A DNA stretch of 48,586 bases, from NCBI GenBank assembly GCA_038061865.1, contig JBBTYI010000011.1, positions 1-48,586 of the forward strand, written 5' to 3'. Shown here in pieces: positions 1 to 48,586 of this stretch. The notes beneath the pieces are model-generated. The model was not told the DNA's origin. It did no database searches and worked only from the letters and a program-made list of their open reading frames with translations. How positions within the stretch are numbered: position 1 is the first letter of the stretch; every line of letters begins with the position of its first letter. Made by a program: the position numbers and the translations under genes. This stretch comes from Patescibacteria group bacterium. GTDB taxonomy: Bacteria; Patescibacteriota; Minisyncoccia; 2-02-FULL-40-12; IGHO2-01-FULL-4-A.

Positions 1-1
1 A

Positions 2-286
2 TGGATAAAAGAGGCAAGAAACTTGCCTAAAATCGCACGGGAGCATGACCTTTTTTGCAAAAAGGTCATAGCCAAAGAAATCTTTGGGTCGAACCTCGTC
101 TTGGCCAACCGCGAGGCGCGCCACAGCGCGCCGAGCGGAGAGGATTTGTCGGGGGGAAATGCTTGGACGGTGCTCCGCACCGCCTCCGAAATGGAAGGCG
201 AATTTGCAGAAAGTTTGATTGTGGAGCCGGAGGTGAGATTCGAACTCACGACCTTTACTTTACGAAAGTATTGCTCTACCAACTGA
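2..286 (+). CDS. C-terminal fragment of a probable site-specific (large serine-type) recombinase; 5' end lies outside the window
   Basis: The frame is open from base 2 (WIKEARNLPKIAREHDLFCKKVIAKEIFGSNLVL...). It resembles tails I recall from CPR recombinase-family proteins and runs antisense into the tRNA-Thr 3' end. No catalytic domain is visible here. Confidence 0.5.
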   Translation, partial: WIKEARNLPKIAREHDLFCKKVIAKEIFGSNLVLANREARHSAPSGEDLSGGNAWTVLRTASEMEGEFAESLIVEPEVRFELTTFTLRKYCSTN

Positions 287-297
287 GCTACTCCGGC
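222..297 (-). tRNA. tRNA-Thr(CGT)
   Basis: Reverse complement GCCGGAGTAGCTCAGTTGGTAGAGC...TT-CGT-AA...GTTCGAATC...CTCCGGCTCCA; 76 nt with encoded CCA. Confidence 0.95.
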
Positions 298-313
298 TTT
301 TAACTTTCTCCGG

Positions 314-384
314 AGCGGGTGAAGGGAATCGAACCCTCGTTTATAGCTTGGGAAGCTATTGTACTGCCATTGTACTACACCCGC
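314..384 (-). tRNA. tRNA-Gly(CCC)
   Basis: GCGGGTGTAGTACAATGG...ATAGC-TTCCCAA-GCTAT...GGTTCGATTCCC...ACCCGCT; followed by CCG, so CCA is not fully encoded. Confidence 0.95.
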
Positions 385-396
385 TTATTACTTATT

Positions 397-789
397 TTAT
401 TTGAACGGCCTCGCAAGTCCCACAGTCCATTGCCATATCTTTTCCCACCACTTTAGTTCTGAATTAGTAATTGGCAGTTGGGAGTTCGCAATTGCGTCAG
501 CATTATACCGATTGCGGTAGACAAAGACAACGTTTTCGTCCGGTTTTTTGAAATTCAAACGCAAGCGCGCCAACTGTTCCAGATAGCTCTCATTTTTAAT
601 ATTTTCCCGCAGCTGGTCGTTTTCGGCTATGGAGTTCTCGGCTTCGCCGATTTTTTGTTTCAAGTTATCGGCCTCTTTATTGACTTGATTAACTGAACTC
701 TGGATTTTGTAAACCGAGGCGCCCAGCCAAACAACCACTGTCGCCATCAATCCAGCCAGCCACTTTGATTGTAAAATTTTGCTAAACAT
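397..789 (-). CDS. Septum formation initiator (FtsB/DivIC family)
   Basis: N-terminal TM helix, coiled coil, and YLEQLARLRLNFKKPDE matching the ExxARxxLgxxkPgE motif. Confidence 0.8.
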   Translation of the reverse strand: MFSKILQSKWLAGLMATVVVWLGASVYKIQSSVNQVNKEADNLKQKIGEAENSIAENDQLRENIKNESYLEQLARLRLNFKKPDENVVFVYRNRYNADAIANSQLPITNSELKWWEKIWQWTVGLARPFK

Positions 790-815
790 ATTACTCTTAT
801 CTTAACCCTGTTTTT

Positions 816-917
816 ATGTTTTCCAAACGAGCTATTAAGATATTTTCAATCATTGTCGCCTTTTTGACCGTCATCGCCATGGTCGCTTTTTTGCTCATTC
901 CCCTGCTGGGTTTTTAA
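816..917 (+). CDS. Small single-pass membrane protein, 33 aa (MFSKRAIKIFSIIVAFLTVIAMVAFLLIPLLGF); not in the ORF track
   Basis: ATG at 816 to TAA at 917; basic N-terminus followed by about 25 uninterrupted hydrophobic residues. Confidence 0.6.
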   Translation: MFSKRAIKIFSIIVAFLTVIAMVAFLLIPLLGF

Positions 918-988
918 TTTAGTCCTTATCGTTTCCGGTTTGAAAGCCGGTGAAACGCCCCGAGTAACCATAGTTTTTTTAGTAATCT

Positions 989-1184
989 TAGCGCCCGGCC
1001 GGGAGTGTTTTCTGGGGCCGCTGCGCCGACGGCCGAGCATGGTTTTGTCAATGACCGACCCAGCACCTTTTTGTAATCAAAAAGGTGCTGGGGAGTGTCT
1101 TGACAAATCGGCGTCAGAGCAACGGATGAGCCGAGCGCGCTGGGCGAGGCGAGGTCCCCAGAAAGCACTCCCGGCCGGGCGCTA
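989..1184. mobile_element. MITE-like element with 29-bp terminal inverted repeats and TA at both ends
   Basis: 989-1017 and 1156-1184 are inverted repeats with 1 mismatch; there is an internal perfect 15-bp hairpin (1059-1073/1078-1092). Confidence 0.7.
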
Positions 1185-2981
1185 CTTCTTCAGCATTTCC
1201 AAAAACACGCTCTGTGGAATCTCCACTCGCCCGCTTTCTTTCATTCTTGCTTTCCCCCGCTTCTGCTTTTCCAGAAGCTTTTTTTTGCGCGTCACATCGC
1301 CGCCGTAGAGATAGCCGGTTACATCCTTGCGCATGGCGCTGATGGTTTCGCGGGCGATAATCTTACCGCCAATCGCCGCCTGCAAAGACACGGCGAATAA
1401 TTGTTTGGGAATAATCCCTTTCAGTTTTTCCACAATTTCCTTGCCCTGGTCATAGGCCTCGCTCCGCGGCACCATCCGGGAAAAGGGCTCCACCAAATCC
1501 CCGGCCACTAAAATATCCAGCCGCACCAAAGCAGACACCTGATAACCGGTCGGTTCATAGCTCATGGAGGCATAGCCGGAAGTAACACTTTTCAATTGGT
1601 TATAAAAGTCGGTGACGATCTCGGCCAGCGGCACTCGGTATTTCAAAATGACAATTTCCTTGGTGAGGTAATCGGTGGCTAAATATTGATTGCGCAATTC
1701 GCCTAGTAATTTCATCAGTGAACCCAAATAGCTAGCGGGTGAAAGGATTTCCAAGTCCACCACTGGTTCTTCAATTTCTTCAATCTGCCCGGCATCTGGC
1801 AATTGCGCCGCCGATCTAATTTTTAGCTTTTCGTTTTTAGCTTTTAGCTTTATGTGATACTCAACGGAAGGAGCAGAGATAATTAAGGATAGTTTAAACT
1901 CGCGCCGCAACCGCTCACTGATAATTTCCGTGTGGAGCATGCCGAGAAAACCCAGCCGAAAACCGCGGCCCAGGGCGGGCGAGGATTCGGGCTCATAAGT
2001 CAGCGAAGCATCAGTCAGTTTGAGTTTACTTAAAGCATCTTTGAGCAAATCGTAATCATCGCCGTTCTCGGGGTAAAAACTGGCAAAGACCACCGGCTGG
2101 GGCTCTTGATAGCCAGGGAGGGGGTCGGGTTTTAGGTTATAGGTTTTAGGTTCTAGGTTAAAAATGGTATCGCCCACTCGCACTTGGCCGGGATCTTTCA
2201 GGCCGGTGGCGAGATAGCCGATCTCGCCGACCGAGAGGACGTCAGATTTTTTTAATTGAGGCGTGAAATAGCCGACCTCAATCAATTGCTCGCTGGCGCC
2301 TGAAGCGGCTAGTTTAATCTTTTGGCCAGCTTTGAATTGACCGTCAAATACTCGGACATAGGCAATCACGCCTTTGTAAGTATCAAAAGCAGAATCAAAA
2401 ATTAGGGCGCGGGAAACCAAGGTGCTAGGTGTTAGGTTATAGGTTTTAGGAGGGGGAATTTGTTCGATGATTACTTGGAGAATTTGCTCTATCCCTTCCC
2501 CCGTTTTGGCCGAAACTTTGAGAATATCTGCCCGCTCAATTGGCAAAAGATTTAATATTTCTTCCTCCGCTTCCGCCACGCGGGCGTTAGGCAGATCAAT
2601 CTTGTTAATTACCGGGGTAATTGTTAAGTGCTGTTTTTGCGCCAGGTGCAAGTTAGCCAACGTTTGCGCCTGGACGCCTTTGGTGGCGTCAACCAAAAGA
2701 ATCGCTCCCTCCACCGCCGCCAGTGAACGGGAAACTTCATAAGTGAAATCCACATGGCCGGGGGTGTCAATTAAGTTGAAAATATAGTCCTGGTAATTCA
2801 TCCTCACCGGTTGAAGTTTGATGGTAATACCTCGTTCCCGCTCCAGCTCCATAGTGTCCAAAAACTGCTCCTGCATATTTCGTTTCTCCACGGTGCCGGT
2901 CAATTCCAAAAAACGGTCCGCTAAAGTGGATTTACCCGCGTCAATGTGGGCGATAATACAGAAGTTCCGGATGTTTTGCAT
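1182..2981 (-). CDS. lepA: Elongation factor 4 (LepA)
   Basis: IRNFCIIAHIDAGKSTLADR, ERERGITIK, DTPGHVDF and C-terminal YGGDVTRKKKLLEKQK. Confidence 0.98.
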   Translation of the reverse strand: MQNIRNFCIIAHIDAGKSTLADRFLELTGTVEKRNMQEQFLDTMELERERGITIKLQPVRMNYQDYIFNLIDTPGHVDFTYEVSRSLAAVEGAILLVDATKGVQAQTLANLHLAQKQHLTITPVINKIDLPNARVAEAEEEILNLLPIERADILKVSAKTGEGIEQILQVIIEQIPPPKTYNLTPSTLVSRALIFDSAFDTYKGVIAYVRVFDGQFKAGQKIKLAASGASEQLIEVGYFTPQLKKSDVLSVGEIGYLATGLKDPGQVRVGDTIFNLEPKTYNLKPDPLPGYQEPQPVVFASFYPENGDDYDLLKDALSKLKLTDASLTYEPESSPALGRGFRLGFLGMLHTEIISERLRREFKLSLIISAPSVEYHIKLKAKNEKLKIRSAAQLPDAGQIEEIEEPVVDLEILSPASYLGSLMKLLGELRNQYLATDYLTKEIVILKYRVPLAEIVTDFYNQLKSVTSGYASMSYEPTGYQVSALVRLDILVAGDLVEPFSRMVPRSEAYDQGKEIVEKLKGIIPKQLFAVSLQAAIGGKIIARETISAMRKDVTGYLYGGDVTRKKKLLEKQKRGKARMKESGRVEIPQSVFLEMLKK

Positions 2982-2990
2982 TTTCCTAGA

Positions 2991-5450
2991 CTATTCTGGT
3001 TCGAGTTCTCTGTCCATTGCCAAATCGCCGGTATAGATGGTCTTGCCGTTGAAACTGAAACGGATTGGATCCGCGCCGGTGCCGGATTGTTTTTGCCAAA
3101 GCAAACTGTAGTTTCCGTCCGCGGCCGGCGGCGTTTGATAATTGACGATTACTGATTTGTTTTCGCCGGGCTTAATCAGCAACCAGAAACCGAACACCGT
3201 TTTGTCCGATTCCTCAAACACCTCCACCCCGGCAAAGGGGCTGAAGGCCGTCGCCTCCAGCGCGTTTAACTCTGGGTCGCTTTTGAAATTATAATCCTCG
3301 TAGCCCACCAGCGGCCGATAGTTTGTCAGCGAATGCCCCTCAATACTTTTGAACGCCGAGCCCTTGGGAACATAGACGCGGATATAAGTCGGACTGACTT
3401 TATTATAAAATCCGTATTGGGAGCTGCCGCCGTTATGCCGCCGGTTAATGGTCAGCCGGTTGTCCGAACCGCTAATTGACGGCTCCACTTGCAAGTCAAA
3501 GGAGCTGTCAATCACGGCATCGGTTTTTGAACCTCTCACGTTTGAAAAAACGATTTGGAGATAATCGCCGCTTGGTTTTTTCATTTCCCCGCCCAGACCG
3601 TTTTGCACGGCGAATTTTTCCAAGTCCGGATTGTTAAAGTAAGCCAGGATATGTTTTTGGGCGGCGGCTTCGGCCAAAATCCGGAAAATTTTCAGCCAGC
3701 CGTCGCCGGTTTGCTCTTTTAATTTAGCAAAAAGCCGCGGTTGAAACTCTTTTAATATGGTCTTGGGCTGGGCGCGATTATCGCCGTACTCAACCTCGCT
3801 TTGAATTTCGGCCAAGAAGTTTCCCCCGTCAAGCGTTAGCTTATACTGCGGCATTTCAATCGGCCCGACGATATCAATAATTTTGCCGATGACGTCGGGG
3901 GTTACCGTCAAAATGCCATCTACCAGTGAGCCGCCGCCTTTGCGATAAAACTCCTGGACCTTACGGGCCGAGACGGGAAAATCGGCAAACCAGTTGGCGT
4001 CGCGCATGCCCCAGTTGGGGGTGATGTGCTGCAACGGCCGAGGCGGCATAATGTTTTCTTTCAGCTGGCCGTCAATATTATAAGTGTCGTCCACCACTAC
4101 CTCCTTGAGCATGCCGTCGGCAAATGTCACCAAAGCATAACTGCCCGGAAAGCCGCCGGTGGGTCTTAACTCGCTGTTGTTTTGGAGTAAAACTAAATAT
4201 TTTCTGGTTCCTCCGCTGCCGACCACGCCCAGCAAAAAATCAGTATAGTCAATGGCGCTGCCGATGTATTGCTGAAACTCGGGAATTTTTCCTTTGAAAT
4301 CAATAAAAACCTGCTGTTTGTCGGGCGGCAGCAGGCTAACGTCTATATCCGCCAGTAGTGTACCGGCTTGGTTGATGTTTTTATCGGCAAAAACCAAAAC
4401 TTCCTTAAGTTCGCCCATCAGTTTGCCGGTCGGTTCTTGAGTTAAAATATTTAGCTTGGAAAGAGCGCCGGCCGCCAGTGATAAATTCTCGCCGGCTTTA
4501 GCCAAAAGTTTGCCCGCTTTGGTTAAATTGTTAGCCGACTTTAATTTTTCCAGGCCCGGCAGGTTGCCGAAGTTGGACAAAAAAGAAGCCCCCAGGCCGT
4601 TTAGGCTAGCGGCTACCTGTTCAAAATCGTCGTAGGCTAAGGCAAAATTGTCGGCCGCCTGCCGAAAATTAAAGTCGGTTAGATTGGCTTTAGCCTGCTC
4701 CAGGTTAGCCACGGCCCGATTGCCATCCTGCACGATCTCATTTTTGAAATTCAGTCCGTTCTGGTAGAGCAGGGTACCGGCCAGAAACAAAACCGCCAAG
4801 GATACGGTCATTATCAGCCGTTTCCGCCGCCAAGCATTGCCAAATCGGAATCTTTTTTTGTCTTCCCGTTTGGCTGTTCGGAGCACTATTTCAAGTTCGG
4901 CTCCGGCACTGGAAAATTGACTACGCGCCTGCGGATAAACATAGCCGGCGGGAGTATCAATTTTTGGCGCTTGCCAGAATTGTTCCAACGGCGCTGGGCG
5001 GTACGGCTTGGATGAGGGTGCTAATTGGCGGCGCGCTTTAGCCGACTCGGCGGAAACAGTAATTTGGGTCTTTTTGCGCTGCGCATACAAGCGCGGACGG
5101 GATTGCTGGCGGGGCGCGTGCAGTTCGCCGCCGACTCGGGCCAATTCAGCGGTTACGTCAACCGGCTGGGAAATCAGCTTTTCAAATTCTTTCAAAACCA
5201 GCAGTTTTGGATCGGGCGGCGGCGGAGATGTTTCAAAAATTTCAGCCACTGCGGCCGGTGGGGCCGGCTTTAACGTTTTTGCTCTGGCCGGGCGAATCCA
5301 CGGCGTCGGTTCTGTTTTTGCTAATTCAACTTTCTCTCTTAAATTCAACTCTTGTCCAATTGCCCCGATTTTTTCAAAATTCAAAACTCCCGATTCAGTC
5401 ATCGGTCGCACATCAAACAATGCCTCAAGAATATTTCTGGTCGGAGGCAC
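2991..5450 (-). CDS. DUF4012-domain membrane-anchored protein
   Basis: TM segment near aa 213-228, then YLVLLQNNSELRPTGGFPGSY and RDANWFADFP motifs. Confidence 0.85.
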   Translation of the reverse strand: MPPTRNILEALFDVRPMTESGVLNFEKIGAIGQELNLREKVELAKTEPTPWIRPARAKTLKPAPPAAVAEIFETSPPPPDPKLLVLKEFEKLISQPVDVTAELARVGGELHAPRQQSRPRLYAQRKKTQITVSAESAKARRQLAPSSKPYRPAPLEQFWQAPKIDTPAGYVYPQARSQFSSAGAELEIVLRTAKREDKKRFRFGNAWRRKRLIMTVSLAVLFLAGTLLYQNGLNFKNEIVQDGNRAVANLEQAKANLTDFNFRQAADNFALAYDDFEQVAASLNGLGASFLSNFGNLPGLEKLKSANNLTKAGKLLAKAGENLSLAAGALSKLNILTQEPTGKLMGELKEVLVFADKNINQAGTLLADIDVSLLPPDKQQVFIDFKGKIPEFQQYIGSAIDYTDFLLGVVGSGGTRKYLVLLQNNSELRPTGGFPGSYALVTFADGMLKEVVVDDTYNIDGQLKENIMPPRPLQHITPNWGMRDANWFADFPVSARKVQEFYRKGGGSLVDGILTVTPDVIGKIIDIVGPIEMPQYKLTLDGGNFLAEIQSEVEYGDNRAQPKTILKEFQPRLFAKLKEQTGDGWLKIFRILAEAAAQKHILAYFNNPDLEKFAVQNGLGGEMKKPSGDYLQIVFSNVRGSKTDAVIDSSFDLQVEPSISGSDNRLTINRRHNGGSSQYGFYNKVSPTYIRVYVPKGSAFKSIEGHSLTNYRPLVGYEDYNFKSDPELNALEATAFSPFAGVEVFEESDKTVFGFWLLIKPGENKSVIVNYQTPPAADGNYSLLWQKQSGTGADPIRFSFNGKTIYTGDLAMDRELEPE

Positions 5451-5453
5451 TTT

Positions 5454-6536
5454 TTAATTATACACTATAGCGAGAATTTTTTCCTTGAAGACCTGCTTAT
5501 CAAATTTGAGCGCGTGTTCCCGGATTTTGTCCGGTGCAAAGCCGGTTTCATAATAGCGGCCGACAGTTAAAGCCAGATCAATCTCGCTTTGTTCGTCAAA
5601 AAACACCCCGGTTTGGCCGTCGACCACTGTTTCCAGCGCGCCGCCGGCCCGGTAGGCAATCACCGGCCGGCCGGACGCCATCGCTTCCAGCGGCACCAAG
5701 CCAAAATCCTCCTCTTGGGGAAAAATCACGGCTTGGCATTTCGCGTAAAGTTCAGGCAGTTTGTAATCGGAAACTAGGCCGAGAAAGATAATATTAGCAT
5801 TGCCATTGGCTAGCCGTTTCAAGCGGTTCAGCTCGGGCCCGTCGCCAACGATAATGAGTTTTTTGCCGATGGCGTTAAAAACCTTGACCGCCAGGTCAAA
5901 GCGCTTGTAGGCGACCAGTCGGCCAACCATCAGAAAGTAGTCATCTTGCTTGGGTGAGACGTGGTACTTACTGACATCAATGGGCGGGTAAATAATGCTG
6001 GCTTTCTGCTGATAATATTTTTTTATGCGCGTCCGCACAAACTCGGAGATAGCCACAAATTGGTCCACCCGCAAAGCCGCTTCCTTGTCCCAGATGCGCA
6101 GATAGGCGATAAAAGCGGGGATTAGTTTTTTAACCGGCCAGGGATATTTGAATTCGTCTATGTAGCGGTGGCTGTCATCCCAGAGAAAGCGAGTCGGCGT
6201 CAGGCAGTAGTTGATGTGGCGGGTGTGCGGCTTGGTGATAATGCCTTTGGCGAACGACGCCGACACCGACAGCACCGTATCAAAGTAGGATAAATCAAAC
6301 TGTTCGATGGCCAGCGGCATCAGCAGCGGAAAAATCCGGTGATGGCGGCGGCTGAAAGGGATTTTTTGGAGAAAAGAGGTGTGAATTTCGCGGCCCTTGA
6401 ACACTCTACCGGTGGCGCGCTCATCATAAAGCAAAGTATAAATCGGCGCTTCGGGAAACATTTCGCACAGTGTCTCCAGCACCCGCTCCGCCCCGCCGTA
6501 TTGATTTAGGTAATCGTGTACTAAAGCGATTTTCAT
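5454..6536 (-). CDS. Glycosyltransferase family 4
   Basis: MKIALVHDYLNQYGGAERVL and EDFGLVPLEAMASGRPVI. Confidence 0.93.
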   Translation of the reverse strand: MKIALVHDYLNQYGGAERVLETLCEMFPEAPIYTLLYDERATGRVFKGREIHTSFLQKIPFSRRHHRIFPLLMPLAIEQFDLSYFDTVLSVSASFAKGIITKPHTRHINYCLTPTRFLWDDSHRYIDEFKYPWPVKKLIPAFIAYLRIWDKEAALRVDQFVAISEFVRTRIKKYYQQKASIIYPPIDVSKYHVSPKQDDYFLMVGRLVAYKRFDLAVKVFNAIGKKLIIVGDGPELNRLKRLANGNANIIFLGLVSDYKLPELYAKCQAVIFPQEEDFGLVPLEAMASGRPVIAYRAGGALETVVDGQTGVFFDEQSEIDLALTVGRYYETGFAPDKIREHALKFDKQVFKEKILAIVYN

Positions 6537-6592
6537 CAACCCGAGCCTAACAGAACTGATTTAAAAATAAAAGTGTTGCATTAGTTACCAAC

Positions 6593-6628
6593 ATAGACAA
6601 AATTATACGATCGTATAAAATTGTCTAT
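6593..6628. repeat. 36-bp palindrome, copy 1; abuts the ATG of the PaaX/Cas2-like gene and contains a TAGACA-N16-TAAAAT promoter-like arrangement
   Basis: ATAGACAAAATTATACGA|TCGTATAAAATTGTCTAT, with 2 mismatched pairs. Confidence 0.9.
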
Positions 6629-7171
6629 ATGAGTAGCAAAGAAAAATTCTTCTCGATTAGTCGGGCAATTTTGGCAACTTTGTGGGAGGCCGGAGAGATT
6701 ACCATCAAAGGGTTCTTCCCCCACCCCTATTATCACCATTTTTGCCACCATCGGAAGAAACTGTCCATCCACTCGAAATTTTATACTCTCAAAAAAGCCG
6801 GACTGATTAAGAAAAGGGGGGCCGATACTTTTTCTCTGACGCCCCGGGGGCAAAAAGAAGCATTTTGGTCAGCACTCAATGCCAAATTAGTTCTTCATGC
6901 TCCTCATCGGCAAAAGTGGGATGGCTATTGGCGGATAATATTTTTCGATATACCGGAAAAGAAAAGGCGATTACGAGATGATTTACGTCAAATTTTAAAA
7001 ACCCTTGGTTTTAAAGAACTCCAACGCAGTGTTTGGGTCACGCCGTATAAAATCCCGGAACTGCTAAACGAATTGCTATGGGAGGAAAAAATAAAACATT
7101 ACACGCGTTTCATTACGGCGAAGGAAATCGACTATGATCGAGATCTTAAGAAGCACTTCAAATTCATATAG
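6629..7171 (+). CDS. PaaX-like protein: wHTH-like N-terminus plus Cas2/VapD-like C-terminal domain
   Basis: LKKAGLI...FSLTPRG, then KWDGYWRIIFFDIPEKKRRLRDDLRQILKTLGFKELQRSVWV. Confidence 0.85.
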   Translation: MSSKEKFFSISRAILATLWEAGEITIKGFFPHPYYHHFCHHRKKLSIHSKFYTLKKAGLIKKRGADTFSLTPRGQKEAFWSALNAKLVLHAPHRQKWDGYWRIIFFDIPEKKRRLRDDLRQILKTLGFKELQRSVWVTPYKIPELLNELLWEEKIKHYTRFITAKEIDYDRDLKKHFKFI

Positions 7172-7205
7172 ACAAAATCATACGATCGTATGGTTTTGTC
7201 TATAT
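7166..7205. repeat. 40-bp palindrome, copy 2; overlaps the TAG stop of the PaaX/Cas2-like gene
   Basis: ATATAGACAAAATCATACGA|TCGTATGGTTTTGTCTATAT, 1 mismatched pair; 31/36 identical to copy 1. Confidence 0.9.
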
Positions 7206-7240
7206 AAAGTCCACCTGTAAATATACATAAAATATAAAAG

Positions 7241-8626
7241 TCAAACCGCTGAGCGGTCGCGGAAAAGTTTTAGAAAAGTCAGAATTAAAATTTTGATGTC
7301 TTGTCCCAGTGACCAGTTTTCAATATACAAAGTATCCAAGGCGACTTCTTTTTCAAACGACAGATCGGAACTGCCGGAAACTTGAGCCAAACCGGTAACG
7401 CCGGCTTTAATCGCCAACACCCGTTTGTGATGTTTCTGATATTTTTCAATTTCGTCCGGCTGGTGCGGGCGCGGGCCGACCAGCGAGATGTTGCCCTTGA
7501 ACACATTCCAGAATTGGGGCAGTTCGTCCAGCCGATAGCGGCGAAGTACGCGCCCGACCTGCGTTACCCGCGGGTCATTTTTCATTTTAAAAAGCGGGCT
7601 GTCTTGGCGCTCGTTGAATTGCGCCAGGTAAGGTTTCAGCGCTTCGGCGTTCTTGATCATTGAGCGAAACTTGAGCAGATTAAATTCCTTGGTGCCGCTC
7701 ACCCGCCGCAGACGGACAAACACCGGGCCTTCGCTTTGCCATTTGACAGCCAAAGAAATCACGGCAAATATCGGCAGTAATACCGCCAGACTGAACAATG
7801 CCCCCAAAACATCCAAGCCTCTTTTTATGACTTTGCCCCAGCCGTCCAGCGCCGTGCGCTTCAGTTCCAAAAGCGGCGCTCCGGCAATCGTGTCCACGGC
7901 AAAATTGGTGGTCAGCGTTTGATAGAGATTGGGGACGAATTTGAAAACCAGGTGCTGTTCATGACAAAAGTCCACCAGTTCCACAACTTTATCGGCGGGA
8001 TAATTGGGATTGGCCAAAATCACCTCATCCACCCCCGGATTGCCGATAGCCGCCTTTATTTCCCCCACTTCCGGGTTGACCAAGTGTTTAATTATCCGAT
8101 AGCCGTAAGCGGGATTGGCTCGGATATCGCTAACCAGGCGCCGGGAAATTTCGTCTTCGCCGATAACCATCACCCGGTGCACGCCCAAGTCGTAGCGCGA
8201 CACCAGATAACGTTGGAGATAGCGCATTACCAGTCGTCCGAATGACACAAACACAATCGCTAACAGCCAGGCGCCTAACACCAGAAAACGGGAATTGAAC
8301 AGTTCGGCCCGCAGGAAAATATAGACAATGACGGCCATAATCGCCGCCGAGGAGGCAATCGCTACGCGCGCCAGTTCGGTAACGGTCTTGTGCGTGCTGG
8401 GCAGGCGGTAGAGGCCAGACAGCGCATAAGCGCCGACAAACAAACCGGAAACGGCCAGTACCAGCAGCAGATAGCGGTCAAACGGCAGGTTGAACTCAAA
8501 CAGCACCGGCCGGAAAGCCGACAGGATGCGGGTGCGCAGAAAATAGGTGGTAATGCCTGCCAGCACCAGCATCAGCCAGTCCACCGGCAGGAGCAGGACA
8601 CTGAAAATCAGCTCGGCTTTTTTCAT
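7241..8626 (-). CDS. Polyprenyl-phosphate glycosylphosphotransferase (WcaJ/CpsE-type sugar transferase)
   Basis: Four N-terminal TMs and KFRSM, NDPRVT, LDELPQFWNV, SLVGPRP motifs. Start moved to MKKAEL because the longer start lies within a terminator. Confidence 0.93.
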   Translation of the reverse strand: MKKAELIFSVLLLPVDWLMLVLAGITTYFLRTRILSAFRPVLFEFNLPFDRYLLLVLAVSGLFVGAYALSGLYRLPSTHKTVTELARVAIASSAAIMAVIVYIFLRAELFNSRFLVLGAWLLAIVFVSFGRLVMRYLQRYLVSRYDLGVHRVMVIGEDEISRRLVSDIRANPAYGYRIIKHLVNPEVGEIKAAIGNPGVDEVILANPNYPADKVVELVDFCHEQHLVFKFVPNLYQTLTTNFAVDTIAGAPLLELKRTALDGWGKVIKRGLDVLGALFSLAVLLPIFAVISLAVKWQSEGPVFVRLRRVSGTKEFNLLKFRSMIKNAEALKPYLAQFNERQDSPLFKMKNDPRVTQVGRVLRRYRLDELPQFWNVFKGNISLVGPRPHQPDEIEKYQKHHKRVLAIKAGVTGLAQVSGSSDLSFEKEVALDTLYIENWSLGQDIKILILTFLKLFRDRSAV

Positions 8627-8664
8627 CGGATTCACTATATACCCAAACTGGATCGGCTTCAAAC

Positions 8665-8690
8665 AAAAACTCCGCATTAGCGGAGTTTTT
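8665..8690. terminator. Intrinsic terminator downstream of rnpB
   Basis: AAAAACTCCGC-ATTA-GCGGAGTTTTT. Confidence 0.8.
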
Positions 8691-8778
8691 GCGGCTTGGC
8701 AAAGCTATAAGCCGAATTCTGTATTTGTGTGATTATTTATCTGGGCCGGCCATTGCTGGACGGCTCAAGCGGCACTCC

Positions 8779-8848
8779 GTTTACACAATCGCCAATCTTT
8801 AATTTCTAATTTAGAAATTAGTAATTAGTAATTGGTCGTTGTATAAAC
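8779..8848. repeat. Heptamer-arm hairpin element inside rnpB
   Basis: GTTTACACAA...7-bp periodic arms...TTGTATAAAC. Confidence 0.8.
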
Positions 8849-9120
8849 AGCCCGGCCTTGCACCAGACAGGGTTTAGCACGTCTCGCCGTCACCGGCGGA
8901 CGATGGCGTTCGCCAACTTTTCACCCGTGCCCAGCTCCAGTTTTCGCAAACTGGAGCTGGGTCGGAATTGTCTCTGTGCCACTTTCCCTAAGCTTTGATC
9001 AATCGCTCTTGTCTTAAGAACAAGAACTATCAATCTTATACCCGGTGGCCGTTAGCCACTGTCTGCTTACCAGCTCCAGTTTTCGCAAACTGGGGTTGGT
9101 GGTGTTCGGACTTTCCTCCA

Positions 9121-9207
9121 GCTGACGCAACAACCAACTGCTAACTACTAATCTCTAATTTAGATTCTACTAAAGATTGGGGATTAGAAGTTGGCGATTG
9201 CGTAAGC
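9121..9207. repeat. Heptamer-arm hairpin element inside rnpB (P3 region)
   Basis: GCTGACGCAA...7-bp periodic arms...TTGCGTAAGC. Confidence 0.8.
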
Positions 9208-9238
9208 CAGCAATCACCCGCTTTGCCAAACTGCTTGC

Positions 9239-9247
9239 ATTATAGCA
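9239..9247 (-). promoter_or_regulatory. Extended -10 promoter for rnpB
   Basis: TGCTATAAT overlaps the rnhA stop codon, about 10 nt upstream of P1. Confidence 0.65.
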
Positions 9248-9674
9248 ATTTATTTAGCTCCTTGTCCAGAGTGGCGTTAACTAGCCGGTCAGCGCCGCGG
9301 TTTTTGCCTCGCAAGACGTGTTTGAATTTGATATGGGGGAAATCCAGCTTCAAGTTCCACAATTCCACAAACAGTTTTTGCAGCTCCGGTTCCACAATTT
9401 TGTAATGGCCGCTGATCTGCCGCTCCAACAGTTCGCTGTCCACCCGCACCTCCACTTGGGCATCCTTCAGTTTTTCCCCGCCCACCAGTTGTTTCAGTTT
9501 TTTCAACCCGAAGATGGCTGCCTTGTACTCGGCCTCGTTATTGGTGGCCCGCCCGAGATACTGACTGTACTCTTTCTTCAAAACGCCGCCTTCTTCCACA
9601 ATCACTGCCCCGATGGCGGCCTCCCCCGGATTACCCCGCGAACCTCCGTCGCTGTACACGATATACTTGCTCAT
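9240..9674 (-). CDS. rnhA: Ribonuclease HI family protein
   Basis: YSDGGSRGNPG, TNNEAEY, DSEL and N..ADRL. Confidence 0.92.
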   Translation of the reverse strand: MSKYIVYSDGGSRGNPGEAAIGAVIVEEGGVLKKEYSQYLGRATNNEAEYKAAIFGLKKLKQLVGGEKLKDAQVEVRVDSELLERQISGHYKIVEPELQKLFVELWNLKLDFPHIKFKHVLRGKNRGADRLVNATLDKELNKLL

Positions 9675-9677
9675 AGT

Positions 9678-10811
9678 TTATTGATAGTATCCCAAACTCT
9701 CCAATCCTGGCAATTTTTCCCCAGCCAGAAATACCAGCATCGCCCCGCCGCCGGTGGAGACGAAATCATACTGTGGCAGGAGGCCGAGGCGGTCGGCGGC
9801 GGCGATGGTATCGCCGCCGCCAATAATGGAATACTTGGCCGCGGCGACGGCGCGGGCGGTCTGCTCGGTGCCGGCGGCAAAAGCCGGTACTTCTGCCAGT
9901 CCCATCGGTCCGTTCCAGATGACCAGCTCCGCGCCGACAATGGTTTCAGCAAAATCCTGGGCAGTTTGAGTACCGATGTCAACAATTAGTTGATTATCGG
10001 CAGTATCTCCCAAGGGTTTAACTTCATTTTTGCCTTGCCCAGACTTATTCTCCGCCACCAATATATCCGTTGGCAACATAACGCCTTGCGATGACGTTAG
10101 TTGGGTTGGGGTGGAATCATCCACCACCGATTTACCCACCTTAATCCCCTGCGCTTTGAAAAAGTTATTGGCAATCGCCCCGCCGATAAGGATTTTTTCG
10201 GCTTTGTCCAAGAAATTCTTAATGACCGGCAACTTAGTGGAGATCTTCGCTCCGCCCAGCACCAGTACCTTGCCGGCCGCCGGCGCCGCCAGTGCTTTAG
10301 TCAGATGCTCAATTTCTTTCTTAATCAAAAATCCAGCATAGGACGGTAAATGTTTGGTAACGGCCACTACTGAGCTGTGGGCGCGATGGCAAACAGAAAA
10401 AGCGTCATTGATGTAGAAATCAAAACCCTTGGCCAATTCGGCGGCGAGGGCGTCATCGTTTTTTTCCTCGCGCGGGTCTTGACGGATATTGTCTATCAAC
10501 ACCACCGGGCATTTTTGTAAGATCAGTCCCAGCGAGCCCAGTTCGCTGTGCGGGATGAGGGTTAAGCTTTGACCCAATGCTTCCCCGATTTGTTCTGCAA
10601 TCGGACTAAAGCTGGTTCTCTCCGCGCGGTGGCTGACCAATGCCACCTGCGCCCCGGAGTTCACCAGATAATCCAGCGTGTGCTTGTGCGCTTTGATACG
10701 GAAGGTTTCTATCTCCCCGTCCTTGTCCGCTGCCGGCACGTTAAAATCCACCCGTAACAGCATCTTCTTCCCAGCTAATGCTTCTGGTTTTAATTCATTA
10801 AGATATTTCAT
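9678..10811 (-). CDS. pgk: Phosphoglycerate kinase
   Basis: RVDFNVP, NDAFSVCHRAHSS, LGGAK, WNGPMG, GGGDT and STGGGA. Confidence 0.95.
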   Translation of the reverse strand: MKYLNELKPEALAGKKMLLRVDFNVPAADKDGEIETFRIKAHKHTLDYLVNSGAQVALVSHRAERTSFSPIAEQIGEALGQSLTLIPHSELGSLGLILQKCPVVLIDNIRQDPREEKNDDALAAELAKGFDFYINDAFSVCHRAHSSVVAVTKHLPSYAGFLIKKEIEHLTKALAAPAAGKVLVLGGAKISTKLPVIKNFLDKAEKILIGGAIANNFFKAQGIKVGKSVVDDSTPTQLTSSQGVMLPTDILVAENKSGQGKNEVKPLGDTADNQLIVDIGTQTAQDFAETIVGAELVIWNGPMGLAEVPAFAAGTEQTARAVAAAKYSIIGGGDTIAAADRLGLLPQYDFVSTGGGAMLVFLAGEKLPGLESLGYYQ

Positions 10812-11494
10812 AGCGCGGAAACTACTTTCAAAACCTCTTCAAACTGCACTGCGTCTAAGCTGGCTTGGCCGACTATGGCGCCGGAGATTTCAGAATGTTT
10901 GAGGAAATCGCCTACATTGGCAGAGTTAACACTTCCTCCGTACAAAATAGTTTTCTTACCGGTGAGCCGCGCAATAATCTCGACAGCGGCTAGCGTATTT
11001 TCCGGCTTGTCCGGCTCGGCGCCGGGACTAGCGCTGATGGCCCAGACCGGTTCGTAGCAAATCAATATATTCACGACTTGCGATGTTATGAGATTAGCCA
11101 GGTTTTTATTCAGCTGTTCTCCCAGTACGGCCTGTCGGTTATCGCCTTTTGTTTTCTCACCAATTAGCAAAATCGGGGTAACACCAGAATTGAGGGCGAT
11201 TTTTAGTTTTCGGTTAATGATCTCATCCGTATCCCCTCCGCCTGTTGGCGGATAGCGCCGGTCGGAATGACCAACCAAAACATATTGCACGCCAAAATTG
11301 TCTCCTCCAGCAGTCCAAAAAATATCTTGAGTTCCGTTAGCTCCTAATTCTTTTACAAACTCGGCGGGCGGACAGATCACGGTTTTGATATTTGGATATT
11401 TCGCCGCCGCTTCCGTTTCCGTTTCAAACAACGCTTGCGCTTCAGCCAGTGTGTCGGGATGTGCTTTCCAGTTTGCGATAATAATTTTGTTCAT
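10808..11494 (-). CDS. tpiA: Triosephosphate isomerase (shortened)
   Basis: ANWK, GHSDRR, YEPVWAI and LYGGSV. Confidence 0.92.
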   Translation of the reverse strand: MNKIIIANWKAHPDTLAEAQALFETETEAAAKYPNIKTVICPPAEFVKELGANGTQDIFWTAGGDNFGVQYVLVGHSDRRYPPTGGGDTDEIINRKLKIALNSGVTPILLIGEKTKGDNRQAVLGEQLNKNLANLITSQVVNILICYEPVWAISASPGAEPDKPENTLAAVEIIARLTGKKTILYGGSVNSANVGDFLKHSEISGAIVGQASLDAVQFEEVLKVVSAL

Positions 11495-11498
11495 TGCA

Positions 11499-11540
11499 AG
11501 GTGTTTAATCCTGTTTCATATGCAGCAGGATTAAACACTT
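11499..11540. repeat. 42-bp near-perfect palindrome between dedA and tpiA
   Basis: AGGTGTTTAATCCTGTTTCAT|ATGCAGCAGGATTAAACACTT. Confidence 0.8.
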
Positions 11541-11555
11541 AGTGTAATTTTGATT

Positions 11556-12188
11556 CTACTCATGCGTCAAATGTCGGCGTTTAATATGCCGGTAAATATA
11601 CCAAGTAATCGCTAGCCCCAACGCACCAGCCATGAACAACTCTATTTTATCAAACCACGGCTGGATTCGCTCCCAGTTCTGCTCCGATTCCAGACCGGCG
11701 AAAATCAGCAGTATATTAAAAGGTATAGAACCGACGGCAGTATAGCCGACAAATCGCCAGAACGGCATCCGCGCTACGCCCGCTGGAATCGCCACGAAAG
11801 CGCGAATAATTGGCAGTAGCCGTCCGATGATAACCAGCTTGCCGCCATGTTTGGCGAATAGTCGGTCGGTATGGTCAAGGTCGTGTTTGAATACCAAGAT
11901 ATAGCGGCCGTACTTTCCCAAAAGCAGGCGCCCGCCCGAAGCGGATAGCCAGTACAACGTCACGTCCCCAATCAAATTACCCAAAGTTACTATGGCAATC
12001 ACCGGCCAAAGTGCCAGTCGTTCCTGCCCTACCAAAGCCCCGGCAAAAGGCAAAATCAGTTCCGCCGGCACCAGCGACAGCAAAAATCGATCCAAAAAAG
12101 ACAACAAAAAAACGCCGGTATAGCCGCCGTTAGCCATCAGCTCCAGTGATCGGGAAGCAATATTCTGAATTACTTGAGATAAAATCAT
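11556..12188 (-). CDS. DedA family membrane protein
   Basis: PAELILPFAG, F.KHG and GRLLPIIRAFVAIPAG. Confidence 0.92.
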   Translation of the reverse strand: MILSQVIQNIASRSLELMANGGYTGVFLLSFLDRFLLSLVPAELILPFAGALVGQERLALWPVIAIVTLGNLIGDVTLYWLSASGGRLLLGKYGRYILVFKHDLDHTDRLFAKHGGKLVIIGRLLPIIRAFVAIPAGVARMPFWRFVGYTAVGSIPFNILLIFAGLESEQNWERIQPWFDKIELFMAGALGLAITWYIYRHIKRRHLTHE

Positions 12189-12286
12189 GTGACGTGGCTG
12201 CTAGGCATTCCTTTAATTTATTACTCAAATCCCCAGGTGCGAAAGCTCGGCAGCAGCAATTTCGGAAATTAATTGGCTTACTTGTT

Positions 12287-13315
12287 CTATGCTTTTCTTA
12301 ATTCCTCCGCCGCTTGGTCCGGATCAACACTGTTAACGTCAATGCCGCTGCCCAGTTCAAAGGCGCCGATCATCCCCAGTTTGGGCAAGATTTCAATGTG
12401 CCAGGAATAAAATTCGTGCGGGTTAACATCCAGCTCGCCGGTGGGCGCAGTATGGATGAAAAAATTATAGTCTGGATCCCGCAAAACGGTATTGATTTTT
12501 TTCAGGGCGACCAGCATGGTTTCGGCCAGATAATTTCTTAAATCATCCGGCAGCTGTTCAAAATGGGCATGACTTTCCTTGGAAAATATTCTCACCTCAT
12601 AAGGCGATTTGGAAACAAAAGGGCAAAAAGCGATGAAATGATCATTTTCAAATACGACTCTTCTGCCTTCTTTCACTTCCCAATCAATCATTAGGTCGTA
12701 GACCCGTTTGCCCTGTTCGCGATAAAACCGCTCGGCCCCCGTAATACTGTGTTCAACGTCCGGCGGCAGAAGCGGTAAAGACATAATCTGGGTGTGGGGA
12801 TGAGTCAAGCTGGCGCCGGCTCTGGCCCCATGGTTGTGGAATATCAAAATATATTTGACAAAATCTTCTTTGGAAATAGCGCCGAATCTTTGCTGATAAA
12901 TCTTAAAGACTTCCGACATTTCCGCAACCGAGAACTGGTGCAATTGTTTGTCGTGGTCGCGGAAAATAACCAACTCGTGCTGGCCGCGGGCGGCGTGGGT
13001 ACTGAACGGCCCAGCTGTTTTAGCGCCATAGCTCGCATTGGCCGCGTTAACGATGGGGAATTTGTTCTGGGCCACTTTGGCAAACCAGTTTACCCCGTTG
13101 CGGAGCTTCTCGGGGCCGTCAGCGCCGCCCAGCGCCGGGAAAGTTTCCAGCACTTTGTTGCCGTGCCCCTCCGGATTCTCAAATGGGCATTTATCTTTAG
13201 GCACGATTTTTGAAACAACTTCCCGGTCAGGAGCGGGACGCAAAGCCCGCCCGGTGGCAAACAGCACCCAGTCGCCGGAAACCAAATCTTGGCGGAATTC
13301 ATTTAGATTAGTCAT
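12287..13315 (-). CDS. galT: Galactose-1-phosphate uridylyltransferase family protein
   Basis: R.DLVSGDWV, CPF, and the GASLTHPHTQ (HxHxQ) motif. Confidence 0.88.
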   Translation of the reverse strand: MTNLNEFRQDLVSGDWVLFATGRALRPAPDREVVSKIVPKDKCPFENPEGHGNKVLETFPALGGADGPEKLRNGVNWFAKVAQNKFPIVNAANASYGAKTAGPFSTHAARGQHELVIFRDHDKQLHQFSVAEMSEVFKIYQQRFGAISKEDFVKYILIFHNHGARAGASLTHPHTQIMSLPLLPPDVEHSITGAERFYREQGKRVYDLMIDWEVKEGRRVVFENDHFIAFCPFVSKSPYEVRIFSKESHAHFEQLPDDLRNYLAETMLVALKKINTVLRDPDYNFFIHTAPTGELDVNPHEFYSWHIEILPKLGMIGAFELGSGIDVNSVDPDQAAEELRKA

Positions 13316-14027
13316 ATTTTCCAATTAATAAATTGTATCTTACTTTTAACGTCTGCAGCAGTACTTGCGGATAAGCCCAGACATTTACTTTGGAATCCGG
13401 GTCGTTACTCCAGGTTACCGGCAGTTCTTTTATTTTATAGCCGAACATCTGGGCGATGGCCAGCGCCTCCACATCAAAGCCCCAGCCGAAAATGGTCAGG
13501 CGCGGGAAAATTTTTTGCGCCGCTTCGGCAGTAAATATTTTGAACCCCCGCTGGGTGTCGCTGATGCCCCAAACGGCAAAAATCTGAATCCACTTATTGC
13601 CCAGCTTGCCCATAATCACCCGCCACAACGGCTCGCCACCACCCTGTAATATTTTAGCGCCTTTGACGGCCAGTGAACCAATCACGACTTGATAACTTTG
13701 TTCAAAATAAGGCAAAAATTTTTCAAGATGGTCAATGGAAGTGGAATTATCGGCATCAGTAAAAAGCCGATAATCCCCTTGCGCTACCAGCATGCCGGTA
13801 GTCACAGCGTAGCCCTTGCCCGGTCGCGGTTCATCAATCACCCGCAAGCCCGGATACTGACTCTGGAAACTTTTGGCAATTTCCGCCGTCCGGTCCTGGG
13901 AATGATTATTGACGACAATAATTTCATAATCATAGCCCTGCTTGGCTAGATACTGTCCAATCGCTAAAATTGTTCCGCCAATGCGTTTTTCCTCGTTGTA
14001 GGCGGGGATAATTACCGACAAATGCAT
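13308..14027 (-). CDS. GT2 dolichyl-phosphate glucosyl/mannosyltransferase-like protein
   Basis: LSVIIPAYNEE, GKG, FTDAD, DTQRGFK and GWGFDVE. Confidence 0.9.
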   Translation of the reverse strand: MHLSVIIPAYNEEKRIGGTILAIGQYLAKQGYDYEIIVVNNHSQDRTAEIAKSFQSQYPGLRVIDEPRPGKGYAVTTGMLVAQGDYRLFTDADNSTSIDHLEKFLPYFEQSYQVVIGSLAVKGAKILQGGGEPLWRVIMGKLGNKWIQIFAVWGISDTQRGFKIFTAEAAQKIFPRLTIFGWGFDVEALAIAQMFGYKIKELPVTWSNDPDSKVNVWAYPQVLLQTLKVRYNLLIGKYD

Positions 14028-14041
14028 AGCCAAATTGTATC

Positions 14042-14812
14042 CTAAAGTTTAGTTAAAACCAACGGGGCGTCAGCGGTCACGGCTACCGTGTGTTCAAAGT
14101 GTGCGGCCGGGGAGCCGTCCTTCGTCCGCCAAGCGAGCGTGGTTTTGTCTTCAATCAATTCCGGCTGGCCGGTCACCAGCATCGGCTCAATTGCCAGCAC
14201 CATGCCTTCGACTAATGACTCCCCTTCACCCGGCCGGCCGAAATTCGGAATCTGCGGGGCCTCGTGGAGTTGTTTGCCCACGCCATGACCGACTAATTGA
14301 TAGACCACCTTAAAGCCGCCGGAGCGGGCACGACTCTCAATCGCGGAGCCGATGTCGCCGATGGTCTTACCCGGCCGCGCCCGTTTAATGGCTTCCGCCA
14401 AGCATTCACGCGTGACGGCTAGCAACTTATTTTTCAATTGCCAATTACTAGCGACATCGTAAGTCACTAATGGAGTTAGCATGGTGGTCGCCGCGTCGGT
14501 GATGAAACCCTGGTATTTGACGCCAAAATCAATACTGACCAAATCTCCCGGCTGGATAATTCTTTCCGAAGGCAAACCGTGCACTACTTCCTCGTTGATG
14601 GAGACGCACAGCGCCGCCGGATAGCCATCATAGCCTAAAAAAGTCGGCTGGGCGCCGGGATAGTCGTTTAATAATTGGCGAGTGAGATTTTCCAGTTCTT
14701 GTGTCCGGATTCCGGCTTTTACTGATTGTTCTAGCGTTCTTAGAATTTCAGCTAGTATCTTCCCGCCCGCCTGCATTATTTGAATTTCCTCTGATGATTT
14801 AATTGAAATCAT
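14042..14812 (-). CDS. map: Methionine aminopeptidase type I
   Basis: SINEEVVHGLP, GHGVG..LHE.P, AIEPM and AHFEHT. Confidence 0.96.
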   Translation of the reverse strand: MISIKSSEEIQIMQAGGKILAEILRTLEQSVKAGIRTQELENLTRQLLNDYPGAQPTFLGYDGYPAALCVSINEEVVHGLPSERIIQPGDLVSIDFGVKYQGFITDAATTMLTPLVTYDVASNWQLKNKLLAVTRECLAEAIKRARPGKTIGDIGSAIESRARSGGFKVVYQLVGHGVGKQLHEAPQIPNFGRPGEGESLVEGMVLAIEPMLVTGQPELIEDKTTLAWRTKDGSPAAHFEHTVAVTADAPLVLTKL

Positions 14813-14827
14813 TAAATAAGAGCTTCA

Positions 14828-15508
14828 TTAATTAACGGCCAAGGCTTGCTTTATATCCGCGAACACTTTTTCAATCGGCTGTTCGCCGTTAATTTCAATT
14901 ACCCGATAGCCGTTATCGCGGAAATATTGCAACACTGGCGCGGTGTCGCGCAAGTACACCTGATAACGCTCTTTGATAATCTCCGGTTTATCCAGCGGGC
15001 GGGTGACAATTGGTGAACCATCTTCGGGGCAGACGGAGATATTAGCAAACTCGGGAAAATTGGGAATGGGGTGGCGGTTGGCTTGGCACAAGCGGCGGGC
15101 GCTGTTTCTTTTGATTGATTCTGCTTCGCTTAGCTTAATTTCAACGGCAGCAATTTCATCTTTACCGTAAATCCCGGCTAAAAATTCCAGGTTTTTTTCG
15201 GTTTCCTCCAGTGTTCGGGCCGAGCCGCTGAAAACAAAACCCTTGACCCGGTCTTTCAGTTTGCCGACTTCTTCTCTGAACCACCTAATGATAACCGCCG
15301 GGGTCATCAGCCCACCCCCGAGCCATAACTTTTTCTGCTCGGCTATTTCCGGATCGTTGGGTTCGGCATTTTTGAATTTTTCCTCAATCACCTTGGATAT
15401 TTCAAAATGGTAAAAGCCGAGCTCCTTGGCTAGCAGCTCGGCCTGCGTCCCCTTGCCCGACCCCGGCGGCCCGATCAGAATGATCGCCATTTTCCGTACT
15501 TCTGTCAT
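14828..15508 (-). CDS. adk: Adenylate kinase / NMP kinase (start may be at 15490)
   Basis: GPPGSGKGTQA P-loop, a LID-like region, and position upstream of map. Confidence 0.88.
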   Translation of the reverse strand: MTEVRKMAIILIGPPGSGKGTQAELLAKELGFYHFEISKVIEEKFKNAEPNDPEIAEQKKLWLGGGLMTPAVIIRWFREEVGKLKDRVKGFVFSGSARTLEETEKNLEFLAGIYGKDEIAAVEIKLSEAESIKRNSARRLCQANRHPIPNFPEFANISVCPEDGSPIVTRPLDKPEIIKERYQVYLRDTAPVLQYFRDNGYRVIEINGEQPIEKVFADIKQALAVN

Positions 15509-15861
15509 AGGCTGTGCTGTAAATTAGCGGCATAAGCGAAAGCGTCAAAATATTTCCGCCAGGAATATTCGGTGGATTTGTATTCATTATCACCATAGAA
15601 AAAATCGGCCAGCACTTCGCGCACGCGCCATAATTCCTTCCCCCGTCCACCGCGCTGGTTTTTCGGGTCGGCAATAGTTAAATCCAACAGTGCCAAGGCG
15701 CGGTCAGCCGCCAGCCGGTCAGCCACCGGCTGACCGGCTGGCGGCTGCTCAGCTCGTGCTTTCAGCGCCCGTGAGACCTCGCCGCCAATATTTCCCAACT
15801 GGGCAAAAAGCGAAAGTTTCCGCCAGCGGTCAGCCGTTACCATTTTAAGTCGATAATCCAT
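15505..15861 (-). CDS. Conserved hypothetical helical protein, partner of the DUF5674 gene
   Basis: QLGNIGGEVSRA...ALLDLTI.DP...KEL.RVRE; directly abuts both neighbours. Confidence 0.75.
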   Translation of the reverse strand: MDYRLKMVTADRWRKLSLFAQLGNIGGEVSRALKARAEQPPAGQPVADRLAADRALALLDLTIADPKNQRGGRGKELWRVREVLADFFYGDNEYKSTEYSWRKYFDAFAYAANLQHSL

Positions 15862-16203
15862 CTAGGGAATAATAAATTTTTTAATAATCGCGGCGGCTTG
15901 CTGGCGAACAGCCGGATTTTCAATTGCCCGACTGCGATTGCCGGTCAGTGGTTTGATGTTAATCAGCGAATCAAACTCCAGCCAATCATCGCCGGTTCTT
16001 TCCGGAAAAATATCAAATCCCCACAGGTCAGCGCCTTGTGACCCCTGCGCCACCAACATTTCCGCCAAGTCAACGTGCAAGCCGGCATCAATGGCCACCA
16101 ATTCTCGTTTGATATCTACCACCCCTTTAACTAAGTCGCCAAATATTTTTTCCGCCAGTGGCCGTAATTCCGCCAACTTAACCGGCTTAGCCAAAATCCG
16201 CAT
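15862..16203 (-). CDS. DUF5674-like protein
   Basis: KGVVDI...H.D...GS...LWG...FDSLINIKP..GNRS. Confidence 0.75.
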   Translation of the reverse strand: MRILAKPVKLAELRPLAEKIFGDLVKGVVDIKRELVAIDAGLHVDLAEMLVAQGSQGADLWGFDIFPERTGDDWLEFDSLINIKPLTGNRSRAIENPAVRQQAAAIIKKFIIP

Positions 16204-16221
16204 AGTCAAAGCATAGCATCC

Positions 16222-16259
16222 AAAAAAGAAACGAGCCAGTCACCCAGGAGTGCTGGTTC
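16222..16259 (-). terminator. Probable intrinsic terminator after secY
   Basis: Imperfect hairpin GAACCAGCAC/GTGACTGGCTC followed by GTTTCTTTTTT. Confidence 0.5.
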
Positions 16260-16282
16260 ATACTAGCCATAGAAAATAACGG

Positions 16283-17542
16283 CTAATACTCATACATTGA
16301 CAGCTGGGCGTTCAGCGCTTTGATGGTTTCCAAGACCACCGAGACCACGATCAGGATAGAGGTGCCACCGATAGCAAAAGCGGTGATGCCGGTAAAGCCG
16401 CGGACGACTTGCGGCAGGACGGCGATAGCGCCCAAGAAAATGGCACCGACCAGGGTTACCCGATTGAGCAAATGGAGCAGGAATTGCGCCGTCGGCTGGC
16501 CGGGGCGGATGCCGGGGATATAGCCGCCCTGTTTTTGGATATTTTCCGAAATGGATTTGGGGTCAAAAGTAACGGCGGTGTAAAAGTAGGTAAACAAAAC
16601 CACCAGCAGGAAATATAGAATGCCGTAAACTGTCTGATTTTGGATGAAGCGGCTGAAGGTCAGGGCGATTTTTGACAGCCAAGTGATGCTGGAATTGCTC
16701 AAAAAACTGGCAATCATCCCGGGAAAAAGCAAAATGGACAAGGCAAAAATTATCGGCATCACCCCGGCATTATTGACCCGCATCGGCAGATAGGTGGAAA
16801 CGCCGCCGAAAATGCGGTTGCCGCGCACCCGGCGGGCGTAATTGATGGGGATGTTGCGCTGGGCTTCGGTCAGATAAACTACACCGGCGATGACAATCAA
16901 AGCGATGAGCACAAAAGTCGCGTAAGTAAACAATTGCGCCGAACTGTAGGTAGCCAGGGTTTGTCTGATGCTGGTCGGAAAACCGGCCACGATGCCGGCA
17001 AAAATCAGCAAAGAGACGCCATTACCGATGTTTTTTTCCGAAATCAATTCGCCCAGCCACATCAAAAACACCGAACCGGCGGCGACCACCAGCAAGGAAT
17101 TGGCCCAGCCGAACAAACCCAAATGGTCAACTACTCCCTGGCGTGATAAAAGCGTAATAAAAGCATAGCCCTGAAGCACGGCCAAGGGCACGGTCAGCAG
17201 CCGCGAGTATTGGTTGAATTTGCGCCGGCCGAGTTCGCCCTCATATTTGTACATCTGCTCCAGCGACGGGAAAATCATGGTTAAAAGCTGCAGGATGATG
17301 GAAGCGGTGATGTAGGGCCCCAGCCCGAGCATGACCAGCGAAAAATTGTCCAAGCCGCCGCCGGTAAAAGTACTGATCAGGCCGAACAACTGGTTGTTTT
17401 GGAAAAACTCTTTCAACTTTACCGCGTCCACGCCGGGAATCGGAATGGCCGCCGCCACCCGGAAAACAACCAACAGCACCAAGATGAAAAAGAGCTTGCG
17501 GCGCAGATCGGGTATTTTGAAAATTTTGAGTAATCGGTTCAT
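16283..17542 (-). CDS. secY: Preprotein translocase SecY
   Basis: LGLGPYITASII, GNGVSLLIF, GVMPIIFA and IPGIRPG. Confidence 0.98.
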   Translation of the reverse strand: MNRLLKIFKIPDLRRKLFFILVLLVVFRVAAAIPIPGVDAVKLKEFFQNNQLFGLISTFTGGGLDNFSLVMLGLGPYITASIILQLLTMIFPSLEQMYKYEGELGRRKFNQYSRLLTVPLAVLQGYAFITLLSRQGVVDHLGLFGWANSLLVVAAGSVFLMWLGELISEKNIGNGVSLLIFAGIVAGFPTSIRQTLATYSSAQLFTYATFVLIALIVIAGVVYLTEAQRNIPINYARRVRGNRIFGGVSTYLPMRVNNAGVMPIIFALSILLFPGMIASFLSNSSITWLSKIALTFSRFIQNQTVYGILYFLLVVLFTYFYTAVTFDPKSISENIQKQGGYIPGIRPGQPTAQFLLHLLNRVTLVGAIFLGAIAVLPQVVRGFTGITAFAIGGTSILIVVSVVLETIKALNAQLSMYEY

Positions 17543-17560
17543 GCCGTTTATTTTTATTTT

Positions 17561-18022
17561 CTAATTTACTTCGCCGCCGGCTTTTAATATTTTTTCCCTT
17601 GCCGCCGCCGAAACCTTCAGTTTCGAAATAATCAATTTTTTCTTCAATTCTCCAGTTCCCAAAATCTTGATTCCATTTTTAGCTGTCCTAACTATACCCT
17701 TTTTAACCAAATTTTTGGCTGTGACCTTATCGCCTTCATGAAAATTGGAATCCAATTTTTCCAGACTAACCGTGCTGGGTTTGGGTCGGCGCAGCTGGAA
17801 AAAGGCATGCTTGATATCGGTTTTTTTGCCGGCGCCGCGCTGTTTCGGGAAAAGTTTCCAAAGCGGATTGTCGCCGCCCCGAAAACCCGGTCGGATGCGA
17901 TGGCCGGCGCGGGACTTTTGTCCCTTGGAACCGCGGCCGGAGAAAGTGCCTTTTTTGCCGCCCCGGCCGACGCGTTTGCGGTCTTTATGTTTAATTGTCG
18001 GCTTTAATTGATGTAGTTGCAT
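17561..18022 (-). CDS. rplO: 50S ribosomal protein L15
   Basis: RVGRGGKKGTFSGRGSKGQKSR. Confidence 0.96.
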   Translation of the reverse strand: MQLHQLKPTIKHKDRKRVGRGGKKGTFSGRGSKGQKSRAGHRIRPGFRGGDNPLWKLFPKQRGAGKKTDIKHAFFQLRRPKPSTVSLEKLDSNFHEGDKVTAKNLVKKGIVRTAKNGIKILGTGELKKKLIISKLKVSAAAREKILKAGGEVN

Positions 18023-18530
18023 GTTGATTCTTCACTTTCAATTTTCTTAACGCTTCAATGGTCGCTCGGGCGATGTTGATTTTATTGCCGGTTCTTTCAA
18101 TCAGCTTGGCGGTAATGTTTTCAATGCCGGCCAGCTTAGCCACGACGCGCACCGGACCGCCGGCTTTGACGCCGCTGCCGGGAGGCGCCGGTTTGAGCAA
18201 AACCACAGCGCTGGAATATTTCTCCGCAATTTCATGCGGAATCGTTCCCTTGGTCAAAGACACGATAATCAAATCCTTTTTAGCTTGGTGGGTGGCCTTG
18301 GCCACTGATTGAGCCACGTCCCTGCCTTGAGCGGTGCCGACGCCGACTTTGCCCTTGCCGTCGCCGATTGCCACGGTTGCCCGGAAACTGAAACGCTTGC
18401 CGCCTTTGGTGACGCGGGTTACCCGGGCGATGTCCAAAACCTTGGAATCATATTCCGACTTTTCTCTGGGCTGGCGCGGCCGGCGGTCCCCCCGGCCGCT
18501 GTTATTTTGTTGTTTAAATTGTTGCCTCAT
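17991..18530 (-). CDS. rpsE: 30S ribosomal protein S5
   Basis: RVTRVTKGGKRFSF; start taken at MRQQF. Confidence 0.96.
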   Translation of the reverse strand: MRQQFKQQNNSGRGDRRPRQPREKSEYDSKVLDIARVTRVTKGGKRFSFRATVAIGDGKGKVGVGTAQGRDVAQSVAKATHQAKKDLIIVSLTKGTIPHEIAEKYSSAVVLLKPAPPGSGVKAGGPVRVVAKLAGIENITAKLIERTGNKINIARATIEALRKLKVKNQHATTSIKADN

Positions 18531-18552
18531 AAACTTTAAATGTCTGAATATT

Positions 18553-18909
18553 TTAAAATTTAATTCCGCCTTTGCGCAAACCCTCGGCCAGGGCTTTGAC
18601 CCGGCCGTGATATTTGTAGCCGCCGCGGTCAAAAACGATCCTGGTCACACCGGCTTCTTTCAGTTTATCAGCCAAGCTTTTGCCAATTGCTCCGGCTAGG
18701 TCAGTTTTCTTGCCTTTCATTTTGCTTTTTTTCTCGGACACGATTTTACTGCTAACCAGGGTTTTGCCGATACTGTCGTCAACGGCTTGGACGAAAATAT
18801 GGCGGTTGCTCCGGAAAACCGAAATCCGCGGCACGATTGCCGTGCCAGATACTCTAGCTCTGACCCGTTTATGCCGTCTTATTCTTTTTTGCCGTTTGCT
18901 GTTTTCCAT
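18553..18909 (-). CDS. rplR: 50S ribosomal protein L18
   Basis: PRISVFRSN and FDRGGYKYHGRV. Confidence 0.96.
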   Translation of the reverse strand: MENSKRQKRIRRHKRVRARVSGTAIVPRISVFRSNRHIFVQAVDDSIGKTLVSSKIVSEKKSKMKGKKTDLAGAIGKSLADKLKEAGVTRIVFDRGGYKYHGRVKALAEGLRKGGIKF

Positions 18910-18925
18910 ATTCAAATATTTAAAG

Positions 18926-19459
18926 TTACGCCCCGGTTACGGCTTTCTTGCCGGCCTTTCTGATAATCGTTTCGTCGGCGTATTTGATGCCGGTGCCTTT
19001 GTAGGGCTCGGGCGGCCGGGCGGCGCGGATTTTGGCGGCCGTTTGGCCGACGGCTTCGTTGTCCATACCTGTTACTTTAATCAGGTTTTTTTCAACTTGG
19101 AAACTGACGCCCGCCGGCGCTTTGATGACCACCGGATTAGTATAGCCCAAACTCAATTCCAGTTCCTGGCCCTTGGCTTGGGCTTTGTAACCAACGCCGC
19201 TGAATTCCAGCACTGTTTCAAAACCGGCCGAAACGCCTTTGATCATATTGTTCAAGAGCGCCCGGCACAAGCCCCAGGTTTTATTATTCCCGTCCTTGAC
19301 TGAAACCCAAACCTTGCCATTCTCAATTTTAAATTCGGCCGCTTCCGAGAATCGCCTGACCAGTTCGCCTTGCGGGCCCCGGACATTGACGTTTGCGCCG
19401 TCAACCCTTATCGCCACGCCCGCTGGAATTACAATTGATTTTTTGCCGATTCTGCTCAT
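18926..19459 (-). CDS. rplF: 50S ribosomal protein L6
   Basis: MSRIGK and PEPYKGTGI. Confidence 0.97.
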   Translation of the reverse strand: MSRIGKKSIVIPAGVAIRVDGANVNVRGPQGELVRRFSEAAEFKIENGKVWVSVKDGNNKTWGLCRALLNNMIKGVSAGFETVLEFSGVGYKAQAKGQELELSLGYTNPVVIKAPAGVSFQVEKNLIKVTGMDNEAVGQTAAKIRAARPPEPYKGTGIKYADETIIRKAGKKAVTGA

Positions 19460-19460
19460 A

Positions 19461-19859
19461 TTACCAGATTTCAAAAAGGATCTCTCCCCCCACTCCGGCT
19501 TTTCTGGCTTCCTGACCGGTCATTAAGCCTTTGGAAGTGGAAACAACGGCGATGCCGAAACCGCTTTTAACCGGGTAGAGTTTAAGCTTGCCGCCATAAA
19601 CGCGCCGCGACGATTTGGAAATTAGTTTAATGCCGTTGATGGCGCCGGCGCCGTCAGTGTATTTCAACTTCAGTTGAAGATAAGGTATTTCCGCTTGCCG
19701 CGCTTTCCTCATTTTTTTCTCAACTTCAACGATAAAACCTTTGTCTTTCAAAATCCTGGCAATCTCCAGCTTGAGATTGGAAAAGGGAACGGCAATATTT
19801 TCCGCTCCGACGGCTTGCGCGTTTTTCAGTTGAACTAACAGGTTGGCAATAGTAGTCAT
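19461..19859 (-). CDS. rpsH: 30S ribosomal protein S8
   Basis: GIAVVSTSKGLMT...GVGGE. Confidence 0.96.
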   Translation of the reverse strand: MTTIANLLVQLKNAQAVGAENIAVPFSNLKLEIARILKDKGFIVEVEKKMRKARQAEIPYLQLKLKYTDGAGAINGIKLISKSSRRVYGGKLKLYPVKSGFGIAVVSTSKGLMTGQEARKAGVGGEILFEIW

Positions 19860-19884
19860 GAATAACTATATTTAAATATTGATT

Positions 19885-20070
19885 TCACCAGCTTGACTTC
19901 TGAACTCCGGGCAATAATCCGTCACTGGCCAATTCCCGGAAGTGGATCCGGCACAAACCGAATTTTCTCAAGTAGCCATGCCGGCGGCCGCAGATAAAAC
20001 AGCGGTTGACCTGCCGCACCTTGAACTTTGGTTTTTTTTTCGCTCTTGCTTTTACTGCTTCAGTAGCCAT
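19885..20070 (-). CDS. rpsN: 30S ribosomal protein S14, short zinc type (CxxC...CxxH)
   Basis: RCFICGR...GLCRIHFRE...PGV.KSSW. Confidence 0.95.
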
Positions 20071-20077
20071 AGGCGTT

Positions 20078-20626
20078 TTAAGTTTTTACGGGAAATCCCA
20101 TCAATCTTAATAACTCCATCCCTTCGGCTTGGCTCTTGGCGGTGGTGACAATGCTGATTTCTAAACCGAAAATATCTTTCAGCGACTCATAAATCACCTC
20201 CGGGAAAATATTGTGTTCTTTGACGCCGATATTGAGACTGCCGTGCTGGTCAAAGGACTGGGAGTCAAGACCGCGAAAATCGCGGGTTCTGGGCAGGGCA
20301 ATGGAAATTAATCTATCTATAAAATCATACATCCGCCGGCCGCGCAAGGTTACCAGCAGGCCGATTTCCAGACCCTGGCGGAGTTTAAAGCCGGCTATAG
20401 ATTTTTTGGCTTGGCGGATGGCTGGTTTCTGGCCGGTCAGCTTGGCCAGATCTTGGCCGATTTTTTCAATGGCTTTGGTCTCTTTAGCCACGGCTTTTCG
20501 GCCAAAGCCGACGTTAACCACCACTTTGCTGATCTTGGGCACGGCCATGACATTTGGGTAACCGAATTTCGCCCGCAGGCCGGGGATAACTTCCTTTCGG
20601 TATTTAGTTAATAATCTCGGGACCAT
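20078..20626 (-). CDS. rplE: 50S ribosomal protein L5
   Basis: [16 protein letters not shown] and LPRTRDFRG. Confidence 0.97.
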
Positions 20627-20627
20627 A

Positions 20628-20667
20628 TTTAAATATTTAAATGTTTAAATGTTTAAATGTTTAAACA
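20628..20667. repeat. Five-copy 8-bp tandem repeat TTTAAAT(G/A) filling the rplX-rplE gap
   Basis: tttaaata tttaaatg tttaaatg tttaaatg tttaaaca. Confidence 0.85.
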
Positions 20668-20973
20668 TTATATATCGCTGCCGCACTTTTTACAGATCCT
20701 TAATTTCTGTTCACTCTCAATTTTATGGCCGACGCGAGTCGCTTTGCCGCACTTGGGGCAAATCAACTGGACAATGGATACATTCACGGCGCGTTCCTTA
20801 CTGATAATTTGCCCTTTCTGGCCTTCGCGTTTAGCCCGCAAATGTTTTTTGATCAAGTTTAATCCTTCAACCACCACTTTGTTCTCGCTCGGGAAAACAA
20901 ACAAAACTTTGCCCGTCTGGCCGCGGTTTTTACCGGATAGCATTATTACGTTGTCATCTTTCCTTAACTTCAA
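20668..20973 (-). CDS. rplX: 50S ribosomal protein L24
   Basis: SGKNRGQTGKV and VVVEGLN; TTG start. Confidence 0.95.
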   Translation of the reverse strand: MKLRKDDNVIMLSGKNRGQTGKVLFVFPSENKVVVEGLNLIKKHLRAKREGQKGQIISKERAVNVSIVQLICPKCGKATRVGHKIESEQKLRICKKCGSDI

Positions 20974-20989
20974 GGTTATAGGTTATAGG

Positions 20990-21355
20990 TTAAACGATTT
21001 CCTGCGCCAAACTGGCAATGGTGTCAAACCCCCGCTCTTTGATTTCCCGCGGTATCGGCCCGAAGACCCGACCGCCTTTTGGTTCTTTGCCTTCAAGCAA
21101 AACCACGGCATTGTCGTCAAACCGAATGTAGCTGCCGTCCCGGCGGCGGAAATTATTGCGCTGGCGGACCACTACCGCCCGAACTACGTCTTTTTTCTTG
21201 ACTGGTTTGCGCGGCTCGGCGATTTTAACTGAAGCCACGACGATATCGCCGAGTTGAGCGTAACGGTGCTTGGAACCGCCCAAAACTTTAATTACGCCAA
21301 GCTTTTTGGCGCCAGAATTATCAGCTACATTCACAATTGATCGTAGTTGGATCAT
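20990..21355 (-). CDS. rplN: 50S ribosomal protein L14
   Basis: VADNSGAK and IRFDDNA. Confidence 0.98.
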
Positions 21356-21356
21356 G

Positions 21357-21605
21357 TTATTGTTTTCCCACGACCTGCCAACGTTTCTCTTTCGACATTG
21401 GGCGGGTTTCTTGGATCAGTACTTTGTCGCCAATACGGTATTCGCTTTTTTCGTCGTGAGCCTTAAATCGTTTGGTAACCTTGTAATACTTTTTATATTT
21501 GGGGTGTTTGACCAGCCGAGTTACGGCCACGACAACAGTTTTCTGCATTTTGTCGGAAACGATTATCCCCCGGAGTGTTTTATTTTTTTTGTTTTCTTTA
21601 TCCAT
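21357..21605 (-). CDS. rpsQ: 30S ribosomal protein S17
   Basis: [16 protein letters not shown] and ETRPMSK. Confidence 0.97.
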
Positions 21606-21617
21606 GTTTTTTTAATT

Positions 21618-21815
21618 CTATTTGTTATTTCCTACTTTCTCATTCAGGGCGGTCATCACCCGGGCGATTTCTTTTTTGACTTTGCCGATTTGGCTGGAAT
21701 CTTTCAGCGCTTTGTTAGCCAGTTCAAACCTGAACTTGCCTAGTTTGATTCTGGCTTCTTTGAGCAACTCCTGCAGTTCGGCAATATTTTTGTTTTGTAA
21801 GTCAGTAAATTTCAT
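21618..21815 (-). CDS. rpmC: 50S ribosomal protein L29
   Basis: KKEIARVMT and operon position. Confidence 0.93.
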   Translation of the reverse strand: MKFTDLQNKNIAELQELLKEARIKLGKFRFELANKALKDSSQIGKVKKEIARVMTALNEKVGNNK

Positions 21816-21845
21816 TTATTCAAAAGTGTCGATGACTGTTAATAG

Positions 21846-21922
21846 ATTCGCGTGCACTACAAACGATTCGCATGCGCTATTCGTAAGCGTATGTAACCAC
21901 TATTTGTAAGTGTACCCGACTA
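21846..21922. repeat. 77-bp dispersed repeat, copy A, starting at the rplP TAG
   Basis: 71/77 identical to 26599-26675. Confidence 0.9.
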
Positions 21923-22324
21923 CTTCTTAACAAATTTAGTTTTAATCGGCAGTTTGTGGCCGGCCAAACGGAAAGCCGCTTGGGCGGCGGCTTCGGGCAC
22001 GCCGTCCATTTCAAACAGTATTCGCCCGGCTTCGGCCACGGCGATAAAATGCGACAGTGAGCCGGCGCCGCCGCCCATGCCGACTTCGGCGCCTTTTTGG
22101 GTGCGCGGTTTGTCGGGAAAAACCCTGATCCAGACTTTGCCGCCGCGCTTGATAAAATGGGTAATCGCCCGCCGCGCCGCTTCCAGCTGGGTGGATTTCA
22201 GCCAACCGGACTCGGTGGCTTTCAAGCCATAGCTGCCGAAACTTAAATAATGGCCGCGGGTGGCAACGGCTTTGATTTTACCGCCATGAACTTTCCGATG
22301 TTTTATACGTTTTGGCTGTAACAT
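21920..22324 (-). CDS. rplP: 50S ribosomal protein L16
   Basis: MLQPKR, QLEAARRA and WIRVFPDKP. Confidence 0.97.
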   Translation of the reverse strand: MLQPKRIKHRKVHGGKIKAVATRGHYLSFGSYGLKATESGWLKSTQLEAARRAITHFIKRGGKVWIRVFPDKPRTQKGAEVGMGGGAGSLSHFIAVAEAGRILFEMDGVPEAAAQAAFRLAGHKLPIKTKFVKK

Positions 22325-22346
22325 AACCTTTAAATGCTTAAATATT

Positions 22347-22979
22347 TCAAAATTTTAGTCCCTTATAAATCCAAATCTTTATGCCGACTGTGCCATAACT
22401 GGTAAAGGCCGTGGCGCGAGCGTAATCAACGTCGGCGCGCAGGGTTTGCAGGGGCAAACTGCCTTGTTCCAAGTGTTCGGTGCGGGCGATTTCCCTGCCG
22501 TCCAGTCGGCCGGCGATCATGATCTTCGCCCCCTTGACCGTTTTGCCAGCGGTTATCTTGGACAAAGTTTGCTTCATAACTCTTCGGAAAGGAATTCTTT
22601 TTTCAATCTGTTCGGCCATTGCTTCAGCCATGATCGTCGCCGAACTTTCCGGATTTTTGAATTCCTGGACGTCCAGCCGAACCGCCGTCCTGCGTTTGAT
22701 TAATTTCTGCAAAGCGGTTTTCAGATCTTCAATGCCGGTGCCGCCGCGGCCGATGATCAGGCCCGGTCGGGCAGTGCGAATGATAATTGATAAAACGTCC
22801 GGACTGCGCTCAAGCTCCACCCGGTCTACGCTCATATTTTTCAGTTTCTGGTTTAAGAACTGCCGGATGGCTAAGTCCTCTTGTAAAAACTCCTGGTATT
22901 TTTTATTGCCAAACCAGCGGGATTTCCAATCCTTATTAGCGCTTAGTCTTAATGAAATTGGTGATACTTTCTGCCCCAT
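22347..22979 (-). CDS. rpsC: 30S ribosomal protein S3
   Basis: MGQKVSP, RPGLIIGRGG and PLQTLRAD. Confidence 0.97.
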   Translation of the reverse strand: MGQKVSPISLRLSANKDWKSRWFGNKKYQEFLQEDLAIRQFLNQKLKNMSVDRVELERSPDVLSIIIRTARPGLIIGRGGTGIEDLKTALQKLIKRRTAVRLDVQEFKNPESSATIMAEAMAEQIEKRIPFRRVMKQTLSKITAGKTVKGAKIMIAGRLDGREIARTEHLEQGSLPLQTLRADVDYARATAFTSYGTVGIKIWIYKGLKF

Positions 22980-22998
22980 TGCTATCGTTGATTTAATG

Positions 22999-23529
22999 TT
23001 ATATTGCTTTTCGCCTGAAAAATCTTCGCATTCCCTTCAGTCCGCCGAAAACTCCTTTCTGCTTGGTTTCCGCGGCCGGTGGTTTGACGTCCCGGTGCCG
23101 AGATTGCTCTTTGCGTTGAGCCACACTGGTTTTTTCAGGACTTGGCTCAACGCGCCGTTCAATTTCGGCGCGGGGACGCTCAATTCGCATCCCCGGCACC
23201 CGCTCATCCAAGATAATTCCGATATGGGAAGTTTTTTTCTCGATTGGCGAAGTCATACCGAAACCCTTGGGCCGAAAACGCTTTAATTTTGGCCCTTCAT
23301 TCACAATCACTTGCTTAATATACAGATTTTCTTTGACTAGGCCAAAATTATTATGGGCGTTAGCCAAAGCCGAGTCCAACAGCTTGGCCAGCGGCCGGCC
23401 GGCTTTTTTAGTCAAATGTTCCAAATGGCTTTTAGCCCGAGCCACATTCAAATTCTTAAGCGGACCCGCCAGTAAACGGACTTTTCGGGGAGCAATTCTT
23501 AAATTGTTCAGTTGGGCTTTGACTTGCAT
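22999..23529 (-). CDS. rplV: 50S ribosomal protein L22 with a long C-terminal extension
   Basis: RIAPRKVRL, SALANA and KKTSHI; start taken at MQVKAQL. Confidence 0.95.
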   Translation of the reverse strand: MQVKAQLNNLRIAPRKVRLLAGPLKNLNVARAKSHLEHLTKKAGRPLAKLLDSALANAHNNFGLVKENLYIKQVIVNEGPKLKRFRPKGFGMTSPIEKKTSHIGIILDERVPGMRIERPRAEIERRVEPSPEKTSVAQRKEQSRHRDVKPPAAETKQKGVFGGLKGMRRFFRRKAI

Positions 23530-23530
23530 G

Positions 23531-23872
23531 CTATTGCTTTTTCTCGGGTTCCACCTTTGCCGCCTGGGCGGACTCAATTTCTTTTTGTTTAGCCGTTGCT
23601 TCCAATTCTCTTTGCATCCGGCCGCCGTGCCTGACGAATTTGCGCGTCGGCGCGAACTCGCCCAATTTATGGCCAACCATATCTTCACTAATGAAAACGG
23701 GCAGATGGAGCTTACCGTTGTGGACGCCGAAAGTAAAACCCACCATTTCCGGCGTGATGGTTGACGCCCGCGCCCAAGTCTTGATTACGGTTTTATCGCC
23801 CACTCTCAATTTACCCAATTTCTTGAGCAATTTCTGATCAACATATACTCCTTTTTTCGTACTCCTAGACAT
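23531..23872 (-). CDS. rpsS: 30S ribosomal protein S19
   Basis: KTWARAS, VHNGK and MVGHKLGEF. Confidence 0.97.
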
Positions 23873-23888
23873 AATTCGTGCGTTCTTT

Positions 23889-23943
23889 ATTCGTATGCAC
23901 TATGAATTATTCGCATGCACTATTCGTCAAGCGTATGTAACTA
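23889..23943. repeat. Shorter, diverged copy C of the 77-bp repeat, starting at the rplB TAG
   Basis: attcgtatgcacta...attcgcatgcactattcgtcaagcgtatgtaacta. Confidence 0.75.
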
Positions 23944-24768
23944 TTTTTTCCTTCGTCTGATAATAAACTTTCCTGATTTCTTTTTTCGGTTTCGAGTCTT
24001 CACACCGCGGGCTGGTTTGCCCCAAGGCGTTTTCGGTCCGGGCAGACCGATCGGCTGTCGGCCTTCGCCGCCGCCATGCGGATGGTCAACCGGATTTTTG
24101 GCCGTGCCCCGCCCCCACGGCCGAATGCCCAAATATCTGGCCCGGCCGGCTTTACCCAAGCTGATGGAACTGTGTTCAATATTGGATAAGCGGCCGACGG
24201 AAGCCATCACCTCGCCGCTGAATATCCTGATTTCCGAGGAAGGCAGAACTATTTGGACGTGTTTGCCTTCATGCGCCAATACCGTTGCCGCCGCTCCGGC
24301 CGAACGGATCAACCGGCCGCCTTGGCCGGGCTGGATTTCCAGATTGTGGATCAAGGTGCCTTGCGGGATATTTTTCAGCTTCATCCGGTTGCCCGGTTCA
24401 AGCGAAGTTTTCTCGGCGGTCACCAACCGGTCGCCAACCTTCATGCCGTCGGGCGCCAGGACATAGCGTTTTTCGCCATCGGCATAATGCAGACGGGCAA
24501 TGCGGACGGTGCGGTTAGGATCGTATTCTATTGAAAAAACTTCAGCCGGAATATTCAGTTTATCTTGCTTAAAATCAATCAGGCGATAGAGACGTTTAAC
24601 GCCGCCGCCGCGGTGGTAGCTGGTTACCCGGCCTTGATTGTTGCGGCCGACCGAACGTCGAAAACCGCCAGTCAGTTTTTTAAGCGGTTCGATTTTGGAC
24701 AAATTGGAAAAATCATAACCGATCATCTGTCGGCGTCCGGGAGTTGTGGGTTTGTAGTATTTAGGCAT
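23941..24768 (-). CDS. rplB: 50S ribosomal protein L2
   Basis: IEYDPNR and NPVDHPHGGGEG. Confidence 0.98.
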   Translation of the reverse strand: MPKYYKPTTPGRRQMIGYDFSNLSKIEPLKKLTGGFRRSVGRNNQGRVTSYHRGGGVKRLYRLIDFKQDKLNIPAEVFSIEYDPNRTVRIARLHYADGEKRYVLAPDGMKVGDRLVTAEKTSLEPGNRMKLKNIPQGTLIHNLEIQPGQGGRLIRSAGAAATVLAHEGKHVQIVLPSSEIRIFSGEVMASVGRLSNIEHSSISLGKAGRARYLGIRPWGRGTAKNPVDHPHGGGEGRQPIGLPGPKTPWGKPARGVKTRNRKKKSGKFIIRRRKK

Positions 24769-24779
24769 AAGTGTAAAAC

Positions 24780-25166
24780 TCAACTTGAAATATCTATCTT
24801 ATCTCCTTCCACCAGGGTGACAATCGCTTTTTTGAAACCCGGCCGGAAGCCGGTCGTCCGGCCCAGCCGTCTGGCTTTAGCCGGCATTGACAGCACTGCT
24901 ACCTTATTAACCTTAACCTTGTACAATTTCTCAATCGCTTTCCTGATTTCAATCTTATTGCTGTCGCTTCCGACTCGGAAAACGTATTTATTCAAACCGG
25001 CCATCAGGCCGGCTTTTTCGGTTTGGTGCGGCGCCAAAATCATTTGATAAGCCCGGGCGTCCTCGCCAACCGGTAAAACAGTTTTCGCTTTAATTTTCTC
25101 CCCGACTGCTTCCGGCAGTTCTTCGTTTTTTATTTCTTTTTCTTTTTTCTTTCCAAAAATCGCCAT
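24780..25166 (-). CDS. rplW: 50S ribosomal protein L23 with N-terminal extension
   Basis: TEKA, NKIEIRKAIE and KKAIVTL. Confidence 0.95.
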   Translation of the reverse strand: MAIFGKKKEKEIKNEELPEAVGEKIKAKTVLPVGEDARAYQMILAPHQTEKAGLMAGLNKYVFRVGSDSNKIEIRKAIEKLYKVKVNKVAVLSMPAKARRLGRTTGFRPGFKKAIVTLVEGDKIDISS

Positions 25167-25198
25167 AATTCCATTAGCGTTATTCGTATATCAGTGCA

Positions 25199-25858
25199 TC
25201 ATATTTTGTAAGTCTTCTCAATCACCGCCACGGCGTCTTTCAGCATAATCAGATATTTATTTCCCAAAACTTCACCAATGTTCAAACTGTCGGCCGGCCG
25301 GACTCCGGCGAAAGGCAAATTGCCGACTGCTCGGACAATGCCCCGGTTGGCGCTGGGCGTTACCAGTAAAATTGAATCATTTTTCTTTCCACCCCGGCGG
25401 TAGCCCGCCAGGTTGGCGGAAATATTTTTGAAAAAGCCGGCCGCTGCTTTGGTTTTCATATTCTCAAAGCGCAAATCGTCCAGCATTAAAAATTCGCCGT
25501 CCCTGACTTTGGAAGACAAGACCATAAACAAAGCCCGGCGCTTCATCGTTTTGTTGATTTTCTTTTTGAAATTGCGCTCTTTGGTCGGGCCGAAAGTCAC
25601 GCCGCCGCCCCGCCAGATCGGCGAGCGGATGGAAGCATGCCGCGCCCGGCCGGTGCCCTTTTGGCGCCAGGGTTTTCGGCCGCCGCCGCGGACTTCCCCT
25701 CGCCCTTTGGTATGGGCAATCACTTGGCGGGCATTGGCCAATTGACTGGTTAACACTTGATGAACCAGATCGGGATTCAATTTCAAATCGAAAATCCGTT
25801 CGGGCAAATTGACTTCACCGATCACTTCGCCGCCTTGGTTGTATAGATTAACATTCAT
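25199..25858 (-). CDS. rplD: 50S ribosomal protein L4
   Basis: GGGRKPWRQKGTGRAR. Confidence 0.97.
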   Translation of the reverse strand: MNVNLYNQGGEVIGEVNLPERIFDLKLNPDLVHQVLTSQLANARQVIAHTKGRGEVRGGGRKPWRQKGTGRARHASIRSPIWRGGGVTFGPTKERNFKKKINKTMKRRALFMVLSSKVRDGEFLMLDDLRFENMKTKAAAGFFKNISANLAGYRRGGKKNDSILLVTPSANRGIVRAVGNLPFAGVRPADSLNIGEVLGNKYLIMLKDAVAVIEKTYKI

Positions 25859-25866
25859 AATTAATT

Positions 25867-26433
25867 TCAAATTTTAACTACCTCCAGCAGCGTTCCCCTT
25901 CTCCCCGGCACCGCCCCCTTGACTGCCAGTAGATTATTCTCCTTATCCACTGAGATAACTTTCAAGCCGCGGGTAGTCACTCGTTCACCGCCCATCCGTC
26001 CGGCCATGCGCATGCCTTTGAGGGTGTGCTGGGGAAAACGCTGACCGATGGAGCCGCCGTGGCGCAGAACGTGATGGTGGCCGTGGCTGGCCGGCATGCC
26101 GGCAAAGCCATGCCGCTTGACCACTCCCTGGAAACCCTTGCCTTTGGACAGCCCGCTGACTTTGACCACATCGCCGGCTTCAAAAACCGAAACGTCCAAG
26201 ACATCGCCGCGTTTTAATCCTTCGGCCGGCATCCGAAATTCTTTAATCCCCTTGTTTAATTTCTTGGCTTTCCCGAATCCGACTTGCACCGCTTCATAGC
26301 CGTTTTTATCCCGTTGGCGGATTTGGGTCACGGTCACCGGCCCGGCGGCAATCAAAGTTACCGGCACCACTATCCCGTCCTCCTGAAAGACCCTGGTCAT
26401 CCCGATTTTTCTGCCCAGAATGAATTTAGCCAC
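25867..26433 (-). CDS. rplC: 50S ribosomal protein L3
   Basis: KIGMT, SKGKGFQGVVKRH and KGAVPG; GTG start inferred. Confidence 0.96.
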   Translation of the reverse strand: MAKFILGRKIGMTRVFQEDGIVVPVTLIAAGPVTVTQIRQRDKNGYEAVQVGFGKAKKLNKGIKEFRMPAEGLKRGDVLDVSVFEAGDVVKVSGLSKGKGFQGVVKRHGFAGMPASHGHHHVLRHGGSIGQRFPQHTLKGMRMAGRMGGERVTTRGLKVISVDKENNLLAVKGAVPGRRGTLLEVVKI

Positions 26434-26440
26434 TTTGAAC

Positions 26441-26463
26441 AAAAAACCCAGACTTAGCTGGGC
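26441..26463 (-). terminator. Terminator/attenuator-like hairpin directly upstream of rplC
   Basis: GCCCAG-CTAAGT-CTGGGT-TTTTT. Confidence 0.5.
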
Positions 26464-26598
26464 ATTAAAAAACCATACTAAATCTAAGAATATAAATTAG
26501 GTTTTAATAAAAGTTAAAACCATTATTTGTTCTGTTACCACAGAGTGAAGTAACAGGTGCAGTTCCCCTAATAATAAGAAAATTACACCTGGCACCTT

Positions 26599-26675
26599 AT
26601 TCGTGTGCGCTACAAACGATTCGCATGCGCTATTTGTAAGCGTATGTAACCACTATTTGTAAGCGTATTCGACTA
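26599..26675. repeat. 77-bp dispersed repeat, copy B, starting at the rpsJ TAG
   Basis: 71/77 identical to 21846-21922. Confidence 0.9.
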
Positions 26676-27008
26676 CATTTTAATTTCAATATCTACACCG
26701 GCCGGCAGATTCAGGTTCATCAAGGAATCAATGATCTTGGGGTTGGGGGCGGTGATGTCAATCAGCCGTTTGTGGACGCGCATTTCAAATTGTTCGCGTG
26801 AATTTTTATCAATGAACGAAGCGCGGTTGACGGTATATTTGTGGATCTCGGTCGGCAAAGGCACCGGTCCGGTTACCTGACCGCCGTTTCTTTCAATGGT
26901 CTCAACGATCTGGCGAGCGGATTTATCAATCACTTTGTTATCGTAGGCCTTCAGTTTAATCCTGATCCGCTGGCTCAATTCCGGGATTTTTTCTTTTTTG
27001 GTCGGCAT
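26673..27008 (-). CDS. rpsJ: 30S ribosomal protein S10
   Basis: [16 protein letters not shown] and [14 protein letters not shown]. Confidence 0.98.
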
Positions 27009-27052
27009 TTTAACAATGAGCTAAAGAGCTAAAAGTTTAAATATTTAAACAT

Positions 27053-27079
27053 CTAAGCCCCGATACTATCGGGGCTTAG
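27053..27079. repeat. 12-bp perfect hairpin after tuf (pause, processing or REP-like; lacks a U tract)
   Basis: CTAAGCCCCGAT-ACT-ATCGGGGCTTAG. Confidence 0.6.
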
Positions 27080-27089
27080 GTTATTTTCA

Positions 27090-28292
27090 TTAAGTAGTAA
27101 CTTTGGTTACCACCCCGGCGCCGACCGTTTTGCCGCCTTCTCGGATGGCGAACCTTTGTTTTTCTTCCATGGCAATCGGAGCGATCAGTTTAACTTTAAA
27201 GGTAACGGTGTCGCCGGGCATAACCATTTCCGTACCTTCCGGCAAAGTGACTTCACCGGTCACGTCGGTGGTGCGGAAATAGAATTGCGGTTTATAGCCC
27301 TTGAAAAACGGGGTGTGGCGGCCGCCTTCTTCCTTGGACAAAACGTAAACCTCGGCGTCAAACTCGGTATGCGGGGTGATGGAACCGGGTTTAGCCAAAA
27401 CCTGGCCGCGGGAGACGTCTTCTTTTTTGACGCCCCGCAACAGCAAACCGGCGTTGTCACCGGCCATTCCTTCGTCCAATTGCTTGTTAAACATTTCAAT
27501 ACCGGTAATTACGGTCTTGGCGGTCGGCTTGATGCCGACGATTTCCACCTCTTCATTGATTTTGACTTTGCCTCGTTCCACTCGGCCGGTTACCACCGTG
27601 CCGCGGCCTTCAATCGCGAAGATGTCCTCAATCGGCATCAAAAAAGGTTTGTCGGTTTCGCGCACCGGTTCGGGAATGTATGAATCCAGGGTATCAGTTA
27701 ATTCCTTAATCGGTTTAACTGCGGCGTCGTCTTTGGATTTGGCTTCCAGCGCTTGCAAAGCTGAACCGCGGATAATTGGTGTCTTATCACCAGGATATTG
27801 ATATTTATTCAATAACTCGCGGATCTCCGCTTCCACTAGGTCAACCAGTTCTGGGTCGTCCACCATATCCACTTTGTTCAAAAAAACAATAATTGCCGGC
27901 ACGCCTACCTGACGGGCTAAAAGAATGTGCTCGCGGGTTTGCGGCATCGGGCCGTCAGGAGCGGAAACCACCAAGACCGCGCCATCCATCTGGGCGGCGC
28001 CGGTGATCATGTTCTTGATGTAGTCGGCGTGGCCGGGAGCGTCAATGTGGGCGTAGTGGCGCTTGGGAGTTTCGTATTCGGAATGGTGCAAAGCGATGGT
28101 AATGCCTCTGGCTCTTTCCTCCGGAGCGTTGTCGATTTGGTCGACTTTTTCGACTCGGGCTTTGTAACCCTCGTCTTTTAACAAGTTCAAAGTATGCAAA
28201 ATTGCCGCGGTTAAAGTGGTTTTGCCGTGGTCAACGTGGCCGATGGTGCCGACATTCAAGTGCGGTTTTGATCGTTCAAATTTTTCTGCCAT
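27090..28292 (-). CDS. tuf: Elongation factor Tu
   Basis: [22 protein letters not shown] and NKVD. Confidence 0.99.
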
Positions 28293-28400
28293 TTACTTAA
28301 AAACGCTCCGTGGCTACCCTAACTGCAGAAACTTAAAAGCTTGCCGTCAGCGGTAGTTTAAAAGCTGAAGCTTATTACCTATATATAGGCGACGATAGAC

Positions 28401-28429
28401 AGTATAGCCAAGCGGGAGCGGCTAGTCAA
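28401..28429 (-). promoter_or_regulatory. Sigma70-type promoter for tuf and the S10 cluster
   Basis: TTGACT-N17-TATACT. Confidence 0.75.
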
Positions 28430-28433
28430 TACT

Positions 28434-28703
28434 TTAACCCTCTTCCACTTCAGTGCCGGTCACGCCCAGTAATTCCGTTTCTTCTTTCTGCCTGATTTCT
28501 TCTTTTAAGCCCAAAATTTCCTGATTAAGCTTTTCAACTTCTTCAGTATTCTCGCCTCCCGCCGGGTGGCCGGCCGGGACGGTCGGGTTTTCAAGTTTTT
28601 TATAGCTTTCATACGATAAAATCACCAGCTCGGGTGTACTGCCGTTCATCACCACAATGCCGCCCAATTTTTTGGCCAGTTCTTTAAGTTCTTTGAAATC
28701 CAT
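28434..28703 (-). CDS. Small protein with a Phd/YefM-like N-terminus and coiled-coil tail
   Basis: IVVMNGSTPELVILSYESYKKL resembles the Phd pattern; start taken at MDFKE. Confidence 0.55.
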   Translation of the reverse strand: MDFKELKELAKKLGGIVVMNGSTPELVILSYESYKKLENPTVPAGHPAGGENTEEVEKLNQEILGLKEEIRQKEETELLGVTGTEVEEG

Positions 28704-28754
28704 AGACCATTTCTTATACCAAAAGCCAAAAATCATTGCAAGCGCCCTACGGGC

Positions 28755-28783
28755 TTGACCAAGTATGTTTCTTCCGTTAGATT
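28755..28783 (+). promoter_or_regulatory. Sigma70-type promoter for rpsF-ssb-rpsR
   Basis: TTGACC-N17-TAGATT. Confidence 0.6.
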
Positions 28784-28800
28784 AAATCATCAACCACATC

Positions 28801-29256
28801 ATGGAAACCCAAAGCGACAGCCGAAATTATGAACTGGCTTACCACCTCAATCCGGACATTGAAGAAACCGAGATTAAGACCAGAGCCGAAGAACTGGAAG
28901 CGGTGATTACCCAAAGCGGCGCTTTGATTTTGACTGTCCGCGAACCTAAGCGTAAACATCTTTCCTATCCGCTTCACCACAAAAAGTACGCCTATTTCGG
29001 CGTACTGGATTTCAGCGCCGGCCCCGAGACGCTGGAGAAAATCAATGTCCAGCTTAAATTCCAGAATAGTCTCCTGCGCTATCTTCTGATTAAAAAGGAG
29101 CAGGCTGATAAAGAATTGAGAGTTTTAGGCGGCGAACGGCCGCGGCCGAAAATGCGGACCCACGAACCGAGCGTCCCCGGCCGCGAGACACCGGCTCCAG
29201 AAGTAAAACCGGAGCAGATGGAGAAAGAGATTGAGGAAGTGCTGGGAAAAATATGA
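28801..29256 (+). CDS. rpsF: 30S ribosomal protein S6
   Basis: YELAY, LSYPL and LLRYLLIK; lies upstream of ssb. Confidence 0.9.
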   Translation: METQSDSRNYELAYHLNPDIEETEIKTRAEELEAVITQSGALILTVREPKRKHLSYPLHHKKYAYFGVLDFSAGPETLEKINVQLKFQNSLLRYLLIKKEQADKELRVLGGERPRPKMRTHEPSVPGRETPAPEVKPEQMEKEIEEVLGKI

Positions 29257-29762
29257 ATTTAAACAAAGTATTTCTAATCGGCCGGTTAGTCGCCGACCCC
29301 GAAGCTCGGACCACTCCCAGCGGCCAGCTGGTGGCGACTTTGCGCATCGCCACCAATCGCGTCTGGAACAATCGCCAGACCAATGAAAAACAGGAACAGG
29401 TGGAGTTTCATACCGTCATTGCCTGGAGCCGACTGGCCGAGATCGCCCAGAAATATTTATTGAAAGGGCAAATGGTGTTTATTGAAGGCCGTCTGCAAAC
29501 CCGTTCCTGGCAGGGCGCCGACGGCGTCAAACGCTACCGTACCGAAATTGTCGCCGAAAATCTTCAGTTAGGCCCGAAAGCGCTGGGTACTGCCAGAACC
29601 GCTCCCGCCGCTATGCCCCAGGGTCAAACTCAAGAAAATATGAAAACTCCGGCTGATGACGATATTCCGGTAATTGACCAGGAAGCGCCGGTGGCCAATC
29701 CGATAATCTCCGATGATGAAGTAGAGGAGACGGAGATAGATCTGAAGGAAATACCCTTCTGA
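29253..29762 (+). CDS. ssb: Single-stranded DNA-binding protein
   Basis: MNLNKVFLIGRL, EGRLQTRSW and C-terminal IPF. Confidence 0.98.
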   Translation: MNLNKVFLIGRLVADPEARTTPSGQLVATLRIATNRVWNNRQTNEKQEQVEFHTVIAWSRLAEIAQKYLLKGQMVFIEGRLQTRSWQGADGVKRYRTEIVAENLQLGPKALGTARTAPAAMPQGQTQENMKTPADDDIPVIDQEAPVANPIISDDEVEETEIDLKEIPF

Positions 29763-29797
29763 CGAAATCACCAATCAATAATTTCCAATCACCAATC

Positions 29798-29883
29798 GTT
29801 TACACAATCACCAATCACTAATCACCAATCATTAATCGCCAATTATTGAAGATTGTAGATTGTCGATTGTTGATTGCATCAGC
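29798..29883. repeat. Heptamer-arm hairpin element between ssb and rpsR, with an extra left arm from 29758
   Basis: GTTTACACAA (TCACCAA)n ... TTGCATCAGC, immediately followed by the rpsR ATG. Confidence 0.8.
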
Positions 29884-30096
29884 ATGCCCTGCATCGCCTG
29901 CCAGCAAAAAATTAATCACGTTGACTACAAGCAGACCGACGTCTTGCGGAAGTTTGTTTCCGGCCAATTTAAGATCTCTTCTTCCAGCCGCACCGGCTTG
30001 TGCAAAAAGCATCAGCGCATGGTTGCCAACGCCGTTAAACTTGCTCGCTTTATGGCCTTGATGCCATATACTAAGGCCCAGACCCGCAAAAAATAG
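29884..30096 (+). CDS. rpsR: 30S ribosomal protein S18 (zinc-ligand type)
   Basis: CIAC, VDYK, RTGLCKKHQR and AR.MALMPY; start taken at MPC. Confidence 0.93.
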   Translation: MPCIACQQKINHVDYKQTDVLRKFVSGQFKISSSSRTGLCKKHQRMVANAVKLARFMALMPYTKAQTRKK

Positions 30097-30146
30097 CCGT
30101 TTAAAAGCAGGCAATTGCAATTGTTCATCCGTCCCAACAAGCCGAG

Positions 30147-31193
30147 CTAGGCTGTAGTCGTTTCCGCTACCGCCGCCGCTTTTTTGATCAGGCCCAAGAT
30201 TTCTTTTTCAATCTGGGGATTCTCTTTGAGATACTGACGGGAGCTCTCCACTCCCTGCCCCAGCTTTTGCTCGCCGAAGTTATACCAGCTGCCGGATTTG
30301 CTGACCACATTCAAAGCCACGCCGGTGTTGATCAGGTCGGCCAGCCGGGAAATGCCTTCGTTGTATAAAATATCAAACTCGGCGGTGCGGAAGGGCGGGG
30401 CTACTTTGTTTTTGACCACTTTTACTTTTGTGCGGTTACCGATAATCTTTTCGCCGGCTTGGATCTGCGCCGCCCGCCGGATTTCCAAACGCACGGAAGA
30501 ATAGAATTTGAGCGCCAGTCCGCCGGTCGTGGTTTCGGGGTTACCAAACATCACGCCGATTTTGTGGCGGATTTGATTGACGAACATTACGGTGGTATTG
30601 GTCTTGGCGACGATGGCGGTCAGTTTGCGCAAAGCGTGCGACATCAGCCGGGCTTGCAGTCCCATATGTTGTTGATCCATCTCGCCTTCAATTTCGGCGC
30701 GCGGCGTCAGCGCCGCCACCGAATCCACCACTATCAAATCCACTCCGCCCGAACGCACCAGCGTCTCCACAATTTCCAGCCCTTGCTCGCCGGTATCGGG
30801 TTGGGAAATCAGCAAATCGCCGATTTTTACCCCAATTCGCTTGGCATATTCCGGATCTAGCGCGTGCTCGGCATCCACATAGGCGGCGATGCCGCCCATT
30901 TTTTGAACTTCCGCCACGCAATGGAGACAGACGGTAGTTTTTCCGCTCGACTCGGGACCATAGATTTCAACAACCCGGCCGCGCGGGATGCCGCCGACGC
31001 CGAGCGCCAAATCCAGTGAGATAGAACCGGTTGGAATCACGTCCACGTCAACCTTTTTGGTGTCGCCTAATTTCATAATTGACCCGTCGCCGTATTTTTC
31101 CTGGATTTCTTTAATCGCCAATTCTACCCCGCGCATCCTCCCGTCGGTTTTGGCAGACTTTGTTTCTTCCTTTTTGGTTTTTTCTTTAATCAT
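30147..31193 (-). CDS. recA: Recombinase A
   Basis: [17 protein letters not shown] and [13 protein letters not shown]. Confidence 0.99.
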
Positions 31194-31194
31194 C

Positions 31195-33465
31195 TTATAT
31201 TTGTTCGTTGGTCGGTTCTTCCTTAGTTAATATCATTTCATCGGTTGAGGTAATTTCCGCCACAGCGCCATCGTCCGGTTCTTGACCGGAGCCAATCTCC
31301 GCTGGGCCGGGACGGCCAATGAATACTTCCCTGGGTTTGGCCCCTTCCCCGGGACCGATGATCCCTCTTTCCTCAAGCAGATCCAAAAGCCGCGCCGCCC
31401 TGGCATAACCTACCCGCAAGCGTCTTTGCAAAAGCGAAGCCGAGGCCTTGCCGGCTTGCGCCACTACGATTTTGGCTTCTTCATACAGTTCATCGCCGAC
31501 GTCGTTAATCTCGGCCAGGGTCGCGGAAACCGCTTGATCAAGGTCCAGCTTAAGATCGTTTTTGACTTCTTCCTCTTCTTCCGCGGTCGCTTCTTCCATT
31601 TCTTCAGCCTGCTGTTTGATGAATTTGGCTACGTCTTTGACTTCTTTTTCGGAAACAAAAGCGCTTTGAATGCGGCGCGGCTTGGAAGTGTCGCCGGCCT
31701 GGTAGAGCATATCGCCATTGCCCAAAAGTTTTTCGGCGCCGGCCATGTCTAAAATCGTTCTCGAATCGACTTGGGAAGCGACCTGGAAAGCGATCCTAGT
31801 GGTAATATTAGCTTTGATCAGTCCGGTAATCACGTCGGTTGACGGTCTTTGCGTGGAGACGATCAGATGGATGCCGACTGCCCGGGCCATTTGCGCCAAA
31901 CGAACAATCGCCGCCTCCACGTCCCGCCCGTGGGCGGCCATTAGGTCAGCCAGCTCGTCAATCACGATCACGATGTAGGGCATGATTTCTTTTTTGCCGG
32001 CAGCTTGTTTGATATTAAAGGAAGCAACGTCGCGCGAGCCGATTGCCGACAGCCGTTCGTAGCGTTTTTCCATTTCTCTGACCGCCCAGCGCAAAGCGTT
32101 GACCACTTTCTTTGCATCAACGATCACCGGTGTAATCAAATGGGGAATGCCGTTGTATAAAGTCAGTTCCACCCGTTTGGGGTCAACCAAAATCAGTTTG
32201 AGCGTGTCCGGCGAGTGCTTATACAAAAGAGAAAGCAAAACCGTGTTGATACTCACTGACTTGCCGGTGCCGGTGGCGCCGGCGACCAGCAAGTGAGGCA
32301 TTTTTTCAAGCGCGGTAAAAACCGGGAAACCGGCCACATCCCGGCCCAAGACCACCGGCAGATAGCTGGTCGTATTTTTGAACTCTTCGGCTTCAAATAA
32401 ATCGCGCAAGCCGACCAGCGCTGATTTTTTGTTGGGCACTTCAATGCCAACCAAAGCCTTGCCCGGAATCGGCGCTTCGATCCTGATCGGGTGGGCAGCC
32501 AAAGCCAAAGCCAAATCGGAATTGAGGACGGTGATTTTGGAAAGCTTGACGCCCATCGCCGGCCGCAAGGTGAACTGGGTCACAGTCGGGCCGATCGAGA
32601 CCTCGCCCATTTCCACGTCAATGCCGAAGTTGGACAGCGTCCGTTTGATAATCGTCACGTTGGCATTGATGTCGCCGGCGCGTGGTGTTTCTTTATCGGT
32701 ATGCAAAATTTCCAGCGGCGGCAAAACCCATTTACCCGATTTAGAATGTTTAATCACGAATTCGCGTTCCTCGTCGTCCCCGTGCCGATGTTGCGCCGCG
32801 CGTTGAGCCGAGTCTCTGGCCCCTGACGGGACGCGAACATCGGCAGCAATCTCGGCAGCGGGACGGTTAATAATTTCCCCGCCGCGCTTAATTACCACTT
32901 TGTCTTCCAGATTTTCTTCTTCCTCCTCCGCTCCTTCGCCGGCTTCGGGCTTAGCCAGTAAGCCATAAACCGGAATATCCAAAACCACCAAAACTGAAAC
33001 CAGCAATAAGATAATTAGAATAATAAAAGAGGTGATGAAACCGACTGACTTAAAGAGCGGGAAACCGATGATTAAGCCCAGGTAGCCGCCCTGACTGACG
33101 CGCAAAGCCAGGTCGCCATCGCCGATGATATGGAAAACTCCCAAAAAACTTAAAACAAAAAGCATCGTACCGACGATGGCGCTGACATAAACGCGCCGGG
33201 AAACGGACTTAAAAAAAGCCGCGCCCAGCAGAGCAAAGGCAATCGGCACCAAAAATATCCCCCAGCCGAAAAGCTGTCGCGCCAGGGCGGCGAACAGTCG
33301 CCCGCCTCCGCCGGCTTGATTAAAAAAAGCCAGGGTTGAGATCAAGGCTAAGCCGATGCTGATAACGCCAAAAACGCTGTTTTTAGTTTCCTGCGATAAA
33401 CCCAGAACTGCTCGCTGCTCTTCCGTCTCCTTCAGCTCTCTTGCTTTTCTTTTCTTTTTAGACAT
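31195..33465 (-). CDS. ftsK: DNA translocase FtsK/SpoIIIE
   Basis: Four N-terminal TMs, [16 protein letters not shown], and gamma domain [14 protein letters not shown]. Confidence 0.97.
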
Positions 33466-33558
33466 ATCAAATATTTAGATACTATTTAGATTAGTACAAG
33501 ATAATTCTATAAAACGGGTGGTTAAAAAGCAACCGGGGATTGACCTCGTTAAACACCT

Positions 33559-33612
33559 TGTGGATAACGCATTCTCTAACGGGGTTGACAAACCATTGAA
33601 AAGGAATAAACT
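33559..33612 (+). promoter_or_regulatory. rpoBC promoter with an upstream DnaA-box consensus
   Basis: TGTGGATAA at 33559-33567; TTGACA-N16-TAAACT at 33585-33612. Confidence 0.55.
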
Positions 33613-33739
33613 TACCGGTAGATTAATTTTTGAGGTGTTATCTGAAATCTCGCACAATTAGCGAACGTAGTTTTTAACTTTCCCCCGCTTAGCGGGGGTT
33701 GGGTGTTTTTGTCGTCGGTAATTTACCGCGGGTTATTCT

Positions 33740-36700
33740 ATGCGGAAAATTTTCACCAAATACATGCTCGACTTGATCCAGCCGCCGAATTTGGTCCAGG
33801 TGCAGTTGGATTCCTATAAATGGTTTATCGAAGTCGGCCTCAAGGAGCTTTTCAATGATATTTCGCCGATCGGGGATTGGACCGGTAAGGAGCTGGAGCT
33901 GCGTTTTTTGGATTTCAAGCTGGAAGAACCTAAGTACAGCGAGGCAGTTTCGCGGGAGAAAAACATCACCTACGAAGCGCCCCTGCGGGTCAATATCGCT
34001 CTTAAAAACAAGCGCAGCGGGCAAATCAGCGAACAGGAGGTTTACTTGACCGATTTCCCCCTGATGACCCCGCGGGGCACCTTCATTATTAACGGCGTGG
34101 AGCGGGTGGTTATTTCTCAATTGATCCGCAGCCCGGGTGTATTTTTCACTTTATCCAAAGCCAGCCGCTTCAAGCGGCTGTTCGGCGCCAAGCTTATCCC
34201 TTCCCGCGGCGCTTGGCTGGAGTTTGAAACCGAATCCAGCGGCGTGATTTCGATACGCATTGACCGCAAACGCAAGATCCCGGCCACCACCGTTCTGCGG
34301 GCTTTCGGCATCAGCCAAGATGAAGCAATCCAGAAGTTATTCAAGGACGCTGACAGCAACCCCGACCAGCAGTACATCGTTTCCACTTTGGTTCAGGATC
34401 AGGCCACAACGACCGAGGAGGGTTTAATTGAAATGTACCGGCGGATCCGCCCGGGCGACCCGGCCACGATTGATAACGCCCGCCAGATGGTCAACAATAT
34501 GTTTTCTAATTTTTCCCGCTACGACCTGTCCCGCGTCGGCCGACACCGGATGAACGTCCGTTTCCAGACCAATTATCCTTTGGACGAAAAAAACCGGACG
34601 CTCAAAGTGGAAGATATCGTTTCGGTCATCCGGGAGATTATTCTTTTGAACAATGCCCCCGGCGCCGAGCCGGACAATATTGACCACTTGGGCAACCGCC
34701 GGGTTAAGACCTTGGGCGAACTTTTACAAGACAAGCTGCGCTTGGCCTTCGCCAAAATGGAACGCATCATCAAAGATCGGATGAGCACCCAGGATTTAAA
34801 CACCGTCCTGCCGGCCCAGCTGGTTAATCCCCGGCCTTTTGTCGCCGCTTTGAAAGAATTTTTTGCTTCCGGCCAGATGTCGCAATTCATGGACCAGGTT
34901 AATCCTTTGGCCGAATTGGAACATAAACGCCGGCTATCGGCCATGGGTCCGGGCGGTTTGACCCGCGAACGGGCCAGTTTTGAAGTACGCGATGTTCACC
35001 CTTCCCATTACGGCCGCATTTGTCCGATTGAAACGCCGGAAGGCCCCAACATTGGTTTGGTCGGCCATTTGTCGCTCTATTCCAAGGTCTCGCCGCTGGG
35101 CTTCATCCTCACTCCCTACTGCCAAGTGATAAAAGGCAAAATTACCGACCGGGTTGACTACTTAGACGCCACCGAAGAAGAGCGTCATATCATCGCTTCG
35201 GCGGCGGTTCAGGTGGATAACCACGGCCATTTTGTTGATCGTAAAATCCCCTCGCGCATCTACGGCGAGGCCGGTTTGGCTACGCCTGAAGAAATTGACT
35301 ACATTGACGTTTCGCCCAAACAACCTTTTTCCGTGGCCACCTCGTTGATTCCCTTTTTGGAAAACGACGACGCCAACCGGGCGCTGATGGGGTCAAACAT
35401 GCAGCGGCAAGCCATTCCGATAATCGCCCATGAGGCGCCGATTGTCGGCACCGGTTTGGAAGAAAGGGTCGCCCGCGATTCGGGCATGCTGGTCATTGCC
35501 GAAACCGACGGCCTGATTGATGAAATTGATAATTCCCACATCGTCCTGAAACACGGCCAAACTGCCGAAAAAATTGAATACCGGTTGCTTAAATTCAAAA
35601 AATCCAACCAAGCCACGGCCATTAATCAAAGGCCGATCGTCAAACTCGGCCAGTCGGTCAAGCGGGGCGACGTTTTGGCCGACGGCCCGGCTACGCAAAA
35701 CGGCGAACTGGCGCTGGGCCGCAATTTGCTAGTGGCTTTTATGTCTTTTGAAGGGGCCAATTTTGAAGACGCGGTGGTTTTGTCGGAGCGGCTGGTTAAA
35801 GAGGACTTATTCACCTCGATTCACATTGAGGACTATTCCATTGATGTACGCGAGACCAAACTCGGTCCGGAAGTTACCACTTACGACATCCCCAACCGCT
35901 CGGAAGAAAAACTCAAAGATCTCGACCCGGAGGGTATTGTCCGCATTGGCGCCGAGGTCCGGTCGCAGGATATTCTGGTCGGCAAAATCACGCCCAAGGG
36001 CGAAAGCGACTTAACGGCCGAAGAAAGATTACTGCGGGCGATCTTCGGTGAGAAGTCGCGCGACGTCAAAGATACCTCGCTGACCCTGGACTATGGCAAA
36101 CAAGGCCGGGTAGTGGGCGTCAAAATCTTCTCCCGCGACCAGGGCGATAAATTGCCGGCCGGCGTGGTAAAGACGATTCAGGTATCGGTGGCGCAAATGC
36201 GAAAAATTCAAGTCGGCGATAAACTGGCCGGACGCCACGGCAACAAGGGCGTCATTTCCACGATTTTGCCCGAAGAAGATATGCCTTACCTGCCCGACGG
36301 CCGGCCGGTAGATATGATTCTCTCTCCGCTGGGCATCTTCTCGCGGATGAACATCGGCCAGGTTCTGGAAACCCATTTGGGCTGGGCCGCTTCTAAACTC
36401 GGCTACCTGGCCGCCGTCCCGCCTTTGGCCGGTCCGACCGAAGTGGTCATCAAGGAAGAATTGCGCAAAGCCGGTCTGTCCGAAGACGGAAAAATTTACG
36501 TTCACGACGGCCGCACCGGCAAAAAGTTTGAACAGCCAACCACCGTCGGCGTGATCTATTTTATGAAATTGTCGCACATGGTGGAAGACAAATTGCACAT
36601 GCGCTCCATCGGCCCCTATTCGCTGATTACCCAGCAGCCCTTGGGCGGCAAGGCGCAATTCGGCGGCCAGCGTTTTGGCGAAATGGAGGTCTGGGCGTTA

Positions 36701-36895
36701 GAGGGCTACGGCGCCGCCTATACTTTGCAGGAAATGCTGACCATCAAATCGGATGACGTCCAAGGCCGGGCCAAAACCTACGAATCGATCGTCAATGGCG
36801 AAACGATCCGCGCTCCCCACCTGCCGGAATCGTTTAAGGTATTGCTGTCGGAGATCAAAGGGTTGGGGTTAAACGTGGAGTTAACGGAGAGATGA
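33740..36895 (+). CDS. rpoB: RNA polymerase beta subunit
   Basis: ETPEGPNIGL, GDKLAGRHGNKG and GGQRFGEMEVWALE. Confidence 0.99.
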   Translation: MRKIFTKYMLDLIQPPNLVQVQLDSYKWFIEVGLKELFNDISPIGDWTGKELELRFLDFKLEEPKYSEAVSREKNITYEAPLRVNIALKNKRSGQISEQEVYLTDFPLMTPRGTFIINGVERVVISQLIRSPGVFFTLSKASRFKRLFGAKLIPSRGAWLEFETESSGVISIRIDRKRKIPATTVLRAFGISQDEAIQKLFKDADSNPDQQYIVSTLVQDQATTTEEGLIEMYRRIRPGDPATIDNARQMVNNMFSNFSRYDLSRVGRHRMNVRFQTNYPLDEKNRTLKVEDIVSVIREIILLNNAPGAEPDNIDHLGNRRVKTLGELLQDKLRLAFAKMERIIKDRMSTQDLNTVLPAQLVNPRPFVAALKEFFASGQMSQFMDQVNPLAELEHKRRLSAMGPGGLTRERASFEVRDVHPSHYGRICPIETPEGPNIGLVGHLSLYSKVSPLGFILTPYCQVIKGKITDRVDYLDATEEERHIIASAAVQVDNHGHFVDRKIPSRIYGEAGLATPEEIDYIDVSPKQPFSVATSLIPFLENDDANRALMGSNMQRQAIPIIAHEAPIVGTGLEERVARDSGMLVIAETDGLIDEIDNSHIVLKHGQTAEKIEYRLLKFKKSNQATAINQRPIVKLGQSVKRGDVLADGPATQNGELALGRNLLVAFMSFEGANFEDAVVLSERLVKEDLFTSIHIEDYSIDVRETKLGPEVTTYDIPNRSEEKLKDLDPEGIVRIGAEVRSQDILVGKITPKGESDLTAEERLLRAIFGEKSRDVKDTSLTLDYGKQGRVVGVKIFSRDQGDKLPAGVVKTIQVSVAQMRKIQVGDKLAGRHGNKGVISTILPEEDMPYLPDGRPVDMILSPLGIFSRMNIGQVLETHLGWAASKLGYLAAVPPLAGPTEVVIKEELRKAGLSEDGKIYVHDGRTGKKFEQPTTVGVIYFMKLSHMVEDKLHMRSIGPYSLITQQPLGGKAQFGGQRFGEMEVWALEGYGAAYTLQEMLTIKSDDVQGRAKTYESIVNGETIRAPHLPESFKVLLSEIKGLGLNVELTER

Positions 36896-36905
36896 AAGCA
36901 AAAGC

Positions 36906-36964
36906 AGGTGATAGGTTATAGATCTGGTTGACACCTATAACTTATCACCTATAACCTAACCTAA
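36906..36964. repeat. AGGTTAT-type heptamer hairpin between rpoB and rpoC
   Basis: aggtgataggttatag (36906-36921) pairs with ctataacttatcacct (36935-36950), 1 mismatch. Confidence 0.75.
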
Positions 36965-36966
36965 TT

Positions 36967-39900
36967 ATGAGTTTCGCTTCCCTGAAATTAAAAGTCGCTT
37001 CCCCGGAAGATATTTTGACGTGGTCTTACGGTGAAGTAACGAAACCGGAGACCATCAATTATCGGACCCAGAAGCCGGAAAAAGAAGGCCTGTTTTCGGA
37101 ATCAATTTTCGGCCCGACCCAGGATTGGAAATGCTACTGCGGCAAGTACAGTCGGATCCGCTACAAAGGTATCATCTGCGACCGCTGCGGCGTGGAGATC
37201 ACCCGCTCCATCGTGCGGCGCGAGCGGATGGGCCACATCCGGCTGGCCAGCCCGGTGGCGCACATTTGGTTTTTGCGCGGCGTGCCTTCGCGCGTCGCTT
37301 CCATTCTGGATACTTCTTTGCCGGAACTGGAAAAAGTTATCTATTTTGCCGCCTACATTGTGATGTCGGTCAATGAGGAACTCAAAGCGGAAGCGATGAA
37401 GAAAATGGAAACCGAGTTGCGCTCGCTGCTGAAAAATACGCCGACCGAAACCGAGCGCGAGCGAATCAAAAACCAGTTGGAAAAAGAAAAAGAAAACTTG
37501 CGCGGCCTTAAATCATATCAAATTCTGTCCGAACTGGAATTTCGTGATTTATCGCTCAAGTACGGAGAGGTTTTTGAAGCCGGTATCGGCGCCGAAGCCG
37601 TCCGGAAACTGCTGGAACGGATAAATCTGGCGGAAAGAATTGAAGCAGACGAAGAAAATCTGCTTGAAACCGACAACCCGGTCAACCAGAAAAAAATCCT
37701 GCGTCGCTTAAAAACGTTCAAGGGCATGCTGAAGGCCGGGATTCGTCCGGAATGGATGATTTTGACCGTTCTGCCGATAATCCCGCCGCTGTTGCGGCCG
37801 ATGGTGCAGCTGGACGGCGGCCGCTTCGCCACTTCCGATTTGAATGACCTTTATCGCCGGGTAATCAATCGCAACAATCGGCTTAAGCACCTGATTGAAC
37901 TGCGGGCGCCCGAGGTCATCACCAAAAATGAAAAACGCATGCTGCAGGAAGCGGTGGACGCTTTGATTGATAACGGTATGCGCCGCGGCCAAACCTTGGT
38001 CGCCGCCTCCACCGGCCAGAAACGGGCTTTGAAATCACTGGCCGATATGCTCAAAGGCAAGCAGGGCCGCTTCCGCCAAAATCTTTTGGGCAAGCGGGTG
38101 GATTATTCCGGCCGTAGCGTCATCGTTATCGGCCCGGAATTGAAACTGGGCGAGTGCGGTCTGCCCAAACACATGGCGCTGGAATTATTCAAACCCTTTG
38201 TCATTCATTACCTGATTAAAAACGGTTTTGCCCATAACATCCGCTCGGCCAACCACTTAATCGACCAGGCCGGCCCGGAGGTTTGGGAAGGTCTGGAAGA
38301 AGCCATCAAAGACCGTTTGGTTCTGCTCAATCGCGCCCCGACTTTGCACCGGTTATCGGTTCAAGCTTTCAAACCGCTGCTGATTGAGGGCAAGGCCATC
38401 AAGATCCCCGCTTTGCCGACCAGCGCTTTCAATGCCGACTTTGACGGCGACCAGATGGCCGTCCACCTGCCCTTGACTGACGAGGCCCAAAAAGAAGCCC
38501 GCGAGTTGATGTATTCCACCCACGGCATCTTGAAACCATCCAGCGGCGAGCCGGTCGCCACCCCTTCCAAAGACATCGCCTTGGGCTGTTTCTTTCTGAC
38601 CAGTATTAACCCGGGCGCCGGGGGTGAAGACAAAATATTTTCTTCGGAATCGGAAGCGGTTTTGGCCTACGACTATGACCTGGTTAATCTGCGGGCCAAA
38701 ATTAAAGTTAAAATTTCCAGACCGGTTAAAACTTCCGGGACTGGTTTAACCGAAACTACCGTCGGCCGGATAATTTTCAACAGCGCTCTACCCGAGGATT
38801 TTCCTTTCGTCAACCAGACGCTGGACCGCACCGACCTGCGCAACCTGGAGGCGGAAATTTTTGACCACTACAGCGAAGAGCGAACCGTCCAATTTTTGGA
38901 TAAAGTCAAAGAATTCGGTTTCCATTATGCCACCGTTTCCGGGCTGTCTTTGGGGATGGACGATCTCAAGGTCCCGGCCGAGAAAAAAACGGTCTTGGCG
39001 GAAGCTGAAAAAATCATTGAAACCAATCAATCGCTCTATGAGCAGGGGCTTTTAACCGCCTACGAAAGAAAGTCCAAAGCGGTTGAGACCTGGACGATCA
39101 CTAAATCCAAACTGGAGAAGATACTTAAGCAGGAATTTAAACCCAATGACGCTGTCTATCTGATGGTTGAATCCAAGGCCCGCGGCAACTGGGGTACGGT
39201 TAACCAGCTGGCCGGCATGCGCGGTCTGATGGTCAAACCCGACGGTGAATTGATTGAGCTGCCGATTAAAAGTTCGCTTAAGGAAGGCATCAATGTTTTG
39301 GAATATTTCATTTCCACTCACGGCGCCAGAAAGGGTTTGGTGGACACCGCTTTGCGCACCGCCGAGGCCGGCTATTTGACCCGGCGTCTGGTGGACGTCG
39401 CTCAAGATGTAGTGATTAAAAGTGAGGATTGTAAAGACAAAGCCGGTCTGACCCTTTATGCCGAGGATGAGAAATTCACTGGTGAGACCATCGGCCGGCG
39501 GTTGAAAGGCCGGACGGTGCTGGAAGAGATTGAAGACGGCGCGGGCAATATTATCGTCAAAAAGGGTCAGATTGTGGATAAAGCCGCCGCCCTGAAGATT
39601 GAGCAACTGAAATTAAAAACCGCTAAAATTCGTTCGCTGGTCACCTGCAAAGCGGTGGACGGCGTCTGCCGCGTTTGCTACGGCTGGGATTTGTCCAAGA
39701 ACAAGCTGGTGGCAATCGGCGAGGCCGTCGGCATTGTTACCGCTCAAGCCATTGGCGAGCCGGGCACCCAGTTGACGATGAGAACTTTCCACACCGGCGG
39801 TGTGGCTTCGGTTTCCGACATTACCATGGGACTGCCCCGGGTGGTGGAAATTTTTGAAGCCCGCACCCCCTCGGGTAAAGCGTTAATCTCCGAAATTGAC

Positions 39901-40554
39901 GGCCAGGTGGCGGGGGTTGAAGAAAAGGGCGCTCAGACTTTAATTAAAATCAAAACCGATAAAGATGAGGAACGTGAATACCTGACTCTGCCCGGCGCCG
40001 CGCCGTGGGTTAGCGCCGGAGATCTGGTTACCGCCGGCCAGCAATTGTCGGAAGGCCACGTCGATTTGCGCGAGCTGTTTCAGCTGACCAGTAATATTGC
40101 CGCCGTCGCCCGCTACATTATCCGCGAGGTGCAAAGCGTTTATTTCTCCACCGGCGAAGGCATCAACGACAAGCACGTGGAACTGATCGCCCGCCAGATG
40201 TTTTCCCACGTCAGGATAGCGGACGGCGGCGACACCGAGCTTCTGCCCGGCGACATCGTGGAGATGCGGACGGTTTTGGAAGCTAATGAAACCGCCAAAC
40301 GAGTTTCGCCGGCGGGCGGAAACAAGCCAGCCACTTTTGAACGGATACTTTTAGGCATTACTAAAGTTTCCCTGACCACCGAGAGTTTCCTGTCGGCCGC
40401 CTCTTTCCAGGAAACGGCCAAGATTTTGATCGAGGCCGCCATCTCCGGCAAAGAAGACAAACTGCGCGGCCTCAAAGAAAATGTGATTATCGGCCGGTTG
40501 ATTCCGGCCGGGACGGGGTACGCAGAGCCGTCAGAAGTGCTGGGAGAAAAATAG
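36967..40554 (+). CDS. rpoC: RNA polymerase beta' subunit
   Basis: NADFDGDQM and GKQGRFRQNLLGKRVDYSGRS. Confidence 0.99.
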   Translation: MSFASLKLKVASPEDILTWSYGEVTKPETINYRTQKPEKEGLFSESIFGPTQDWKCYCGKYSRIRYKGIICDRCGVEITRSIVRRERMGHIRLASPVAHIWFLRGVPSRVASILDTSLPELEKVIYFAAYIVMSVNEELKAEAMKKMETELRSLLKNTPTETERERIKNQLEKEKENLRGLKSYQILSELEFRDLSLKYGEVFEAGIGAEAVRKLLERINLAERIEADEENLLETDNPVNQKKILRRLKTFKGMLKAGIRPEWMILTVLPIIPPLLRPMVQLDGGRFATSDLNDLYRRVINRNNRLKHLIELRAPEVITKNEKRMLQEAVDALIDNGMRRGQTLVAASTGQKRALKSLADMLKGKQGRFRQNLLGKRVDYSGRSVIVIGPELKLGECGLPKHMALELFKPFVIHYLIKNGFAHNIRSANHLIDQAGPEVWEGLEEAIKDRLVLLNRAPTLHRLSVQAFKPLLIEGKAIKIPALPTSAFNADFDGDQMAVHLPLTDEAQKEARELMYSTHGILKPSSGEPVATPSKDIALGCFFLTSINPGAGGEDKIFSSESEAVLAYDYDLVNLRAKIKVKISRPVKTSGTGLTETTVGRIIFNSALPEDFPFVNQTLDRTDLRNLEAEIFDHYSEERTVQFLDKVKEFGFHYATVSGLSLGMDDLKVPAEKKTVLAEAEKIIETNQSLYEQGLLTAYERKSKAVETWTITKSKLEKILKQEFKPNDAVYLMVESKARGNWGTVNQLAGMRGLMVKPDGELIELPIKSSLKEGINVLEYFISTHGARKGLVDTALRTAEAGYLTRRLVDVAQDVVIKSEDCKDKAGLTLYAEDEKFTGETIGRRLKGRTVLEEIEDGAGNIIVKKGQIVDKAAALKIEQLKLKTAKIRSLVTCKAVDGVCRVCYGWDLSKNKLVAIGEAVGIVTAQAIGEPGTQLTMRTFHTGGVASVSDITMGLPRVVEIFEARTPSGKALISEIDGQVAGVEEKGAQTLIKIKTDKDEEREYLTLPGAAPWVSAGDLVTAGQQLSEGHVDLRELFQLTSNIAAVARYIIREVQSVYFSTGEGINDKHVELIARQMFSHVRIADGGDTELLPGDIVEMRTVLEANETAKRVSPAGGNKPATFERILLGITKVSLTTESFLSAASFQETAKILIEAAISGKEDKLRGLKENVIIGRLIPAGTGYAEPSEVLGEK

Positions 40555-40595
40555 CCGCTCGCCTCATCCCCAAGCTTCGTGTTATTATACATTCA

Positions 40596-42320
40596 GTGCT
40601 TAAAGACCGCGAAGTAAAATTAATTGGTTTAGTCGGTCTATTGCTTGGGCTGGTGCTCCTGGGTAATTATCTGGTTTTTTCCTTTCCCTACATTAAGGCC
40701 ATAATCACCGGCGATTGGCTTGAACCGCCGATTGGTTTTTTGGAAAATGTTGACGGGGTTTCCGGGGTGGCCGGCGGCTGGGCGCTTGACCCGGATACTC
40801 CCGCTCAAGCGATTGACGTGCATTTTTATCTGGACGGTCCGGCCGGCCAGGGCGGAATTTTCATCGGTTTCGTTAAAGCCGGTCTACCCAGGCCGGACGT
40901 TAACCGAGTCACCGGACATGCCGGCAACCACGGTTTTCGGTTCACCGTCCCCGACCAATACCGGGACGGCCGGGAACATACCATTTATGCTTATGGCATT
41001 GACGTAGGCGTCAGTTATAATCCCCCGCTCGGCAATTCGCCGCTGATTGCCGAATTGCTCTTGCCGGCCGGCAGTTTGGACAGTAATCCAGAACCGGCCC
41101 GCCGGCCGGGTTTTGTTCTAGTCGGCCAGCCGGAAAAAGTATTTGCCTACTCGCAAGACCGCTGCGAGACGCTTGATATCCCCGATGCTCCGGCCCGAAC
41201 TTTCCGTAACGCTGACGGGTTGATTAACCTGATTGATTCTCACTACGTCAGCTACCGCAGCACCGGCAGTTCGTTTGCCAACTTGCGGCGCGATTGCGCC
41301 AAGATAATGGATTCGGCCAAAAATCCCGACTTTAATCAATTCACTTATTATGAATGGCTGACTGCGCCTTATACGCTTGACGGCGCCACTGTTTACAATT
41401 TAGTTCACAACGAATGGTACGCTTATCTAATTGACCCGCGCTGCAGCCGCGCCAGCCCGGGCGATGGCTGGGTTAATGCGATTACTTTGGTTCAATCCAA
41501 AGACGGCGGCGCCAATTACACCCGCCCGACGGATTACCTCGTTTGGAAACCGTCAACACCCTGGGATAACAGCTTCTCTTGTACGGCCAATAACTATACC
41601 CGCTACGGCGCTTTCAATCCTTCCAACATCGTCAAAAAAGATAACTATTACTACGCCCTCTACCAATCGGAACGCGACCCGACCGGCCGTTACGATTGGG
41701 GTACTTGTTTGATGCGTACTGCGCGCTTGGATTCAGCCTCGGCCTGGATGGTTTGGACTGCTGGGGGCTGGGACAATGCGCCTGATGCCGCTTGCCAACT
41801 GATCGCCCGCGACAAGATTGAAAAGATGCATGAGTCGCTCACCTATAATACGTATTTTGACGCCTATTTGCTGGTCGGCACCAAATATTCGCCGGAAGAA
41901 GGCGTTTATTTCTCTTTATCAAAAGACCTGTTTAACTGGTCGGAGCCGATAAAACTTTACGGCCGTCAGGCGGTTTATCCTTCGGTCATTGACCATACCG
42001 ACACCAGCCGCAATTTTGAAAACTCCGGCCGGGAAGTTTATCTTTACTTCACCCAAAATAACGGCGGCCTTAATCGCGATTTGCTGCGCCAAAAAATCCG
42101 CTTCACCGGCGGCGTGCCGGCAGTCAGCCAAACGCCCAGTCTCACGCCTGAACCGACTTTTTCTGCTTCGCCCACGCCCATTTTGCCACCTACTGCCACT
42201 CCGACCCCAGTCCCGACTCCAACACTAACCGCCTCGCCGACTCCCACACCTTCTCTGCGCCTCTGCCGCTGGTATAATTTTTTTGGCTTCAAAGATCTTT
42301 TCTGCCGCCGGTTACCCTAA
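40596..42320 (+). CDS. Membrane-anchored or secreted protein: Ig-like domain, probable beta-propeller, PT-rich tail
   Basis: N-terminal hydrophobic helix, GWALDPD...RPDV...HGF domain, Asp-box-like SKDGGANY and SKDLFNW, and TPTP repeats. Confidence 0.7.
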   Translation: MLKDREVKLIGLVGLLLGLVLLGNYLVFSFPYIKAIITGDWLEPPIGFLENVDGVSGVAGGWALDPDTPAQAIDVHFYLDGPAGQGGIFIGFVKAGLPRPDVNRVTGHAGNHGFRFTVPDQYRDGREHTIYAYGIDVGVSYNPPLGNSPLIAELLLPAGSLDSNPEPARRPGFVLVGQPEKVFAYSQDRCETLDIPDAPARTFRNADGLINLIDSHYVSYRSTGSSFANLRRDCAKIMDSAKNPDFNQFTYYEWLTAPYTLDGATVYNLVHNEWYAYLIDPRCSRASPGDGWVNAITLVQSKDGGANYTRPTDYLVWKPSTPWDNSFSCTANNYTRYGAFNPSNIVKKDNYYYALYQSERDPTGRYDWGTCLMRTARLDSASAWMVWTAGGWDNAPDAACQLIARDKIEKMHESLTYNTYFDAYLLVGTKYSPEEGVYFSLSKDLFNWSEPIKLYGRQAVYPSVIDHTDTSRNFENSGREVYLYFTQNNGGLNRDLLRQKIRFTGGVPAVSQTPSLTPEPTFSASPTPILPPTATPTPVPTPTLTASPTPTPSLRLCRWYNFFGFKDLFCRRLP

Positions 42321-42322
42321 TT

Positions 42323-43402
42323 TTAACTCCGGATCTTGATGCTCTCTACCACGCCCAAGCCGACCATCAGAGTAAGCAGATGGCTGCCTCCGTAACTTAA
42401 AAAAGAGAAGGGGATGCCGGTGATCGGCAAAACGCCCAGATTCATGCCGGCATTGGAAAAGGAGTGGATAATAATGACGGTCATCAACCCCAGAATATAC
42501 AGTCGGGCAAAGTTGTTGCTCACCCGCGCGGCAACGGCGCCCAGCCGCCAGCTTAATCCGGCCAGCAGGCCCAGGAGCAAAACCACACCAGCAAAACCAA
42601 ACTTTTGCCCATAAGCGGCAAAAGCAAAATCGGTGTATCTTTCCGGCACCAAAACGGTCAGATTTTTGCTGTTATCAAAAAAGGTGCCCCAAATCCTTCC
42701 CGAACCGAAAGTGGTTTGGGACTGAATGACGTTGTAACCGATGCCTCGCGGGTCAAGATAAGGATTGAGGAATGAGAAAATCCGGTCTTTTTGATACGGT
42801 TTGAAAGCTAAAAACCAAGCGAAGGAAAATATCATCAAGCCGACCATCAGTATCGTCAAGAGATGCCGCCTTTTAATGCCCGAGAAAAACAGCATTGCCA
42901 GCCATAAAGCAACGAAAACCATCGTTGAACCGAAATCAGGCTGGAGCAAAGTCAACCACGCCGGCGCCGCGGCGTAAACCCCCGAAGCTAAAATATGGTG
43001 CCAGCGGTAAATTTCCGCGTGTTTCTGGGAAAAATATTTAGCTAATAAAACTAGCAGGGTCAGTTTGGTGAACTCCGACGGCTGAAAACCATAGCCACCG
43101 AGGATTATCCACGAGCGCGCGCCGCGCACCGGGCTGAAGCCGAGCGCAGCCAGCAAAAAAATTATTGAAATCGCATAGAGAATTACCGAGGCCGCGGAGT
43201 AGTTTTTGAAAATTCGGTAATCAGCAAAAGAAACGCTAATCATCAACACCGCTCCGGCTAAACTGAAGAGCAGCTGCTTCCGGAAAATCTCCTCCTCCCG
43301 CGCCCCGCTTTGATAAAAAGTCAGCGCCCCCAAAACTACAATCGCCAGCGCCAGCGCCAATAAAACCCAATCAAATTTCTTCAGCCATACGCTCCACGTC
43401 AT
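42323..43402 (-). CDS. rodA: SEDS family peptidoglycan polymerase (RodA/FtsW)
   Basis: FQPSEF.K, QPDFG, PE.YTDF and GIPFSFLSYGGS. Confidence 0.88.
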   Translation of the reverse strand: MTWSVWLKKFDWVLLALALAIVVLGALTFYQSGAREEEIFRKQLLFSLAGAVLMISVSFADYRIFKNYSAASVILYAISIIFLLAALGFSPVRGARSWIILGGYGFQPSEFTKLTLLVLLAKYFSQKHAEIYRWHHILASGVYAAAPAWLTLLQPDFGSTMVFVALWLAMLFFSGIKRRHLLTILMVGLMIFSFAWFLAFKPYQKDRIFSFLNPYLDPRGIGYNVIQSQTTFGSGRIWGTFFDNSKNLTVLVPERYTDFAFAAYGQKFGFAGVVLLLGLLAGLSWRLGAVAARVSNNFARLYILGLMTVIIIHSFSNAGMNLGVLPITGIPFSFLSYGGSHLLTLMVGLGVVESIKIRS

Positions 43403-43564
43403 AGGTGGAGTTTAGCGTATGGTTTTAGCTTGAGCAAATCTAGCTCGCCCCGCTGCCTTTGTGAGGACTTCCTCGCCCCCAGCGTGGGCTCGCTTTGATT
43501 TTGCCCAGAGAAAAAGTCCCACACGGTGAAGCACGGTTGTGTGTGCTTTTTCTGTGTGAGAATA

Positions 43565-44344
43565 TTAGTAGAATTGCTGAAATCTTTCCGGTTGCTGGTA
43601 CTGCCGCAAAAAATTGGAGTTCTCAAAGACATTGGTGCTGGCTTCCACTTCCACCCGGGCCACCCGGCCGATAAAGGGCGAAAACCACGAGACCTCAAAA
43701 CCGCGCGTGGTCTTGGCGAGGAAAGTCCTAATTTCCGTGCGGTTGACGGCCAACAGATTATCACCGGAGTCAAAAAGCAAAACTAGCGCATCTACCCGTC
43801 CGAGATCAAAGTCGGAATTGTTGAGAATTAATCCCTCGGCTCGGCCGAACAAATTGTTCTGTCTAGTTTCTTGATAATTAACATTGCGAGCGATCAGCGG
43901 CACGCCGCTGACGCCGATTGGGTCAAGTTTCTGCCAGTCCACGCTTTTGACGATCAACTCTACCCGACTGATTGGTTCAGAAAACTTCAGCGGCGTATCA
44001 ATAATGTATTTGGTCTGGCCGGGGAGGATATAAAAATTGCCGATCTTACTGGAAATGATTGTGTTGGCGGCACCGTAAAACTTAAGCTCATACTCCGCCT
44101 CGGCCGAGCCGTAGTCGGTGTTGGGATTAACCACCTTGGCGACAAAGTCGTAGTCATTGTTTTGAACGTTGAGCAGTTTTGTTAAGGCGATGCTGATTGG
44201 CGCCAGATTGGCCGTCGGGTTAGGCGTCGGCGGCGGAGGCGGCGGATTGACGGTGCGGAACAGCCAAAAACCCAGTCCGCCCAAAATCAAAAAAAATATC
44301 AGAGCGATAAGGATTTGTTTAGTGAGGCGCTGGGCGTCAGTCAT
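43565..44344 (-). CDS. Membrane-anchored hypothetical protein with two beta-sandwich-like domains
   Basis: N-terminal TM, proline linker, and V.NPN...YILPGQTKY; start taken at MTDAQR. Confidence 0.75.
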   Translation of the reverse strand: MTDAQRLTKQILIALIFFLILGGLGFWLFRTVNPPPPPPTPNPTANLAPISIALTKLLNVQNNDYDFVAKVVNPNTDYGSAEAEYELKFYGAANTIISSKIGNFYILPGQTKYIIDTPLKFSEPISRVELIVKSVDWQKLDPIGVSGVPLIARNVNYQETRQNNLFGRAEGLILNNSDFDLGRVDALVLLFDSGDNLLAVNRTEIRTFLAKTTRGFEVSWFSPFIGRVARVEVEASTNVFENSNFLRQYQQPERFQQFY

Positions 44345-44456
44345 TGGATTAATTATAATTGGCAGCGAGGACGATTGGAAGTTCACTTACAGTTCGTCCG
44401 AGCGAACCAATTATACAAAGTATATCGGTTTTCCGGCCAAAACAAAAACCCAATAG

Positions 44457-44573
44457 TCCGGCGGCTACCTACTTTCGCGCCCTGCCAAGCAGAGTACTAT
44501 CATAGGCCTTGGCGTCTTTCACTTCTGAGTTCGGAATGGGATCAGGTGGTACAACGCCAGTATAGTCGCCGCG
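44457..44573 (-). rRNA. rrf: 5S rRNA
   Basis: CACCTGATCCCATTCCGAACTCAGAAGTGAA and AGTAGGT; flanked by a perfect 17-bp inverted repeat (44440-44456/44574-44590). Confidence 0.95.
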
Positions 44574-44879
44574 CTATTGGGTTTTTGTTTCAGGTTTTCC
44601 GATCACTCTGTGTTTCCGGGGTTTTCAGGACTTAATCTTGTAAGGAATCTTTGATCTATTAGTAGCGCTCGGCTGAACGCGTTACCGCGCTTACACCTGC
44701 GCCCTATCAACCTGGTAATCTCCCAGGGATCTATGGACTTGCGTCCGTGAAGTCTAATCTTGGGGCCCGTTTCGCGCTTATATGCTTTCAGCGCTTATCG
44801 GCACCGAACATAGCTACCCAACGCTGCTCTGGGCAGAACAATTGGTAGACCAGAGGTTCGTTCATCCCGGTCCTCTCGT

Positions 44880-45389
44880 CATGCTTACGCAATCACCAAT
44901 TAACAATTACTAATCGTTAATTGGAGTCACACCCTTCATCACTGAAGGCATAGACTATATCTTGCTCACGCAACAACCAACTACTAATCACCAATCGCTA
45001 ATAAATTACATTAACGATTAGAAGTTAGAAGTTGGCAATTGCGAGAGCTCGGCATATTATGATTAGCCGTTGACTCCGCCAGTTGGCGGAATCGCATCAC
45101 TAACTATCCACCGAGCACATATGTTTTGTGTGCTACGGTAAGTCGTTACGGGGTTTGTTATAAGTTTTTAGCAAATATTCTTTACACTTATTATAACACA
45201 AACTCAAACAAACTTCCCACGGGATTAACCTAATTCTGTTTATTCCACCATCATCGGACCGATAGACCGTGGCAAAACTAGGCCTCCCCCGTTATTAGCC
45301 GAATTTGCCATCCAAACATAGCTCAAGGCAATCTTGAGTATGCCCGAATGGGTTTCAATACAGGTCACCCTGTAAAGTAGCAAAACTTT
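44880..45389 (-). mobile_element. Group I intron, ORF-less, 510 nt, after U2656 (E. coli numbering), in the sarcin-ricin loop
   Basis: CCUAGU|AAAG...GCAUG|ACGAGAGG; exon ends in U, intron ends in G; core motifs CCCGUAACGACU and AAGAUAUAGUC. Confidence 0.9.
44964..45048. repeat. Heptamer-arm hairpin element forming P8 of the U2656 intron
   Basis: GCTCACGCAA...TTGCGAGAGC. Confidence 0.8.
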
Positions 45390-45460
45390 ACTAGGGACAA
45401 CCCCCCTCAAACTTCAACGCCCGCACCAGATAAGGACCAACCTGTCTCACGACGGTTTGA

Positions 45461-46285
45461 CAATATTTCTTATATTAGACTATACCTTTTCTGATTTTCC
45501 GAATCAGAACTGACGTGTTGCGACGACTAAATAATCGCCGCCTGTCCTTCAACAAGTTCAGGACAAGTCGTTACGGGGACTAGAAATCTTATAGTTCATT
45601 GATGCGATGATATATGGTCTCACTATGTTAATTAATTTTTCGCACTCATAGTGCCTAATTGCCATCTTGTACTTATTCCTATCCTTGACCAAGGTGGAGC
45701 TAACTCCAAATTTGTCCAGAAGTAGTTTCTGTAGAATTTTCTGTTCAACAACAGAAAAGTTATGCGTATTCAGGGTAATATTGTTGCCATTATTAGAATC
45801 ATCGTCCATATACCAGACTGCCAAACCTAATGGTTCAAGCGAGCCTAATAATACGCCCGGCAATATTTTAGTTCTGCTTTTATAAAACAGTTTCTGAAAT
45901 AGCCCGAGTGTTTCGTTACTACGTGTGTGGAAATACCAGGAGAAATGGGTTTTATTTCTTTTTTTATCGTGCCAAACTTGAGTAAACCTAGGTCCTTTTG
46001 AAACCAGATTTTTCAATTTGGTATATTTCCAAAACACATAGTCTTTTTGCTTATCGGATTGATGGATCCGTAAACGAGCAGTATGTTTTGCCCTAATACT
46101 TTTTGAACGACACTCTAAACGAGCATCACCCAACAATGAACCAAGGATCAATTGAAATTGATCATACGGAATTAATGATTTCAGTCTTCCCACGATGTTT
46201 TCCACAACTTAATTATAACATAATCAAGTCAATTGGAATTCACCGTTATGAGTCAGTTTTTACTGGGCTCATGTAGTTTTCACTA
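45461..46285 (-). mobile_element. Group I intron, 825 nt, after U2584, carrying a LAGLIDADG gene
   Basis: GCUGGGU|UAGUG...AUAUUG|UCAAACCG; P1 GCUGGGU/GCCCAGU with a U.G pair; CCCGUAACGACU and GGUAUAGUC. Confidence 0.92.
45558..46205 (-). CDS. Two-motif LAGLIDADG homing endonuclease (I-SceI-like)
   Basis: ILGSLLGDA and LAVWYMDDD motifs; the 3' end overlaps the intron core. Confidence 0.9.
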   Translation of the reverse strand: MENIVGRLKSLIPYDQFQLILGSLLGDARLECRSKSIRAKHTARLRIHQSDKQKDYVFWKYTKLKNLVSKGPRFTQVWHDKKRNKTHFSWYFHTRSNETLGLFQKLFYKSRTKILPGVLLGSLEPLGLAVWYMDDDSNNGNNITLNTHNFSVVEQKILQKLLLDKFGVSSTLVKDRNKYKMAIRHYECEKLINIVRPYIIASMNYKISSPRNDLS

Positions 46286-46294
46286 ACCCAGCTC

Positions 46295-46680
46295 CATGTT
46301 TATTCTCTTATTACTAAGAGCATAGACTATATCTCTACCCTGCTAACACAACTACCAACTACCAATCACTAACTATTAATCCGAATTGATTATAAGTTGG
46401 GAATTAGAGATTGGAGATTGTGTAAACAGGGTACTAGCGTTTTATAGTAAGCCGTTGACGTTATCTCACTACCTACTATCTAGTCCTTCGTTTCTTTGGA
46501 CTAAGTCGTTACGGGGAAATTTATTAAACTATAAATTTCTTCCCTCGATATTGCCCGGGAAATTGGGTTAAATTTCCTGGGTTCTACCGATATAAGCTAG
46601 AGTGACACGTCAATTAATTTTACCCCAGATTGACGTGCTTGGCTCGCGCCAGATGTTACTATCTGGCCACGTGAATTTTC
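46295..46680 (-). mobile_element. Group I intron, ORF-less, 386 nt, after C2575
   Basis: GGUACGC|GAAAAUUCACGUG...ACAUG|GAGCUGGGU; CCCGUAACGACU and GAGAUAUAGUC core motifs. Confidence 0.88.
46342..46427. repeat. Heptamer-arm hairpin element in P8 of the C2575 intron
   Basis: GCTAACACAA...TTGTGTAAAC. Confidence 0.8.
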
Positions 46681-46983
46681 GCGTACCTTTTTAATGTGCG
46701 AACAGCACAACCCTTCCCACCTTCTTCAGCGGGAGGATAAGGCGAGCCGACATCGAGGTGCCGAACGCTATCGTCGCTATGGGCGCTCGGATAGCACTAG
46801 CCTGTTATCCCCGGAGTAGCTTTTATCTGATGATCTTCCACGCTCCTACGAGCAATGGTCGGTTCACTAAGTCCTGCTTTCGCACCTGCTCGACACATCC
46901 GTCTCGCAGTTAAGCTGGCTTGTGCCTTTACACTACCGCGGCGATTTCCATCCGCCGCTAGCCAACCTTAATGAACGCCTCCG

Positions 46984-47631
46984 TTACTTTTTAGGCAATT
47001 GTGTTCCTAATTTATATTTCATTGCTGGCAAAATATATTCGCCGATCAAAGAAATAAACTTATTAATAGTTTTGGACAAAAGATAAATTATATAACCGCT
47101 TCCGTCTTGCCTTTTTCGCAAAACAGATTTGATCCCAAACTTATCTTCCAAAATTTTAATAATTCTTTGCAGATCAATTTTGTCGAAACCTTGAGAATGA
47201 ATTACTAGCGCTTTATGGCTTTTTGATTTAATTGAACCATCGTCCATAAACCACACTGCTAACGCAAGTGGTGTCAGTAATTTTGATATTAACTTTGGAA
47301 TTATTTTTTTACCGTTTTTGTAAAACTGTTGGGCATAGAATCTGAACGATCCATTGCTAATAGTTGAAAAACGATAATTATTCCTTACTAAACCATAAGA
47401 AGAATGTTCTCTTACCTTTGGTTCGGTTAATACCCAATCCTTAAACGCTTTGTACTTCCAATCGACATAATCTTTTTGTTGTAATGAATGTTCTATCTTC
47501 AAACGGTATGTTCTTCCGTTATTTTGTGTTTCTAAGCATCCGTCACCCAATAAAGTTCCTGTCAATACTTCTTTTTGAAGTTCTGTTAGTTTTAATGTTT
47601 TTTTATAATTCTCAATTTGACTTGATCTCAT
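46984..47631 (-). CDS. Two-motif LAGLIDADG homing endonuclease; the last 4 codons lie in the 23S exon
   Basis: LTGTLLGDG and LAVWFMDDG motifs. Confidence 0.93.
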   Translation of the reverse strand: MRSSQIENYKKTLKLTELQKEVLTGTLLGDGCLETQNNGRTYRLKIEHSLQQKDYVDWKYKAFKDWVLTEPKVREHSSYGLVRNNYRFSTISNGSFRFYAQQFYKNGKKIIPKLISKLLTPLALAVWFMDDGSIKSKSHKALVIHSQGFDKIDLQRIIKILEDKFGIKSVLRKRQDGSGYIIYLLSKTINKFISLIGEYILPAMKYKLGTQLPKK

Positions 47632-47906
47632 TTTTAATTAGTGACTCGAGTGAGCCCTCATAGTCGCCTATGAGTTCAGACTATATCATTCCCGATAAAT
47701 CGGGACTCAGCGTATAGTCGTTGAGGGGACCCGCCATAACGGGTCTTCCCTGCTGATTGACCGCATTGCGATATTTTCACCTTTCGACAAGCTCAAGGTA
47801 ATCGCAAATCTACATTCATCTAAGAAACGGTGGTTTCAGCATACAGCTGAATTTGCAATCCCGCATTTCTGCGAGATGGCCCCATGCGGCGTAACGAGCC
47901 GCGTTA
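46996..47906 (-). mobile_element. Group I intron, 911 nt, after U2262, with the endonuclease gene downstream of P9
   Basis: UUGCCU|UAACGC...CAAUUG|CCUAAAAAGUAACGG; CCUCAACGACUA, GAUAUAGUC, and P9 CUCAUAG-GCGA-CUAUGAG. Confidence 0.92.
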
Positions 47907-47945
47907 AGGCAACAGCCCCAGTTAAACTACCCGCCAGGCACTGTC

Positions 47946-48425
47946 TACGAGGAACCCCGGAAACGCGGAGTTATCAGAGATTCGGAATTATCGAATTTCG
48001 GAATTAATAACTCTTTTTATTTCCAGGGTCGGGGTGGCGAAGTTTAACACCAACCCGACTTTTTTTCGTGTGGCTTTGAGATAGGAGATCATCTGACTTA
48101 AATAAACGTTTTCCAGATGATCAACGGTTTTCAATTCAGCCACAACTGTATCTTCAATCAGCATATCCAATTTTTGGAAACCAATTTTTTGGTTCCGATA
48201 GAAGATATCCACTGCTTTTTGCTGCTCGAAACGGATTTCACTTTCCTTCAATTCTTTGGCTAAAGCCGCCTCGTAAATTCTTTCACCGAATCCAGAGCCA
48301 AGTTCTTTATGAACCTTAATGGCGGCACCAATGATTTTTTCGGTTAAATTCTTGAATACTAGCTCTCCTTTCATAAATTTACTTCAGCGTTCTCCGTTTC
48401 TTCCGCGCTTCAGGGGTTCCTCGTG
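47946..48425 (-). other. Intervening sequence extending helix 79 of 23S rRNA, closed by a stem of about 24 bp
   Basis: 47946-47970 pairs with 48401-48425 (ACGAGGAACCCC/GGGGTTCCTCGT is perfect); no group I core motifs. Confidence 0.85.
47988..48374 (-). CDS. GxxExxY family protein (PD-(D/E)XK fold) within the rRNA IVS
   Basis: VHKELGSGFGERIYE, LDMLIE..V.AELK, Q..SYLK and G.VLNF. Confidence 0.92.
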   Translation of the reverse strand: MKGELVFKNLTEKIIGAAIKVHKELGSGFGERIYEAALAKELKESEIRFEQQKAVDIFYRNQKIGFQKLDMLIEDTVVAELKTVDHLENVYLSQMISYLKATRKKVGLVLNFATPTLEIKRVINSEIR

Positions 48426-48586
48426 TTAGAATTACAAATTTTTAAGATGGCTGTTTCATTGGCGGATCCATCCCGACCGAAATCGGGACTTCAAATCCTC
48501 ACCACTACGCTACGCATAAAAACTCGTAACTCAATACCAAGCTATAGTAAAGCTTCCGGGGTCTTTCCGTCTTGGTGCGGGTAGTC

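Follow-up and report, generated by a model that had tools for sequence, protein, structure and literature searches.

PaaX, the phenylacetyl-CoA-responsive repressor of Escherichia coli and Pseudomonas, is a protein of ~305-316 aa. Its site in E. coli, TGATTC(N27)GAATCA, spans 39 bp and the protein represses its own promoter (PMC9493321). In REP/RAYT systems, as one account describes them (PMC2817692), a gene present in a single copy sits between two of its cognate palindromes and co-varies with them; the repeat does not occur where the gene is missing, and further bare repeats are scattered over the genome. Rickettsia palindromic elements (RPEs; PMC10969869) are ~150 bp long and lie in frame within unrelated housekeeping genes of a reduced genome. 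A literature search at the level of article listings returned no published description of a palindrome-flanked module built around a short PaaX-like protein, such as the one reported here (hereafter mini-PaaX).

The window, i.e. the whole stretch of 48,586 nt that was analysed, is contig JBBTYI010000011.1 of assembly GCA_038061865.1 (G000; completeness 89.5%) and comes from a Patescibacteria group bacterium, an ultra-small groundwater bacterium. The mini-PaaX gene occupies positions 6629..7171 of the plus strand, with its ATG at 6629 and a TAG stop at 7169-7171, and encodes 180 aa comprising a winged helix-turn-helix domain (wHTH, residues ~8-75) and a Cas2-like PaaX_M domain (~95-170). As stated in the original prediction, it is opposite in strand to its neighbours, since the GT4 glycosyltransferase (5454..6539), the bacterial sugar transferase (7241..8677) and a DUF4012 protein gene are all on the minus strand. 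The first two are the conserved left and right flanks of the insertion site, with a GT4 orthologue present in 59/61 genomes. A terminator-like hairpin with which the sugar transferase gene ends (7244..7258, minus strand) suggests that the interrupted glycosylation cluster now forms two transcription units. The window had also been predicted to be free of paa genes, cas1 and a CRISPR array, which was borne out and extends to the whole assembly (89.5% complete), where Cas1, PaaA/PaaC and CRISPR-like arrays or array-like repeats were looked for and not found.

The gene is delimited to the nucleotide by a pair of palindromes, just as had been claimed. Copy 1 (6593..6628; ATAGACAAAATTATACGATCGTATAAAATTGTCTAT), a loopless palindrome of 36 bp with a CGATCG centre, lies in the divergent GT4/mini-PaaX intergenic region and its last base directly precedes the mini-PaaX ATG, while copy 2 (7168..7203; ATAGACAAAATCATACGATCGTATGGTTTTGTCTAT) includes the TAG stop and lies between two convergent gene ends. 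The cores of the two are identical at 31/36 positions, as compared with 18/36 for the best match between copy 1 and control windows of the same locus; a degenerate 36-nt pattern finds these two sites only in the window and has no match in any of 100 dinucleotide-preserving shuffles. Symmetry is broken at two positions in copy 1 and at one in copy 2, and the latter asymmetry becomes a G-U pair in the sense-strand RNA, where copy 2 forms a stem of 18 bp (-22.1 kcal/mol, z -8.2). Copy 1 is a candidate binding site that overlaps a promoter, and copy 2 a candidate second binding site that may double as a 3′ RNA hairpin.

The promoter in question is a pair of promoter-like hexamers inside copy 1 (TAGACA-16-TAAAAT; 6594..6621, plus strand; 10/12 matches), located 7 nt before the ATG, and the two bases that create TAAAAT are specific to copy 1 when it is compared with copy 2 and with the solo copy described below. 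The proposed reading of copy 1 as a promoter giving a leaderless mRNA is plausible for this locus, but the 1.2-kb region holds no excess of promoter-like sites (2 found vs 2.1 expected from shuffles) and the reading is not supported across the family. Specifically, upstream copies score 7.58/12 and downstream copies 7.11/12, and at least 9/12 is reached by 12/45 upstream vs 3/45 downstream copies (Wilcoxon p 0.17 for the comparison), so that family-wide selection for a promoter in upstream copies does not reach significance.

At the protein level, the 180-aa ORF matches PaaX_M (PF20803) over residues 95-169 (E 4.1e-23; 81.7 bits, cut-off 24). The Pfam Cas2 profile (PF09827) scores 21.5 bits, below its cut-off of 23.8, and the NCBIfam cas2 model (TIGR01573) 27.8 bits, above its cut-off of 24.5, over profile positions 3-43 of 96 only; the only PADLOC models that match are likewise those of Cas2. 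TIGR02277 reaches 37.6 bits against a cut-off of 264.55 and there is no PaaX_C match, the protein ending at residue 180, so mini-PaaX differs from PaaX in having no C-terminal effector domain as well as in residing in a genome without paa genes. Nothing significant came from a single-sequence search of the PDB, and a profile and fold search were required. With the AF2 model (pLDDT 90.8), E. coli PaaX (8a39, E 9e-5), which has the same combination of wHTH and Cas2-like middle domain and is a dimer, proved to be the best structural match in the PDB, followed by 3kfw, 3l09, MarR-type wHTH proteins and Cas2. Transposase-type domains were not found by Pfam, NCBIfam or fold search, all of which returned only PaaX_M, Cas2 and wHTH; this fold is unrelated to that of RAYT proteins and is without their IS200/IS605-type HUH/Y1 transposase domain.

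Six residues are invariant (F106, D107, P109, R116, Q132 and S134) and align with the motif of a true Cas2 (6jhz: FFDLP...QKSVY), at which E. coli PaaX reads LLLSEG. The Cas2 FD(I/V)P..Q.S motif is therefore kept in mini-PaaX and lost in E. coli PaaX. The protein is also predicted to form a homodimer: the model scores 0.42, whereas the highest of 3 controls is 0.00, the runs share at least 93% of their contacts and the partner pLDDT is at least 78. The mark applied is reached by 20/30 proteins whose structures were solved as pairs of one chain and by 1/23 solved as single chains, although the pass may reflect known structures, as Cas2 dimers have already been solved. The modelled likeness to CRISPR Cas2 would cover the beta1-alpha1-beta2 motif with the Asp that closes beta1, and a dimer formed via the same face, yet mini-PaaX is fused to a wHTH and its assembly contains no cas1, array or other cas genes. 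Since residues of the motif fall within the predicted interface (100-107, 131-135 and 160-169), their conservation may reflect dimerisation and not catalysis.

The pairing of gene and palindrome is a property of the family, which agrees with the expectation that homologues are bracketed by palindromes of their own. In a relaxed test, at least 24/30 bases are common to both gene ends in 90/133 loci vs 6/133 controls, and 43/133 loci have no such pair. Of all 67 matches from 33/61 related genomes, 23 have a strict palindrome at each end, 13 have one on the upstream side alone, 11 on the downstream side alone and 20 have none (density at the gene ends 2.79 per kb vs 0.19 per kb elsewhere), and a second set of 74 loci gives 22, 11, 17 and 24, respectively (2.51 vs 0.19 per kb). 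Each homologous locus has its own palindrome, with a mean agreement between upstream and downstream copies of 0.86 within a locus and 0.44 between loci, and a single genome of 0.5-1 Mb can hold a number of divergent paralogues that do not share a palindrome. The two positions differ in the kind of mismatch found there: in downstream copies those of the G:T type, which leave a wobble pair in sense RNA, outnumber those of the A:C type (34 to 17, p 0.024), against 20 G:T and 29 A:C in upstream copies (Fisher p 0.016 for the comparison), p values that, like the others given for the family, are optimistic since related loci are non-independent. Particular protein residues also go with particular palindrome centres in raw counts, namely A at residue 133 with CGGCCG (13/14) and N or V at residue 110 with CATATG (11/12); a tree-aware residue-base test (MI train/test scan and independent pairs on a 95-row tree) yields only 5-6 usable pairs with p 0.5-1 and is underpowered. 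Two other candidate rules were dropped: (i) a link of type II-like centres to restriction sites, as CGATCG is not avoided in the genome of the window (84 observed vs 93.9 expected), and (ii) antisense insertion into operons, as the neighbours are both on the same strand as the gene in 56/101 cases and both opposite in 13/101.

With slightly better than even confidence, mini-PaaX is read here as a self-flanked gene for a palindrome-binding, autorepressing dimer, in which copy 2 acts as a 3′ hairpin and the palindrome spreads in the manner of REP/RAYT. More specifically, the 180-aa protein would homodimerise through its Cas2-like domain, placing the dimer axis over the CGATCG centre so that the two winged helices can read the outer arms of the 36-bp palindrome. 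Copy 1, given its overlap with the gene's own promoter (TAGACA-16-TAAAAT and leaderless ATG), would then mediate autorepression. Copy 2, at the stop codon, would be another such site and, once transcribed, an mRNA 3′ hairpin that serves as terminator or stabiliser. The palindrome itself would be REP-like, a bare unit of ~36-38 bp that is occasionally copied to new places, the products being one solo thrS-miaA copy here and up to 13 solo copies in relatives, some of them in frame in housekeeping genes. What the sequences and models show directly is the layout of the locus, its recurrence in the family, the solo copies and those in frame, the alleles without an insert, the fold and the preserved Cas2 motif, whereas binding to DNA, autorepression and a possible catalytic part in copying the palindrome are inferred. 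On the side of PaaX, the very long inverted-repeat site is a point of likeness (39 bp in PMC9493321 vs 36-40 bp for mini-PaaX), whereas the presence of the mini-PaaX site on both sides of the gene, as well as in dispersed and even intragenic positions, is a point of difference.

The dispersed copies were absent from the original prediction. A third site in the same genome (G000:C6:8193-8228; 33/36 to the pattern) is located on another contig, past the stop of thrS and 21 nt ahead of the miaA ATG, so that the genome holds 3 palindrome sites vs 0 for the control. Separately, a solo copy of the same type was seen on one metagenome contig, upstream of an asnA-like ORF. An alternative way to account for such sites is an ordinary autoregulated PaaX-type transcription factor whose palindromes are operators and of which nothing is mobile: copy 1 would control the gene itself, perhaps along with the divergent GT4 operon, miaA would be under the solo copy, and copy 2 would act as a roadblock or in looping. 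This explanation, which we consider unlikely, although less so than the other alternatives, agrees with the PaaX fold, with a site span that fits the 39-bp PaaX operator, with the position of copy 1 between divergent genes and with the solo copy just ahead of miaA, which, in a genome with only 3 sites, could well be an ordinary regulatory site. What speaks against it is the situation in relatives. In G004 and G014, which represent two genera, there are 14 and 15 cognate palindrome sites (6 and 9 of them perfect), only 3 of which are common to both, and 5/14 and 4/15, respectively, are intragenic in long ORFs, in the one open frame. The nine ORFs concerned encode SecA (twice), MiaA, MnmA, PGM, a Wzy-like protein, RNase HII, YchF and TGT, and in 7/7 of those with an orthologue in the mini-PaaX genome of the window the palindrome-encoded peptide corresponds to an alignment gap of ~11-34 aa; units of 36-38 bp are thus insertions relative to the orthologues, which argues against operators. 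In addition, the thrS-miaA site is not conserved, with no own-type palindrome at that junction in 5 relatives, a regulon role is hard to fit to several paralogues with private palindromes per 0.5-1 Mb genome, and copy 2, between convergent gene ends, has no promoter there to control.

Copy numbers in the families examined are 3 in the genome of the window and 0-15 in 8 relative families, with further solo copies in G011 (3), G056 (1) and a second G004 family (1). Each palindrome family stays with its gene: that of G004 and G014 is found in 2/61 genomes, exactly those with the cognate flanked gene, and the one of the window in 1/61, again that with the cognate flanked gene (0/60 other relatives). 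This restriction points to the protein as needed to spread or keep the palindrome. At 29 copies, whether solo or flanking, direct target-site duplications were looked for and none was seen, and the unit is a bare palindrome, which sets it apart from MITEs and insertion sequences. The likeness to REP/RAYT (PMC2817692) is that mini-PaaX has the same two-palindrome bracket, repeats only in the presence of the gene, a single-copy gene, dispersed bare repeats and co-variation. The differences are that REP sequences are extragenic and exceed 100 per genome, as opposed to 0-15 copies here, and that the palindromes of mini-PaaX are of the duplex type, without a loop and 36-50 bp long, some of them intragenic and in frame, with a catalysis that is putative. 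RPEs are similar in being in-frame palindromic repeats in housekeeping genes of a reduced genome, but the unit here is 36-38 bp and tied to a cognate gene, and the section of the RPE source at hand (PMC10969869) names no cognate flanked protein gene.

The original prediction had proposed either a DNA-looping switch or a single-gene cassette, mobile or excisable, with a protein that recognises the cassette ends. In the cassette model the whole unit would move, excise or invert by recombination between the palindromes. The prediction was partly supported, in that the locus-specific pairs and the anticipated empty sites between GT4 and the sugar transferase exist. In 9/29 relatives only 5-37 nt separate the sugar transferase stop from the GT4 start, and these include two genomes of a genus in which two others carry the cassette, so the latter is an insertion at this junction that can be gained or lost; moreover, other accessory ORFs fill the same junction in other relatives, and the repeats define the ends to the base. 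In G010, where the junction measures 106 nt, a palindrome of 40 nt was considered as a relic of the family and rejected, since by eye it looks like an A-tract/T-tract terminator. Neither excision nor inversion gained support. No junction joining 6593 to 7168 was found in contigs of 4 DNA runs from 2 studies (positions 5000-9000), although contigs drop rare variants, and one X2 contig covers the full cassette (6353-7388) without differences. Some other contig joints (e.g. 6449 to 7343) have sides of <30 nt and lie away from the repeats. The cassette has the same orientation in 4/4 carriers at the GT4 site, so nothing points to an inversion switch, and a scar in the form of a single palindrome is absent from the empty sites. 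There is one gene copy per specificity, and its position beside GT4 is constant in three genera although the palindrome sequence changes. Nor is the downstream copy a fixed part of the unit: the positional orthologues in G004, G023 and G016 all lack it, two having an upstream copy only and G016 a decayed upstream remnant, and ordinary GC-rich terminator hairpins follow the stop instead. Together with the 43/133 unpaired loci, this makes the bracket dispensable and the pair not obligatory. Movement of the whole cassette is accordingly quite improbable. As far as the sequences indicate, the spreading unit is the bare palindrome and not the cassette, the mini-PaaX gene being single-copy and in place across three genera.

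We give still less credence to the idea that another factor moves the palindromes as hairpins of the REP or MITE kind, or that they are generic terminators, and that the gene sits in a hotspot and its protein does not recognise them. The genome does have two further families of dispersed palindromes that lack a mini-PaaX partner, the RNA of copy 2 folds well, and the terminator hairpins of the positional orthologues would fit as well, but pairing in 90/133 loci with locus-specific sequences, the confinement of each palindrome family to genomes with its flanked gene and a palindrome length that suits a dimeric PaaX-type binder all speak against it. Finally, a nuclease of the Cas2/VapD type with a role in toxicity or defence, and with palindromes that only control its expression, would agree with the retained Cas2 signature, the score above the NCBIfam cas2 cut-off and the PADLOC matches to Cas2 models alone, but is very improbable with no partner gene inside the bracket and no cas1 or array in the assembly, and leaves both the wHTH fusion and the dispersed cognate palindromes unexplained.

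Ultra-small CPR bacteria (Patescibacteria) have few regulators and few known mobile elements, and the mini-PaaX family is large in spite of this: a 74-member profile retrieves at least 5,375 clusters (50% identity, E <= 1e-10) among 1.84 billion representatives. Automatic pipelines name these genes ‘Cas2’ or ‘PaaX’, neither of which fits. It is conceivable, though we hold it to be doubtful, that their products constitute a large and so far unstudied class of DNA enzymes that combine sequence specificity with the Cas2 fold, i.e. wHTH-guided dimers that would cut or nick the CG-rich palindrome centre and thereby copy the palindrome, a REP/RAYT-like system without HUH and a living relative of pre-CRISPR Cas2, which in that case would have been able to recognise palindromic repeats unaided. 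The in-frame copies in secA, tgt, miaA, ychF, rnhB and mnmA show that the palindromes reshape essential proteins where genomes are streamlined. Should the protein read its own palindrome, the family would be a natural library of orthogonal pairs of protein and 36-bp site. If it also spreads the palindrome, it would represent a second, independent invention of the REP/RAYT lifestyle, on a Cas2 fold, which, if true, would bear on the origin of Cas2 and of the palindromic repeats of CRISPR.

The ORF at 6629-7171 (+) encodes a 180-aa protein, here called mini-PaaX, composed of a winged helix (wHTH) and a Cas2-like PaaX_M domain, and it is bracketed to the base by a palindrome pair, just as the original prediction had it. 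Specifically, copy 1 (ATAGACAAAATTATACGATCGTATAAAATTGTCTAT, 6593-6628) is followed directly by the ATG at 6629, and copy 2 (ATAGACAAAATCATACGATCGTATGGTTTTGTCTAT, 7168-7203) includes the TAG stop (7169-7171). The two cores are identical at 31 of 36 positions (control windows reach at most 18/36), and a degenerate 36-nt pattern recovers these two sites alone in the 48.6-kb window, with no match in any of 100 shuffles. A third, solo copy (33/36 to the pattern) lies outside the window, on another contig of the present genome (G000:C6:8193-8228, or 1501-1536 of locus L003), beginning 3 nt past the thrS stop and ending 21 nt before the miaA ATG; the ATAGAC directly preceding it repeats the first bases of the palindrome, GTAGAC. 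The present genome has a single mini-PaaX homologue. The absence of paa genes, cas1 and an array, at first noted for the window, extends to the whole assembly (529 kb in 21 contigs, 89.5% complete), in which no Cas1, PaaA/PaaC or CRISPR-like array was found.

Palindrome bracketing is a trait of the mini-PaaX family, which comprises 6,990 clusters at E <= 1e-3 and 5,375 at E <= 1e-10 (profile search, 50%-identity clusters) and at least 592 stretches in the genome collection; titles among the matches listed name Yanofsky-, Doudna-, Uhr-, Zambryski-, Kaiser- and Moraniibacteria and Paceibacterota. Under a fixed palindrome rule (arm >=14, mismatches <=16%, loop <=4), all 67 matches from 33 of 61 related genomes were scanned, four of them cut by a contig end: 23 had palindromes at both gene ends, 13 only upstream, 11 only downstream and 20 at neither. 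The gene-end windows (26.2 kb) contained 73 palindromes (2.79/kb), versus 32 in 165 kb elsewhere (0.19/kb). A second set from the genome collection (80 loci less 6 duplicates, n=74) gave 22, 11, 17 and 24, respectively, and densities of 2.51/kb at gene ends versus 0.19/kb. When the palindrome rule was dropped and the best 30-mer common to the upstream and downstream windows was taken instead, at least 24 of 30 bases were common to the two gene ends at 90 of 133 testable loci, compared with 6 of 133 controls (each the best of up to 6 comparisons). Palindrome copies agree on average at 0.86 within a locus (n=23) and at 0.44 between loci (n=506); the centres are short and of CG type (e.g. CGATCG, CGGCCG, CGTACG, CTATAG, CATATG, CAATTG), and each locus has arms of its own. 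The suggestion that homologues have their own cognate, covarying pairs is thus borne out by both comparisons. Both neighbours are co-directional with the mini-PaaX gene at 56 of 101 loci, and the antisense layout of the present genome recurs at 13 of 101.

At the protein level, PaaX_M, the Cas2-like middle domain of PaaX, matches mini-PaaX with E 4e-23 and Cas2 remains sub-threshold in Pfam, while the NCBIfam cas2 model scores 27.8 bits (cut-off 24.5), with a match confined to the model's N-terminal half, the NCBIfam PaaX model scores 37.6 bits, well under its cut-off of 264.55, and Cas2 models are the sole PADLOC matches. An AlphaFold2 model built on an alignment of 74 homologues (pLDDT 90.8) has E. 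coli PaaX as its top PDB fold match (8a39, E 9e-5), followed by Rv0674 (3kfw) and 3l09, with a MarR-type wHTH in the N-terminal part and Cas2/VapD in the C-terminal part. Six residues (F106, D107, P109, R116, Q132 and S134) are invariant in 74/74 sequences and, when the profile is run against PDB sequences, align with a genuine Cas2 motif (6jhz, IVFFDLP...QKSVY), a position occupied by LLLSEG in E. coli PaaX and by IVTSIG in Rv0674; because of this alignment, mini-PaaX is, by sequence comparison, the PaaX architecture minus the effector domain, with a Cas2 signature retained that PaaX proteins have lost. In Cas2, the Asp of this motif binds the metal. Complex modelling supports a homodimer, with a score of 0.42 against 0.00 for the best of 3 controls, at a mark reached by 20/30 proteins solved as same-chain pairs and 1/23 solved as single chains, a pass that may reflect memorisation by the model of solved Cas2 dimers. 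At least 93% of contacts agree between runs, partner pLDDT is at least 78, and the predicted interface (residues 100, 103, 105, 107, 131-132, 134-135 and 160-169) falls in the Cas2-like domain. A His/Cys-rich insert (FFPHPYYHHFCHH, window 6716-6757, residues 30-43), possibly a metal site, separates helix 2 from the recognition helix, and its HPY.H.FC.H form is conserved in the closest subfamily only; distant paralogues carry an N-terminal hydrophobic, membrane-anchor-like segment in its place.

We infer that mini-PaaX reads its own palindrome, because a predicted dimeric wHTH protein is paired with a symmetric site that has the span of the PaaX operator, given as TGATTC(N27)GAATCA in PMC9493321. 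Orthologue differences are mirrored on all four half-sites: between the present genome and the relative G011 it is the inner arm that differs, on both sides of both copies, while the outer arm GTCTAT and the wHTH motifs SRAILATL and SI[HY]S are common to the two, despite an overall similarity lower than that between the present genome and G004. In raw counts, E at residue 110 goes with a centre xCG (65/71) and N or V with CATATG (11/12), and A at residue 133 goes with CGGCCG (13/14). The tracking of palindrome by residue may also be co-inheritance of the gene with its flanks, since a tree-aware test found only 5-6 independent pairs and gave p 0.5-1, the link holding in raw counts alone.

The two copies may have different roles. 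The original prediction had also read copy 1 as a leaderless promoter, and this is plausible for the present locus. A promoter-like TAGACA-16-TAAAAT (6594-6621, ending 7 nt before the ATG) matches 10 of 12 positions, and two bases of its TAAAAT occur in copy 1 alone, copy 2 and the third copy reading TT in their place; around the gene, promoter-like sites in the region as a whole do not exceed its shuffles, and family-wide matches of at least 9/12 occur in 12/45 upstream and 3/45 downstream copies, not significant in a paired test (p 0.17). The mRNA is probably leaderless, to judge from the lack of space for a Shine-Dalgarno sequence, and since no good promoter match other than that in copy 1 precedes the ATG, a dimer bound there would shut off its own gene; PaaX likewise represses itself, at promoter Px (PMC9493321). 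Copy 2 as sense RNA forms an 18-bp stem (-22.1 kcal/mol, z -8.2), in which its one DNA asymmetry becomes a G-U pair. Family-wide, downstream copies appear to be maintained as sense-transcript hairpins, because their mismatches favour the G:T type over A:C (34 versus 17, p 0.024), compared with 20 and 29 in upstream copies (Fisher p 0.016), both values being optimistic as loci are related. A role as terminator or stabiliser fits, since positional orthologues lacking the downstream copy carry ordinary GC-rich hairpins after the stop.

The palindrome spreads while the mini-PaaX gene stays put. In G004 and G014, from two other genera of the same family, mini-PaaX is 64% and 60% identical to the present one and its gene is flanked by the palindrome CACTATCATTTTACCACGATCGTGGTAAAATGATAGTG, which occurs (<=3 mismatches) at 14 and 15 sites, 6 and 9 of them perfect, with none for a reversed-pattern control. 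Long ORFs contain five of the 14 and four of the 15, always in the one stop-free frame, as the peptide LSFYHDRGKMI; their products are SecA (G004 as well as G014), MiaA, an MnmA-type tRNA methyltransferase, phosphoglucomutase (PGM), a Wzy-like ligase, RNase HII, YchF and TGT. The inserted unit, on this alignment evidence, is the bare palindrome of ~36-38 bp, because the peptide occupies an alignment gap of ~11-34 residues in 7/7 ORFs for which the present genome has an orthologue (at 1e-10, PGM and TGT match nothing there). No target duplication was seen at 29 palindrome copies, and two copies are extended by 9 complementary bases on either side. Just three sites are at orthologous places in G004 and G014, and CACTATCATTTTACCACGATCGTGGTAAAATGATAGTG occurs in 2/61 genomes, precisely the two that carry the flanked cognate gene; the present genome's type occurs in 1/61, and as a solo copy on one metagenome contig, upstream of an asnA-like ORF. 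Other families have 5 sites in G011 (3 solo), 3 in G056 (1 solo), 2 in a second G004 family (1 solo), 2 in G038 (no solo), 1 in G023 and 0 in G016. The G011 solo copies (C2:29770, C19:1641, C6:9483) have the symmetric centre CGATCG, the gene-flanking ones (C12:6659, C12:7245) the asymmetric CGACCG. At the thrS-miaA junction of 5 relatives no own-type palindrome was found. The gene miaA, preceded by the solo copy in the present genome, carries the cognate palindrome in frame in G004 (C7:11976-12009, L074/L084), a recurrence that may be coincidence or target preference.

The unit had been proposed to be a mobile or excisable cassette with empty sites in relatives; empty alleles do exist, but the moving part is the palindrome, not the cassette. 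The GT4 glycosyltransferase (5454-6539, -) has an orthologue in 59/61 genomes, and 29 loci from relatives were surveyed between it and the sugar transferase (7241-8677, -), gaps being distances between tblastn ends. At nine loci 5-37 nt separate the end of the sugar transferase from the start of GT4, at three the gap is 75-106 nt, nine have a gap of 167-798 nt that contains small ORFs other than mini-PaaX, the sugar transferase is out of reach at five (one a contig end), and three (G004, G023, G016) carry mini-PaaX divergent from GT4, as in the present genome. One genus has both states, the cassette in G016 and G023 and the tight junction in G022 and G025. From these classes and this within-genus polymorphism, the tight junction is likely ancestral and the site is an insertion hotspot for accessory genes. 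By eye, junction ORFs at L197, L202, L210, L212, L214-L216 and L218 include a small membrane protein, MarR-like and nucleotidyltransferase/HEPN-like ORFs and a reverse-transcriptase fragment, all but the first occurring at those out-of-reach loci that are not a contig end. The three positional orthologues are 58-60% identical to the present protein; their palindromes differ in G004 and G023 and are decayed in G016, and none has a downstream copy. The orientation is the same in all four carriers, giving no sign of inversion.

Other repeats also populate the present genome. A second dispersed palindrome family (TTGAGGACACTCCTCAA, 4-nt spacer, complement) has three full copies (C14:7449-7486, C16:12746-12783, C9:2364-2401) and three half-sites (C15, C19, C5) and no associated mini-PaaX gene, of which the genome has a single one. 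A third, REP-like hairpin (GCCCGCCTAAGTTTTGC, loop, GCAAAAyTTrGGCGGGC) has at least seven copies (C10:6934-6970, 11350-11386, 18555-18591 and 94242-94278; C15:7278-7314; C6:4412-4448; and others), and its units vary in presence between samples' contigs in a 560-nt non-coding stretch (window 8680-9240), with variable inserts in other samples near 8740-8960. The same stretch, upstream of the sugar transferase gene, holds two copies of a 30-nt hairpin CCAGCTCCAGTTTTCGCAAACTGGAGCTGG (8931-8960 and 9070-9099), 139 nt apart.

A literature search of limited scope found no published description of such a module. Like PaaX, mini-PaaX is predicted to be an autorepressor with a very long inverted-repeat site; unlike it, mini-PaaX scores below the PaaX equivalog cut-off and has neither the effector domain nor the paa context. 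CRISPR Cas2 is excluded by genomic context. RAYT genes, the transposase partners of bacterial REP repeats, are flanked by cognate palindromes that covary with the gene and occur only with it (PMC2817692), and mini-PaaX shares these three features but lacks the HUH/Y1 transposase. In-frame copies inside genes recall Rickettsia palindromic elements, which are longer and have no partner gene in the accessible portion of that account (PMC10969869). The mini-PaaX unit therefore resembles a PaaX autorepressor and a REP/RAYT pair at once and is a member of neither. A bolder version, with the Cas2-fold dimer as the enzyme that cuts the palindrome and copies it, is less likely than not but has an appreciable probability. 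The most likely mechanism, to which we give slightly better than even credence, is that a dimeric mini-PaaX would bind its palindrome and repress itself at copy 1, that copy 2 would act both as another binding site and as the hairpin at the mRNA 3′ end, and that the palindrome would depend on the protein to spread in REP-like fashion or to persist.

Follow-up and report, generated by a model that had tools for sequence, protein, structure and literature searches.

The tiny genome (529 kb) of a Patescibacteria (CPR) bacterium from groundwater contains about a dozen hairpins of ~85 bases, which are built of 7-base repeats and bounded by shared inverted ends. These hairpins are probably ORF-less copies of a palindromic element of the type found as intervening sequences (IVSs) in rRNA, the full form of which consists of a PF05635 gene between inverted heptamer arrays and resides in helix 6 of 16S rRNA. 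The window, i.e., the whole stretch of DNA analyzed here (48,586 nucleotides), holds two of the complete hairpins in the RNase P RNA gene, two in group I introns of the 23S rRNA gene, and one between ssb and rpsR. The assignment of the host (designated as G000) to the CPR is based on its genome size, the presence of DUF4012, and relatives labelled Patescibacteria. The features of the window are as follows.

464..501, minus strand: half copy, exact end and units, in frame toward the 3' end of a DivIC/FtsB-like gene (ORF 397-789)
8696..9229, minus strand: class A RNase P RNA gene holding two elements (RF00010, 133 bits, 8697-9156)
8779..8848, minus strand: 70-nt full hairpin element, assigned by Rfam alignment to the P16/P17 arm of RNase P RNA (fold -23.6 kcal/mol, z -7.2)
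9121..9207, minus strand: 87-nt full hairpin element, making up the distal portion of P3 in RNase P RNA (fold -34.4 kcal/mol, z -8.2)
29758..29795, plus strand: half copy, degenerate end (2 mismatches) and 4 units, directly after and overlapping the ssb stop codon
29798..29883, plus strand: full hairpin element located between ssb stop and rpsR start, right end abutting the ATG (fold -21.2 kcal/mol, z -3.7)
44880..45389 (bounds inferred), minus strand: group I intron 1, interrupting the sarcin-ricin loop of 23S rRNA (an insert of 520 nt in the LSU alignment)
44883..44920, minus strand: half copy, exact end and 5 units, in the tail of intron 1 on its 3' side, with the end 3 nt away from the inferred 3' splice site
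44964..45048, minus strand: full hairpin element in place of P8 of intron 1 by alignment to Intron_gpI (34.9 bits, below gathering score; fold -43.0 kcal/mol, z -10.1)
45446..46668 (approximate bounds), minus strand: group I intron 2 in 23S rRNA (1223-nt insert in the LSU alignment)
46342..46427, minus strand: full hairpin element in place of distal P8 of intron 2 (fold -26.2 kcal/mol, z -5.5)

Sequence and folding of the hairpins

A first-pass annotation of this DNA had listed five complete hairpins and three half copies with a shared end and 7-nt arms, and all of them were found where it had placed them. Each of the five full copies forms one long imperfect hairpin (minimum free energy of -21.2 to -43.0 kcal/mol), and none of the 200 dinucleotide shuffles made per hairpin folded equally well (0/200 for each, z of -3.7 to -10.1). 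Period-7 arms are present on both flanks of every hairpin, and GYTNACRCAA and its complement lie at opposite termini of the element. The ends are conserved and the arms drift, while the two arms of each copy stay complementary. A periodicity of mismatches in the heptamer phase was considered and rejected; unpaired bases recur every ~8 nt, not 7.

Runs of at least five N4-Y-AA units occur 14 times in the forward and 11 times in the reverse orientation in the 529-kb genome, compared with one forward and one reverse run summed over five Markov simulations. At runs of the strict unit YNNNYAA (at least four units), the end GYTNACRCAA is exact in 14/29 arms and has one mismatch in a further 6/29; thus, 20/29 arms have the end with no more than one mismatch, in comparison with 0.1% of random places. 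The 10-mer by itself is unremarkable (16 and 10 matches per strand vs. ~8 expected), and hence the signal resides in the end coupled to heptamers; the genome-wide conservation that the annotation had put forward as a test holds in this coupled form. The 11 full copies compared are 51–78% identical to each other (median 66%; shuffled median 54%), and because no pair among them exceeds 78%, they show no recent burst.

No ORF was found inside the element in any copy of the host genome. Full hairpins are placed there only at the tips of RNA helices or in spacers between genes, and coding sequence holds single arms only, in frame. This distribution agrees with the earlier proposal of a non-autonomous element occurring where a long hairpin is tolerated.

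Replacement of helix tips in RNase P RNA

The 5' end of the RNase P RNA gene (rnpB) was placed by the pairing of the P1 strands (9229-9220 and 8705-8696). The Rfam match begins 73 nt inside the gene, since half of the element in P3 is aligned to P1–P3; the wrong start of rnpB in Rfam is therefore an annotation pitfall explained by this element. Distal P3 measures 14–16 nt between corresponding flanks in two relatives (G019 and G024) and is filled in G000 and G020, whose copies are common in their outer parts and differ in their inner parts. Metagenome contigs have 14 nt where the host has 9123-9205, corresponding to the P3 element, and 35 nt where the host has 8779-8852, the latter resembling the short P16/17 of G014. 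The hairpin following P5, a third site in this RNA, is filled in G014, G011, and G005 and measures 12–17 nt in G012, G019, and G013. No intermediate between the native hairpin and the element was found in the 31 rnpB genes examined.

Replacement of P8 in two group I introns

Intron 1 matches the Rfam family Intron_gpI with an E-value of 2.2e-6 at 34.9 bits, which is under the gathering score of 50. Its exon ends were derived from the conserved sarcin-ricin loop sequence by alignment with G027, and its 3' splice site was deduced by aligning 23S. P8 of the orthologous intron in G027 is 18 nt long between the same flanks as those of the intron 1 copy, and the tail of that intron carries another heptamer family. 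In the host, the half copy in the tail of intron 1 has an inner part that forms a 13-bp hairpin (z -4.0). Intron 2, which gave no Rfam intron match at E-values up to 1, has core blocks in common with intron 1, the hairpin falling between the same conserved blocks in both, and contains a LAGLIDADG ORF at 45558-46205 (PF03161, 121.6 bits). Outside its element, 6 bp of the native P8 base are retained; in G005, G075, and G036, P8 of the orthologous intron is 27 nt long, with the same 4-bp base. The comparison of rnpB and intron orthologs that the first-pass annotation had called for thus yielded empty or short sites for P3, P16/17, and P8 of both introns.

Spacer and coding-sequence sites

Between ssb and rpsR, G011 has only 2 nt, G014 has 11 nt, and G020 has 22 nt, and in G005 this spacer holds a different heptamer array. 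Given spacers of 2 nt in relatives, an insert at that place is bound to reach the start codon. The half copy at 464-501, which has no fold of its own (z -1.1), lies within a DivIC/FtsB-like ORF (PF04977, 36.6 bits) whose translation contains ADAIANSQLPITNS, confirming that this copy is read in frame in an ftsB-like gene, as had been claimed. In the gene for IleRS, an arm replaces a stretch of nearly equal length, with 45 nt in place of 42; we know of no mechanism for such a replacement. Single arms can accordingly enter coding sequence in frame.

Presence, absence, and distribution

Six filled sites have orthologs that are empty or differently filled, namely, three helix tips of rnpB, P8 of the two introns, and the ssb–rpsR spacer. 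At the RNA sites, the element sits where relatives have a short terminal hairpin between the same flanks. Target duplication was found neither at the flanks of the five full copies nor in the comparison of filled with empty sites. The family is patchy, being present in 11 of the 105 genomes sampled from the order (reversed-pattern control, 0) and in none of the 400 sampled from the rest of the phylum. From these filled and empty sites, and not from observed movement, we infer that the element has been mobile, in line with the spread within this lineage that had been suggested. Presence or absence had been set against gradual slippage of units; presence and absence is what the sites exhibit, and slippage acts on top of it, as seen in the P3 copies of G000 and G020.

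The copies in the window lie outside mature rRNA, in rnpB, in introns (excised from 23S), in a spacer, and in coding sequence; relatives also have copies within 16S and 23S. A concentration in ribozyme stems, as initially proposed, is not significant in the host genome alone, where structured RNA accounts for 4/11 hairpins (P about 0.07–0.16 vs. non-coding space), but it reaches significance only with relatives included, where 17/41 strict arms, which are non-independent, fall inside rnpB, 16S, or 23S spans (P about 0.001).

A scan of 185,579 species genomes for the end returned at least 112 stretches from many phyla. Among 80 loci taken from these stretches, 27 are CPR-labelled, and both ends were present in 5, all of them CPR-labelled; many of the non-CPR matches are plain tandem arrays with a unit equal to the last 7 nt of the end. 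In view of these counts and of the 0/400 elsewhere in the phylum, we make no claim of end conservation beyond the order.

Link to a four-helix-bundle cassette

Although no copy in the host genome encloses an ORF, gene-bearing cassettes exist in relatives. In G011, which belongs to the same family as the host, in G037, which belongs to the same order, and in two further CPR records (L092 and L101), the tip of 16S helix 6 holds a PF05635 gene between arms with the same ends. The rnpB P3 copy and the intron 1 copy of the host share exact matches of 22 and 19 nt, respectively, with the arms of the G011 cassette (control maximum, 8). The suggestion that the hairpins are gene-less derivatives of a four-helix-bundle unit, which the first-pass annotation had offered, is thereby supported. 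The five helix-6 proteins constitute one clade among 34 PF05635 proteins (support 100/100). The other PF05635 genes of the order exhibit inverted arms at 29/29 testable loci (control, 0/29), with a period-7 score above the control maximum at 27/29; their arm unit sequences differ, and the end GYTNACRCAA occurs at 0/30 of the best 30 loci, so the link holds for one cassette lineage only.

We know of no enzymatic role for PF05635. The host genome itself has no PF05635 gene at E-values up to 1e-5, and its sole weak match (17 bits) is adjacent to the gene encoding the reverse transcriptase of a diversity-generating retroelement (DGR). The assembly, at 89.5% completeness, contains no 16S, so a cassette may have escaped it.

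Discussion

On the reading that we consider probable, degenerate heptamer arrays ending in GYTNACRCAA flank a four-helix-bundle gene in the full form kept by relatives, and the short form, with the same ends and arms, settles where a long duplex is harmless: in RNase P RNA (P3, P16/17, and the hairpin following P5), in P8 of group I introns, in rRNA, and in zero-length spacers running from a stop codon to the next start codon. At RNA sites, it is swapped exactly for a native short hairpin with no target duplicated, single arms can overwrite a coding stretch of similar length in frame, and units are later gained or lost through slippage. Copying may proceed at the DNA level by hairpin-for-hairpin replacement, via template switching or short-patch recombination at palindromes, presumably with no involvement of a cut-and-paste transposase. 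The RNA extension would be either tolerated or trimmed by RNase III, like rRNA intervening sequences, and the element would be selfish or neutral and dispensable for the host RNAs.

That the hairpins represent a selected RNA module, i.e., a site processed by RNase III or bound by the cassette protein or some other factor, seems unlikely, although it deserves consideration. Such a module would coordinate how rRNA, RNase P RNA, and ribosomal-protein mRNAs mature, and a mobile origin would be compatible with it. It would account for conserved ends, drifting arms, and the complementarity kept within each copy; moreover, the genome encodes RNase III, the right ends of elements adjoin the start codons of five genes, including rpsR and rpmA, and 4/7 intergenic copies reside in ribosomal-protein operons (rpmA, rpsD-rpoA, rpsM, and rpsR). 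However, close relatives have nothing or an unrelated hairpin at the orthologous sites, indicating that no host RNA requires the element; contact with start codons is explained by the 2-nt spacers of relatives, and the operon bias may be due to chance in a tiny genome rich in translation genes. The trinucleotide CAT immediately 5' of the end, rejected as a target motif, precedes only a minority of arms (4/14, 5/27, and 5/80). We regard it as decidedly improbable that the hairpins are home-grown, having arisen by in-place slippage of heptamers and palindrome formation with convergent ends. The tandem duplication of units inside arms, the G000 and G020 copies in P3 that are alike outside and different inside, the other heptamer families at similar sites (the ssb–rpsR spacer of G005 and the intron tail of G027), and the age and divergence of the copies would fit this origin; nevertheless, it does not readily explain a 10-nt end in 20/29 arms at unrelated loci, exact matches of 19–22 nt to cassette arms of another genus, and the replacement of whole native hairpins with no intermediates among rnpB genes.

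Miniature inverted-repeat elements (MITEs) and REPIN-type repeats are likewise short, palindromic, dispersed, and non-coding. With their 10-bp inverted ends, small size, multiple copies, and patchy occurrence, the hairpins resemble a classical MITE mobilized by a transposase acting in trans, but this origin is very hard to sustain: they replace rather than insert, and, unlike with MITEs and REPINs, target duplication is not seen, identity between copies never reaches beyond 78%, and no match to Y1 (IS200/IS605-type) transposases, the single family searched, was found in the genome. The sole gene-bearing form identified carries PF05635. The preferred reading of an ORF-less IVS-type element admits a bolder version, to which we give little credence, in which hairpin-for-hairpin replacement is a mode of spread of its own that overwrites hairpin tips or coding stretches of similar length with neither transposase nor duplication. 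An RNA or cDNA route might act in it, a reverse transcriptase being present in the genome within the DGR, and the ends might be read by proteins of the helix-6 clade. If true, the PF05635 family and the intervening sequences of rRNA would belong to a single system together with the so far unexplained heptamer repeats of ribozymes.

Heptamers in ribozymes have precedents. Vioque is said to have described, in 1997, STRR heptamers inside the RNase P RNA genes of cyanobacteria, where they reportedly extend helix P12. The host elements are similar in that seven-base repeats enter a peripheral helix of RNase P RNA and differ in their sites (P3, the post-P5 hairpin, and P16/17), their CPR host, their conserved ends, and their link to an rRNA cassette. 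In the group I intron of Nostoc tRNA-Leu(UAA), heptanucleotide repeats form the P6b stem-loop, and according to the passages available, whole stem types were exchanged independently in different lineages (PMC4476775). As in that peripheral stem of variable length, 7-nt arrays in the host pair with complementary arrays and lengthen a peripheral ribozyme helix, and the Class I motif TDNGATT given in those passages resembles the reverse arm units of the host elements. Nevertheless, the phylum is another one, the helix is P8 and not P6b, the host has YNNNYAA units and their complement with a conserved outer 10-mer in place of TDNGATT/NNTGAGT motifs in a cyanobacterium, and the passages give no conserved outer end or gene-bearing form.

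ORF-bearing insertions labelled 23S_rRNA_IVP have been reported in CPR rRNA genes (PMC11270868). With such rRNA IVSs, the host family shares the exchange of a helix tip for a long stem, a full form with a PF05635 gene, a sporadic distribution, and the presence of the same element in 16S helix 6 of relatives of the host; unlike them, the window copies are ORF-less and are found in RNase P RNA, in P8 of introns, directly upstream of genes, and within coding sequence. Neither "repeat" nor "hairpin" occurs as a word in the main text of that article, and we found no literature linking heptamer arms to PF05635, although its supplementary tables of rRNA insertions may bear on this point. Oversized helices of CPR RNase P RNAs are noted, in the passages available, with no explanation (PMC8172020), and we found no literature describing comparable hairpins for the RNase P RNA or the introns of CPR bacteria. 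What is new is the location at ribozyme sites, the common ends, and the patch of equal length in coding sequence. Exact filled and empty sites are now available for testing how such elements spread, and the family joins three subjects that are usually separate: rRNA IVSs with their orphan four-helix-bundle gene, ribozyme heptamers of the cyanobacterial type, and the oversized RNase P helices of CPR bacteria.

Identification of the hairpin family

The five complete and three half copies (single arms) of the 70–90-nt hairpin that the first-pass annotation had reported in the window were all found where it had placed them, and each complete copy folds as one long imperfect hairpin (z = −3.7 to −10.1, equalled by 0 of 200 shuffles). 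Runs of five or more N4-Y-AA units number 14 on the forward and 11 on the reverse strand of the window's own genome (designated G000; other G-numbers denote genomes of the same order), compared with one per strand in five Markov simulations taken together. The outer end GYTNACRCAA, which had been expected to recur genome-wide, does so beyond chance when joined to heptamers: of the 29 runs with four or more strict units, 14 match it exactly and six others have a single mismatch (20/29 versus 0.1% at random places for at most one mismatch). The 10-mer alone, however, reaches only about 1.5 times expectation. It is the combination of end and heptamers that defines the family. G000 has 11 full hairpins (five in the window, three on contig C5, two on C9 and one on C15), which are 51–78% identical to one another, and single arms lie in frame in five of its ORFs.

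Genomic setting

G000 comprises 529 kb in 21 contigs, of which the window is C11, and is 89.5% complete as judged from marker genes. Its CPR traits (small size, DUF4012, an rpsF-ssb-rpsR operon and LAGLIDADG genes within the 23S rRNA), together with closely matching records labelled Patescibacteria, Yanofskybacteria or Saccharibacteria, mark the organism as a member of Patescibacteria (CPR). An RNase III gene is encoded. The Rfam hits in the window, all of them minus-strand, comprise 5S rRNA, two tRNAs, RNase P RNA (133 bits) and the 3′ portion of 23S rRNA, which is interrupted by inserts of 1223 and 520 nt. The 16S rRNA gene was not found in the G000 assembly and is probably broken by insertions; the start of contig C21 resembles a 16S 3′ end.

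Several neighboring features were also observed. A further LAGLIDADG ORF at 46984–47631 (−; 172.9 bits) precedes the aligned stretch of 23S rRNA and suggests that the gene, which runs past the window end, has a third intron. An IVS-like cassette in the 23S rRNA, at about 47940–48440 (−), contains a PD-(D/E)XK ORF (47988–48374; PF13366, 126 bits) flanked by inverted arms whose units repeat about every 8 nt and whose outer ends are GC-rich. Metagenome contigs in 4/4 runs link 6449 to 7343, omitting 893 nt that hold two related palindromes (6581–6640 and 7163–7208) close to either end; this joint, with a shorter side of only 26 nt, may derive from a relative. Contig C15 contains at 29900–31900 (locus L281, 3930–5870) a diversity-generating retroelement, whose variable/template repeat pair (119 nt, 87% alike, differing almost only at template adenines) adjoins a reverse-transcriptase gene and an ORF with weak resemblance to Avd-type four-helix-bundle proteins.

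Positions of the copies

Copies in RNase P RNA and intron 1, and full copies elsewhere in the genome
9121–9207 (−), full element, distal P3 of RNase P RNA, immediately 5′ to the conserved P4 strand
8779–8848 (−), full element, standing where P16/P17 would be (Rfam alignment)
44883–44920 (−), half copy, 3′ tail of intron 1
Full copy, ahead of rpmA, intergenic
Full copy, rpsD/rpoA interval, intergenic
Full copy, ahead of rpsM, intergenic
Full copy, tsaE/polA interval, intergenic
Full copy, beside pnp, intergenic
Full copy, beside a type II/IV secretion ATPase gene, intergenic

In the RNA sense, rnpB runs from 9229 to 8696 (minus strand), with P1 pairing 9229–9220 with 8705–8696; Rfam set the start at 9156 because half of the 9121–9207 copy was aligned to P1–P3. 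An unrelated second hairpin of 26–30 nt occurs twice in this RNA, at 8931–8960 and 9070–9095 (P12 and the post-P5 hairpin), with no further copies in the G000 genome; a single hairpin sequence likewise recurs at two positions in rnpB of G011, which belongs to the same taxonomic family as G000. The 520-nt 23S insert (intron 1) scores 34.9 bits against the group I intron model (E = 2.2e-6), short of the gathering score of 50, and its hairpin occupies the P8 of that model. Intron 2 had no Rfam match; blocks flanking P8 are common to both introns, and the intron 2 hairpin sits between them.

Comparison of orthologous sites

The annotation had held that the element spread within this lineage, and orthologues compared for empty sites were short or otherwise filled at P3, P16/P17, both intron P8s and ssb-rpsR. 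P3 of rnpB is an approximately 85-nt element in G000 and G020, with shared outer and differing inner units; in G019 and G024, a distal stem-loop of 14–16 nt lies between the same four-base flanks. The small post-P5 hairpin is 12–17 nt long in G012, G019 and G013, a complete element with both ends in G014, G011 and G005, and an unrelated hairpin in G000. Groundwater metagenome contigs from co-occurring relatives have 35 nt instead of 8779–8852 and 14 nt instead of 9123–9205. Heptamer runs were present in 4/30 rnpB loci scanned, including G000; G020, added later, is the fifth carrier among 31 rnpB genes examined in all. G027 has intron 1 at the identical 23S site with a P8 of 18 nt, and P8 of intron 2 is 27 nt in G005, G075 and G036; G000 intron 2 keeps the basal pairs of the P8 stem, the remainder being the element. 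The ssb-rpsR spacer measures 2 nt in G011, 11 nt in G014, 22 nt in G020 and 121 nt in G000, and contains other palindromes in G019. Within the RNAs, the element stands in place of the native hairpin, which is absent. Direct repeats flanked none of the copies. These filled and short sites bear out presence/absence rather than gradual slippage, but slippage also occurs, as P3 units were gained and lost in place. Other heptamer families occupy comparable sites: the ssb-rpsR spacer of G005 (L261) holds one unit repeated five times in tandem, and the 3′ tail of the orthologous intron of G027 (L205) holds a different heptamer run.

Orthologue comparison of in-frame arms was confined to that of isoleucyl-tRNA synthetase, where the end and five units encode 15 residues directly after a conserved tryptophan-proline. 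G019, G005 and G020 have 14 unrelated residues at that place, and the arm is present in decayed form (16 residues) in the closest relative, G014; given these lengths, the arm is a patch that leaves the length almost unchanged rather than an insertion.

Distribution

The end with three units occurs in 11/105 genomes of the order (families f1, 6/25; f2, 3/8; f4, 1/9; f3, 0/62), with the highest arm count, 14, in G000, and in 0/400 other genomes sampled evenly from the phylum; the reversed control pattern gave 0 everywhere. A search of 185,579 species genomes also matched other phyla, but those matches were one-ended, many being plain tandem arrays, and a shared end there was set aside. Arms inside rnpB, 16S or 23S spans number 10/27 in relatives and 7/14 in G000. 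The claimed concentration in ribozyme stems is significant for these combined (17/41 arms; P about 0.001 if such RNA is generously taken to make up 20% of non-coding DNA, with arms of one hairpin being non-independent) but not for G000 alone (4/11 hairpins; P = 0.07–0.16, on a crude 8% non-coding estimate). Arms of the same family were also seen in 23S domain I (L198 of G004, L203 of G011) and in or beside large 16S insertions (L185 of G034, L192 of G011).

Relation to PF05635 cassettes

PF05635 (23S_rRNA_IVP, four-helix-bundle) was detected in 65/105 genomes of the order, 59 of them above the Pfam cut-off. Inverted arms surround the gene in 29/29 testable cases among the best 30 loci, with at least 16/21 complementary bases (control maximum, 14), and the period-7 score exceeded the control maximum in 27/29. 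The GYTNACRCAA end was found in 0/30 of these best loci, the arms of which use other units. The global search gave at least 112 stretches; among 80 loci fetched, 48 ORFs just inside arms were tested, and three were PF05635. All three, and a fourth in G011, are housed in helix 6 of 16S rRNA, which measures 32–69 nt in 16/17 relatives where measurable. In the four cassettes, the arms open with the final seven bases of the end, right after the native helix base. The four proteins and a fifth, encoded in G034 between arms with a different end, form one clade (100/100 support, 34 proteins). Exact matches to the G011 cassette arms extend over 22 nt in the rnpB P3 copy and 19 nt in the intron 1 copy (control maximum, 8). 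The shared end letters and these matches corroborate the earlier suggestion that the elements are gene-less derivatives of a four-helix-bundle unit. No PF05635 gene was found in the G000 assembly (E up to 1e-5; 89.5% complete, without 16S), which means little because the 16S gene is missing from it.

Discussion

The first-pass annotation described a real feature, and its interpretation is supported. Heptamers in cyanobacterial rnpB were reportedly described by Vioque in 1997. We found no paper uniting CPR rRNA IVP insertions, RNase P helix extensions and heptamer stems. A 2024 survey of CPR rRNA insertions describes 23S_rRNA_IVP ORFs in 16S and 23S insertions alike, and its main text contains "repeat" and "hairpin" 0 times (PMC11270868). 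Large helix extensions in CPR RNase P RNAs are noted, with no cause stated in that passage (PMC8172020), and a passage on the Nostoc trnL intron describes P6b stems built of heptamers and independently replaced in several lineages (PMC4476775).

Four observations argue against an active mobile element: identity among the 11 copies is just 51–78%, target duplication is absent, a Y1 transposase was not found in G000, and gain and loss of units in place is evident. Given these four points, we read the family, from its sequences, as probable old copies of an IVS-type palindrome. We infer both how copying occurred and what becomes of the hairpins in RNA: such copies would be made through some replacement process at hairpins and would be kept where a long duplex does no harm.
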